NCBI GenBank assembly: GCA_028293425.1
Contig: JAQGOV010000298.1
Location: 1 to 50,180 of the forward strand
Reading direction: 5' to 3'
DNA from: Verrucomicrobiales bacterium
Lineage (GTDB): Bacteria; Verrucomicrobiota; Verrucomicrobiia; Limisphaerales; JAQGOV01
DNA: 50,180 nucleotides
Shown here in pieces: positions 1-50,180 of the stretch. Within the stretch, counting starts at the first letter, position 1, and each line of letters starts with the position of its first letter. Below the pieces are notes generated by a model. That model did no database searches. It was not told the origin of the DNA and saw only the letters and a program-made list of their open reading frames with translations. Both the position numbers and the translations under genes were made by a program.

Positions 1-354
1 GAAATCAAGATGCCGAACGGCGTGGCCGGTATTCGCGGCACTCGTTTCCGTGCCAGTTCTACCATGTTTATCGTGTTGCTGGATGGTACTTTCGTGTTGG
101 TCTATGTCCCACCCGGAGGCAATCCTATCCCCTACACTTTGGTAGCTCCGCCGGCCGTGTATTTTTCTCCCATCGAAGGCATCAAGCCTGCTCCAGAAGA
201 CTTAATACGTGAAGTCAGTGGTCAATTTGGTCGTCCGTTTACTCCTCCGGGGCCTCCCGGCGGTGTTCCTTTCCGTGACCCGTTTGTCTCTCCGGGCGCT
301 GGCAAGCCTGCCAACCCGGGTGCCGGCAACCCTGGCAACGGCGGCCCCTTCTAA
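1..354 (+). CDS. FecR-domain protein, C-terminal part (5' truncated by window), Pro/Gly-rich tail
   Basis: Open frame from base 1: EIKMPNGVAGIRGTRF matches the FecR 'TP-x-(A/G)-x-x-G-(I/V)-R-G-T' motif. Lies upstream of a CHASE2 cyclase. Confidence 0.7.
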   Translation, partial: EIKMPNGVAGIRGTRFRASSTMFIVLLDGTFVLVYVPPGGNPIPYTLVAPPAVYFSPIEGIKPAPEDLIREVSGQFGRPFTPPGPPGGVPFRDPFVSPGAGKPANPGAGNPGNGGPF

Positions 355-379
355 GCACTATTTGAGTTTGAAACAATCG

Positions 380-411
380 CGCCCAGGGCAAAGATTTGCT
401 CTGGGCGTTTT
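380..411 (+). terminator. Intrinsic terminator-like hairpin
   Basis: cgcccagggcaa-agat-ttgctctgggcg followed by TTTT. Confidence 0.7.
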
Positions 412-426
412 GCTTTTCTTCACCCT

Positions 427-2781
427 GTGCAATTAAAACCCGGCAAATTCTTTCCCCTGCTTGTCTGCGGACTCGCCATCGGCATGGTTTGCCTGGTTCA
501 GGAGCTGACCCGGCATTTTGCCTCCTTCAATTTTTTCCAACGGTTGGAATGGATGACTTATGATTGGCGGGTCCGTGAAGCCCAAAAGTACCCAGCCACC
601 AACGCTCAGAATCTTGGAATAGCCTTTGTCAGCGATGAAACCATCGCCGCATTGATTGAAGGCAAAGTAGCCGGCCAGCCTTTAGACTACCGCGCGGGCC
701 TTTACTGGCCGCGTCATGTTTATGGACGGCTCGTCCAGGAGTTAAACGCGCAGCATGCCAAAGCCATCGCTTTTGACGTGCTCTTTGGAGAATTACGCCC
801 AGACCATCCAAACGTCCTCCTGCCTGACCTCAACGAAGAGTCCTCCGACCATTTCCTCGCCCGTTCTATGCAAGAGGCCGGAAACGTGGCCCTCGGCTCC
901 AAAAAGGGCGTTTTGCCGCCGGTTCTTTTTCGGACCAATGCGTGGAAGCTGGGCGATATCGGAGTCAAACGCGACACCGATGGCATTCTGCGCAGGGCCA
1001 AGGCGTACGACGAATATTACATTTGGCATCCTCTCATCCAGAACGCAGGCCAGCTTTGGGATTTGGATTTAAAGCAGCCGAAGATTGAGGAGCACCGAAT
1101 CCTTTTCGCATCCGGGGACAAGAAACGTAAGTCGATTCCGCTCGATTCTGATGGCAACTTCGACCAGGTGGAACTCTACAAAAAGCTCACTCAACAGGAC
1201 CCGCCCGCCAAGGTGCGGCCAATCCAAAAACCCTACACGCTCGTGCGCGCCTGGAACCTGGGAATTGTCATGGCCGCCCGGGAACTCGGGCTGGACCTGG
1301 ATGCGGCGCAGATTCAGAAAAGGCATATCATTCTTCGTGGCCTCAACGGGGTCGAACGCGTCATTCCGATCGATGCAGAAAATCGATTCTACATCGACTG
1401 GAACTTCACTCCCTTCGATCCACGGATAACCAGGGAATCGATCGAATATCTCCTCCTTCAGGAACACGACCGGCGCATCGGCAAAATCGAGGGCCTTACC
1501 AACCGCTGGGAGAACAAGCTGGTGCTGGTGGGCTCCACCGCTTCCGGCAATGACCTGACCGATTTAGGTGCCACGCCGTTGGAGAAGGAGACCTATCTTA
1601 CGGCAGGTATTCTCAATACCGCGAACTCACTCATTGTGGGCCGGTTCATCCAGCGGCCCTCTCATGGCATGGAGCTTTTGCTCATTATTATCATGGGTCT
1701 TGTGACGTGGCCGCTCACTTGGAACTTTCGCGCCATGTGGGCCACTTTCGGCATGCTGGTGCTGGCCGGGGTTTACTTTTATCTTGGCCATTATTTCTTC
1801 GTCACCGAGAGGTTGTGGATGCCCATGGTCATGCCGATTACCTCTCTGTTGTGTTCTCACATCAGTTTGCTCACCTATGAAGCTTTCTTCGAGCAAAAGG
1901 AAAAGCGCCGGATCAAAACCGTGTTCGCCAAAATCGTTTCCCCGGGCGTCGTTCACGAATTGTTGACCGCTCCCAAGCTATCCCTCGCTGGAACGCGGCG
2001 CGAAGTGACGGTGTTCTTCGCCGACATCAGGGGATTTACCGAACTGACCGACCTCAGCCAGGCAAATGCGGAGAAATATGTTCGTGAACACCAGCTCGCG
2101 GGAGCGGAAGCGGAGAAATATTTCAACGCCCGTTCCCAGGAACTCCTGCAAACGATTAATCTCTATTTGGGTCTGATTGCTGAGACTATCAAAAAGCATG
2201 ATGGCACGCTCGATAAATACATGGGCGATTGTGTGATGGCTTTTTGGGGCGCGCCCGCGCCCCTGCAGGAGCATGCGGTTTGTTGCGTCCGTGCCGCTGT
2301 TGAAGCCCAACGCGCTATCTACAGGTTGAACTTGGAAAGGGCGGAGGAAAACAAGCGGTTGGAACAGGAAAATGCAATTCGTCTCTCCCGCGGCGAAAAA
2401 ACGTTTCCGCTCTTGAAGTTGCTCTCTCTCGGGACCGGTATCAACACGGGCGTCGTCACGGTTGGGTTGATGGGTTCAGATGCGCATATTGTGAACTACA
2501 CTGTTCTCGGGCGCGAAGTGAATTTGGCCAGCAGACTTGAAAAGCTCTCCGGCCGTGGCCGAATTCTCATCGGCGAAATGACCTACCAAATGCTGCTCAA
2601 AGGCGACCCAGCGCTGGCAGCCTGTTGTGTGGAGCAGCCGGCGACCAGTCTGCAGGGATTCAGCGCCGCGCTTAAGATTTACGAAGTCCCCTGGAAGGAA
2701 CCGAAAGCGTCCCCCGCGGAAGGTGCGACTGGCCTCATCAAAGTAGATTCGAAAGCCCCCGCCGTCGCTGGTTCCACTTAG
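427..2781 (+). CDS. CHASE2-domain class III adenylate cyclase (membrane-bound)
   Basis: N-terminal TM. CHASE2 motifs (YDWR, WPRHVY, IAFDVLF, DTDGILRR, KLVLVG…DLGATP). Three TMs. Cyclase motifs FFADIRGFT, LDKYMGDCVMAFWGAP, YTVLGREVNLASRLE; Lys/Thr specificity residues imply ATP use. GTG start. Confidence 0.92.
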   Translation: MQLKPGKFFPLLVCGLAIGMVCLVQELTRHFASFNFFQRLEWMTYDWRVREAQKYPATNAQNLGIAFVSDETIAALIEGKVAGQPLDYRAGLYWPRHVYGRLVQELNAQHAKAIAFDVLFGELRPDHPNVLLPDLNEESSDHFLARSMQEAGNVALGSKKGVLPPVLFRTNAWKLGDIGVKRDTDGILRRAKAYDEYYIWHPLIQNAGQLWDLDLKQPKIEEHRILFASGDKKRKSIPLDSDGNFDQVELYKKLTQQDPPAKVRPIQKPYTLVRAWNLGIVMAARELGLDLDAAQIQKRHIILRGLNGVERVIPIDAENRFYIDWNFTPFDPRITRESIEYLLLQEHDRRIGKIEGLTNRWENKLVLVGSTASGNDLTDLGATPLEKETYLTAGILNTANSLIVGRFIQRPSHGMELLLIIIMGLVTWPLTWNFRAMWATFGMLVLAGVYFYLGHYFFVTERLWMPMVMPITSLLCSHISLLTYEAFFEQKEKRRIKTVFAKIVSPGVVHELLTAPKLSLAGTRREVTVFFADIRGFTELTDLSQANAEKYVREHQLAGAEAEKYFNARSQELLQTINLYLGLIAETIKKHDGTLDKYMGDCVMAFWGAPAPLQEHAVCCVRAAVEAQRAIYRLNLERAEENKRLEQENAIRLSRGEKTFPLLKLLSLGTGINTGVVTVGLMGSDAHIVNYTVLGREVNLASRLEKLSGRGRILIGEMTYQMLLKGDPALAACCVEQPATSLQGFSAALKIYEVPWKEPKASPAEGATGLIKVDSKAPAVAGST

Positions 2782-3290
2782 TTCAGCACATTCCCGCCGC
2801 CTGGCCCCGCTTTCTTCTCCCGTTGCTCAGCAAAGAAGGTTCGCAACAAAGACCGGCATTCCTCTTCCCTCACACCCTGGGTGATTTCACAGCGATGATT
2901 GAGGGTCGGCCATTGCAGCAGATTGAGTGCGCCACCCGCAGCCCCGCCCTTCAGGTCGCTCGCCCCAAATACCACCCTTTGCATGCGCACATGCACCAGC
3001 GCGCCCGCGCACATCGGGCAAGGCTCCTTCGTGACGTACAGCGTGCACTCGTTCAAACGCCAATCGCCCACCACTTCTTCTGCCTGCGTCACCGCCAGCA
3101 TCTCCGCATGCGCGGTCGCATCATGGAGCAATTCCACCTGGTTATAGGCGCGCGCGATAATTCTTCCCGCTCTTACCACCACTGCCCCTACGGGAACCTC
3201 TTCCCGTTCATAAGCCTTGGCCGCCTGGCGAAGCGCTTCGCCCATAAAGTATTGGTCGCTTTGCAGATCGATAATTGGTTCTTCAGGCAT
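2778..3290 (-). CDS. tadA: tRNA adenosine(34) deaminase
   Basis: EVPVGAVVV, HAE, TLYVTKEPCPMCAGA motifs. Confidence 0.93.
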   Translation of the reverse strand: MPEEPIIDLQSDQYFMGEALRQAAKAYEREEVPVGAVVVRAGRIIARAYNQVELLHDATAHAEMLAVTQAEEVVGDWRLNECTLYVTKEPCPMCAGALVHVRMQRVVFGASDLKGGAAGGALNLLQWPTLNHRCEITQGVREEECRSLLRTFFAEQREKKAGPGGGNVLN

Positions 3291-3296
3291 ATGGCT

Positions 3297-3803
3297 CTAC
3301 TTGAGTTCAGGTAAAATCGATTCTTCCAAGGTCCAGCTATGGCCCTGATCAGGATGACATCGGCAATGCGCCGCAAAGAAACCTCCACGATGTTGCCAGA
3401 ACAACGGCCAAATCTGTTCCCGATCCGTGCTCGGCAGGGCCAGCTTTGAAAGCCCCTCCCGTTTAAAAAAGGCGAACTCTCCTTCTCGGTGAGCCGGCGG
3501 CGTATGCGTCAATCGTCGCTTTACTTCAAACAGGAACATCAGCCAATGCGCCTGGCCCTCATACCCATGTTCGCTGATGATCCCCGCCAGGTGAAGGTCC
3601 TTAGGCGCCAGCTTCAACCCCATCTCTTCCTCACCCTCTCGGCAGGCGCAAGCGTAAGGTGATTCACCAATCTCCGTGTGCAGTTTTCCTCCGCAAGGAC
3701 TCCACAAACTTAAATTCGGCTCCTTCGCCCGGTGCAGCAGCAAAACTTCGTCCTGCTCATTAAAGCAGTAAAGTAGAGTCGAAATTTTATACGGCATCGC
3801 CAT
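3297..3803 (-). CDS. NUDIX hydrolase (8-oxo-dGTPase-like)
   Basis: Nudix box GGK…GESPYACACREGEEEMGL. Start re-set to ATG 3803 (or 3797) rather than the ORF-track start 3956. Confidence 0.85.
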   Translation of the reverse strand: MAMPYKISTLLYCFNEQDEVLLLHRAKEPNLSLWSPCGGKLHTEIGESPYACACREGEEEMGLKLAPKDLHLAGIISEHGYEGQAHWLMFLFEVKRRLTHTPPAHREGEFAFFKREGLSKLALPSTDREQIWPLFWQHRGGFFAAHCRCHPDQGHSWTLEESILPELK

Positions 3804-4046
3804 CAGAACCAGTGAAGCAGGCTTCACAAAGTTCCACAAGGCTCCCCAAGCTTCGAGAAAACGCATGGCAGGTAAGGGTCGAGATAAAGCGGACCTATAT
3901 AGATCCTCCGTTACACACGGTGAATCCTTTGAGCTTGCGAATGGGTGACCCGTCACAAAGCTGTCACAAGCCGGATCGGGAGGCGTTGTCTATTTGCTTT
4001 AGCCCGATCACGGATGCCTGTTCCTGTGAACCGCAAAACACCGCCG

Positions 4047-5675
4047 CTAGGGCGCACAGACTTTTTGCACGCGAAAGAAGCGGTAGGGGAAAGTGGGCGG
4101 GATGGCACTTTGATATTCAAAAGACCCAGTGTTACCTGCGACCCGCGTGGCGAAGGTGGTCCAGGCGCTTGCAGGTAAGGAAGGGGTGGCTTGAATTGCG
4201 TAGGTTCCGTTGGAACAGCCACTCATTTTGAGCTGGATCATGTTTCCTGGCACAAGCGAGATGGAATCGAGGGTAGGCAGGCAAGGATCCCCAATCTCGA
4301 CTGCGCCTAGGTCAGAAATGGGCACACAATCGTTGTTGGCATCCCTTGGCCGGGAAAAGCCTCGTTGGTCCACGGAAGGAAAGCTGGTGGGCGAACCGGC
4401 ATCCAGAGCGGGACTGGTCGGGAGCAAGGCGTGGGTCAGGGTAGGGCCACCGTTGTTTTGGAGTGGTTCCAAGCGAGCGTCCAGATTCAAAAGGAGCCCG
4501 GTGGTGTCGCCAGAGATGTTGCAGCCAGACGGGTCCTGGATCAAATTGTAGCCTTCTGAGATCAAAGTGCCGCTGCAGTCGGGGCCGTTCGGCGCGGAAT
4601 TTCCCGCTATGATAGTGTTGTGACATCGCACCTCGCCTGCGGAAATGAAGAGGCCTCCACCTTGGTTGGAAGGCTCGGACAGGTCGCATCGATTGGAGGT
4701 AATCGTGCAGCTTTTGATAAGAGTCAATGCAGCCCGGGTCCAAATACCGCCACCTGAATTGTCAAAGATGCTGTTGCCGGTGACCGTGCAATTGCTCAGA
4801 AGGAGAAACGTGCCGTCTGCGCCAATCCCTGCCCCGAGGCCATGGAAAGTACTGTTGCGAACAATGCAGCTACCAATAATCGTCGTGGTTCCGGAACAGG
4901 AAATTCCGGCCGAACCGTTATCCACTACATTCGAAGAGATGGTGCAATCACGTATCAGGGTGGTTCCTTCAGCATAAATGCCTGCTCCGTCGGTGCCAAA
5001 GTTCCCCACAATGACGCTGCGGTTGACCGTCAAGCTGGCCGTGGTGCCCAAACTGGCAATCGCTCCGCCGAACAGGAACGGGGACCCGTTTCCGTAAAAC
5101 GTGCAGTCGTTGACGGTGAGCGAGCCGCTGTTCGCGATACCGCCTCCAAGCCCCTCCCGATTATTACTTTTGGCCACTACGCAGCGGTTGAGGGTGAGTG
5201 AGCCAAAGTTCCGGATGGCTCCGCCGGCGACATTGGTTTGGAGAAAATGGCTGAAGCCATTTGTCAGGGTCAGGTCGTTGATGGTGGCCGTCACACCCGG
5301 CGGAACGGAGAAGATAGGGGTCTTGCTTTGACCATCCAGGGAGAGGTGGTTGGTTCCGGGACCCGTGATGGTCAGGCTCTTGGGGATCTCCAGCAATCCC
5401 GTAGTCAAAAGCAGGGTACCTTGAGCAGTTACCTGGATGGTGTCCCACGCCGCAGAGCTATTCAAAGCCTCTCGCAAGGAACCGGGACCACTGTCCGCGA
5501 GGCTATTCACGGTCACCGTTGCCGCAGGCAGGGATGTTACCAAGAGCAGGCAGTTAAAGCCGGTCATCAGCCGAAGTGCTCGCGACCACCTTTGGGCTGC
5601 CCTGAACGCAGACGGGAGCTTGAGTGAAGTTTTCAGGGGTGCAGCGATAAACGACGATTCGTGTTTTTCGGGCAT
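4047..5675 (-). CDS. Secreted beta-helix (polymorphic-OMP-like GGAI/GGGI repeats) protein with choice-of-anchor-Q-like domain
   Basis: TVNSLADSGPGSLREAL N-motif, GGAI/GGGI repeats, LQNNGGPTLTHALLPTSPALDAG…DQRGFSRP…DLGAVE. True start may be downstream (MTGFNCLLLV signal peptide). Confidence 0.85.
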   Translation of the reverse strand: MPEKHESSFIAAPLKTSLKLPSAFRAAQRWSRALRLMTGFNCLLLVTSLPAATVTVNSLADSGPGSLREALNSSAAWDTIQVTAQGTLLLTTGLLEIPKSLTITGPGTNHLSLDGQSKTPIFSVPPGVTATINDLTLTNGFSHFLQTNVAGGAIRNFGSLTLNRCVVAKSNNREGLGGGIANSGSLTVNDCTFYGNGSPFLFGGAIASLGTTASLTVNRSVIVGNFGTDGAGIYAEGTTLIRDCTISSNVVDNGSAGISCSGTTTIIGSCIVRNSTFHGLGAGIGADGTFLLLSNCTVTGNSIFDNSGGGIWTRAALTLIKSCTITSNRCDLSEPSNQGGGLFISAGEVRCHNTIIAGNSAPNGPDCSGTLISEGYNLIQDPSGCNISGDTTGLLLNLDARLEPLQNNGGPTLTHALLPTSPALDAGSPTSFPSVDQRGFSRPRDANNDCVPISDLGAVEIGDPCLPTLDSISLVPGNMIQLKMSGCSNGTYAIQATPSLPASAWTTFATRVAGNTGSFEYQSAIPPTFPYRFFRVQKVCAP

Positions 5676-5870
5676 ATTTCCTCTCCTTATAGTTGACTTC
5701 CAGCCTCCTGAGCCAAGCGCAGACTTTGCCTCAGAAACAACACGGCTGAGGAGTGGAGCTTAGGGCTAAGCTTTCTCGGCGACCATAGGGTAATGACCGC
5801 GACGGGGCATGGATTGCCCGACACTCGTAGTCTATCGACCCACCCGCTTTGTTCCCTCGGTTACCTTCTG

Positions 5871-6151
5871 GTGCGTCAAGCAAGCTTGGTGGTCTTAGTG
5901 AAGGTAAAGTGTTCATAGTGGTAAAAGGCCAAAGTCCATGGTGCCAACTCAGCGGCGGCTGGAAAGCACCGACCGATGAAAGCTCCTATCACTACTTTGC
6001 CCGATTGGGACTGGTCACATTGTGAAAGCTCTTGACCCAGGACTTTGGCGAGAGCCGGATGCGGGAAATCCGCTCGTACGGTTCGAAGAGGGGGAGGGCA
6101 GCGCCGGTGCAAAGCCCATCGCCTTTCGCAGGTGCTTCCTCTCTACTCTAC
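5871..6151 (+). mobile_element. Internally deleted (ORF-less) group II intron remnant
   Basis: 5' GTGCG at 5871. Domain V GAGCCGGATGCGGGAAATCCGCTCGTACGGTTC (6052-6084, AGC triad). Domain VI stem with bulged A6145 and 3' end CTCTAC at 6151. Maturase-like C-terminal stub …YHYFARLGLVTL* ending 6025. Confidence 0.85.
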
Positions 6152-6275
6152 TTGAAAACCCCGGCAGCCACCTTTCCTGTTGTGGACTTCTTGCGCCTCC
6201 TCTTTCCTTCCTGATCGGCGACTGAGGTTCCGGCTTTGAAATCGTCGCCTGCTTCCCCTAATATGTCCTCATTCC

Positions 6276-9200
6276 ATGATGCACATACGACATGCGCGGT
6301 CCGGGCGGTTCCCACTCATCTCCTTAATCTGCGCCCTGCTCCTGGTCAACATCACCGCGGCCCAGCTCCTGGCGGCTAACCTGGTTCCGGTCCCTGCACT
6401 CGGATTACGCGTTGCGTCGGGATTTCGTGTCACGCTCTACGCCGATTCGGACTTGGCCAATGACATCTATGCCATGACCCTCGACGCCCAAGGGAACCCG
6501 GTGGTGACGAGCGAAGGCTATGTGCGGCGGCTGCTGGACCGGAATGGCGATGGAGTCGCGGATGCTTATGAGGACATTGCAGCCACAAAGACGGGCGGCA
6601 TGGGGATGCTCTTCGATGGCAATAACCTTTATTTCACGGGCGATAAACAGCTCTCCGTTTTGGAAGACACTGAGGGTTCGGGCCGGAACTATGGCAAGCC
6701 CCGCGCGATTCTGCCGGTGAACTTTACCGAGCACGGCGGTCACGCGGTGCGGAAGGGGCCGGATGGCTGGCTTTATTTCATCGGTGGGAATGATTCCGGC
6801 TTTGGCGGCCTGCCACTTTCGGGCACCGCCTCTCCCATCAAAAAGATTGAAGCCGGGGCTCTGCTCAGGATATCTCCGGATGGAACGCAGATTGAGGCCG
6901 TGGCGCAGGGGTTTCGCAATCCTTACGACTTCGATTTTAACTGGATGGGAGACATCTTCACGTATGACAGCGACGTGGAAAGGGATTTCTTCCTGCCCTG
7001 GTATTCGCCCACTCGTGCCTATCATATCGGTTTCGGTCAGCACCATGGCTGGAGGCTGGATGGCTTCCGGCGCAGTTGGGCGCGACAGGATTATTACGCC
7101 GACACGGTGGATATCCTGGCTCCGCTCGGCCGGGGTTCGCCCACCGGGGTGGCGGTTTATCGGCATCATCAATTCCCTGCCTATTACCGGAACGGGCTAT
7201 TTGCCCTGGATTGGACCTTTGGGAAAGTGTTTTTCCTCAACCTGCAACCTTCCGGGGCCAGTTACCAATCCGCGCCTGAAGTGTTCCTTGAGCCGATTGG
7301 GACCCAGGGCTTCGCTCCGACTGATATTGCGGTGACGCCGGAAGGTTCGCTGTTGATTTCGATTGGCGGGCGCAAAACAAGGGGTGCAATTTATAAGATC
7401 GATTTTCCGGGAGGCCGGCCTGCCGAGGAAACTGCGGCCGATCAACTCCTCAATTCCCTTTCCGAGGTGCGACGCGTGCTGGAAGCTCCGCAACCATTGG
7501 AAGCGTGGTCGCGGGCTCAATGGGAACCGTTGGCCCAAAAGCTCGGCGCAGGACCTTTTGCCGAGGCGGTGCTGGACCAGGCTTTCAGCTCGTTCGCACG
7601 GGTCAGGGCTGTCGAAGTCCTAACGGAACTTTTCGGGGGTTTGAACGAGGAACTCTCGCAAACGGCGTCCCGAGTCAATCTGGGTTTCGTGCGAGCTCGA
7701 GTGGCGTGGTCACTTGGGCGTCGTCCGAATGGCAACGCCGTTTCGGTGCTGCTGGCGCTTTCGCGCGATCCCGATCTGATGGTGCGCCGCTCGGCTTTGG
7801 AGGCATTAATAGAGCAGGCTTCCAGCCTCAACAACATTGCCCTGCAGCAAGCGATCGGCCCCAACCTCGGGCTGGGGAACAAGCGCGTGCGCATGGCAGC
7901 CGCCCATTTAGCCACTTACCTCCCAGAGGTGGCGTGGAAAGCTTTGTCGGCGCAATCGGTTCGGAGCGATGCACAAACACGGCTCTCGGTCGCCCTGGTT
8001 TCGTTATGGCGAGATGACTTGAGAGCGGTCAATCCGTCCGCCATTCAAACCGCATTGGACATCCTGACCCGCGCCGCCAGCCACGACTTGCAACTCCAAG
8101 CCGTGCGCATTGTGATGCTCGGCATGGGGGACTATCATCTGCACGAGCCCTCCCTTGAAGCCTACACCGGATATGAAACCGCCTTCAGCCTGGAGACCCA
8201 ACCCGAGCTGCTGGCGAGGATTCGTAAAACCACGGGCGCTCTCCTGCCTTCCGGTGACCCTATACTGGATACAGAGATTGGCCGCTTGCTCGCGATGGTA
8301 AGCGATGATAACCCGCAAACCTCGGCCAAGGCGCTGAACATGATCACAGCTTCGACCTCGCCGACCTCGGATTTTCACTGGCTAACCGTTCTCTCGCGTT
8401 TGCAAGGTCCTGTTCCGACCAACAACGCCGCCCGGGTTGCCCAGGCCGTCTTATCTCTTGAACGGAAGCTGGCGGGGATGGAATTGCGCACCAAGCAGAA
8501 CTGGACCACACGCCTGGCCGAGATCAGCCAACGGTTGATGGAACGGGATTCAAAGGTTGCGGATGCCATGCTGCGGCATCCGGACTTTGTTTCCTCGGCA
8601 CACCTGGTGCTTGTGCCGAGCTTCAACTCAGAGCAGTACCAGGCGGCGGCACGACGGTTCGCACTGGAGGTTCGCAAAAACCCGCGATTCACCTGGACCG
8701 GTCCGTTAATCGATTTGCTCGATTCATTGCCTCCTGCCGAGGCCCGTCCCCTTTTTCGGCAGCAATGGCCCAATATCATTCTCCGCGATGAAATCCTGTT
8801 GAAGCTGGCCAAAAATCCTGAACCGCTCGATCGTGAGAAGTTGGTGCAAGGCCTCGCCTCCACTCGCATGGAAGTGGTGCGAGCCAGCATCGCCGCGCTC
8901 CGGAAGTTGCCCACTCAATCGCCGGACGGTCTGCTCCTGCCCGCTTATCGTTTGTTGCGCCGTTTGGTGAGTGAGCCCAAGGAGGCCAAAGCCCGAGAAG
9001 AATTGCTAGGCTTGCTGAGTCAGGTAACAGGGCAGAAGTGGAACATCCAGGAACCGTCAGAGAAAACACAGGCAACCTTTCAGAAGAGTTATCAGCCGCC
9101 CTTCGCTTGGTTTGCACAAAGGTATCCCTCACTGGCAAAGCAGTTGGACGAGAATACAAACGACGATGTCCGCTGGAATGCGCTCCTAAGGAACGTCGCT

Positions 9201-9626
9201 TGGAACCGGGGTGACGCTCAGCGGGGAAGTGAGTTGTTTCGCGAGCGCGGCTGCCAAACCTGTCACGCGGCCACATCGGCGGTCGGACCCGATCTTGCCG
9301 GAGTGACCGAGCGTTTCTCACCCAACGACTTGTTCAACGCCATTCTCTACCCAAGCCGGGATGTGGCGGGCCCTTATCGGATGGAAGTATTCCGAATGCG
9401 CGATGGCACTTCCTACAATGGGATCGTCGCCTTTGAATCGGCTGATGGAGTCATCCTGCGAACCAGTGCTACTTCGACCATCCGGTTGAACGACTCAGAG
9501 ATTCTCTCCCGGCAGCCGAGCATGCTGTCGCTCATGCCCGCGGGGCTGCTCGAAGGCTTCGACGCACGGAGCATCGCCGATCTCTACAGTTACCTCAAAA
9601 CCTTGCAGATGAGGTCTGGAAATTAA
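6276..9626 (+). CDS. PVC-type heme-binding CxxCH protein (sorbosone-dehydrogenase-like beta-propeller, HEAT repeats, C-terminal cytochrome c)
   Basis: Signal peptide, DRNGDGVAD, GFRNPYDFDF, GRGSPTG, HEAT-like helices, GDAQRG…GCQTCH…VGPDL…SLMPAGL. Confidence 0.88.
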   Translation: MMHIRHARSGRFPLISLICALLLVNITAAQLLAANLVPVPALGLRVASGFRVTLYADSDLANDIYAMTLDAQGNPVVTSEGYVRRLLDRNGDGVADAYEDIAATKTGGMGMLFDGNNLYFTGDKQLSVLEDTEGSGRNYGKPRAILPVNFTEHGGHAVRKGPDGWLYFIGGNDSGFGGLPLSGTASPIKKIEAGALLRISPDGTQIEAVAQGFRNPYDFDFNWMGDIFTYDSDVERDFFLPWYSPTRAYHIGFGQHHGWRLDGFRRSWARQDYYADTVDILAPLGRGSPTGVAVYRHHQFPAYYRNGLFALDWTFGKVFFLNLQPSGASYQSAPEVFLEPIGTQGFAPTDIAVTPEGSLLISIGGRKTRGAIYKIDFPGGRPAEETAADQLLNSLSEVRRVLEAPQPLEAWSRAQWEPLAQKLGAGPFAEAVLDQAFSSFARVRAVEVLTELFGGLNEELSQTASRVNLGFVRARVAWSLGRRPNGNAVSVLLALSRDPDLMVRRSALEALIEQASSLNNIALQQAIGPNLGLGNKRVRMAAAHLATYLPEVAWKALSAQSVRSDAQTRLSVALVSLWRDDLRAVNPSAIQTALDILTRAASHDLQLQAVRIVMLGMGDYHLHEPSLEAYTGYETAFSLETQPELLARIRKTTGALLPSGDPILDTEIGRLLAMVSDDNPQTSAKALNMITASTSPTSDFHWLTVLSRLQGPVPTNNAARVAQAVLSLERKLAGMELRTKQNWTTRLAEISQRLMERDSKVADAMLRHPDFVSSAHLVLVPSFNSEQYQAAARRFALEVRKNPRFTWTGPLIDLLDSLPPAEARPLFRQQWPNIILRDEILLKLAKNPEPLDREKLVQGLASTRMEVVRASIAALRKLPTQSPDGLLLPAYRLLRRLVSEPKEAKAREELLGLLSQVTGQKWNIQEPSEKTQATFQKSYQPPFAWFAQRYPSLAKQLDENTNDDVRWNALLRNVAWNRGDAQRGSELFRERGCQTCHAATSAVGPDLAGVTERFSPNDLFNAILYPSRDVAGPYRMEVFRMRDGTSYNGIVAFESADGVILRTSATSTIRLNDSEILSRQPSMLSLMPAGLLEGFDARSIADLYSYLKTLQMRSGN

Positions 9627-10840
9627 CCGAGGAAAGCAGCATGCACTGACTTCATGGCCTGCTCGCCTTTGGCGAGATCGATGACCACGGAAATCTTGAT
9701 CTCGCTCGTGGAAATCATCTGGATGTTCACGTTGGCTTGCGCCAGCGCATCAAACATCTTGGCCGCGACTCCGGAATGGCTCCGCATTCCAACACCCACA
9801 ATCGAAAGCTTGCCAATATTCTCGTCCGCAATCACTTCACGGTATCCGATATTACTCTTGATGCCGGCAAGAACCTTCTGGGCCTTGAGCAACTCGGGCT
9901 TGTCCAGGGTAAAGGAGATATCGGTCGCCGGAGTTCCCGAGCCATGGCTTGCTGTCTGGACAATCATGTCGACATTGATCGATGCATCTCCCAGCGCTCT
10001 AAAGATCCTGGCTGCCATCCCGGGATGATCCGGCACAGCCGCAAGCGTGACCTTGGCCTGGTTCTTGTCGAGAGAAACGCCGCGAATCACGACGTCTTCC
10101 ATGTTCTTGGTTTCTTCTTTCACAATGGTACCTGGGTTGTCATTCAGACTGGAGCGCACTTCAAAGATAACTCCAAATTTTTTTGCAAATTCCACCGAAC
10201 GGCTTTGCATCACTTTGGCCCCGAGGCTGGCCAGTTCGAGCATTTCGTCATACGAAATCTCCTCGAGCTTACGCGCGGTGGGCACAAGGCGAGGGTCAGC
10301 CGTGTAAACACCATCCACATCCGTATAAATCTGGCAAAGGTCCGCTTTCAACGCCGCTGCCAAAGCAATGGCCGTCAGGTCGGAACCGCCGCGACCCAAA
10401 GTGGTGATATTTCCCTCGGCGGTTTGCCCCTGGAAGCCTGCTACAATCACCACATTGCCATCATCCAGAAACTCATGAACCTGCTTGGGAGTGATGTTTT
10501 GAATCTTGGCTTTGGTGTGAACCCCATCGGTGACAATGCCGGCCTGGGCGCCCGTGAGCGACACTGCTTTCAGCCCGAGGCTATGCAATGCCATGGCCGT
10601 GAGAGCAATCGTTGTTTGCTCCCCGGTGGAGAGCAGCACGTCCATTTCCCGCTCATTTGGCAAAGGGCTAATCTCCTTCGCCATCTTGATCAGGTTATCT
10701 GTCACTCCACTCATGGCGGACACAACCACTACGATCTGGTCGCCTTTGGCTCGGTACTCAGCCACACGCCTGGCAACGTTTTTGATTCGGTCCGTGTTAC
10801 CGACCGAAGTGCCGCCATATTTTTGAACAATCAAAGCCAT
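9623..10840 (-). CDS. lysC: Aspartate kinase
   Basis: VQKYGGTS, VVSAM, TTLGRGGSD, TDVDGVYTADP, two ACT domains (ISTSEIKIS). Confidence 0.96.
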   Translation of the reverse strand: MALIVQKYGGTSVGNTDRIKNVARRVAEYRAKGDQIVVVVSAMSGVTDNLIKMAKEISPLPNEREMDVLLSTGEQTTIALTAMALHSLGLKAVSLTGAQAGIVTDGVHTKAKIQNITPKQVHEFLDDGNVVIVAGFQGQTAEGNITTLGRGGSDLTAIALAAALKADLCQIYTDVDGVYTADPRLVPTARKLEEISYDEMLELASLGAKVMQSRSVEFAKKFGVIFEVRSSLNDNPGTIVKEETKNMEDVVIRGVSLDKNQAKVTLAAVPDHPGMAARIFRALGDASINVDMIVQTASHGSGTPATDISFTLDKPELLKAQKVLAGIKSNIGYREVIADENIGKLSIVGVGMRSHSGVAAKMFDALAQANVNIQMISTSEIKISVVIDLAKGEQAMKSVHAAFLG

Positions 10841-10893
10841 CGTTGTGTAATGGTAAAATTTTGCCGGAAATTGGAACAGGAAACAAAATTATT

Positions 10894-11943
10894 TTATTTC
10901 ACCTTCTTCTTCAAAGGCCATCCGCTCGCGTTGCGCAGCCTGACCTTGGTCGCTGGGTTCCCTCTATTCCTTTCAAAACCAAGGATGCTTTCGTTGTCAG
11001 ACGGGCTCTCCCAGGTTCCAAAACAGTTCAACCCAAGCTTCGTAAGTTGTTGTCGCACCTGGCGGTTTCGATATCGAAACGAAGAAAACAAATGGAGTTT
11101 AAATCCAGCCTTCAGCTTTAGCTCCTGGCCATTCACCACCACTGTCACGTTCTCCAGCAGCTTAAGCACGGCGCGGATTTCAAAGAAGGCCGGTTTCTCA
11201 AGAAGATTAAACACCAACTCGCCGCAGTCGTTCGAAAAACCCAGATTGCCTAAAAACGAGCTCAGCCAACCTCGGGTCTTTTGATTATCGTATTGGGCCA
11301 GAAGACTCGCCTTGGACGCCTCATCCAAATGCTCCGGGATCAGGTTAGCGCTAGTGAGCAGGTAATCGCCGGGTTTGAGGAAAGAGCGAAACATCGACAG
11401 CAGCTTGCCCGGCGGCAACACCGGAAGCATTCCGAAGAACGTAAACACTCGATGCTCCGGTCCTGACTCGCTGCGGAACAATTCGTTGATTTGTTTAACT
11501 CGGGGGAGGTCCGCGCAGATGGAATCCTCAACCGTGCATCCAGTCAATTGTACCACCTGCTGAGCCAGGACGAGCAAAGGAATGCTCACATCCAGCGCTG
11601 TAAACCGCACCTGGCAGCCGTGTTTCTGCAGCGTGTTTACAAGAAGCTGCTCCTTCTCCCCGCCGCCACATCCAAGTCCAATAATGTGAACCGCGGTTCC
11701 CTTTAAGTTGGCCCCCAGGCGTTTAAAGCATCCCAGGTATTGCTTGTAGGTATCCCCCTTTTTCATGAACGGGGAATACGCTCTCCGCAGTTCCAGCCAG
11801 TGGCTGGCCTGCTCTGGCGCAACATAAAGGAATTTCGGATTGACCGTGCCCTTGCGAACGCAATCCACCAACTCCCTGCCTAATCCAAGCGGATATTGCG
11901 AAGGATGAATGATGAGCCGAGCACAACCCTTTGATTTCATCAT
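10894..11943 (-). CDS. EgtD-like (L-histidine N-alpha-methyltransferase family) SAM-dependent methyltransferase
   Basis: PKFLY, IIGLGCGGGEKE (SAM motif I), ALDVS, FFGML, LLAQYDN, LFSSFRY follow the Methyltransf_33 pattern. Confidence 0.7.
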   Translation of the reverse strand: MMKSKGCARLIIHPSQYPLGLGRELVDCVRKGTVNPKFLYVAPEQASHWLELRRAYSPFMKKGDTYKQYLGCFKRLGANLKGTAVHIIGLGCGGGEKEQLLVNTLQKHGCQVRFTALDVSIPLLVLAQQVVQLTGCTVEDSICADLPRVKQINELFRSESGPEHRVFTFFGMLPVLPPGKLLSMFRSFLKPGDYLLTSANLIPEHLDEASKASLLAQYDNQKTRGWLSSFLGNLGFSNDCGELVFNLLEKPAFFEIRAVLKLLENVTVVVNGQELKLKAGFKLHLFSSFRYRNRQVRQQLTKLGLNCFGTWESPSDNESILGFERNRGNPATKVRLRNASGWPLKKKVK

Positions 11944-11971
11944 TTAATGCGGAAGCCGGGCGATGAAGCGG

Positions 11972-13072
11972 TTAAAGCCCGATCACGCGCATGACTGCTT
12001 CCTTCGTGGGCGGCACGATGATTGGCTCAAAGCCAGCCGTCTGGATCGCGCAATCCGGGTCTTTCAAACCATGCCCGGTCATGGTGGCGGTAATCAGGCT
12101 CCCTTCTGGGATCAAACCCTCTTTCACACATCGGATCAGGCCCGCCAGCGGCGCGGCGCAAGCGGGCTCCACAAAGATGCCTTCTGTGCGCGCGATCAAC
12201 TTGTAAGCTGCCAGGATTTCCTCGTCGCTCACTTTGCCAATGTGGCCATTGGATTCCTTGAGCGCGGTGGTGGCTCCAATCCAGCTCGCTGGGTTGCCAA
12301 TTCGAATAGCTGTGGCAACTGTCTGCGGGTCAGAGATCGGATGGCCATCGACGATCGGAGCGGCCCCGGCGGCTTGAAACCCAAACATGCGTGGCAAACT
12401 CTTCGACTTACCAGCCTTATGATATTCTTTGTAACCGCGCCAATAAGCGGTGATGTTCCCGGCATTACCGACGGGCAGGAAATGGAAATCCGGGGCATTC
12501 CCCAAAGTGTCGCAAATTTCGAAAGCGGCAGTTTTCTGTCCCTCAATGCGAACAGGGTTGATGCTGTTCACTACCTCAACTTTTCCGGTTTCACCCAGTT
12601 CACGGACAATGCGCAACGCTTCGTCGAAGTTCCCCTCGATCGCGATGGTAGTAGCTCCATACATCAACGCCTGCGCCAGCTTGCCCAAGGCGATCTTCCC
12701 ATTAGGCAACAGCACCACGCACTTCATCTTGGCCCGAGCCGCATACGCTGCCGCCGAGGCGGAAGTGTTTCCCGTGCTGGCACAAATGACCACGCTCGCG
12801 CCACGTTCCTTGGCTTTCGAAACGGCCATGGTCATGCCGCGATCTTTGAACGAGCAGGTCGGATTGAGCGCTTCGTATTTAAGGAAAAGATCAAATTTGC
12901 CACCAATAGCTTCCACGAAGTTTTTGACGGGAATGAGCGGAGTGTTGCCCTCGTGCAAGGTGACCACCGGGGTGGCATCGGTAACCGGCAGATATTCCGC
13001 GTAACGTTGAATCACTCCTCCCCAGGCGGGCTGGGAGGCAACGGGCTTGGCACTGGTTGGATGACCGCTCAT
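11972..13072 (-). CDS. thrC: Threonine synthase
   Basis: LHEGNTPL, NPTCSFKDRGM (PLP Lys), CASTGNTSAS, PVGNAGNI. Confidence 0.95.
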   Translation of the reverse strand: MSGHPTSAKPVASQPAWGGVIQRYAEYLPVTDATPVVTLHEGNTPLIPVKNFVEAIGGKFDLFLKYEALNPTCSFKDRGMTMAVSKAKERGASVVICASTGNTSASAAAYAARAKMKCVVLLPNGKIALGKLAQALMYGATTIAIEGNFDEALRIVRELGETGKVEVVNSINPVRIEGQKTAAFEICDTLGNAPDFHFLPVGNAGNITAYWRGYKEYHKAGKSKSLPRMFGFQAAGAAPIVDGHPISDPQTVATAIRIGNPASWIGATTALKESNGHIGKVSDEEILAAYKLIARTEGIFVEPACAAPLAGLIRCVKEGLIPEGSLITATMTGHGLKDPDCAIQTAGFEPIIVPPTKEAVMRVIGL

Positions 13073-13075
13073 GTG

Positions 13076-14392
13076 TTAATCAAAACTTTCTACTCGGAAC
13101 ATTACCGGCTTCTCTTTCACAACGGCAAGTTGGCTGATCCGGTTAAGGGCCTTCGCCATGGCAGCATTCGTGGCATCATGAATCATCAGGATCAGCGGAA
13201 CAAACTCACCTTGATGGCCTTCCGGCTGAATCACCGACGAAATCCCAATCTTTGCCTTCGCCAGGATGGCCGCGATTCGGGCCAAAGTCCCGGGCCGGTC
13301 CGCCACGGATAATCTTACATAATAGCGGGAAACCGTCTGGTCAATCGGCAGCACCGCTCCTTCACGTTCATGAGGCACAAAAGGTGGAATTCGGCTTTTT
13401 GTCCCAAACTTCAAATCCAGGGCCGCATCCGCCAAATCGCTTAAAACCGCGCTGGCCGTCGCATCCTGTCCCGCTCCACGCCCATAATACAATGTGTCCC
13501 CCACAACATCGCCACGTACGTAAACGGCATTAAAGACACCATTCACGCTTGCCAGCACATGGCTGTTCGGGATGAGCGTCGGATAAACTGATACCTGCAC
13601 CGGCCCGCAGCCTTTACCGGGAATCTCAAGCTTTTTGACCATTCCCAGCAATTTGATCGTGTAGCCTAACTGCCCGGCAAATTGGATGTCCAAGGCCGTT
13701 ACCGCACGAATTCCTTCCACGTGAATCGATTTTGGGTTCACCCAAAACCCATGCGCCAGGGAAGCCAGGATCCCCGTCTTGTGCATGGCGTCATAGCCAT
13801 CCACATCGAGCGAGGGTTCCGCTTCGGCATAGCCAAGCCGCTGGGCATCTGCCAGCACTTCGGCGAAATCCGCACCTTCGTTCTTCATCCGGCTGAGGAT
13901 GTAATTGCAGGTCCCATTCACGATGCCGTAGAGCCGTGTAATGCGGTTGCCGATCAAACCTTCGCGCAGCACCTTGATAATCGGAATGCCCCCCGCAACG
14001 CTCGCTTCATAGTAAAGGTTTGCCCCAAACTGCCGCGCTGTCAGGAAAAGCTCCTCACCGTGTGCTGAAAGGAGGGCTTTGTTCGCGGTCACCACGGACT
14101 TGCCCAGCTTGAAAGCTTTGAGCACCACTTCCCTCGCCGTGGTGGTCCCGCCCATCAATTCCACCACCAGGTTCACGTGAGGATGTTCCACCACGGAAGC
14201 CCAATCGGTGGTCAGCAGGCTTTTGGGAATTTTTACCGGGCGCTTCTTGCTCAGGTCGCGCACGGCCACTTTGACAATGCTTAACTCCACGCCCAACCGC
14301 GACGTCATGAGCAAGCCGTTGCGTTGAACGGCTTGATAGACGCCGCCCCCCACCGTTCCGCCACCAATGATGCCGAGATTAATCTGCTGCAT
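13076..14392 (-). CDS. hom: Homoserine dehydrogenase with C-terminal ACT domain
   Basis: GGGTVGGG Rossmann motif, VVTANKAL, EASVAGGIP, GIVNGTCNYIL, GYAEAEP. Start re-set to ATG 14392 (MQQINL). Confidence 0.95.
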   Translation of the reverse strand: MQQINLGIIGGGTVGGGVYQAVQRNGLLMTSRLGVELSIVKVAVRDLSKKRPVKIPKSLLTTDWASVVEHPHVNLVVELMGGTTTAREVVLKAFKLGKSVVTANKALLSAHGEELFLTARQFGANLYYEASVAGGIPIIKVLREGLIGNRITRLYGIVNGTCNYILSRMKNEGADFAEVLADAQRLGYAEAEPSLDVDGYDAMHKTGILASLAHGFWVNPKSIHVEGIRAVTALDIQFAGQLGYTIKLLGMVKKLEIPGKGCGPVQVSVYPTLIPNSHVLASVNGVFNAVYVRGDVVGDTLYYGRGAGQDATASAVLSDLADAALDLKFGTKSRIPPFVPHEREGAVLPIDQTVSRYYVRLSVADRPGTLARIAAILAKAKIGISSVIQPEGHQGEFVPLILMIHDATNAAMAKALNRISQLAVVKEKPVMFRVESFD

Positions 14393-14579
14393 ACAATAAG
14401 AGCGGCGAGCTTGCCCACAATTCAGCCTCAAAACAACTGGATTTTGATTGAGAAGTGAGCCCACCAAGTTGTAATCCATGAAAATGATTCCATTAGCCGC
14501 GCCGGATTCCCCGTTCCGCTCATTAGGCTGCCCGCCTCACAATCCCTCACTCAGCAGCCCTTTTTCTCGCCTTGTTGCC

Positions 14580-14607
14580 TTGACTGATTCCTGCTTGGTT
14601 CTATGAT
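14580..14607 (+). promoter_or_regulatory. Candidate sigma70 promoter for eno
   Basis: TTGACT-N16-TATGAT, 35 nt upstream of the ATG. Confidence 0.55.
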
Positions 14608-14639
14608 TCGCGCTCGGTTTTGTGGCATTGAGAAATTAG

Positions 14640-15914
<1,275 letters not shown>

Positions 15915-15931
15915 AATTTCGGTTCCTCCTT

Positions 15932-15967
15932 AACCGGAAGTTGGCGCAAGCCTCTTCCGGTTTTTTT
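15932..15967 (+). terminator. Intrinsic terminator after eno
   Basis: aaccggaag…cttccggtt stem followed by a T run. Confidence 0.85.
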
Positions 15968-16205
15968 GTCTCGAAACTTTTCCACGAGCCGGGTGTTTCC
16001 ATTCTCAGACAGCGACTCTGATGCCCCGGCTCGAATGCAGAGCAAAGCTGACCCCGCAGTTAATTCGAAATTCCCCAAGGAGGAATAAGGGAACTGAATC
16101 CGGCGCTTGAGCCAGCGCCGGGACCAGTTCAAACGTTGGACTCCATTTCCCGTGAGTTGCTTCCGCTCGCTCTTTGGCACACTTTTATCCGGCAGCAACC
16201 ACGCT

Positions 16206-17099
16206 ATGAATATTCTTATCACAGGCGCCTCCGGATTGATCGGTTCCCATTTGGGGCCTTTTCTCCAGGATCAAGGGCATCGCGTGTGGAAGCTCAAGCG
16301 TGGCGCTCCAGCCCCAGGCAGCCCGTCCTGGGACCCGGTTGCCGGTGCCATCGATCTCGAGCCTGCTGGTGCGCTCGACGCCGTGATTCACTTGGCCGGT
16401 GAGAATGTCGCCCAGCCCTGGAAGCGGGCCGTTCGAAAACGTATTCGCGAGAGCCGTGTCAATTCTACCCGTTTGCTTGCGGAAAAGCTCGCTCACCTTC
16501 CGCGAAAGCCAAAGGTGCTCATTTGCGCCTCCGCCACTGGATTTTACGGAAACCGCGGCGATGAACTTCTCGATGAACAAAGCTTGCCCGGTCACGGCTT
16601 TCTTCCCGAAATTTGCCGAGAATGGGAAGGCGCTGCTGAGGCTGCGGAGGATGTCGGCATCCGGGTAGTTTATTTGCGTTTCGGCATTGTTCTCTCACCC
16701 AAGGGCGGGGCGCTCAAACGAATGCTCCCCATCTTCAAATGGGGGCTCGGCGGAAAGTTAGGCAATGGCCATTATTATTGGAGTTGGATCGCTTTGGAGG
16801 ACGTCCTCGGAGTTGTCGTTCACGTGTTGGCCAATGATAGCCTGTCTGGTCCAATCAACACCGTCACTCCCTTCCCAGTCACCAACGCGGAGTTTACCAG
16901 GGCACTCGCAAAGGCCGTGAAGAGGCCAGCCTTTCTGGCTGTCCCGCCTTTTGTGCTCGAAGTCCTGCTTGGCCAAATGGCTGATGAAGTCCTGCTCTGC
17001 AGCTTTCGGGTCATGCCCGCGCGCCTCATCCAAAGCGGATTCCATTTTAAATACCCCAGCCTCAACTCAGCCTTTAGCAGGCTCCTGAACGAATCTTAA
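16206..17099 (+). CDS. TIGR01777-family NAD-dependent epimerase/oxidoreductase (YfcH-like)
   Basis: MNILITGASGLIG, VIHLAGENV, SATGFYG, CREWE, LRFGIVL. Start re-set to 16206. Confidence 0.9.
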   Translation: MNILITGASGLIGSHLGPFLQDQGHRVWKLKRGAPAPGSPSWDPVAGAIDLEPAGALDAVIHLAGENVAQPWKRAVRKRIRESRVNSTRLLAEKLAHLPRKPKVLICASATGFYGNRGDELLDEQSLPGHGFLPEICREWEGAAEAAEDVGIRVVYLRFGIVLSPKGGALKRMLPIFKWGLGGKLGNGHYYWSWIALEDVLGVVVHVLANDSLSGPINTVTPFPVTNAEFTRALAKAVKRPAFLAVPPFVLEVLLGQMADEVLLCSFRVMPARLIQSGFHFKYPSLNSAFSRLLNES

Positions 17100-17114
17100 A
17101 TTTGAAAAACCCGG

Positions 17115-19961
17115 CTAATTCTTTGCGGTTGCCGTTAAGTCTTTCTTGCGAAAGATGATAATATGTTGGCGCGGTAAAACTTCAATCGTTTCGGACCATT
17201 GCAAGGGCAGGGGAGCCATCTCCTTTTTCACCTGCGCTTCGGTCATCTTGTGCAGAGCTTTGATCGGTACTTCGGGATCTTCTCCCCGAAACTCCACAAA
17301 CACTACCCGTCCTCCCGGCTTCAGGCCTTTGACGATATTTTCCATCATCTCGTACGGATGATCGAATTCATGGTACACGTCCACCATCAGCACCGTGTCC
17401 ACTTGCCCCGGTGGCAGCTTGGGATCAGTAATCGTTCCGAGGATCGGTCTCACATTTCGGATCTTCAAGCCGGCCATCGTGTTCGTGAGCAGATCCAGCA
17501 TCTCCGGCTGGATATCCACCGCATAAATGGTCCCTTTCTCACCTGTTTTGGGCGAGAGCTTCCGGCAGAAATACCCCGTGCCCGCGCCAATATCCGCAAT
17601 GACCTCACCCGATTTTATCTTGAGTGAATCCACTAACAAATCTGTTTTCTCCTCTTGTTCCCGCGTCGGCCGCTCCAGCCAGTCAGCACCCTGGTGGCCC
17701 ATCACATGCGCAATTTCCCGGCCCAGGTAGAATTTGCCAATCCCATCACGGCTGTGCTGTTCGCGATGTTCATACTGCGGCCTTGGAGCGGCGGCGATCT
17801 TTTCCTCTACCTTGGCAAGCTGCCAGGCTGGCTTCAGCTCATAAACGTCCAACAAAGTAGCCCGCGCCTCGCCTCCGGATGCCGTTAGCTCAATCGTCCG
17901 GTTGTCTGCTTTCGGCAGTGCATAAATCGGCATGTAAACCAGCCCATCATTTCCAAAGATTTCGATCGAAGCGCGATCCACCAGCATCTGCAAACGAATC
18001 CGCCCCTCCTGCGGTGGCAGAACCGCTTTCTTTCCCTGGCAAGACAGCTCCTTCTTTTTCGCATCATACTCCACCGTTATGCCACGGATTGAGAAAGCGA
18101 TCTTCTCCGCATCCTGCAAGTCGATCTCGGTTCGCAAATCCAATAGCTCGCCGCTCATCTCGGCCAGCGGGTTCTTGTCAGTGCCGATCGCCGCTCCTTT
18201 GCGCGAATAGTGCTTTCCATGCAGGCTTTCGATTTCCTTCACGGGCAGCGCAAACATACGCACTCCCGCCGGTGTGGTGTGCAAGGTGAGTTCGCACGGA
18301 AACGCCATCATCTGGTTGAAAGACATTCCTGGCAGCTTGGCCTGGCCCCACCCGATTTGAATCCGCCGCCCATCCTCCACATCGCTGTAAGTCTGCGCTG
18401 CGTAAAAGCAATTGCCGTAATGACCCTTATGTTTGCCGGATTCCTTCTTGAACTCTTTGCCATCAAAACTCCCGATAATGTAGTCATCATCAGCCGCGGT
18501 TAGCACCCACTTGCGATTCGACGAGTCGCCATCCACGGGCAGCTCGAAAATATCAGGGCACTCAAAAAACCCATCGATTTTGCTCCGGTAAGTCCAGTTT
18601 TTCAGGTTGTCCGACGTGTAAAAAGCAATGGTTCGTTGTTCCTTTGTTCCCTCGGGGCCCTCATCATAAAGCGCCATCACCCAGCTCCGGGTTGGTTCAT
18701 GCCAGGTCAGCTTTGGATCACGGCCGCGATGTTTCACCACCGGGTTCCCAGCATACTCCGTCCAGCTCCGGCCACGATCATTGCTGTAAAGAATGCATTC
18801 CCCGCGTCCCGTGCTCGTGAAAGCTGCCACCAGCACCTCCTCTTTCCCCGTCTTGAACCCGGAGGTGTTTTTCTTATCCACCACTGCGCTGCCGGAAAAT
18901 GCCCAATCCCCGAATCGCTTTGGATAGAGCGCGATCGGCAACTCCTCCCAGTGCACCAAATCCCGGCTCACGGCATGGCCCCAATGCATGTTCCCCCAAT
19001 CCCAGCCATAAGGATTATGTTGATAGTACAAATGATATTCCCCCGCCGAATAGACCAGTCCATTCGGGTCGTTGTTCCAGCCGCGTCTGGAGGAGAAATG
19101 GAATTGCGGACGCAGTTTCTCCCGGTAAAGATCCTCCGCACCGCGAATGGAATCCGCGCACTCGATTCCCTTTAACCCTTCGGAAGTTTCCGGCATGCGG
19201 TCCACTCGCACCTTCAGGTCTTTGCCTTGAAACGCACGCACATCGCTGAATACCCAAAAATCGGGAGCTCCGTCCGCCAGCTCAATCTCAAACTCCCGCA
19301 CGGTCTGGCCATTCGCCAGGTAGCTGACTCTCCGTTTGGGGCCGCGGTTTTTTACTGGCAGGTTCAGGTAAGGATGTTCAATCGCGATGACTCTCTCCGC
19401 ATTTGCCAGGGTCAGGTTGGCCTTGCGCTCGCTCTGCACAATCTGATCCACGTTGATGTGTCCCCAACCCCCGGTTGCGCGATCAACAATCTGAATTATG
19501 GCCGCTTTCCCTCGGAACTCCTTCACATCCCAGGTGTGCCAATCCAGCCGCTCGCTCCCGCCAGCGTGCTCGTTGGGTCCACTCGCGCTCAGGACAGCTT
19601 TCTCATCCACCAGCAGATCGATCCGCAGCTTCTCCGAGTCCTTGCCTCCCCCGACGAGAAAGTTGATGTAGCTCCTCTCAATCTTGAATGGGGCCGAGGT
19701 GAGTGTGCCTGTGCTTTTATCCCCGTGGTAAAATGAGTTTACCATTCCTTTGCCGAGGAAACCATCCACCTGCATCTGCCCTGGCAGCGTTCCCTTGGCC
19801 GGACCCGGCCCAAACGCCTCGCCTGTGGCTTTCCAACTCCCGTAATCAGCTCCCTCAAAATCAGCCACCATGATGTCCGGCAGCTCGGCGCTCCGGCCCA
19901 GGGTAGCAATGCAGCCAAGTAGTGAAAGCGAGGTGACCAAGGCGCGCGCGATTTGCTTCAT
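17115..19961 (-). CDS. Secreted GH32 beta-fructofuranosidase/levanase fused to C-terminal class I SAM-dependent methyltransferase
   Basis: Signal peptide. GH32 motifs WNNDPNG, MHWGHAVS, FSGS, RDP, ECPD, SIEIF. After ~17820: YLGREIAHVMGH…WLER, IADIGAGTGY, AVDIQPEM, VDVYHE. Confidence 0.88.
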   Translation of the reverse strand: MKQIARALVTSLSLLGCIATLGRSAELPDIMVADFEGADYGSWKATGEAFGPGPAKGTLPGQMQVDGFLGKGMVNSFYHGDKSTGTLTSAPFKIERSYINFLVGGGKDSEKLRIDLLVDEKAVLSASGPNEHAGGSERLDWHTWDVKEFRGKAAIIQIVDRATGGWGHINVDQIVQSERKANLTLANAERVIAIEHPYLNLPVKNRGPKRRVSYLANGQTVREFEIELADGAPDFWVFSDVRAFQGKDLKVRVDRMPETSEGLKGIECADSIRGAEDLYREKLRPQFHFSSRRGWNNDPNGLVYSAGEYHLYYQHNPYGWDWGNMHWGHAVSRDLVHWEELPIALYPKRFGDWAFSGSAVVDKKNTSGFKTGKEEVLVAAFTSTGRGECILYSNDRGRSWTEYAGNPVVKHRGRDPKLTWHEPTRSWVMALYDEGPEGTKEQRTIAFYTSDNLKNWTYRSKIDGFFECPDIFELPVDGDSSNRKWVLTAADDDYIIGSFDGKEFKKESGKHKGHYGNCFYAAQTYSDVEDGRRIQIGWGQAKLPGMSFNQMMAFPCELTLHTTPAGVRMFALPVKEIESLHGKHYSRKGAAIGTDKNPLAEMSGELLDLRTEIDLQDAEKIAFSIRGITVEYDAKKKELSCQGKKAVLPPQEGRIRLQMLVDRASIEIFGNDGLVYMPIYALPKADNRTIELTASGGEARATLLDVYELKPAWQLAKVEEKIAAAPRPQYEHREQHSRDGIGKFYLGREIAHVMGHQGADWLERPTREQEEKTDLLVDSLKIKSGEVIADIGAGTGYFCRKLSPKTGEKGTIYAVDIQPEMLDLLTNTMAGLKIRNVRPILGTITDPKLPPGQVDTVLMVDVYHEFDHPYEMMENIVKGLKPGGRVVFVEFRGEDPEVPIKALHKMTEAQVKKEMAPLPLQWSETIEVLPRQHIIIFRKKDLTATAKN

Positions 19962-20123
19962 ATTTTGTTCAACAGCAGACGTTCGGGGACCTCCATCTAT
20001 TCTCTGCCAGCATTCAGAAGATTGCCAGAGTGAAGCGATTCTCCGGCAGGGAGCTGAAGCCCGTAATTAACCCGCTTCTTTTTAACGCGCATTTCCCGGA
20101 GCCATTCGCTATAGTCCTGTCGC

Positions 20124-20612
20124 ATGCGCACCGTGATCTATCCCGGCAGCTTCGATCCGATTACCAATGGCCACATCGATATCATCCAGCGCGCGGCCAA
20201 ACTTTTCGACAAAGTCATTGTCGCTGTCGCCCGCAACGAGTCCAAAAACCCCCTGTTCACCCTCCAGGAGCGTATCGAGCTCGTCAGCGTTTCGGCCAAG
20301 CACTTGCCCAATGTAGTCTGCGACACCTTTGAAGGGTTGCTCGTCAATTATGTGGAAGCCCAAGGCGGCGGGGCGGTAATTCGCGGTTTGCGCGCCATTT
20401 CCGACTTTGAATTTGAATTTCAACTCGCCTTGATGAATCGTAAATTAAATGAACGGGTTGAGACAATTTTCATGATGCCCAAAGACACTTACACCTTCCT
20501 CAGTTCCCGGATCGTTAAAGAAATCGCTGGTTTGGGAGGGGATGTGAGTGCCTTTGTACCCCAGGTGGTACGCACGGCACTTTTGGAAAAGCTCACGAAA
20601 AAGCCTGATTAA
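20124..20612 (+). CDS. coaD: Phosphopantetheine adenylyltransferase
   Basis: YPGSFDPITNGH, IRGLRAISDFEFE, LSSRIVKE. Confidence 0.96.
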   Translation: MRTVIYPGSFDPITNGHIDIIQRAAKLFDKVIVAVARNESKNPLFTLQERIELVSVSAKHLPNVVCDTFEGLLVNYVEAQGGGAVIRGLRAISDFEFEFQLALMNRKLNERVETIFMMPKDTYTFLSSRIVKEIAGLGGDVSAFVPQVVRTALLEKLTKKPD

Positions 20613-20634
20613 CCCGGTAACCTGTAGGTGATTT

Positions 20635-21114
20635 ATGCCATTGCTATTCAACCTCCGCCAGTTGGACATCAAAAACCTTCATCTGAAGGGCGAATTGCCT
20701 TTGGAAGACCTCGATTTAGAACTTACCGATGAGTTGGTTCATGCGAATAAACCACTTATTTACGATTTGGAAGTCCAAAAGCTCGAGGACTCGATTTTGG
20801 TTCAGGGAACGTTAAAGTTGCCTTTAAAGCTCGAATGTGCCCGTTGTTTGAAGGCAATTGAGGGCGCTATCGACCTGCGGGACTGGGCGTGCCACCTTCC
20901 TTTTGAAGGCGAGGACCCAGTCATTATTCTGAATGATTCCGTGGACTTGACGCCTTATATACGGGAAGATATTCTTCTGTCCGTTCCGCAGCATCCGTTG
21001 TGTGAACCTGATTGCAGAGGCCTGGTTAGTCCCCGAAAGGACTTGAAAACTAGCGGGGAGCAGGAGTCGAAGACTTCCGCCGCTTGGGCCGAGTTGAACA
21101 AATTGAAATTTTAA
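20635..21114 (+). CDS. yceD: DUF177/YceD family protein
   Basis: CARCL and LCEPDCRGL motifs, WAELNKLK end; canonical position before rpmF. Confidence 0.88.
   Translation: MPLLFNLRQLDIKNLHLKGELPLEDLDLELTDELVHANKPLIYDLEVQKLEDSILVQGTLKLPLKLECARCLKAIEGAIDLRDWACHLPFEGEDPVIILNDSVDLTPYIREDILLSVPQHPLCEPDCRGLVSPRKDLKTSGEQESKTSAAWAELNKLKF
20947..20975 (+). promoter_or_regulatory. Candidate internal sigma70 promoter for rpmF inside yceD
   Basis: TTGACG-N17-TATTCT. Confidence 0.5.
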
Positions 21115-21123
21115 AGAGAATTT

Positions 21124-21312
21124 ATGGGCGTACCCAAGCGTAAACCGTCAAAAAGTCGTCAACGGCAGCGTCGAGCATACAACAGCGTGCTCAAACTGCC
21201 TCAACTGAGCTCATGCCCGCAATGCGCGGCTCCTTATATCCCGCATCGGGTTTGTCCTGCGTGCGGTACCTATAAAGGTCGGCAGATCCTTTCTGTTACC
21301 GCCGGGGCATAA
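21124..21312 (+). CDS. rpmF: 50S ribosomal protein L32 (Zn-binding form)
   Basis: MGVPKRKPSKSR, CPQC…PHRVCPACGTYKGR. Confidence 0.96.
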   Translation: MGVPKRKPSKSRQRQRRAYNSVLKLPQLSSCPQCAAPYIPHRVCPACGTYKGRQILSVTAGA

Positions 21313-21320
21313 CGAATTTT

Positions 21321-21357
21321 AAGAGCGCGGTTTGAGTTTGTCTCATCTGCGCTCTTT
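21321..21357 (+). terminator. Hairpin between rpmF and plsX
   Basis: aagagcgcgg…tgcgctctt with a short T tract. Confidence 0.6.
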
Positions 21358-21363
21358 CTATTT

Positions 21364-22410
21364 ATGCGAATCGTGGTGGATGTCATGGGTGGCGACCACG
21401 GCTGCGGCGTCGTCATCGATGGGGTCAAGCTGGCCTTGCAGGCCCAGCCGAAAATTACCGCGCTTTACCTTGTCGGTAACCAATCCGAAATTGAAGCTGC
21501 TTTAACCAAGAGCGGCCTTCAGGACTCGCGTCTCCAGATTGTCCATGCCAGCGAAGTGCTGACCATGGAGGACAAGCCTGCCCAAGCCGTTCGGCGCAAG
21601 CGAGATGCTTCCGTTTCCCGCGCCATGGATTTGGTTAAGGAAGGCAAGGCCGACGCTGTCATCTCTCCCGGCAACACCGGTGGCATTATGGCCGCCGCCC
21701 ACCTGAAGCTGCGCACCCTTCCCGGCGTCGATCGACCCGGCATTGCCACTGTCATACCTACCGCCGAGAACGATTTCGTGCTTCTCGACTCCGGGGCGAA
21801 CATCGATTCCAAGCCTATCCACCTCGCCCATTACGCAGTCATGGGTCATGTCTATTCCCGTGAGATGCTCGGCGTCAAATCACCCCGGGTCGGCATCCTC
21901 AGCGTCGGCAGTGAGGAGACCAAAGGTAATGAGCTCACCATCGAAGCTTTCAAGCTTTGCAAGCAACTCAACATCAACTTTATCGGCAACGTCGAAGGTT
22001 ACGACCTCTTTAGAAACCGGGTCGACGTAGTTGTTTGCGACGGCTTTGTCGGGAATATTGTTTTGAAGACGATGGAGGGCATGGCCAAAGGCATTTTTGG
22101 TTGGCTGAAAACAGAATTGAACAGGACCTGGAAACGTAAAATAGGTGGTTTGTTGGCGAAGGATGGCTTCATGGTCCTCAAGCGCCGCATGGACCCGGAA
22201 AACTCGGGGGGCGCGCCTTTATTAGGCTTGAATGGAAACGTCTTCAAAGCGCATGGTTCCTCCCGTGCCAAAGCCATTACGAGCGCAGTACGCATTTCGA
22301 CCGAAACGGTTCAACATCAGATTAATGAAATCATCACCCGTGAGGTGGCCGATGCGAACCAGCGGCTTGAGGCAGCTAAATTGACGTCCCAACCAGTGGC
22401 CGCAGCATGA
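21364..22410 (+). CDS. plsX: Phosphate acyltransferase PlsX
   Basis: VDVMGGD, SPGNTG, LDSGAN, FIGNVEG, CDGFVGNIVLK, KAHGSS. Confidence 0.96.
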   Translation: MRIVVDVMGGDHGCGVVIDGVKLALQAQPKITALYLVGNQSEIEAALTKSGLQDSRLQIVHASEVLTMEDKPAQAVRRKRDASVSRAMDLVKEGKADAVISPGNTGGIMAAAHLKLRTLPGVDRPGIATVIPTAENDFVLLDSGANIDSKPIHLAHYAVMGHVYSREMLGVKSPRVGILSVGSEETKGNELTIEAFKLCKQLNINFIGNVEGYDLFRNRVDVVVCDGFVGNIVLKTMEGMAKGIFGWLKTELNRTWKRKIGGLLAKDGFMVLKRRMDPENSGGAPLLGLNGNVFKAHGSSRAKAITSAVRISTETVQHQINEIITREVADANQRLEAAKLTSQPVAAA

Positions 22411-23438
22411 GAACATCGAAAGGATTCAAAAACCCCCGCGCCCAACACGGCTTTCAAGGCCGCACCTGTTCCATTGTTGGTGTTGGCGCCTATGTTCCCG
22501 AAAAAATCCTGACCAATGCCGAGCTTGAGCGCATGGTCGATACTTCCGACGAATGGATCGTCTCTCGCACTGGCATCAAGGAGCGGCGTCTGGCGGCCGA
22601 AAATGAGACCACTTCAGACATGGCTTCTTTGGCGGCCATGCGTGCCATGCAGAATGCCAACATTACCCCGGACCAAATCGATCTCATCATCGTTGCCACG
22701 CTCACTCCCGACATGATGTTCCCTTCCACGGCGTGCCTCGTGCAGCATAAAATCGGCGCTCGCCGTTCTGCCGCTTTCGACATTGAAGCTGCCTGCTCGG
22801 GGTTCATTTACGCTTTGGAAATCGGCCAGCAATTCATCATGACTCGCACCTATAACACGGTGCTGGTCATTGGGGCTGAGAAGCTTTCCACGATCGTTGA
22901 TTGGACGGACCGGAATACTTGCGTTCTCTTCGGCGATGGCGCCGGAGCCGCCATTCTCCAGCATCGGCCCGATGCCCATGGCCTGCTCACCGCCTGCATG
23001 GGTGCCGAAGGCGACAAGGCTGAACTCCTTTGCATGCCCGGCGGCGGCAGTAAATTCCCGACGACCGCCGAGACCGTTGCCAATCGCCTCCATTACCTGC
23101 GCATGGATGGCAAGGAAACCTACAAGAACGCTGTCACCGCAATGGTGACCGCAGGCCAGGAAGCGCTCCGCCGTTGCGAAATCGATATCAGTCAGATCAA
23201 GTGCATCATCCCGCACCAGGCCAACCGCCGCATCATTGATGCTGTCGCCGACCGCCTCGGTGCCAAGCCCGAGCAGGTCTTTATCAATCTTGAAAAGTAC
23301 GGCAACACCTCCGCCGCGTCCGTGGCTATTGCCTTGGAAGAGGCTGTCCGCACTGAGCGAATCAAGCAAGGCGACCTCGTTCTGCTCGTCGTCTTCGGCG
23401 CAGGCCTTACCTGGGCTGCCGCCGTAATCGAGTGGTAA
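22407..23438 (+). CDS. fabH: 3-oxoacyl-ACP synthase III
   Basis: AACSGF, FGDGAGA, PHQANRRII, YGNTSAAS. Confidence 0.96.
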   Translation: MRTSKGFKNPRAQHGFQGRTCSIVGVGAYVPEKILTNAELERMVDTSDEWIVSRTGIKERRLAAENETTSDMASLAAMRAMQNANITPDQIDLIIVATLTPDMMFPSTACLVQHKIGARRSAAFDIEAACSGFIYALEIGQQFIMTRTYNTVLVIGAEKLSTIVDWTDRNTCVLFGDGAGAAILQHRPDAHGLLTACMGAEGDKAELLCMPGGGSKFPTTAETVANRLHYLRMDGKETYKNAVTAMVTAGQEALRRCEIDISQIKCIIPHQANRRIIDAVADRLGAKPEQVFINLEKYGNTSAASVAIALEEAVRTERIKQGDLVLLVVFGAGLTWAAAVIEW

Positions 23439-23473
23439 ATGCTTGTCCAAAGCCGCATTGGATTCTCCCTTTA

Positions 23474-23501
23474 TTGACCCGTTCAAACTTCGTGTTATAT
23501 T
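23474..23501 (+). promoter_or_regulatory. Candidate sigma70 promoter
   Basis: TTGACC-N16-TATATT with extended -10 TG, 12 nt before ATG 23514. Confidence 0.55.
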
Positions 23502-23513
23502 GTCTTCGATTTT

Positions 23514-23840
23514 ATGAGCGCTCGTAAACTTGAAAATACGGATCTATTTCAGGCATTAACCATTCAGGGGCAGGCCACTCGTTTGGCCCTTCCCGCTGGA
23601 GCGTTCCGTATCCGCAAAAACGGTATTGAGTTTCGCAGCGAGCAACCCATTCCCACCTGGGCGGAAATGACCGTCCTCTTGGAAACCCAATCAGATTCCA
23701 AAAAACTGAACTGCACCGGCGTCGTTGTCGCTTGCAATGGCAATCGCCATTCCGGCTACGTCGTCTCCATGCTCTTCACCAGCCTTTCCCGCCACGCCCA
23801 AGCCCGTTTGAGTTCTTTGGCTTATTCCCCACTAGCCTGA
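23514..23840 (+). CDS. Hypothetical protein, PilZ-like beta-barrel
   Basis: GIEFRS…IP…V.VLL…LNCTGVVVAC…YVVSMLFTSLS resembles the PilZ fold; no RxxxR motif. Confidence 0.5.
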   Translation: MSARKLENTDLFQALTIQGQATRLALPAGAFRIRKNGIEFRSEQPIPTWAEMTVLLETQSDSKKLNCTGVVVACNGNRHSGYVVSMLFTSLSRHAQARLSSLAYSPLA

Positions 23841-23869
23841 TTTCCGGTAGCCTGCTAAGATCCGCGGCC

Positions 23870-24958
23870 ATGGAACTCTTTCATAAAATTTTGAAAGCGG
23901 CCGTTGACGCGGGCGCTTCGGATATCCACATCAAAGTTGGCACCCCTGTTGTTTTTCGGATCAGCAGACAACTAACTGCTATCGAGGCTCCCTATCCTAC
24001 CAACGAGTGGATGGAGGAAGTGGCGAATCTCATTATTCCCAAGCACTTAAAAGCGGCCTTCGACACCGATCGCGAAACCGATTTTTCCTACAAGGTTGAC
24101 GGCATCGGCCGCTTTCGAACCAACGTTTTCCAGCAGCGCGGCGAATTGGCCTTGGTCATGCGATATGTGAAGCACCTGGTTCCCGATTTTCATGCGCTGG
24201 GCTTGCCCGACGTCATCAAGCAAATTGCTGAATCCGCCCGGGGCATCGTCCTGTTGGCTGGCACCACCGGTTCTGGCAAGTCGACCACGCTTGGCGCCAT
24301 GATCGAGCACGTCAATGGCAACTTCCGCAAGCACATCGTTACCCTTGAGGACCCAATCGAATACATGTTCGAAGACAACCAATCGCGTATCGAACAACGC
24401 GAGATTGGGTTGGACACACAATCCTTCGCTCGCGGGCTGAAAAGCGCGCTCCGCCAGGACCCGGACTTGATCATGATTGGCGAAATGCGCGACCCTATTA
24501 CCATGGCCGCCTCCATGAGCGCCGCCGACACTGGCAACCTTGTCTTCTCCACCGTTCACACCACCAATTCATCCCAATCAATCACCCGTATTTTGGACTT
24601 TTTCCGGGCTGACGAACGAGATCAGGTGCGGCGCCAGCTTGCGTCCACTCTCAAGGCGGTTATCTGCCAGCGTATGTGCAAGACCGTTGATGGCGGCATG
24701 ACCCCGGCCTGCGAAATCATGCTTAACACCCCGGTCGTCCGGAAGATGATTGAGGAAAACCGGATTGAAAAATTGCCGGCTGCCATTGAAACCGGGTTCG
24801 ATGACGGCATGCAGGACTTCAACCGAGCCGTGTTTAATCTGGTGCAGGAAGGCCGCATCACCAAAGAGGAAGCCATGCAGAAGGCCGGCAACCCTCAAGC
24901 TCTCGAAATGAATTTCAAGGGTATCTTCCTCTCCTCCGGCAGCAGGATATTGGGTTAA
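23870..24958 (+). CDS. PilT/PilU-family type IV pilus ATPase
   Basis: ASDIHIKVG, RFRTNVF, GTTGSGKSTT, EDPIE, LRQDPD…GEMRD. Start re-set to 23870. Confidence 0.92.
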   Translation: MELFHKILKAAVDAGASDIHIKVGTPVVFRISRQLTAIEAPYPTNEWMEEVANLIIPKHLKAAFDTDRETDFSYKVDGIGRFRTNVFQQRGELALVMRYVKHLVPDFHALGLPDVIKQIAESARGIVLLAGTTGSGKSTTLGAMIEHVNGNFRKHIVTLEDPIEYMFEDNQSRIEQREIGLDTQSFARGLKSALRQDPDLIMIGEMRDPITMAASMSAADTGNLVFSTVHTTNSSQSITRILDFFRADERDQVRRQLASTLKAVICQRMCKTVDGGMTPACEIMLNTPVVRKMIEENRIEKLPAAIETGFDDGMQDFNRAVFNLVQEGRITKEEAMQKAGNPQALEMNFKGIFLSSGSRILG

Positions 24959-25012
24959 TTCCCGCTTTACATTGAAATTTTTAGGATTATTCTCCTGAAA
25001 ACTACTCTTTTT

Positions 25013-25501
25013 ATGCGTTTTGCCTTAGTTGTCGCAGTTGTGGCAGTTGCTGCCTTCACGGGATGCATGGGACCGGAGCGTAAGCTCGGTCGCGGCATCG
25101 CCAACGTTACGGAAGTCGTCCGGCTGGGCGAAGTGCGTCGCTCCATGGAACAGACTGCCATGTGGTATGGGCCGGATGTTTCCTACACCTACGGCTTCAT
25201 TCATGGCATGAACCGCTCCCTGGCTCGCATCGGCCTTGGCGTGGTCGAAACAGTCACGTTCCCCATTCCCCCTTACGACCCGCTTTTCACTCCCACCAGC
25301 CCGGTTTACCCGGACTACTCGGTGCGCAACACCAAGGACTGGGGTGGCATGTTCCTGCAAGCCAATCCTTCCTATCCGGAAAACAACCGGCCCGCGCTGC
25401 TGGAAGACAGCTTGTTTGCCACTGATCGGGCTTTGGGTTTCAGCGGCGGCGATGTAGCCCCCTTCATTCCCGGAAGCCGTTTCCATATCTTCGACAACTA
25501 A
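25013..25501 (+). CDS. Probable lipoprotein, exosortase-system-associated TIGR04073-like
   Basis: Lipobox FTGC; GPERKLGRGIAN, ARIGLGVVETVTFPIP. Confidence 0.65.
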   Translation: MRFALVVAVVAVAAFTGCMGPERKLGRGIANVTEVVRLGEVRRSMEQTAMWYGPDVSYTYGFIHGMNRSLARIGLGVVETVTFPIPPYDPLFTPTSPVYPDYSVRNTKDWGGMFLQANPSYPENNRPALLEDSLFATDRALGFSGGDVAPFIPGSRFHIFDN

Positions 25502-25519
25502 ATTTTCTCGATTTGCATG

Positions 25520-25551
25520 AGGCGCCAACATTCAGTGTTGGCGCCTTTTTT
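25520..25551 (+). terminator. Intrinsic terminator
   Basis: aggcgccaaca-ttcag-tgttggcgcct + TTTTT. Confidence 0.85.
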
Positions 25552-25556
25552 GATCC

Positions 25557-26426
25557 ATGAGCCTCGAAAAACTTTCGCCCTGCAAAGTCAACCTCCTCCT
25601 GAATATCCTGGGAAAGCGGCCGGACGGTTTCCATGCCTTGGAAACTCTGATGCACCCGGTTCAGCTCCACGATCGGCTCACCTTTGCCAAAACTGCTTCG
25701 GGAGTGACCCTGACCTGCAGCGACCCGGGTTTGCCCGGTGATTCCTCCAACCTGGTTTACAAAGCGGCCGTCGCATTTTTTGAACAAGCGGGAATCTCGA
25801 ACGGCGCAACGATTCATCTCGATAAAAAAATCCCCATGGCCGCTGGCTTGGGCGGAGGCAGCGGCAACGCTGCCACCACGCTCTTGGGCCTCAATGAGCT
25901 CTTTGGCCAGCCGCTCACGGTCGACCAGCTTCACCCCATTGCCGCCACCCTCGGCTCGGATATCCCCTTCTTCCTCCAAAGCAAACCCGCCCTCGCGACC
26001 GGACGCGGCGAGCACGTCGAGTCCCTGGAAAATTTCCCAGCGCTGAAGGGCACGGCCTTCTTCCTCATTCACCCCGGCTTCGGAATTGCCACTGCCTGGG
26101 CTTACAAGGAACTGGCCCGCTTTCCCAAAGCGCTCAATGGCCAGGCCGGCCGCGCCCAAACCCTCGTGCAGCTCCTCCAGGAGTCCGACCTCCGCGCCGC
26201 CACAAAAGAGTTCTACAATTCCCTGGAAGCCCCAGCCCTCGAGAAATATCCCATCCTCGCTCTCTACCAGGAATTCCTCCGCGCCGAAGGCGCACTTGCT
26301 ACCCTCATGTCCGGCAGCGGCTCCACCACCTTCGCCATCATGAGCAACATCGAGCAAGCTCAAGATGTTGAGCAGAAATTCCGAGCAAAGTTCGGCCGCT
26401 GCTGGACTGCGGTTGTGCCGGTCTGA
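25557..26426 (+). CDS. ispE: 4-diphosphocytidyl-2-C-methyl-D-erythritol kinase
   Basis: PCKVNLLL, DGFH, KKIPMAAGLGGGSGNAA, GSDIPFF, MSGSGST. Confidence 0.95.
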   Translation: MSLEKLSPCKVNLLLNILGKRPDGFHALETLMHPVQLHDRLTFAKTASGVTLTCSDPGLPGDSSNLVYKAAVAFFEQAGISNGATIHLDKKIPMAAGLGGGSGNAATTLLGLNELFGQPLTVDQLHPIAATLGSDIPFFLQSKPALATGRGEHVESLENFPALKGTAFFLIHPGFGIATAWAYKELARFPKALNGQAGRAQTLVQLLQESDLRAATKEFYNSLEAPALEKYPILALYQEFLRAEGALATLMSGSGSTTFAIMSNIEQAQDVEQKFRAKFGRCWTAVVPV

Positions 26427-26473
26427 AGTGAAGAGTATTCCTCCTGCCGGAATTAGGGAGGAACGCTCGCCCG

Positions 26474-27925
26474 TCACTCCATCGCCGCCAGCACCTCGTC
26501 CAACGAGAGGGTGGCAAAGGTGGTCGCTGAGTCGGACATGGCATAAGGAATAACGAGTTGCCGGCCATGCACGAGGCTTCCACAGGAGTAAACCACGTTC
26601 GGCACGTAACCTTCACGCTCGTTCTCATTCGGTGTGATTAGCGGCTCGCGCAGTCGTCCAATTAATCTGCTGGGATCCTCCAGATCGAGCAGAAATGCGC
26701 CAATGGAATATTTCCGCATCGGTCCTACGCCATGGCTGATGACAAGCCATCCCGCTTCGGTTTCGATCGGTGAACCACAGTTGCCTAGTTGGATCAATTC
26801 CCATGGAAATTTTGGTTTAAAGATCAATTGCGTCTCGTTCCAGAAGTGCAAATGGTCGGAGAACATCAGGTAGAGGTTTTCGTAATCCTGCCGGCCGAGC
26901 ATAGCGTATCGCCCGTTTATCTTGCGCGGAAAGAGGGCCATGCCTTTGTTCTTCACTGCCGGGCCATTCAGCGTGATGAATTTGAAATGCAAAAAATCAG
27001 GCGTCTCAATAAATTGAGGCAGGATCATTTGCCCGTCGTATGCGGTGTAGGTCGCGTAATAATTGTGCGTCCCATCATCATTCTGGAACCGCACAAAGCG
27101 GGCATCCTCGATTCCTTTGCTCTGGGAAGGTGTGGCGGGAAACAAAACCCTCTCGGACAAATGCGAGTCGGCGGCGAATTGCACTTCGTAATTCGATTGT
27201 GCCAGCATCAGAAGCTTCCTTGCGGCAGCTTCCGTTTCCTGGTTGCGCGCTTCGAAATGCTTCGTTGTCCGGTAAACGCTATCCCCCAGTTCCTCGAATG
27301 TGAACGTCTGCCCAAGCCCTTGAATCACTTGTCTGCTGAAGTCGCCGGCCAATTGCAGTTCCTGGAGTTTTCGTTCGAACACACTTTTGTCATAGGAAGG
27401 ATTGGGCACCTGCTCAGGCTCCACACAGTAACGCGTGGGTGGTTTAATCGTAATATTGGCTTTGGCGTCCAGTATCCCCGTCCGAAAGGTAATCGAGGAG
27501 ATATGCCCTTCACCCGTGGCTCGCAGGCTCAGGATGAAGCGGAGAAAACCTGCCGGCAGATCCGATTGATCCGGATGAGGAACAATGGAGGGATTGAATA
27601 AAGCGGCCGCCTCCAGCGAGTACTCATGGCTGAAATAAGCCCCGAGCAGCAAGGCGCGTTCTCCCGAAACGCCCTGCAGGTTTAAAGCAGGCCGCATCTG
27701 CTCAAACCTTCTTTCCAGGAACTGCTGGATTCTTACGTGACGTTGTCCAAACTCTGCTTGAACCTGGGTCCACAAACTTTGGACCTCGCGTTCAGACAAG
27801 GCCATCACCTCCGCGCAAATTCTGGCGGCACGAGCATCGGTCGGACCAAGGAAGGGCCGGAGCAGCACGCGCGTGCGGTCCGAATGCAATATGACTGGGG
27901 TGCGTTGCACCGTGAGAGTGTTCAT
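26474..27925 (-). CDS. Glycoside hydrolase family 130 protein (beta-mannoside phosphorylase/mannosidase-like)
   Basis: ALFNPS, GIEDARF, YTAYDG, NKGMALFP, HGVG, EREGYVPNVVYSCG. Confidence 0.88.
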   Translation of the reverse strand: MNTLTVQRTPVILHSDRTRVLLRPFLGPTDARAARICAEVMALSEREVQSLWTQVQAEFGQRHVRIQQFLERRFEQMRPALNLQGVSGERALLLGAYFSHEYSLEAAALFNPSIVPHPDQSDLPAGFLRFILSLRATGEGHISSITFRTGILDAKANITIKPPTRYCVEPEQVPNPSYDKSVFERKLQELQLAGDFSRQVIQGLGQTFTFEELGDSVYRTTKHFEARNQETEAAARKLLMLAQSNYEVQFAADSHLSERVLFPATPSQSKGIEDARFVRFQNDDGTHNYYATYTAYDGQMILPQFIETPDFLHFKFITLNGPAVKNKGMALFPRKINGRYAMLGRQDYENLYLMFSDHLHFWNETQLIFKPKFPWELIQLGNCGSPIETEAGWLVISHGVGPMRKYSIGAFLLDLEDPSRLIGRLREPLITPNENEREGYVPNVVYSCGSLVHGRQLVIPYAMSDSATTFATLSLDEVLAAME

Positions 27926-27933
27926 TATAATTC

Positions 27934-30258
27934 TTACGAAACCGACTTGTTGAAAACGGTGAGGGCATCCTGCATTAGCTGCAGTTCCGTGAGCGAAAGG
28001 AGAAAGGCCAGCGTCGATTCGGCGCCCTGGTTCTGGTTCACGCGATCCACATGCAAAGCGTCACGGCAGCCGCCTGTGCTGGGGGAATACAGCTCGAGCC
28101 CCAAATCATTCCAGCCAAGAAACCAGTCAAAGGCGCGCAGGGCCTGCTCGTACCACCACACCTCCGAAGTCGTGCGGTAAGCTTCCAGGCAGGCTGAAAC
28201 CATCGCCTGGGCTTCGATCGGTTGCTGATCGAATTTGGCCCGTGTTCCGCCTCGTGGGTAGAAGCCATTGCTGCCGATGGGCCGGAAATCTCCGCTTTCC
28301 GCCGTTTGAATCTGTGCCAGCCAGCGCAAGCTTTCCAACCCGCGCTCATAAGCCGCCTTGTTGCCGATGGCTCGTCCGGTCAGGATCAATGCGTGGGCCA
28401 GCTTGGCATTGTCGTAGGAGAGCACATCTTCGAACCACGGCCAATCATTCCCCGAAACCCGGTCAAACAAATCCATCAGACGAGCCAGCAAGGTTTCACG
28501 GATTTGTTCGGCGGCCCGGTTTCCGCTCAGCCGCTGCAGGTATTCATGAATCCCCAGCAGCGTGAATGCCCACGCACGCGGGGATGTAAACCCGAGCACG
28601 CTGGGCAGTGCTTCCGCGAAGATTTGGCCGGACAACACCTGGAAACTGCGATACGGCGAACGGCCCACGCCCAGGCCCAGCGCCCAAAGCGCACGGCCAT
28701 GGGAATCTTCCGAACCCTGCGGATCCAACCAGCGACGGTCGAAGCTGAGATGGTTGTGAAATCGTTTTGCCGTCCGATCAAAGGCATGGTGCAAAAACGC
28801 GGCGTAGGTGGTGGCCAGGGTTCGCACGCCTTCGGGCTCCTGCTCCATCTTGTCCAGCAACACCGCCAGAATGAAGGCCCGGGCGTTGTCATCCGTGCAG
28901 TAACCTTCCGAAAAATTGGGTACGGAAAAGACGCCGTGCTGGAAGAGCCCGGTCGAGTCGGTCATGCGGGTCAAGTGCTCCAGCTTCAATGCCGGCAAAA
29001 CGCGCGGCTGTTCGTCGAGCGTTTTGGTTCCAAACGATTTTCGGGAAATGACCGAACGATCCAGGCGGGCCAGCTCAAAGGAGCGCATATAAAGCCGGGC
29101 CACATTGCTCCAAATCATTTCCCGGCCGAGCGCATAAGCATTCTTGCGCATGGCCAAGCGGCGCGGTTCGTCGCGAAACAATCCAATGACTTCTCGAGCG
29201 ATCGCCTTGGCATCCGCGAAAGGCACGAGCACGCCGCGGCCATCCGCCAGCAACTCCGCCGCGTGCCAATAAGGCGTGGAGACTACGGCCTTGCCAGTCC
29301 CGAAAGCAAACGCCAGCGTGCCGGAAGTGATCTGCGCCTCGTTCAAATATGGCGTCAGATAAAGATCGGCCGCCCCGATGAACTCCTTCAGTTCCTCGAG
29401 CTCCACGAAACGGTTGTAGAAAATGACGTGCTTCTGCACGTTGTTTTTCTTGGCCAACCTTTCGAGGCTTAGGCGATAGGTTTCTCCGCGTTCCCGCACC
29501 AGGTTGGGATGCGTGGCGCCCAGCACGATGTAAACAGTGTTGGGAAATTCAGCCACAATTTCGGGAAGCGCGTTGATGGCGTGCTCAATCCCCTTGTTGG
29601 GCGAGAGCAGCCCGAAGGTCAGCAACACCCGCCTCCCTTCCACCCCGAATTGTTCCTTGTAGAGGTTCGAATCCGCGAATGGAAGATCCGCGATCCCGTG
29701 CGGCACCAGATCAATCTTTCCCGGCGGTGCCTGATAGATTTCCTCCAACATGCGCCGGCCCCGGTGCGACATAACCACCAGTCGGGCCGAACGGGCGATC
29801 AATTCCTGCATTACGCGCTGCTGTTCCGAATTCGGCGACTGCAGGACGGTATGCAAGGTGGTCACAATCGGCATTCGCAACTCGCGCAGCAGCGCCAGCA
29901 GGTGAGTGCCGGATGGCCCGCCGAAAATCCCAAACTCGTGCTGCACGCTGATCACATCCGCGTTGCTAATGTTCAGAAAATCCGCCGCGCGCAGGTAAGA
30001 GGACAAATCCTGCTCCTCGATTTCAAACCGAACTTCCTTGGGGTAGGTATAGCCGCCCGGAATGTCATTTACGGGCACCGCAAAGCATTCACTCTGGGGA
30101 TGCTCCGCTGCGATCGCCGACAGGACATCTGAGGTAAAAGTAGCAATACCGCATTTACGAGGTATGTAATCGCCGAGAAATGCAATCTTCTGAATGGTAG
30201 AAGGGTTTTCCAAGATCCAACCTTCGGCTATTCGGCGCCGAAAGCCAGCTTTTACCAA
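27934..30258 (-). CDS. GT4 glycosyltransferase with large C-terminal helical domain
   Basis: PRKCGIATFT, QHEFGIFGG, FGLLSPNKGIE, ITSGTLA, STPYWHA. C-terminal domain GYCTDDNARA…FDQQP…NQGAEST. Start uncertain. Confidence 0.88.
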   Translation of the reverse strand: MVKAGFRRRIAEGWILENPSTIQKIAFLGDYIPRKCGIATFTSDVLSAIAAEHPQSECFAVPVNDIPGGYTYPKEVRFEIEEQDLSSYLRAADFLNISNADVISVQHEFGIFGGPSGTHLLALLRELRMPIVTTLHTVLQSPNSEQQRVMQELIARSARLVVMSHRGRRMLEEIYQAPPGKIDLVPHGIADLPFADSNLYKEQFGVEGRRVLLTFGLLSPNKGIEHAINALPEIVAEFPNTVYIVLGATHPNLVRERGETYRLSLERLAKKNNVQKHVIFYNRFVELEELKEFIGAADLYLTPYLNEAQITSGTLAFAFGTGKAVVSTPYWHAAELLADGRGVLVPFADAKAIAREVIGLFRDEPRRLAMRKNAYALGREMIWSNVARLYMRSFELARLDRSVISRKSFGTKTLDEQPRVLPALKLEHLTRMTDSTGLFQHGVFSVPNFSEGYCTDDNARAFILAVLLDKMEQEPEGVRTLATTYAAFLHHAFDRTAKRFHNHLSFDRRWLDPQGSEDSHGRALWALGLGVGRSPYRSFQVLSGQIFAEALPSVLGFTSPRAWAFTLLGIHEYLQRLSGNRAAEQIRETLLARLMDLFDRVSGNDWPWFEDVLSYDNAKLAHALILTGRAIGNKAAYERGLESLRWLAQIQTAESGDFRPIGSNGFYPRGGTRAKFDQQPIEAQAMVSACLEAYRTTSEVWWYEQALRAFDWFLGWNDLGLELYSPSTGGCRDALHVDRVNQNQGAESTLAFLLSLTELQLMQDALTVFNKSVS

Positions 30259-30555
30259 AGAATTCCTTTTATACCTCGGTCTTCCTGAGGACGTTGCAAA
30301 CCTGCCGAACCAGCTTATGGAAAAACAAGGATCAGCTTGATTTCAGGGCTAATGATTCAGATCTGGCCTTTTCAAAGTCCAGCTACCCGCCTGGCTGCTG
30401 CGGATGCAATCAGGGATTGCCAAGACCCTCTTTCTTCCGCCTAATGGATACCACGTAAGCTCTTGTTCACAACGCCCCAGGAATACAGGAAAAGTCAGGC
30501 TGAACTTGGGCAAAGTGCGCTTTATCAATTTACGATGTTCCTTTGAAGCGACTCA

Positions 30556-32922
30556 ATGACCACAACCCCTCTCAACCGAACACTCCGAATTCCTAGTCGC
30601 TTTTCTTGCGCGGCCCTTGTGGCTTTTGCAGTGATGCTTCTGTCCTTCGCACAGCTTCATGGTCAGTCGTTCAAGGCACTGTCCATTCCTCGCGGCAGCC
30701 CAACCTCCAACGCTCCGGCAAGTCTTCCAAAGACGGTGGCAGAAATGGACAGCGCTATCGCCGGGATTGAAACGCGTCTTACCGACGTGCGCGCGAAAGT
30801 GTCTGCCACGAACACAGACAAAACCACTGCCGCCAGGGATGTGGCCGCCCGACCCGAGGAATTGGCCGAACGCCAGCAATTGCTTCACCAATGGGTGAGC
30901 GCGCTGGATCGCCAGGCCCGGAACTTGCGGAACTACAAAGAGATTCACCGGCTAAACGAGCAGCGCGTGGCTGAGCAGGACGCGTGGAGAGGTTTTGCAC
31001 AACCCCCGACCGTGGCATTGGCGGAACGTTTGGCTGACATGGTTTCCGCCCAGCGGCTCGAATTGCGAAACGCAGAAATGATGCTCCCCATATACGAGGG
31101 CGATATCTCCCGAAACGCAGCGCGCCTCATTGAAAGTCAAAAGCAACTTCGGCTAGCCGAGGATCAGGCAGCCGATGCCCGCGTTCGGGATTCGCGCAAC
31201 CAGCAGCCGCTCCAACTGGCGCAGTTGCGGACCCAGGCCAATGAAGCCTCGGTCGAAGCTGCTGAACTCGGTCGCCTGGTAACTTCACAGCAACTGGAGG
31301 GCAAACGCCGGTATGTTGAATTCCTGGAACGAAAGCTTTCCTCCGCGCGAGCTCAAGCAAGGATAACACGCGCTGATTTGGACGGCGTGTTGGCTCAAAT
31401 CAACGAGAGGCGCGCAGCGCTCCAGAAGGAGCTGGATGGAGCCGTTGCCGCGGACCAGGGTTTGCAAGCTTCGCACGCCCTGGCGGTGGGCCGGGTGCCC
31501 GCAGTGCCAAATGGGAACCCCGCGGAACCGCAGTTGGTTGCGGAAATAGAAGCGGCACGTTTTGAAACCAGTACACTCAAGGTGGAATCGCTGCGCAGTT
31601 TCCTTCAGCTCACCGATTATGCGCGGACAATTTGGCAGGATAGAGTTTGGGCCGCCGAACCCCGCAGCCTGCGGCAATTGCGAGACAAAGAACAACATCA
31701 TCAACAGCGTCTCGAACGACTGCGCGAGTGGAAAGGGTTGATGGAGCAATCACTCTCTGCCATGGGTGACCAAATCCTCCGGCAGACCGTGCGCAGCGAA
31801 GATGCGAGGCTGCCGATCGCGGAACGCGAGGCTGCGAAACAAGTTCGGACGTCTTTGCAGGAGCGGGCCTTGATTGAACTGCGAACAGTTGGCGCGCTGG
31901 CCTTCACGCAAGACCTGGCGGCCCGTTTGCACACCGACATTTCCGCACAAGTGGCGCAAATCTCAATGTGGGCAAAAATGGCTTCCTTCTTCGAAGGTGC
32001 GGACGCGTTTTTGCACCGTATTTGGAATACGGAACTCTACATCGCTGAGGACAGCGTCATTGCCGGCGGTCAGAAAGTTTCGGTCCCTCGGATTATCACC
32101 GTTGGAAAGGTGGCCATTGCACTGAGTATCTTCGGCTTTGGCCTGCTGCTGGCGCGCTGGGCGAATCGACTCGCCGGGCTCGCGAGTTCACGCTGGCTCA
32201 GCAAAAAGAACGCGGCGGGTGTCCCGACCAAGGCGTTCGCGGCTGTGGTCGTGCTCATCTCTCTCCTTGTGGCAATGGCTTCAGTGCGAATCCCGTGGAC
32301 GGTGTTCGCGTTCATGGGCGGCGCGCTCGCCATCGGCGTCGGCTTTGGCGCGCAAACACTGATCAACAATTTCATCAGCGGCATCATTCTGCTGTGCGAG
32401 CGCAGCATTCGCGTCGGCGACCTCGTGGAAGTGGACAACCAACGCGGAAAGATCATGCGCGTTGGATTTCGCAATTCGCTGATCGCGCGCAGCGACGGCA
32501 GTGAAGTGCTCGTGCCGAACAGCCAGTTCCTGGAAAAGAAAGTCGTGAACTGGACGCTGAGCAATGACAAGGTGCGCTACCAAGTGGCGGTGGGGGTTGC
32601 CTACGACGCTCCCCGAAGCAAGGCCGCGGAACTTATTGCCCAGGCCGCCGCCGAACATGCACAAGTCAGCAAAGAACCCGCTCCGGAAGTGCTCCTGGAT
32701 AATTTTGGCGACCACGCTCTCCTCTTCACCCTGGAAATTTGGATACGCCTTTCTCCCGACGTGAACGGCGGCAAGGTCCGGAGCGAGTTGCGGCACCGCA
32801 TTATGGAACTTTTCGATGAGGCTAAAATCAGCATGCCTTTTCCGCACCGGGACATTCACTTGAATACCAACAGCCCTCTTGAAATCAAAGTCGTTGACCC
32901 ACGCGTAACTAATTCTGGGTAA
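30556..32922 (+). CDS. MscS/MscK-like mechanosensitive channel with long periplasmic coiled coil
   Basis: Signal peptide, coiled coil, TMs, GALAIGVGFGAQTLINNFISG, VGD, VPNS, VGVAYD, MPFPHRDIH. Confidence 0.9.
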   Translation: MTTTPLNRTLRIPSRFSCAALVAFAVMLLSFAQLHGQSFKALSIPRGSPTSNAPASLPKTVAEMDSAIAGIETRLTDVRAKVSATNTDKTTAARDVAARPEELAERQQLLHQWVSALDRQARNLRNYKEIHRLNEQRVAEQDAWRGFAQPPTVALAERLADMVSAQRLELRNAEMMLPIYEGDISRNAARLIESQKQLRLAEDQAADARVRDSRNQQPLQLAQLRTQANEASVEAAELGRLVTSQQLEGKRRYVEFLERKLSSARAQARITRADLDGVLAQINERRAALQKELDGAVAADQGLQASHALAVGRVPAVPNGNPAEPQLVAEIEAARFETSTLKVESLRSFLQLTDYARTIWQDRVWAAEPRSLRQLRDKEQHHQQRLERLREWKGLMEQSLSAMGDQILRQTVRSEDARLPIAEREAAKQVRTSLQERALIELRTVGALAFTQDLAARLHTDISAQVAQISMWAKMASFFEGADAFLHRIWNTELYIAEDSVIAGGQKVSVPRIITVGKVAIALSIFGFGLLLARWANRLAGLASSRWLSKKNAAGVPTKAFAAVVVLISLLVAMASVRIPWTVFAFMGGALAIGVGFGAQTLINNFISGIILLCERSIRVGDLVEVDNQRGKIMRVGFRNSLIARSDGSEVLVPNSQFLEKKVVNWTLSNDKVRYQVAVGVAYDAPRSKAAELIAQAAAEHAQVSKEPAPEVLLDNFGDHALLFTLEIWIRLSPDVNGGKVRSELRHRIMELFDEAKISMPFPHRDIHLNTNSPLEIKVVDPRVTNSG

Positions 32923-32998
32923 GTTCGCTTTCCACGGCAATCCAGGTTCGCATTCTGCGCGTCGTAAACTTTCGACGCTGAAGAGAAACCCTCGTTGA

Positions 32999-34390
<1,392 letters not shown>

Positions 34391-34448
34391 GAGAGCGCCT
34401 GAACAATTCCATTTCCTTTCGGACACGGGGATTTACAATCCTGGCTGA

Positions 34449-36128
34449 ATGTTTCGTCGATTGCGTGCCGCAGGCCATTGGGTTTTTCTCGCGCTGCTCT
34501 TTTGCGGGTTTTCCAGTCCCGTGTTTGGGGCGAGTTCAAAACGAGCTGCGGCCCCGGTGTTCAGCGAGGCTCGCGGCATCTTTGAGAAGCCGTTCTCGTT
34601 AGAACTCACGAGCAAAACGGCTGGGGCCAAAATCTATTTCACCACCAATGGCTCCGCCCCGGAGGAAGGCAAAGGGACCCTTTACCGTGGCACATTGAGA
34701 GTGGCAAGCACCACGGTTTTGCGCGCCGTCGCTATTGCCGACGGACTGGCTCCTTCGGAGATCGTCACGGAAAGTTATCTCTTTTTGCCGGACGTGGTGA
34801 AGCAAGCCGGCTCTGGTTTTCCTACGAACTGGGGAGTGAACCTCGGCAAGGCGGTGCCTGCGGATTATGAGATCGATCCGGAGATCACCGGGCATCCTGA
34901 TTACCGAGACCAGATGCTGCCGGCTTTACAAGCGATTCCGATGGTCTCGGTGGTGATGGAAGTGGAGGACCTGTTTGGTTCCAAACGAGGGATTTACGCG
35001 AATCCCAAGGAGAGCGGAGCGGAATGGGAGAGACCAGCCTCTGTCGAGTTGATGTTTCCCAAAGGTGAGAAGGGATTCCGAGTTGGATGCGGGATACGCA
35101 TCCAGGGCGGCTGGAACAGGCGCCCGGAAGAAAGTCCAAAGCATTCCTTTCGACTGCTGTTTAAGAAGAAGTATGGCCCCGGAAAATTGAAGTTCCCGCT
35201 CTTTGGTGCAGGAGGAGAGTTTGACACGCTGATTCTGCGTGGAGGATGCAACAATACCTGGCTGCACTGGAGCGGCGAAGAACGGAAGCGTGGCGACTTC
35301 ATTCGCGATCAGTGGATGCGAGACAGCCTCAGAGAGATGGGGCATCCATCCGCGCACGGGTTTTTCGTGCATTTGTATCTCAATGGCCTTTACTGGGGCC
35401 TTTACAACCTTTGCGAGAGGCCAAGCGCGCCTTTTGTGGCGGCCCATTTCGGAGGCAAACCGGAGGATTACGATGTGCGCAACGGCGATCACATCCTGGA
35501 AGGAGATGGGGAATCCTGGAAAAAGATGATGTCACTGGCGAACGCCGGCGTGAAAACAGACGGAGAGTTCGCCGCGATTGCTCAGAAGGTGGACATGCCG
35601 GAGTTGGTCGATTATCTGATCCTGAATTTTTACGGCGCGAATGCGGATTGGGACCATGCATCGAATTGGTACGCGGCCCGACGACGGAGCCCGGCCGGAA
35701 AGTTCGAATTCTTCGTCTGGGACGGCGAGAGGACGTTGGAGGGAGTAACGGACAATTCCATGGCTTTCGACGATGACCAAAGCCCGCCGCGTCTCTTTCA
35801 TAAGCTAAAGGAAAATCCGGAGTTTCGACGACTGTTCGGCGAACGCGCGCGGCTGCATCTCATTAACGGAGGAGCTCTCTCGCCAGCGAAGGCGGCGGAG
35901 CGTTATCGAAAATGGGTGGAGAAACTGGATTTGCCCGTGATTGCGGAATCGGCTCGATGGGGAGACTACCGACGCGATGTTCATCGGTATAAAACCGGGC
36001 CGTACGAGCTTTATACGCGCAAGGACCATTGGCGTCCGGAAGTGGATCGCCTGTTAAACCAATATTTTCCGAAGCGGAGCGATGCGGTGCTGAAGCAGTT
36101 TGAGGAGCGGGGATTGTACAGGCCCTGA
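34449..36128 (+). CDS. CotH-family protein kinase with N-terminal chitobiase/FN3-associated domain
   Basis: IYFTTNGSAP, WERPASVE, PKHSFRL, LYLNGLYWGLYNLCER, DW…NWY, WDGE, AESARWGD. Confidence 0.85.
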   Translation: MFRRLRAAGHWVFLALLFCGFSSPVFGASSKRAAAPVFSEARGIFEKPFSLELTSKTAGAKIYFTTNGSAPEEGKGTLYRGTLRVASTTVLRAVAIADGLAPSEIVTESYLFLPDVVKQAGSGFPTNWGVNLGKAVPADYEIDPEITGHPDYRDQMLPALQAIPMVSVVMEVEDLFGSKRGIYANPKESGAEWERPASVELMFPKGEKGFRVGCGIRIQGGWNRRPEESPKHSFRLLFKKKYGPGKLKFPLFGAGGEFDTLILRGGCNNTWLHWSGEERKRGDFIRDQWMRDSLREMGHPSAHGFFVHLYLNGLYWGLYNLCERPSAPFVAAHFGGKPEDYDVRNGDHILEGDGESWKKMMSLANAGVKTDGEFAAIAQKVDMPELVDYLILNFYGANADWDHASNWYAARRRSPAGKFEFFVWDGERTLEGVTDNSMAFDDDQSPPRLFHKLKENPEFRRLFGERARLHLINGGALSPAKAAERYRKWVEKLDLPVIAESARWGDYRRDVHRYKTGPYELYTRKDHWRPEVDRLLNQYFPKRSDAVLKQFEERGLYRP

Positions 36129-36177
36129 GAACAGCGTGTGGACGGATGTCACTCCAGGGGTTTGTTGTGCCGGAAAC

Positions 36178-36996
36178 TCAGTGCAAGACGATTTCTGTTT
36201 CCTCGCCCGTCTCCAGTAAATTGACCACTGCAGATTTTTCCCGGACCTCGACACACTTTAATCGCAGCCATTTGGTGCCAACCTGCACAAGGCTCTCTTC
36301 TCCGTTGGTAAAGGTGCGGTCATTGATTGTGGCCAATCTATGATCCTTCTTGCCACGAATTCCTTTGAGAACCAGCTTGGATAGGTAAGGGGAAGGGGAT
36401 ACCAAACCGACTTTGAAGTTGGCGACCAGCCTTTCTCCCTCGGCAATGTCTTGGACTGACATGCGCGAGATGATCGGATCTCGGTACATCTTCCCAATGC
36501 CTTTATTTTTCTCGGAGGCAAGAGTGAGCCATTTGTAAGCCTGGACGAGGTCCTTCTTGACTCCTTTGCCGTCCTGGTAGCATTGGCCCAAGGCGAATTG
36601 TCCTTCCAGGTTATCCTTATTTGCAGCACGGGAAAACCACTGAACCGCTTCGGTCGCGTCGGCAGGGACTTTGACAGTGCCCGGTTTCGTGGCCGGCCGT
36701 CCATTAAGATAGATATCTCCCAGCCGATATTGAGCCTGAGGAACGCCCTTTTCCGCAGCGGCGCGATACCATTTCGCCGCTTCGGAGTACTCAAATGAGG
36801 AAAGGTAAGCATCGCCCAAGTGGGTTTGAGCTTGAGGATCTCCCTCTGCGGCGGCTGCCTGAAGGGTGGCCGAGGCCGGTGCGGAGTGGCCAGTGACCAG
36901 ACCCGCGTTTAAGGCGATCACCAAAAGCAGGAAGGGCCACCAGCAGCGAAAAGCGTTGGATTGGCGAGACGCGTCATTTGGGCATTCGTAGTCCAT
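36178..36996 (-). CDS. Sel1-repeat protein with C-terminal beta domain
   Basis: Three Sel1 repeats (AQTHLG…AAKWYRAAAEKG, AQYRLG, GQFALGQCYQDGKGVKKDLVQAYKW); N-terminal hydrophobic segment. Start uncertain. Confidence 0.82.
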   Translation of the reverse strand: MDYECPNDASRQSNAFRCWWPFLLLVIALNAGLVTGHSAPASATLQAAAAEGDPQAQTHLGDAYLSSFEYSEAAKWYRAAAEKGVPQAQYRLGDIYLNGRPATKPGTVKVPADATEAVQWFSRAANKDNLEGQFALGQCYQDGKGVKKDLVQAYKWLTLASEKNKGIGKMYRDPIISRMSVQDIAEGERLVANFKVGLVSPSPYLSKLVLKGIRGKKDHRLATINDRTFTNGEESLVQVGTKWLRLKCVEVREKSAVVNLLETGEETEIVLH

Positions 36997-37186
36997 GATG
37001 TATTTTCGGCTCAATCAACGTCCTTCTGAACCGGAATGTTGGGAGGTCTCACTTCTCTTCAGGAACGGGAAGCGATCAGAGAATGCTTCAGGTCGTCTCC
37101 TACCCAGCACCTTCCAGACAAAATTTGCAGCGACATAACGCGGATGAATAAGTCATCTTCCCATTTGCGATCTGGAACAAAAGAAC

Positions 37187-37900
37187 ATGCGCATTTTACT
37201 AATCATCATTATCCTGCTGGGAATGTCTTTGCAGACGCCAGCAACTGAGGGTGTGGTCTTGCTGCATGGCCTCTGCCGTCGAAGCGGATGTATGCACAAG
37301 CTGGAGCGCGCGCTTTCCGCGGCCGGGTTCCAGGTGGAAAATGTGGATTATCCCTCACGGACGGCGACCATCGATCTTTTGAGCGAGTTGACGATTACGG
37401 AGGCTCTCAGGAGTCCCAATCTGAAAGAGTGCTCAAAGATCCATTTCGTGACCCACTCATTGGGAGGGATCCTCGTCCGAAGTTACTTTAAGCGGCACAC
37501 AAGCGAGCGGCTCGGACGGGTGGTGATGCTTGGGCCACCGAATGGCGGGAGCGAGGTGGTTGACCGGATTGGTTCCTGGTGGTTGTTTCGTAAGCTCAAT
37601 GGGCCCGCAGGACAGGAACTGGGAACGGATGCAGCCTCTACCCCAAACCGTCTCGGGCCGGTGGAGTTTGAAACGGGTGTGATTGCTGGCGACCAATCGA
37701 TCAATTGGATCAATAGCATGATGATACGAGGGAAGAATGACGGAAAGGTTTCGGTGGAGCGAACGAAGGTAGCCGGGATGAAGGACCACGTGACCATTCA
37801 CGCCACGCATCCTTTTCTGATGAAGAACAGGGAGGCCATCAAGTATACCATTCGGTTTTTGCAAACGGGGGCATTCGCCCTGAAACCGAATGATGAATAA
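37187..37900 (+). CDS. Secreted alpha/beta-fold hydrolase (lipase/esterase-like)
   Basis: VVLLHGL, VTHSLGG, LGPPNGGS, NDGKVSV, HPFLM. Confidence 0.85.
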   Translation: MRILLIIIILLGMSLQTPATEGVVLLHGLCRRSGCMHKLERALSAAGFQVENVDYPSRTATIDLLSELTITEALRSPNLKECSKIHFVTHSLGGILVRSYFKRHTSERLGRVVMLGPPNGGSEVVDRIGSWWLFRKLNGPAGQELGTDAASTPNRLGPVEFETGVIAGDQSINWINSMMIRGKNDGKVSVERTKVAGMKDHVTIHATHPFLMKNREAIKYTIRFLQTGAFALKPNDE

Positions 37901-37909
37901 CCTGACTGT

Positions 37910-38695
37910 TCAGGCCCGCAGCCGATGCGAGACATCCCTGATGACACCAACAACGCCTACCGTTTCATCGTTGCGCTTCAAAGGGGAAAGGGAAATCTCC
38001 ACTGGTATGGGTTTTCCGTTTTCACTCAAAATACCTATCTGAATCAACTGAGCGTTTTCGAGATAAGCCTTCCTATGAAAGTAAGTGACGAAATCTGCTG
38101 CGTCCTTCTGTTCCAGCAAGGGGAGAAATGATTTTCCGATCCACGCATCGCACTTGTGCCCGGTTAGCCTTTCAAAAGAGAGATTGAGCGACGTGATCGT
38201 GCCCTTGTTGTCGATGGAGGCGATAATCTCGCGGGCTGCCTCGATCATCAGCCGATAGCGTTCTTCGCTTTCCTTGAGCAAACGCTTCTCGCTTTCCAAC
38301 TGCACCGTTTTCAAAAAGAGATTGGTGTAAACGGTAACCTTGGCCTTGAGCACCTCTGGATCAAACGGTTTCCCGAGATAATCCTGGGCGCCAGCCGCAT
38401 AGCCTTGCCTAACGGCAGGTTCCTCGCGGAAATGCGCGGTGATAAAGATAATGGGGATTTCACGCGTTCTGGGATTGGAACGAATTCTCCGGGCCACTTC
38501 ATATCCGTCCATTTCCGGCATTTGAATGTCGAGAAGGATGAGCGCGACATCCTCGGTTTCCAAAACTTTCAAAGCCGCGGGCCCGGAGCCAGCCTCGATG
38601 AGATGGTAAACGGGGTCAGACAAAACCGCACTGAGGGCCAGCAGGTTGGCGGGATAGTCATCCACCACGAGGATATTAATTTTGAAGCCAGACAT
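37910..38695 (-). CDS. Response regulator receiver + PAS domain protein (no output domain)
   Basis: ILVVDD, LLDIQMPEMDG, IIFITA, DYLGKPF; ESEERYR linker; PAS/PAC ending IRDVS. Confidence 0.85.
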   Translation of the reverse strand: MSGFKINILVVDDYPANLLALSAVLSDPVYHLIEAGSGPAALKVLETEDVALILLDIQMPEMDGYEVARRIRSNPRTREIPIIFITAHFREEPAVRQGYAAGAQDYLGKPFDPEVLKAKVTVYTNLFLKTVQLESEKRLLKESEERYRLMIEAAREIIASIDNKGTITSLNLSFERLTGHKCDAWIGKSFLPLLEQKDAADFVTYFHRKAYLENAQLIQIGILSENGKPIPVEISLSPLKRNDETVGVVGVIRDVSHRLRA

Positions 38696-38932
38696 ATTCC
38701 GTATAAGTTAATTTTCCCTCTTTCGGCAGAAATGCCACTGGTTTTTGTGGGGTGGGGTTTTTCCGAGTGAATGCTGACTCTGCTCGGTTCCGGATTTCGC
38801 ACCGAACGCCAAACATTCCCAAAATGTTTTTTTGCGTTGGAGATTGACGCCACCCAACGATTCTCCTTAGCATTAATTGAGTTTCTGTTGTAAACCCAAG
38901 AAACACCATTCAGTCGTACTCATTTGTTATTC

Positions 38933-41900
38933 ATGAAAGTATCGCTCCGACTTCGTTGTCAGGCACTTGCCCTTTTAAGCCTTTTCGTTGTCTCCGCGCA
39001 GGCGCAGACCATCACAAACCCTAGCTTTGAAACTGACACTTTCACTGTATCCCCCGGCTACGTGAGTGGAAATGCTCCGATCACCGGCTGGTCGGTTGGT
39101 GACCCGGCCCGGGCCGGGATCAATCCTGGCGGCGGCAGTCCGTTCGCCGACAACGGCACGATCCCAGCCGGGAGCCAGGTCGCTTTCCTTCAAAACAGCG
39201 CCAACAGCTCCTTGAGCACCGTGATCAGCGGGCTGACCATCGGGGTTACCTATAAAGTGAGCTTTCGGGTCAACGCGCGCAACGGCAATACGGCCAATTT
39301 AAAGGTGGACATTGATGCCAATAACATCATGAACACTGCAGTCACTTCGGTCGGCGGGGCGAATGCCTATAAGTATTTTGCTTTTGATTTCACTGCCAGC
39401 GACGTTGCCCAAACGCTGAAATTGCGCAATGACGCAGGAGGAGACAACACCTTGTTGGTCGATGATTTCAGCATCGCCCAAAGCCATAGCGGGTGGTCTT
39501 ACGCAGCCTGGAACGACGATGCCAGCTCCGGCGTGGACGGCACCAAGACCTACACGCATGCCTTCAACTTCGGCAGTTCGGTCGGCACAACGATAAACGG
39601 AATTCCTTTCGCCGGCGTGGCTGGCGGCAACCCCGGCGGCGCCACTTTCTCCACCACTGGCCTTGGCAACGTTTTCATTAACGATGGGAATAATGTTTCG
39701 GGCGGAAGCCGGGCCATGGCGAACGACTTCGTCTATAACGGATTCCCGGCCACCATAACGATCAATGGCTTAATCCCAGGGGCCGAATACGTGGCCACGA
39801 TCTACTCCGTCGGCTGGGAGGATGATGGCACGCGCGGCGCAACTTTCAGCGTCGGAAATGATCGGCTGACTGTAAGCCAGGACCAATTTGGCGATAACAA
39901 CGGCATTCGGTTTATCTACCGCTACATTGCCACCGGCAGTTCTGTCACTCTTACCTATACTCCCCTGAGCGGGAATTCGATTCATACCTACGGATTCAGC
40001 AATTACCAACTGGCCGCTCCTCCGACCGCGCCGTCCATTGTTACGGACCCGAAGAGCCGTTTCGTCAGTGAGGGGCAGCCCTTCACCTTGGCCAGCGGTG
40101 CATCGGGTTTTCCGCTTCCGACCTATCACTGGCAAAAGAATGGCCAGGACGTGCCGGGGGCCACTACCAGCACCTTGACGATCGGGGCGGCGACTCCAAA
40201 CGATGCAGGTGGTTACACGCTCATTGCTGACAATACGGGCGGCTCGGCGACCAGTGCTGTGGCCGTGGTGAAAGTTGGTTTTCGTCTCGTGAACCCGAGC
40301 TTCGAGGACGATAACTTCACCGTCGCTCCAGGTTATGTCTCAGGCAATGGGCCGATCACCGGTTGGGCCTCTCTCGGCAATCATGGCATCAATCCTGGCG
40401 GCGGCAGTCCGTTCGCCGATAACGGCGCCATCCCTGACCGCACCCACGTCGGCTTTATGCAAGGGGACGGAGCCATGAGCCAGATGGTCAGCGGGTTTAC
40501 CCCGGGGCGGCAATATTATGTAGTTTATTCCGAAAACGCCCGCAGCGGCGGCGTACCTGCCCTGGCGGTTAAGATGGGTGATTCGCTCATCGTGCCTCAG
40601 CACTCCCGGGCTCCGGTGGGCGGCGGGAACCCTTATGTGGAAGTTGCCAGCGATCCATTCATTGCAGACTCGGACACGCTGCAACTGAGCTTCATCAAGA
40701 GCAATCCAAACGGTGGAGACACCACCATGTTGATTGATAATGTCTGCGTGCTGGCGCTCCCGGAAGGAACCTCACCCAGCGTCTTACGCGCGCCGCAATC
40801 CCAAATTGTCAGCGTAGGCCAGAGCGCCACTTTCAGCGCCGGTGGCTTCGGCTCCCTCCCGCTTGATTATCAGTGGCAAAAGAATGGCGTAAATATTCCC
40901 GGCGCCACTGGAACCACCTTAAGTTTTAATAACATTTCTAAATCGGCCGATGCCGCTTACACCGTCGTGATTCATAACGACTCCGGTTCCGTGACCAGCG
41001 CCGTCGCAAGACTGACCGTCTGGGAGCCCATTCCGGGCCTGTTCAACACCGGACTGGACACCAACGGCGTCGCTTTGGCAGACAACCTGGTGGATCCTCA
41101 TTACCGATTGACCACCAACCCTGACGGCGGATCTCCGGACGCCATTGTGGAAGACTCGACGGCTTTCCCGATTGTTGGGGGACCATGGCTCGGCAACACC
41201 GCCTCCTCCAAGTGGATTGGACCGAAGTTGAACACGGGTGCGAGCCCCATCGGCATTTACACCTATCGCATGACGTTCAACCTCACCAACCGCGATCCGA
41301 ATACTGTAGTGATTCAGGGCCAATGGGCTACGGATAACTCAGGTCGCCAGATTTTGGTGAACGGCGTCGCGACCGGAAATCCTCAAAGCACCGTGTTCTC
41401 AACCTACACTTCCTTCAACATCTCAACCTCCAATGCCGCTTTCCTGCCCGGTGACAACACCATCGATTTTGTCGTCGAGAACGAAGCCACTGCCGGTTAT
41501 ACCGGTGTGCGAATAGAGTTCGTTGCCAGCAATGCGCGGATCCTCCCGAATATTCCGCCGAGCATCACCCTTCAGCCGGTCAGTCAAACCTCGGTGGTGG
41601 AGAGTAATAGCGTGACGTTTAACGTCGTCGCCACTGGTAGCGACCCGCTCGCTTACCAATGGCGCAAAAACGGTACGCCTATCCTTGGCGCAACCAACGT
41701 TTCCTTCACCATCGCCTCCGCTACCACAAACGACAACGCTGCCTATACAGTCAGGGTCGTCAACGGTTCCGGACAGGCCATCAGCGACCCAGCTCAACTG
41801 GCGGTGGTTTATCGCCGTGTGCCCGGCATTTTCAGCACTGGCGTCAACGAGGACCTCACACTGGCCCCGGATAGCTCCACCGACCTCCACTGGATCATTG

Positions 41901-42523
41901 GGAGCAGCGCCGATCCTGTCAGTACGGGCCCGGATGCTATTGTGATCGACTCCGCCAATTCCCCGGTGCCCCCATGGATTTCAGTGGGTCCCAAGTCCAA
42001 GTGGATCGCTCCGCAATCCAATCAAAATATTGGCAATGCCGAAGGTAGCTATACTTATCAGACGTTCTTTGATCTGACGGGTGTTGACCTTTGCACATTC
42101 CGTCTCACCGGCCAGCTCGCGGTGGACAACAGCGTGGTGGACATCCTGGTTAACGGTGTTTCCCAGGGAGTGAACGGCGGAGCCTTTGCGGGGTGGCTGC
42201 CCTTCACGCTGAGCACTGGTTTTGTGACCGGCTTGAACAGCGTGGATTTTATTGTGAGCAATTCGCCCACCACACCGAATCCAACCGGCCTGCGGGTCGA
42301 CCTGGATGGCCTGGTCAGAATCGGCGGAGCTCTGCCGGCCAAGCTGGCGATTACCCGCACCGCGCCGGATACGTTGACTGTGACCTGGACCCCGACCAGC
42401 CAGTGCGACAAATTGCAGGCAACGACCGATGTGACTGGCGGCTGGACCACGATTCGCACCACCAGTCCCGCTGTTATCTATACTACCAACGCTCCGGCAT
42501 TGTTCCTGCGCGTGACCCAGTAA
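38933..42523 (+). CDS. Large secreted protein with three Ig-like domains and two pairs of duplicated beta-sandwich domains
   Basis: Signal peptide (AQA). Ig motifs P.I…P…Y.W.KNG..I/VPGAT…D…Y x3. NPSFE…PFADNG domain x2; PG.F.TG…SKWI domain x2. Confidence 0.8.
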   Translation: MKVSLRLRCQALALLSLFVVSAQAQTITNPSFETDTFTVSPGYVSGNAPITGWSVGDPARAGINPGGGSPFADNGTIPAGSQVAFLQNSANSSLSTVISGLTIGVTYKVSFRVNARNGNTANLKVDIDANNIMNTAVTSVGGANAYKYFAFDFTASDVAQTLKLRNDAGGDNTLLVDDFSIAQSHSGWSYAAWNDDASSGVDGTKTYTHAFNFGSSVGTTINGIPFAGVAGGNPGGATFSTTGLGNVFINDGNNVSGGSRAMANDFVYNGFPATITINGLIPGAEYVATIYSVGWEDDGTRGATFSVGNDRLTVSQDQFGDNNGIRFIYRYIATGSSVTLTYTPLSGNSIHTYGFSNYQLAAPPTAPSIVTDPKSRFVSEGQPFTLASGASGFPLPTYHWQKNGQDVPGATTSTLTIGAATPNDAGGYTLIADNTGGSATSAVAVVKVGFRLVNPSFEDDNFTVAPGYVSGNGPITGWASLGNHGINPGGGSPFADNGAIPDRTHVGFMQGDGAMSQMVSGFTPGRQYYVVYSENARSGGVPALAVKMGDSLIVPQHSRAPVGGGNPYVEVASDPFIADSDTLQLSFIKSNPNGGDTTMLIDNVCVLALPEGTSPSVLRAPQSQIVSVGQSATFSAGGFGSLPLDYQWQKNGVNIPGATGTTLSFNNISKSADAAYTVVIHNDSGSVTSAVARLTVWEPIPGLFNTGLDTNGVALADNLVDPHYRLTTNPDGGSPDAIVEDSTAFPIVGGPWLGNTASSKWIGPKLNTGASPIGIYTYRMTFNLTNRDPNTVVIQGQWATDNSGRQILVNGVATGNPQSTVFSTYTSFNISTSNAAFLPGDNTIDFVVENEATAGYTGVRIEFVASNARILPNIPPSITLQPVSQTSVVESNSVTFNVVATGSDPLAYQWRKNGTPILGATNVSFTIASATTNDNAAYTVRVVNGSGQAISDPAQLAVVYRRVPGIFSTGVNEDLTLAPDSSTDLHWIIGSSADPVSTGPDAIVIDSANSPVPPWISVGPKSKWIAPQSNQNIGNAEGSYTYQTFFDLTGVDLCTFRLTGQLAVDNSVVDILVNGVSQGVNGGAFAGWLPFTLSTGFVTGLNSVDFIVSNSPTTPNPTGLRVDLDGLVRIGGALPAKLAITRTAPDTLTVTWTPTSQCDKLQATTDVTGGWTTIRTTSPAVIYTTNAPALFLRVTQ

Positions 42524-42540
42524 TCGTTTATTTTTGATTC

Positions 42541-42576
42541 AGGGAGACCGGGGGCTTGGGTTCCCGGTCTCTTTTT
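42541..42576 (+). terminator. Terminator-like hairpin between the two giant surface-protein genes
   Basis: agggagaccggg…cccggtctcttt + T tract. Confidence 0.75.
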
Positions 42577-42580
42577 GCTT

Positions 42581-45500
42581 ATGAAGTATCTTTTTGTATT
42601 GCTGGCCGTTTCAACTTTCCTCGTCGCGCCCAACACACGTGCCGACAGCACCGTGGTATTCAACGAGGTGATGTACCATCCCAACGCCACCAACGAGGCA
42701 TCGCTCGAATGGCTGGAATTGCACAACCAAATGGCGGTGGACATGGACATCTCGGGCTGGTCTTTACAAGGCGGGGTGCAGTTCAACTTCCCGGAAGGCA
42801 CGGTCATAGGCGGCGGCAAGTATCTGGTGGTTGCAGCCTCCCCTGCGACGCTTACCGCAGCCACGGGCGTGGCCAACGTGGTGGGGCCCTTCATCGGCCA
42901 ATTGTCCAACGCGGGTGCCCTGGTGGAACTCAGAAACAACAACCAGCGGCTCATGGACAGCCTGCAATATGGGGTGGAGGATGAGTGGCCCGTGGCGGCG
43001 GATGGAGCAGGCCCTTCGCTGGTGAAAACGAACCGATTTAGCGGGAGTGCCCTGGCATCCAGCTGGCGGGCCAGCTCTCAAGTGGGCGGCACGCCTGGAA
43101 CGGCCAACTTTCCCACCACCCAGCCCACTACCACCAAAACGAATCTCCTCCCGATTAGCGCCACCTGGCGCTACGACCAATCCGGCACCGACCTGGGCAC
43201 TGTCTGGACCGCCCCGGGTTTCAACGATAGCGCCTGGCCCAGCGGGCCTGGATTGCTGGCCGTCGAAGATTGCAACTGCCTCCCCGAGCCCATCCGCACC
43301 ACGCTTACCCTCGGCCGGACGACCTATTATTTCCGCACCGCATTCAATTACGCCGGTGATCCATCGAGTGCTTCCCTGCAGTTGAGCCATGTGATCGATG
43401 ATGGCGCGGTGGTTTATTTGAACGGGGTCGAGATTTGGCGCATTGGGCTGGCGGCCGGTCCCGTTACCTATGGCACCTTCGCTTCTCGTTTAGTGACGGA
43501 CGGAGTCTACGAGGGGCCGTTCACCGTGCCGGCAACATCCCTGGTGCAAGGCACAAATGTTCTCGCGGTGGAGGTGCACCAAAACGGCGCCACCAGTTCG
43601 GATATTACTTTTGGGCTCGCGCTGGATGAGTCGCACACGGTCGGGGGAATGACCGGAAGTTCCGCGGCGATGCTCCCACTGGTCCTGAACGAGCTCGAGT
43701 CCGCCACCAATTCCAATTTCTGGCTCGAACTTTTCAACTACGGCTCGACCAATCTGTCGCTGGATGGTTTTTCCATTGTCCGGCTCGGGGGAGCTTACCG
43801 GGAGTTTGCTTTGACGGGCGCGTCGGTGCCCCCAGGCGGGTTTTTGATCCTGCCAAAGGCCACCCTCGGCTTTGGAGTGGGCACGGGTGACAAGCTCGTG
43901 CTCTACGGCCCGGGTAAAACCACTGTCCTGGACGCCGTGGTGGCCAAACGCACGGGGCGCTCCCGGTTGCCCAACGGAACCGGCCCATGGCTCGTGACCA
44001 CCGAACCGAGCCCCGGCGCGTCGAATGTTGTCGCGTTGAATAATGCCGTGGTGGTCAACGAGATCATGTATGACCATACTCCTTTAACCGCCACTCCCGC
44101 CGTTTACACCTCCACGAACCTCCTGGTTGCCATGACCAACCTCTGGCTTTATAACCAACAGGGCCTGGACCTCGGCACGGGCTGGCGCCAGGGAGATTAC
44201 AATGATGCGGGCTGGCTCTCCGGGCGCGCTCTGCATTATGTCAGCACAGCCACTTTACCCGCAGCCAAGAATACCCCGCTCAGCGTCACCAACGCCTCTG
44301 GCACTCGCCTCATTACCTGGTACTTTCGCACTCCGTTTGTTTTCACCGGGGACGTGGCCAGCGCTGAATTGGTCTTGCGTACCATCATTGATGACGGTGC
44401 GGTCTTTTACCTGAATGGTGCGGAAGTCTACCGGCAGAATATGCCAGCGGGAGCGGTCGCTTATAGCACTTTCGCCAGCGCGGGCGTTGCCACCCCTGGG
44501 TTGACCGGACCTGTCATCGTCCCCACAACTACCCTGGTCAATGGCACCAATTGGCTGACGGCCGAAGTGCATCAGTTTAGCACCAATGGTTTGCTCTTCA
44601 GCCTGGACGTAGTGTTCGGAGCGGAACTGAGCGCCAAATCCCTGATTTCTCCCGCGCAGCCGACCCGTGAATCCCCGGAGTCCTGGATCGAGTTGTATAA
44701 CCGGAGCAGCAACGCCGTTTCGCTCAGTGGCTGGAAACTTCGCGATGCCATCAATTTCGACTTTGCCACAAACCAAACGATCGCCGCGGGAGGTTACCTT
44801 GTGATCGCGAAAGATCCCGCTTTCATGCAGGCGCAGTATCCCGGTCTGAATGTGCTCGGGCCTTTCAGCAAATCTCTCTCCCATAACAACGACCAGATTC
44901 GGCTCGATGATGCCCTGGGCAATCCAGCCGATGCCGTGCACTATTATTCAGCCGGACGCTGGCCACGCCTGGCCCACGCCGGTGGCTCATCCCTCGAACT
45001 GCGTGATCCGCAGGCAGACAACAGCACGGCGGAGGCCTGGGCCGCGAGTGATGAAAGCGGCAAATCCACTTGGGCCACCTACACCTATCGTGGTGTGGCG
45101 GCCGCTGAAACCGCTCCCAGTCCCACCACCTGGAAGGAGTTTGTGCTGGGCATGCTCGACGCTGGTGAGGTGCTTCTGGACGACATTAGCGTCATCGACT
45201 CTCCCTCCGGCGCGGCGACTCAATTAATTCAGAACGGAAATTTCGAGAACGGCTTGACCGGTTGGCGCCTGCTCGGCAATCACAAAGGCAGCATCGTGAC
45301 GGACCCGGCCAACCCGGGCAACCACGTGCTGCGTCTGGTCGCCACCGGCTCTACCGACCACATGCACAATCACGCGGAGATCACGCTTGCGGGTGGAGCT
45401 TCGATTGTGAACGGGCGCGAATACGAAATCTCTTTCCGCGCCAAATGGCAGGGGGGAAACAATGCGCTGCTCACCCGCCTTTACTTCAACCGCCTGCCGC

Positions 45501-48500
45501 GAGTGACCCAACTGCCGATCCCCGCGCTCAGCGGCACTCCCGGCGCGAGGAATTCCCGCTTCGTGGCCAACTTGGGCCCCACCTATACTGATTTCAGCCA
45601 CACGCCTACCGTCCCTTCGCCCAATGCCGCCATCACTGTCAGTGTAACGCCCAGCGACCCGCAGGGCGTGACCAATGTAACGCTCTTCTGGTCGGCCAAT
45701 GGTGGCACCTGGAATACAGCCCCTATGGTTGCGCAGGCGAGCGGAGCCTTTCTCGGCACGGTGCCTGGCCAGACCGCGGGTACTCTGGTCCAGTTCTATG
45801 TGGAAGGGGCGGATTCGCTCGGGGCCAGGACCACTTTTCCGGCAGACGGCGCCAATTCCCGCGCCTTATTCCGGGTCAATGATAATGCCGCGATTTTCGA
45901 CGTCTTGCACAACCTCCGCATCCTGATGACACCGGCGGACACGGCCCTGCTCCATGCGCCCACGAACGTCATGAGCAACGACGGCCTCGGGGCTACGATC
46001 GTTTACAACGAAGAGCAGGTCTTCTATGACATCAACCTCCACCTCCAGGGCAGCGAACGTGGACGCAACGACAGCAGCCGGGTCGGTTTCACATTCAGCT
46101 TCCAGCCGGATAACCTTTTCCGTGGTGTGCATGAGGGTATGTCGATCGATCGTTCGGGCGGTTACTCAGGGCTCGGCGGAAAACACGACGAAATTTTGCT
46201 GAAACACATGGTCATGCACGCGGGAGGGCTTCCCGGGATGTATGATGATCTGATCCATGTCATGGCCCCGCGAGCCCAGGACAACTCCACCGGCCTGCTT
46301 CTCCTGGCCAAGTACGGAAATGTCTTCCTCGATAGCCAATATACGAATGGAAATAATGGAGACCTTTTCAAGCTGGAGCTGATTTATTCTCCCACCACCA
46401 CCTCGGACGGTACTCCTACCGGCTACAAGCTGCCGCAGCCGGATGATGTCGTGGGCGTTGATTTTCAGGATTTGGGCTCGGATCAGGAATCCTATCGCTG
46501 GAATTACCTGAAGGAGAACAATCAGAGCGGCGATCGCTGGGATCAAATGATCACAGTGGCGAAAATGTTCGGCCTGCCGGCCGGGAGCATCGATGCGCCT
46601 TCGCGCAGATTGATTGATGTCAACGAATGGTGCCGTGCCTTCGCCATCGAGTCGCTCTTCGGCGTCGGTGACAGTTACGGCTTTGGGCTCGGCCACAACT
46701 TCATGCTTTATTTCCGTCCTTCGGATAGCCGGGCTCTCGCGTTTCCCTGGGATATGGACTTTAGTTTTACCCAGTCCGCCACTGCCCCGTTGCTGCCCAG
46801 CGCAAATGTCACCAAAGTATTGAGCCTGCCAGCCAACCAGCGCCTGTATTACAGCCACCTTTATGATTTGATCAACACCACTTACAATCTCACCTATGCT
46901 ACCCGCTGGGGGAATCATTTCTCTGGATTGTTGGGACAGACCTGGTCGGGTGCGATCAACTATATCGGTGCGCGCGCAAGCTTCGTGCTGAGCCAATTGC
47001 CCACCGCCACCGCTTTTGCCCTCACCAGCAACGGAGGCAATGATTTCACGGTGACTAACAACCTCGTGCAGCTCACCGGAACTGCACCCATCCGAGTCGA
47101 GTTCATCGAGATCAATGGCATCCGTTACCCCATCACCTGGACGAGCACCACAGCCTGGTCCATTTTCGTGCCGGTGGACGCCGGGACAAACCTGCTTTCC
47201 CTCCAGGCAATTGATCGTTATGACCACGTGCTCACCAACGTCACGGACACCATCAAAGTAGTGAACAACGGCCAGGTGCCGTCGCCGCTGGGGTATGTGG
47301 TCATCAACGAAATTCATTATCACGCCACGAATTCAGGCGGCAGTTTTGTGGAATTGCACAATACGCATCCGAGCGTGGCATTCGATCTATCGAACTGGCG
47401 GTTGGAGGGTGTCGATTTCACTTTCCCCGAAGGTTCACTGATTTTGCCTGGCGGCTTTTTCGTCGTAGCCAGCGATACGAATGTGTATTCGCTCACTTAC
47501 TCGGCAGCGCCCCTCCCGGGCGGCCAATACAATGGAACGCTCCAAAACAATGGCGAAATTTTGAAACTGCTGCGGCCGATCGCCACAAACTTGAACGAAA
47601 TGATTGATGCCGTCCGCTACAGCGATCAAGCGCCCTGGCCCACAAACGCGGATGGATTTGGCGCATCTTTGCAAGTGGTGGATCCCACCCAGGAACGCTC
47701 GCGGGTGGCGAATTGGGCCGGCGCGGCTCCTACCCCCGGCGCTACCAATCTGGTGCGGGCCGCTCTCGGAGCTTTCCCCTCGCTCTGGCTGAATGAATTG
47801 CTCGTCTTTAATACCAATGGCGTAGCGGACAACTTTGCCGAGCGTGAGCCATGGATTGAAATCTTCAACCAGGGCGGCAACGTTGTGAACTTGGCCGGCC
47901 TGTTCCTGAGTGACGACCCGAACACCCCGCTCAAATGGCCCTTCCCAGCAGGGAGCGCTCTCGCTCCGGGTGAATTCCGCATCATCTGGGCGGATGGCGA
48001 GCCGGGCGAATCGGCCGGCGCAAATCTCCACACCAGTTTCCGCCTGACCAACTCCTCGGGAACGATCATCCTCTCCAGGACCAACGCCGGCAGTGTTCAG
48101 GTGCTCGATTACGTGGAGTATTTTGGCCTAACCCAGAATCGTGCATTTGGTTCGTGGCCCGACGGGCAAGCGATTGACCGCCAAATCTTCCTCTACTCGA
48201 CTCCGGGCGCTCCCAATAATCCGGCAAGCGCTCCAGTTCCGGTGCTGATTAGCGAATTCATGGCCGACAACGCCGCACCCGGTGGCTTGCGCGATCCCGT
48301 GGACGGCCTGTATCAGGATTGGGTCGAGCTTTATAATCCAAATACAAATGCGTTTGATTTATCCGGCTACTTCCTGAGCGACACACTCGCCCAGCCGAAA
48401 TTTCAGATCCCTCTGAACACTGTGATCGGGGCCCATGGGTTCCTGCTCGTTTGGGCCGACAACCAGCCCGAGCAGAACGGGCTCAGCCCATTCGGCGACC

Positions 48501-48925
48501 TGCACGCAGGTTTCCAGCTCACCGCTTCGGGTGAAGCCATTGCGATTTTTGCCCCGGACGGCACCCTCCAATCCTCCGTCGTTTTCGGCCAGCAATTCCA
48601 GAACGTCAGCATGGGACTCTTCCCTGAAGGAGTGACCAATGGCGGGTATCGGTATATGACCAACTTTACCCCTCGTGCGGCCAATTCCATCGCTTCCGGG
48701 CCCGCGGCGTTCCCGGTGACGGTTTCCGCAGTGGGAGCGAACCTGACGCTGGTGTGGCCTTCCTTGCCCGGCAGAACCTATCGACTTTTTTACAAACAGG
48801 ACCTTTCCACTCAAACCTGGGTCCAATTGCAACCGGACGTTTCTGCCAGCGGTGCCAATGCCACCGCTCAACTTCCGATCAGTGGAACGACGCAGGGATT
48901 CTATCGAATTCAGTTGCTCCAGTAA
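42581..48925 (+). CDS. Giant secreted lamin-tail-domain / CotH kinase protein
   Basis: Signal peptide. Multiple LTD repeats (VVFNEVMYHP…WLELHN, VINEIHYH, LISEFMADN…WVELYN). DDGAV.YLNG.E beta-sandwiches x2. CotH core (LQGSERGR, DSY…HNF, PWDMD). ATG at 42581. Confidence 0.85.
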   Translation: MKYLFVLLAVSTFLVAPNTRADSTVVFNEVMYHPNATNEASLEWLELHNQMAVDMDISGWSLQGGVQFNFPEGTVIGGGKYLVVAASPATLTAATGVANVVGPFIGQLSNAGALVELRNNNQRLMDSLQYGVEDEWPVAADGAGPSLVKTNRFSGSALASSWRASSQVGGTPGTANFPTTQPTTTKTNLLPISATWRYDQSGTDLGTVWTAPGFNDSAWPSGPGLLAVEDCNCLPEPIRTTLTLGRTTYYFRTAFNYAGDPSSASLQLSHVIDDGAVVYLNGVEIWRIGLAAGPVTYGTFASRLVTDGVYEGPFTVPATSLVQGTNVLAVEVHQNGATSSDITFGLALDESHTVGGMTGSSAAMLPLVLNELESATNSNFWLELFNYGSTNLSLDGFSIVRLGGAYREFALTGASVPPGGFLILPKATLGFGVGTGDKLVLYGPGKTTVLDAVVAKRTGRSRLPNGTGPWLVTTEPSPGASNVVALNNAVVVNEIMYDHTPLTATPAVYTSTNLLVAMTNLWLYNQQGLDLGTGWRQGDYNDAGWLSGRALHYVSTATLPAAKNTPLSVTNASGTRLITWYFRTPFVFTGDVASAELVLRTIIDDGAVFYLNGAEVYRQNMPAGAVAYSTFASAGVATPGLTGPVIVPTTTLVNGTNWLTAEVHQFSTNGLLFSLDVVFGAELSAKSLISPAQPTRESPESWIELYNRSSNAVSLSGWKLRDAINFDFATNQTIAAGGYLVIAKDPAFMQAQYPGLNVLGPFSKSLSHNNDQIRLDDALGNPADAVHYYSAGRWPRLAHAGGSSLELRDPQADNSTAEAWAASDESGKSTWATYTYRGVAAAETAPSPTTWKEFVLGMLDAGEVLLDDISVIDSPSGAATQLIQNGNFENGLTGWRLLGNHKGSIVTDPANPGNHVLRLVATGSTDHMHNHAEITLAGGASIVNGREYEISFRAKWQGGNNALLTRLYFNRLPRVTQLPIPALSGTPGARNSRFVANLGPTYTDFSHTPTVPSPNAAITVSVTPSDPQGVTNVTLFWSANGGTWNTAPMVAQASGAFLGTVPGQTAGTLVQFYVEGADSLGARTTFPADGANSRALFRVNDNAAIFDVLHNLRILMTPADTALLHAPTNVMSNDGLGATIVYNEEQVFYDINLHLQGSERGRNDSSRVGFTFSFQPDNLFRGVHEGMSIDRSGGYSGLGGKHDEILLKHMVMHAGGLPGMYDDLIHVMAPRAQDNSTGLLLLAKYGNVFLDSQYTNGNNGDLFKLELIYSPTTTSDGTPTGYKLPQPDDVVGVDFQDLGSDQESYRWNYLKENNQSGDRWDQMITVAKMFGLPAGSIDAPSRRLIDVNEWCRAFAIESLFGVGDSYGFGLGHNFMLYFRPSDSRALAFPWDMDFSFTQSATAPLLPSANVTKVLSLPANQRLYYSHLYDLINTTYNLTYATRWGNHFSGLLGQTWSGAINYIGARASFVLSQLPTATAFALTSNGGNDFTVTNNLVQLTGTAPIRVEFIEINGIRYPITWTSTTAWSIFVPVDAGTNLLSLQAIDRYDHVLTNVTDTIKVVNNGQVPSPLGYVVINEIHYHATNSGGSFVELHNTHPSVAFDLSNWRLEGVDFTFPEGSLILPGGFFVVASDTNVYSLTYSAAPLPGGQYNGTLQNNGEILKLLRPIATNLNEMIDAVRYSDQAPWPTNADGFGASLQVVDPTQERSRVANWAGAAPTPGATNLVRAALGAFPSLWLNELLVFNTNGVADNFAEREPWIEIFNQGGNVVNLAGLFLSDDPNTPLKWPFPAGSALAPGEFRIIWADGEPGESAGANLHTSFRLTNSSGTIILSRTNAGSVQVLDYVEYFGLTQNRAFGSWPDGQAIDRQIFLYSTPGAPNNPASAPVPVLISEFMADNAAPGGLRDPVDGLYQDWVELYNPNTNAFDLSGYFLSDTLAQPKFQIPLNTVIGAHGFLLVWADNQPEQNGLSPFGDLHAGFQLTASGEAIAIFAPDGTLQSSVVFGQQFQNVSMGLFPEGVTNGGYRYMTNFTPRAANSIASGPAAFPVTVSAVGANLTLVWPSLPGRTYRLFYKQDLSTQTWVQLQPDVSASGANATAQLPISGTTQGFYRIQLLQ

Positions 48926-48954
48926 TTTTCAGGTTCTGCTTGGTCGATCGATTC

Positions 48955-48983
48955 GGGCCGCGCCTCGTTTTGGGGCGCGGTCC
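48955..48983. terminator. Hairpin between convergent genes
   Basis: gggccgcgcctc…ggggcgcggtcc; T tract offset. Confidence 0.45.
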
Positions 48984-49150
48984 TTCGCGCTTTTTGCAGC
49001 GCCCTGCCAAAATCCTCGGAGACGTTTGCAGTCCCGATGAGCGACATTAAAAGCAACCTCCAGAAGGGTGCGGAACCTGCGGTGGCTACAACGAGTGGCT
49101 TTCCGGCCACCTGGCTCGCCAGGAGCGCCACTCCGAGCTGGAAGCCTCGG

Positions 49151-50179
49151 CTACTTCGCCGTCATCACCACGTAATTCCGTTTCCCCTTCCGCAAAAGGA
49201 GGTGCTTGCCGAATAGTAAATCGGCCAACGTTACGTTTCGGAGCGCATTGCCTTCTCGGACGTTGTTGAGGTAGATGCCCCCGCCTTCAATGTCTCTGCG
49301 CGCCTGGCCTTTGCTGGAACACAGCCCGCTCAGCACGAGGACTTCGATCAGGGCCAAACCTTCGCCATCCAATGCCGATTTCTCAAATGCTTTGGAGGGC
49401 ACTTCTCCCACAATGTCATTGAAAGTGGATTCGGAGATGCCTTCAAGGCCGCCGCCGAAAAGAATTTCGCTGGCGCGGATGGCTTCTTGGGTAGCGGCTT
49501 CGCCGTGCATCAGATCGGTGGTGGCTTTGGCCAAAGCTTTGTGAGCGGCGCGGGCTCCAGGATTCTCGGTGTGCTGCTTTTCCAGGGCTGCGATTTCGTC
49601 CTGGCCGAGGAAGGTAAAGTATTTCAGGTATTTAATCACATCACGATCATCGGTGTTAACCCAAAATTGGTAGAAGCGGTAAACGCTGGTTCTCTTCGGA
49701 TCGAGCCAGATGGTTCCCGCCTCAGTCTTGCCGAATTTGGTGCCGTCGGCCTTGGTGACGAGCGGGAGGGTAAGGCCGTAGCCGTATTCGCTCAGCTTTT
49801 TGCGGATAAGATCGATGCCAGCGGTGATGTTGCCCCATTGGTCGCTGCCGCCAATCTGAAGCTCGCAATCGAGTTCTTTGCGGAGGTGATAAAAGTCAAA
49901 AGCCTGCAGAAGCATGTAGCTAAATTCGGTGTAGCTGATGCCAACCTCGCGGTCTTCCATACGCGCGCGGACGGATTCCTTGGCGACCATTTGGTTGACT
50001 GTGAAGTGCTTTCCGATGTCGCGCAGGAATTCGAGAAAGCTGATATGCGCCGTCCAGTCCGCGTTGTCGACCAGCCGGGCGGGATTGCCTTTGGTTTCGA
50101 AATCGAGCAGTCGTGCAAGTTGGGGGCGGATGCCGGCGAGGTTGGTGGCAATCATGTCCTTGGTTTGCAGCTGGCGTTC
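49151..50179 (-). CDS. tyrS: Tyrosine--tRNA ligase (N-terminus outside window)
   Basis: ISYTEFSYMLLQAFDF, QIGGSDQWGNI, KFGKT, S4 domain SKGQARR…GKRNY. Confidence 0.96.
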   Translation of the reverse strand, partial: ERQLQTKDMIATNLAGIRPQLARLLDFETKGNPARLVDNADWTAHISFLEFLRDIGKHFTVNQMVAKESVRARMEDREVGISYTEFSYMLLQAFDFYHLRKELDCELQIGGSDQWGNITAGIDLIRKKLSEYGYGLTLPLVTKADGTKFGKTEAGTIWLDPKRTSVYRFYQFWVNTDDRDVIKYLKYFTFLGQDEIAALEKQHTENPGARAAHKALAKATTDLMHGEAATQEAIRASEILFGGGLEGISESTFNDIVGEVPSKAFEKSALDGEGLALIEVLVLSGLCSSKGQARRDIEGGGIYLNNVREGNALRNVTLADLLFGKHLLLRKGKRNYVVMTAK

Positions 50180-50180
50180 G

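Follow-up and report, generated by a model that had tools for sequence, protein, structure and literature searches.

The window analyzed here, a stretch of 50,180 nucleotides from a Verrucomicrobiales bacterium, contains genes for three proteins that we call A, B, and C. Protein A, a right-handed beta-helix protein, is encoded on the reverse strand at 4047..5675 and has 542 amino acids (aa) as the longest open reading frame (ORF). The public gene call places its start 36 codons downstream, at base 5567, which gives 506 aa, and that 506-aa public record is 100% identical to protein A. A probable signal peptide at 5520..5567 (reverse strand) was missed by our signal-peptide heuristic and was read by eye from the translation, counting from the internal Met. 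Toward the C terminus, a choice-of-anchor Q domain (NF041518) occupies 4293..4481 (reverse strand; residues 399-461) at 71.5 bits against a curated cutoff of 25, and it was found at the same place in a genome-wide search. Behind it, at 4050..4274 (reverse strand), lies a tail of the type we term classic, with six predicted strands up to the last codon.

The other two genes are on the forward strand. Protein B (38924..42523; 1199 aa) carries two HpiC1/CBM-like and three Ig domains, and protein C (42575..48925; 2116 aa) carries six lamin-tail (LTD) domains, CBM4_9, and CotH. Probable signal peptides, indicated by both sequence and heuristic, lie at 38924..39007 in B and 42575..42643 in C. The tail of B, of a short divergent subtype that we call B-type, spans 42332..42520, as located with a B-type HMM and a profile-profile match, and that of C, of the classic type, spans 48689..48922, as located with a leave-out HMM and AF2. 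The initial annotation of this DNA had described signal-peptide proteins with different bodies that end in a similar module. Translations and domain scans confirm the three ORFs, their signal-peptide-like N termini, and their unrelated bodies, and all three proteins have beta-rich ends of 60 to 75 aa with the aromatic-aromatic-Arg-aliphatic motif that had been noted, [FY][FYL]R[VIL], which closes 6 residues before the stop in A, 2 in B, and 4 in C. The annotation was also right that the tails lack both a transmembrane (TM) segment with a basic end and an autotransporter barrel, as the tail sequences of A, B, and C contain no hydrophobic stretch and domain scans of the three proteins found no barrel family.

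In BLASTP comparisons between the tails, the best E values were 0.003 for A and C, 0.053 for A and B, and 0.35 for B and C. Judged from sequence, the pairwise similarity of the three tails alone is near chance, but the family-level signal is not. A leave-out HMM of 40 other tails of the genome finds A (residues 471-537, domain E of 7e-12) and C (residues 2039-2114, domain E of 5e-13). That HMM gave no match to tail B, and tail B taken singly against the classic profile (hhalign) reached a probability of 4%, which is not significant. A profile of 48 B-type tails, drawn from homologues of B, aligned with the classic profile over 57 columns at a probability of 93.4% and an E of 2.4e-7. Missed singly but recovered by profile-profile comparison, tail B therefore counts as a short, divergent subtype and not as a plain member. 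The B-type HMM matches protein B at residues 1137-1199 with an E of 3e-20, but it was trained on close homologues of B. The likeness proposed for the three tails thus stands for A and C, clear members of one family, whereas B is divergent and linked to them through profile-profile comparison only.

Evidence for a large family comes from the genome as a whole. A first HMM, made from the three tails, was run on the 38,088 ORFs from six-frame translation of this genome and retrieved 35 at E ≤ 1e-3, with 35/35 C-terminal. The iterated profile converges on 185 domains in 181 ORFs of this 7.4-Mb genome, and a control set of reversed ORFs yielded 0 matches to the same profiles. The B-type HMM matched 15 ORFs, of which 11 were new and all 11 of these terminal, for a family total of about 190 ORFs (181 plus the 11 B-type), or about 3% of genes and 6.6% of coding residues. 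In public data the profile matches 88,247 cluster representatives. Many C-terminal matches had been predicted, and nearly all are indeed terminal: 169 of the 185 domains here lie ≤12 residues from the stop, with a distance peak at 3 to 5 aa, and of the 119 public proteins that the profile retrieved, 114 carry the tail at the end. As for the suggested comparison with curated collections, neither Pfam nor NCBIfam holds a model for the tail (three tails scanned at E ≤ 10, nothing credible). No description of the module was found in the literature searched; a passage of one preprint (Haft, 2023) names Verrucomicrobiota solely in connection with PEP-CTERM.

The proteins that carry the tail are diverse, with Ig, LRR, subtilase, LamG, cadherin-like, beta-helix, LTD/CotH, and beta-propeller types among them. 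The expectation of signal-peptide cargo was borne out, with 102 of 128 5'-complete members positive by the heuristic versus 1521 of 4475 background genes (34%; Fisher p of 2e-25), and about half of the 26 misses have a signal peptide by eye. Lipoproteins account for 5/102 signal-peptide-positive tail members versus 138/1521 in the background, a depletion that is not significant.

Seven of the eight choice_anch_Q ORFs in the genome end in the tail, the eighth being cut by both contig ends, and in 7 of 9 matches in this genome the Q domain ends 71 to 82 aa before the stop. In other lineages this slot belongs to a T9SS type A domain: TIGR04183 comes immediately after the Q domain, at the protein end, in the homologues P0182 and P0192. 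Further homologues close with a TM segment and a basic tail or with dockerin-like repeats. One homologue of the protein B body has a PEP-CTERM-like end instead of the tail. After choice-of-anchor Q, the tail is positionally equivalent to known sorting signals.

Verrucomicrobiota, whose exported proteins can be very large, are major polysaccharide degraders of soil, sea, and gut. With the family, its terminal position, its diverse signal-peptide cargo, its predicted fold, and the equivalence of its slot established here, a reading of the tail as a C-terminal localization handle has, in our estimate, somewhat less than an even chance. The cargo would be exported by Sec via the N-terminal signal peptide, and the tail would fold on a flexible linker. 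The folded tail might then be recognized as a unit by a putative partner, and recognition would serve either to move the cargo through the outer membrane or to keep it at that membrane, in an analogue of the T9SS C-terminal domain (CTD) with other components.

The T9SS type A CTD of Bacteroidota (Por_Secre_tail, TIGR04183/PF18962) resembles the tail in several respects. It is a C-terminal beta-sandwich of 70 to 80 aa, it sits at the extreme C terminus of unrelated signal-peptide cargo, with dozens to hundreds per genome, it is lineage restricted (the tail genomes were sampled within the phylum), and it occupies the same slot directly behind the choice-of-anchor Q domain. In the T9SS, PorU removes this CTD and anionic LPS takes its place. 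T9SS CTD models gave no match on the three tails (Pfam and NCBIfam, E ≤ 10), and PF18962 has 0 matches in the whole genome. SprA_N (PF14349) has 0 matches in the genome, which is 88% complete, but it also has 0 in all 14 control genomes, leaving the search with no positive control. The T9SS CTD is single and at the end and is not known to occur in tandem or internally. Unlike it, the tail is internal or N-terminal in 16/185 copies in this genome (about 8%), with FGE-sulfatase-like, LamG-like, or IPT-like regions after it, and forms tandem arrays of 2 to 26 copies in 148 of the 149 top-scoring public proteins; its topology, that of Fn3 minus strand G, differs as well.

Other terminal modules offer looser parallels. 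PEP-CTERM, a sorting signal that depends on exosortase, likewise sits at the C terminus of secreted proteins in environmental Gram-negatives, but it consists of a short motif, a TM helix, and a basic tail, whereas the module is predicted to be a soluble folded domain. This genome does have the PEP-CTERM system, with exosortase matched twice and PEP-CTERM-like ends on about 8 ORFs, and 0/8 of the PEP-CTERM-like ORFs carry the tail. PPC (PF04151), a small C-terminal beta-sandwich on secreted enzymes, is thought to aid secretion and is often removed later. It is like the tail in size and placement, but it has no sequence match to it and, where some cargo proteins carry it, is always a domain apart from the tail. 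The C-terminal barrel of autotransporters (T5SS) is about 250 to 300 aa, in contrast to the 60- to 75-aa predicted soluble sandwich.

For the tail of protein C, AF2 run on an alignment gives a pLDDT of 88.2 and strands A, B, C, C', E, and F, with the chain stopping after F. In the full-length model of protein A (506-aa form, pLDDT of 89), the tail strands fall at 432-503, after a low-pLDDT linker of roughly 30 aa. These models suggest that the tail is a separate, independently folding domain on a linker and that its fold is a six-stranded variant of the Fn3-type sandwich rather than a new fold. VIA-align neighbors are almost all Fn3 domains, with a best Z of 7.1, although a Z of <8 can mean a mere common arrangement, and Foldseek against the PDB returned nothing at E ≤ 1e-3. 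Against PDB sequences, the profile had only borderline matches, to 3mpc, an "Fn3-like protein" (E of 0.01), and, over 53 residues, to the discoidin-type glucan-binding structures 2rv9 and 4zxe (E of 0.006). The profile also cross-matches canonical Fn3 arrays that keep the FG loop and the G strand. The predicted strand order A-B-C-C'-E-F, the Trp in B, the Tyr in C, and the Tyr/Arg in F are those of Fn3 (Pfam fn3 clan). Unlike Fn3, the tail has 60 to 75 aa rather than about 90, lacks the FG loop and the seventh strand, G, in both AF2 models, and is extreme in its C-terminal bias; the Pfam fn3 model gives no match on the tails at E ≤ 10. A single uncatalogued family embraces these tails, a compact domain of 60 to 75 aa that stops right after strand F, the strand with the F/Y-Y/F-R-aliphatic motif.

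Kinship with ordinary Fn3, as seen in the canonical-array cross-matches, the VIA-align neighbors, and 3mpc, favors a generic structural end-cap or spacer with no sorting role, as do the internal, N-terminal, and tandem copies. The C-terminal bias would then come from the way the genes are built, with a 3' cassette spread by domain shuffling, or from a benefit of the last domain in folding or protease resistance, for example via the terminal Pro. The last residue of the tail is usually Pro; Pro is also usual at the boundaries between copies in arrays and may therefore delimit the domain instead of serving as a signal. However, a spacer should not be terminal in 91 to 96% of proteins, nor should it take the place of T9SS, PEP-CTERM, or dockerin ends behind one and the same choice-of-anchor domain, and the other Ig and Fn3-like domains of the same proteins are internal. 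We regard the end-cap as doubtful, and even if the tail were merely structural, a curated model would annotate very many "hypothetical" C termini. Among multicopy public proteins, a copy is flush with the protein end in 132/149, and terminal-internal identity is 40% versus 49.5% for internal-internal identity (n = 116, Wilcoxon p of 6e-11), a divergence weakened as support for the localization handle because array end repeats commonly diverge neutrally.

The near-invariant residues of the tail, one Trp, one Tyr, and the F-Y-R strand, are aromatic or basic, as might be expected of a small CBM-like module that tethers its protein noncovalently, with either a substrate polysaccharide or the LPS or capsule of the same cell as the target. 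Cargo rich in lectin-like, CBM, and glycan-degrading contexts is consistent with such a role, as are the weak discoidin-type matches. Yet the conserved Tyr/Arg strand is the standard F strand of Fn3 and may be purely structural, the discoidin matches are borderline and cover less than half of a different fold, and no CBM family in Pfam matches. Glycan binding seems to us improbable.

Both models end after F, leaving an edge free where Fn3 has G, and an open edge could pair with another tail or with a donor strand to build surface fibers or lattices. Public proteins that consist solely of a signal peptide and 3 to 4 modules would suit such strand complementation. The array units, of about 75 aa, argue against it, being also without a G strand, with only 5 to 9 aa from F to the next A strand, so that the six-strand form appears stable alone. 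A predicted two-copy tail complex scored 0.00 in a run made without controls and is no evidence either way. Oligomerization through the F edge is, in our view, very improbable.

If the tail is a localization handle, it may more specifically be the cargo tag of an undescribed Verrucomicrobiota system for sorting or surface attachment, analogous to the T9SS CTD or PEP-CTERM, with recognition and possibly processing components of its own; we rate this stronger version as unlikely. It would serve about 190 proteins here and tens of thousands in public data. A tag for sorting or anchoring would make the surface proteome definable from sequence alone, point to the missing machinery, and provide a handle for surface display. 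The sorting or anchoring proposed in the initial annotation is partly supported: it is favored by the terminal position, the exported and diverse cargo, and the anchor slot, and is disfavored by the internal and tandem copies, the predicted Fn3-type fold, and the outcome of our searches for machinery. The window offered no candidate machinery; apart from a solitary T2SSE-type ATPase, its genes are mostly housekeeping. Around the 181 tail genes (609 neighbors, BLASTP clusters), no neighbor was significantly enriched; the best cluster, a family with CxxCH cytochrome c motifs, had 16 of 80 members near tail genes (p of 0.005, uncorrected across dozens of clusters). The lack of machinery or a conserved neighbor in these searches also favors a structural end-cap over the localization handle.

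A co-occurring secretin had likewise been suggested as a lead. Every tail-positive genome has one (140/140 of those among 301 sampled in the phylum), and 6 secretin-less genomes all lack the tail. The link is nondiscriminating, because 155 tail-negative genomes also carry secretins and the secretin-less ones represent only two lineages. One of the latter, a 1.3-Mb genome, belongs to a genus in which the other four genomes sampled are all tail positive. One secretin operon, on contig C490, comprises PilM, two unknown genes, and a TPR-secretin; the next four proteins encoded on that strand match nothing in Pfam, and two of the four bear the tail. The 509-aa middle gene on this contig was considered as general machinery and rejected, with no match in 300 other genomes of the phylum at E ≤ 1e-5.

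The distribution among genomes bears on the same question. In one genus, a single genome has 9 dispersed tail matches and three congeners have none. Such patchy spread within a genus, a further point in favor of an end-cap, would be expected of movable cargo domains more than of a dedicated multigene apparatus. A few labeled tail matches bear the names of other phyla.

All three exported proteins reported by the initial annotation are present in the window. Protein A (4047-5675, minus strand) combines a right-handed beta-helix with a choice-of-anchor Q domain (residues 399-461); protein B (38924-42523, plus strand) carries two HpiC1/CBM-like regions alongside three Ig domains; and protein C (42575-48925, plus strand) has six lamin-tail domains, a CBM4_9 domain and a CotH region. 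Plain signal peptides open B and C right at the ORF start, and that of A lies behind an internal Met, in agreement with a public gene call of 506 aa at 100% identity. As had been claimed, each ends in a beta-rich tail of 60-75 aa that shares an aromatic-aromatic-Arg-aliphatic motif, 6 (A), 2 (B) and 4 (C) residues before the stop. The suggested comparison with Pfam and NCBIfam returned nothing credible for any of the three tails scanned alone, even at E≤10.

Pairwise BLASTP relates the tails only weakly (best E, 0.003). An HMM built from the three alone, run against all 38,088 six-frame ORFs of ≥60 aa in the genome (7.43 Mb, 750 contigs, 88% complete), matched 35 ORFs at E≤1e-3, all 35 at the C-terminus, and iteration converged on 181 ORFs with 185 domains. 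The distance from alignment end to stop peaks at 3-5 aa and is 12 aa or less for 169 domains, whereas the same profiles found nothing at E≤1e-3 in the reversed ORF set. The expectation of many hits, all C-terminal, was borne out in number and very largely in position, the other 16 domains being internal or N-terminal.

A leave-out HMM trained on 40 further genome tails recovered A (7e-12) and C (5e-13) and missed B, whose tail alone has no significant match to the classic profile, that of the main type. Forty-eight tails from B's homologues define a short subtype, whose profile and the classic one align across 57 columns (probability, 93.4%; E, 2.4e-7), and the HMM of this B-type finds 15 ORFs in the genome, 4 shared with the classic set and 11 new, all 11 terminal. 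The classic tail occupies the same position in 19 of 85 homologues of B's C-terminal region. On the HMM, leave-out and B-type profile results, the shared-tail observation is confirmed, B being a divergent member. In total, ~190 ORFs of the genome bear the module, the 181 classic ones making up 6.6% of coding residues. The module is real and very abundant, and neither Pfam nor NCBIfam catalogues it; a literature search found no description of it, and no annotation source names the tail in the public proteins found with the profile.

The proteins that carry the tail appear to be exported, as had been predicted. A simple signal-peptide heuristic passed 102 of the 128 5'-complete members, compared with 1521 of 4475 genes in the background (p 2e-25), and about half of the 26 misses show a signal peptide behind an over-extended start. 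Tail proteins are long (median, 670 aa versus 290 aa for the background), and their public counterparts contain Ig, LRR, subtilase, LamG, cadherin-like, beta-helix, LTD/CotH, PKD and beta-propeller domains. Pro is the last residue in 82 of 167 terminal tails of the genome, against 9% of background ORFs, and in 76 of the 114 terminal tails among public proteins.

The strongest new point on a sorting role is an apparent anchor slot. The genome has nine choice-of-anchor Q (NF041518) matches in eight ORFs. The tail closes seven of these ORFs, and contig ends truncate the eighth on both sides. In seven of the nine matches, 71-82 aa separate the end of the Q domain from the stop, placing the tail directly after it, and the sole choice_anch_D ORF above cut-off ends in the tail too. 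Among the 120 closest homologues of the A body, 53 are tail-ended by HMM and ~6 more by eye. In P0182 and P0192, a T9SS type A domain directly follows the Q domain, holding the same terminal position as the module. Among other homologues of A, the ends are TM-plus-basic tails or dockerin-like repeats, and a PEP-CTERM-like tail closes one homologue of B's body. The genome itself has two exosortase matches and only ~8 PEP-CTERM-like ORFs, all small and none with the module; searches for SprA_N and Por_Secre_tail, run without a positive control, gave no match. On its terminal position, its exported cargo and its substitution for known sorting signals, a localisation handle is the best reading of the module, though we hold it tentatively.

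Further alternative ends were seen. Eight of the 120 homologues (P0175, P0188, P0195, P0200, P0219, P0234, P0248 and P0270) have a short hydrophobic C-terminus right after the Q domain, aromatic-Leu/Ile-Pro-aliphatic-aliphatic plus 2-4 residues, which may be another unrecognised terminal signal from a different lineage. On the B body, P0415, P0420 and P0427 have, in place of the tail, dockerin-like Asp-rich repeats and then a short C-terminus containing Cys.

Structural models bear on what the module is. AlphaFold2 with a 43-tail alignment (pLDDT 88.2) gave strands A, B, C, C', E and F in that order, the chain stopping after F, and a full-length model of protein A (55-sequence alignment; pLDDT 89) has all six again at residues 432-503 of 506, after a low-confidence linker of ~30 aa. 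Foldseek found no match at E≤1e-3; Fn3 domains dominate the VIA-align list (48,161 chains; best Z, 7.1), and the tail profile cross-matches canonical Fn3 arrays, which, unlike the module, retain the FG loop and G strand. From these models and matches, the most apt description of the module is an Fn3 variant lacking the G strand. Units in tandem arrays measure ~75 aa and leave no more than 5-9 aa from one F strand to the following A strand, so the six-strand form seems stable by itself. A plain structural cap is a somewhat unlikely reading of the module, less probable than a localisation handle.

Other evidence runs against a pure signal. Other domains follow the 16 internal or N-terminal copies, tandem arrays are common in public proteins, and no gene family adjoining tail genes is enriched in the genome. 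Of the other readings, a glycan-binding tether is improbable and an assembly module highly so. In multi-copy proteins (n=116), terminal-to-internal identity is 40% versus 49.5% between internal copies, which is compatible with the last copy being under a constraint of its own, but repeats also give this pattern through neutral edge effects.

Among 1.84 billion cluster representatives, the profile matched 88,247 at E≤1e-3 and 10,908 at E≤1e-10. The best 150 of the 88,247 are nearly all multi-copy (2-26 copies), 132 of 149 re-detected ending flush with a copy; a word-indexed search yielded 119 proteins, 97 single-copy and 114 terminal. Labelled matches are mostly Verrucomicrobiota, Pedosphaera, Chthoniobacterales and Limisphaerales, with other phyla on a few MAG labels, and ESM Atlas neighbours are unnamed ~77-aa fragments, most commonly from Verrucomicrobiota. 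A match is present in 140 of 301 sampled genomes of the phylum, with at most 18 candidates scored per genome, so that the figures are not copy numbers. Families differ sharply: 20/21, 9/9, 6/6 and 5/5 in some, and 1/48, 0/21, 0/5 and 4/23 (weak matches) in others; lone weak matches may be ordinary Fn3. Within one genus, genome G234 has nine dispersed matches, two ORFs of ~7000 aa among them, whereas congeners G144, G237 and G285 have none with all candidates scored, which also counts against a pure signal. These four genomes form a natural contrast set for co-varying genes.

Secretin occurs in 295 of the 301 genomes, including all 140 tail-positive and 155 tail-negative ones; the six without it have no tail and represent only two lineages. 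The genome of the window has eight PF00263 matches (10 secretin-domain ORFs by iterated search) on contigs C607, C363, C353, C490, C462, C26, C511 and C66, several within PilM/N/O-like operons. C490 (1-15039, minus strand) has a PilM-like gene together with two genes lacking a Pfam match and a TPR-secretin of 938 aa; after these, in the same orientation, come four large secreted proteins, likewise without Pfam match, two of them tail-ended. This operon was dropped as candidate machinery because the 509-aa gene between the two tail genes is unmatched in the 300 other genomes.

Within the window, a tailless 559-aa CotH protein with CHB_HEX_C and Fn3_assoc domains (34449-36128, plus strand) sits just upstream of the B-C pair; since C too has CotH and lamin-tail domains, this corner is a cluster of CotH/LTD genes. 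A lone T2SSE/PilT-type secretion ATPase (23732-24958, plus strand) lies amid fatty-acid synthesis and glycosyltransferase genes, with no further secretion genes nearby. A 948-aa ORF (17115-19961, minus strand) joins a glycoside hydrolase (GH32 N- and C-terminal domains and DUF4980) to a C-terminal SAM-dependent methyltransferase domain, an unusual fusion or possibly two genes read as one.
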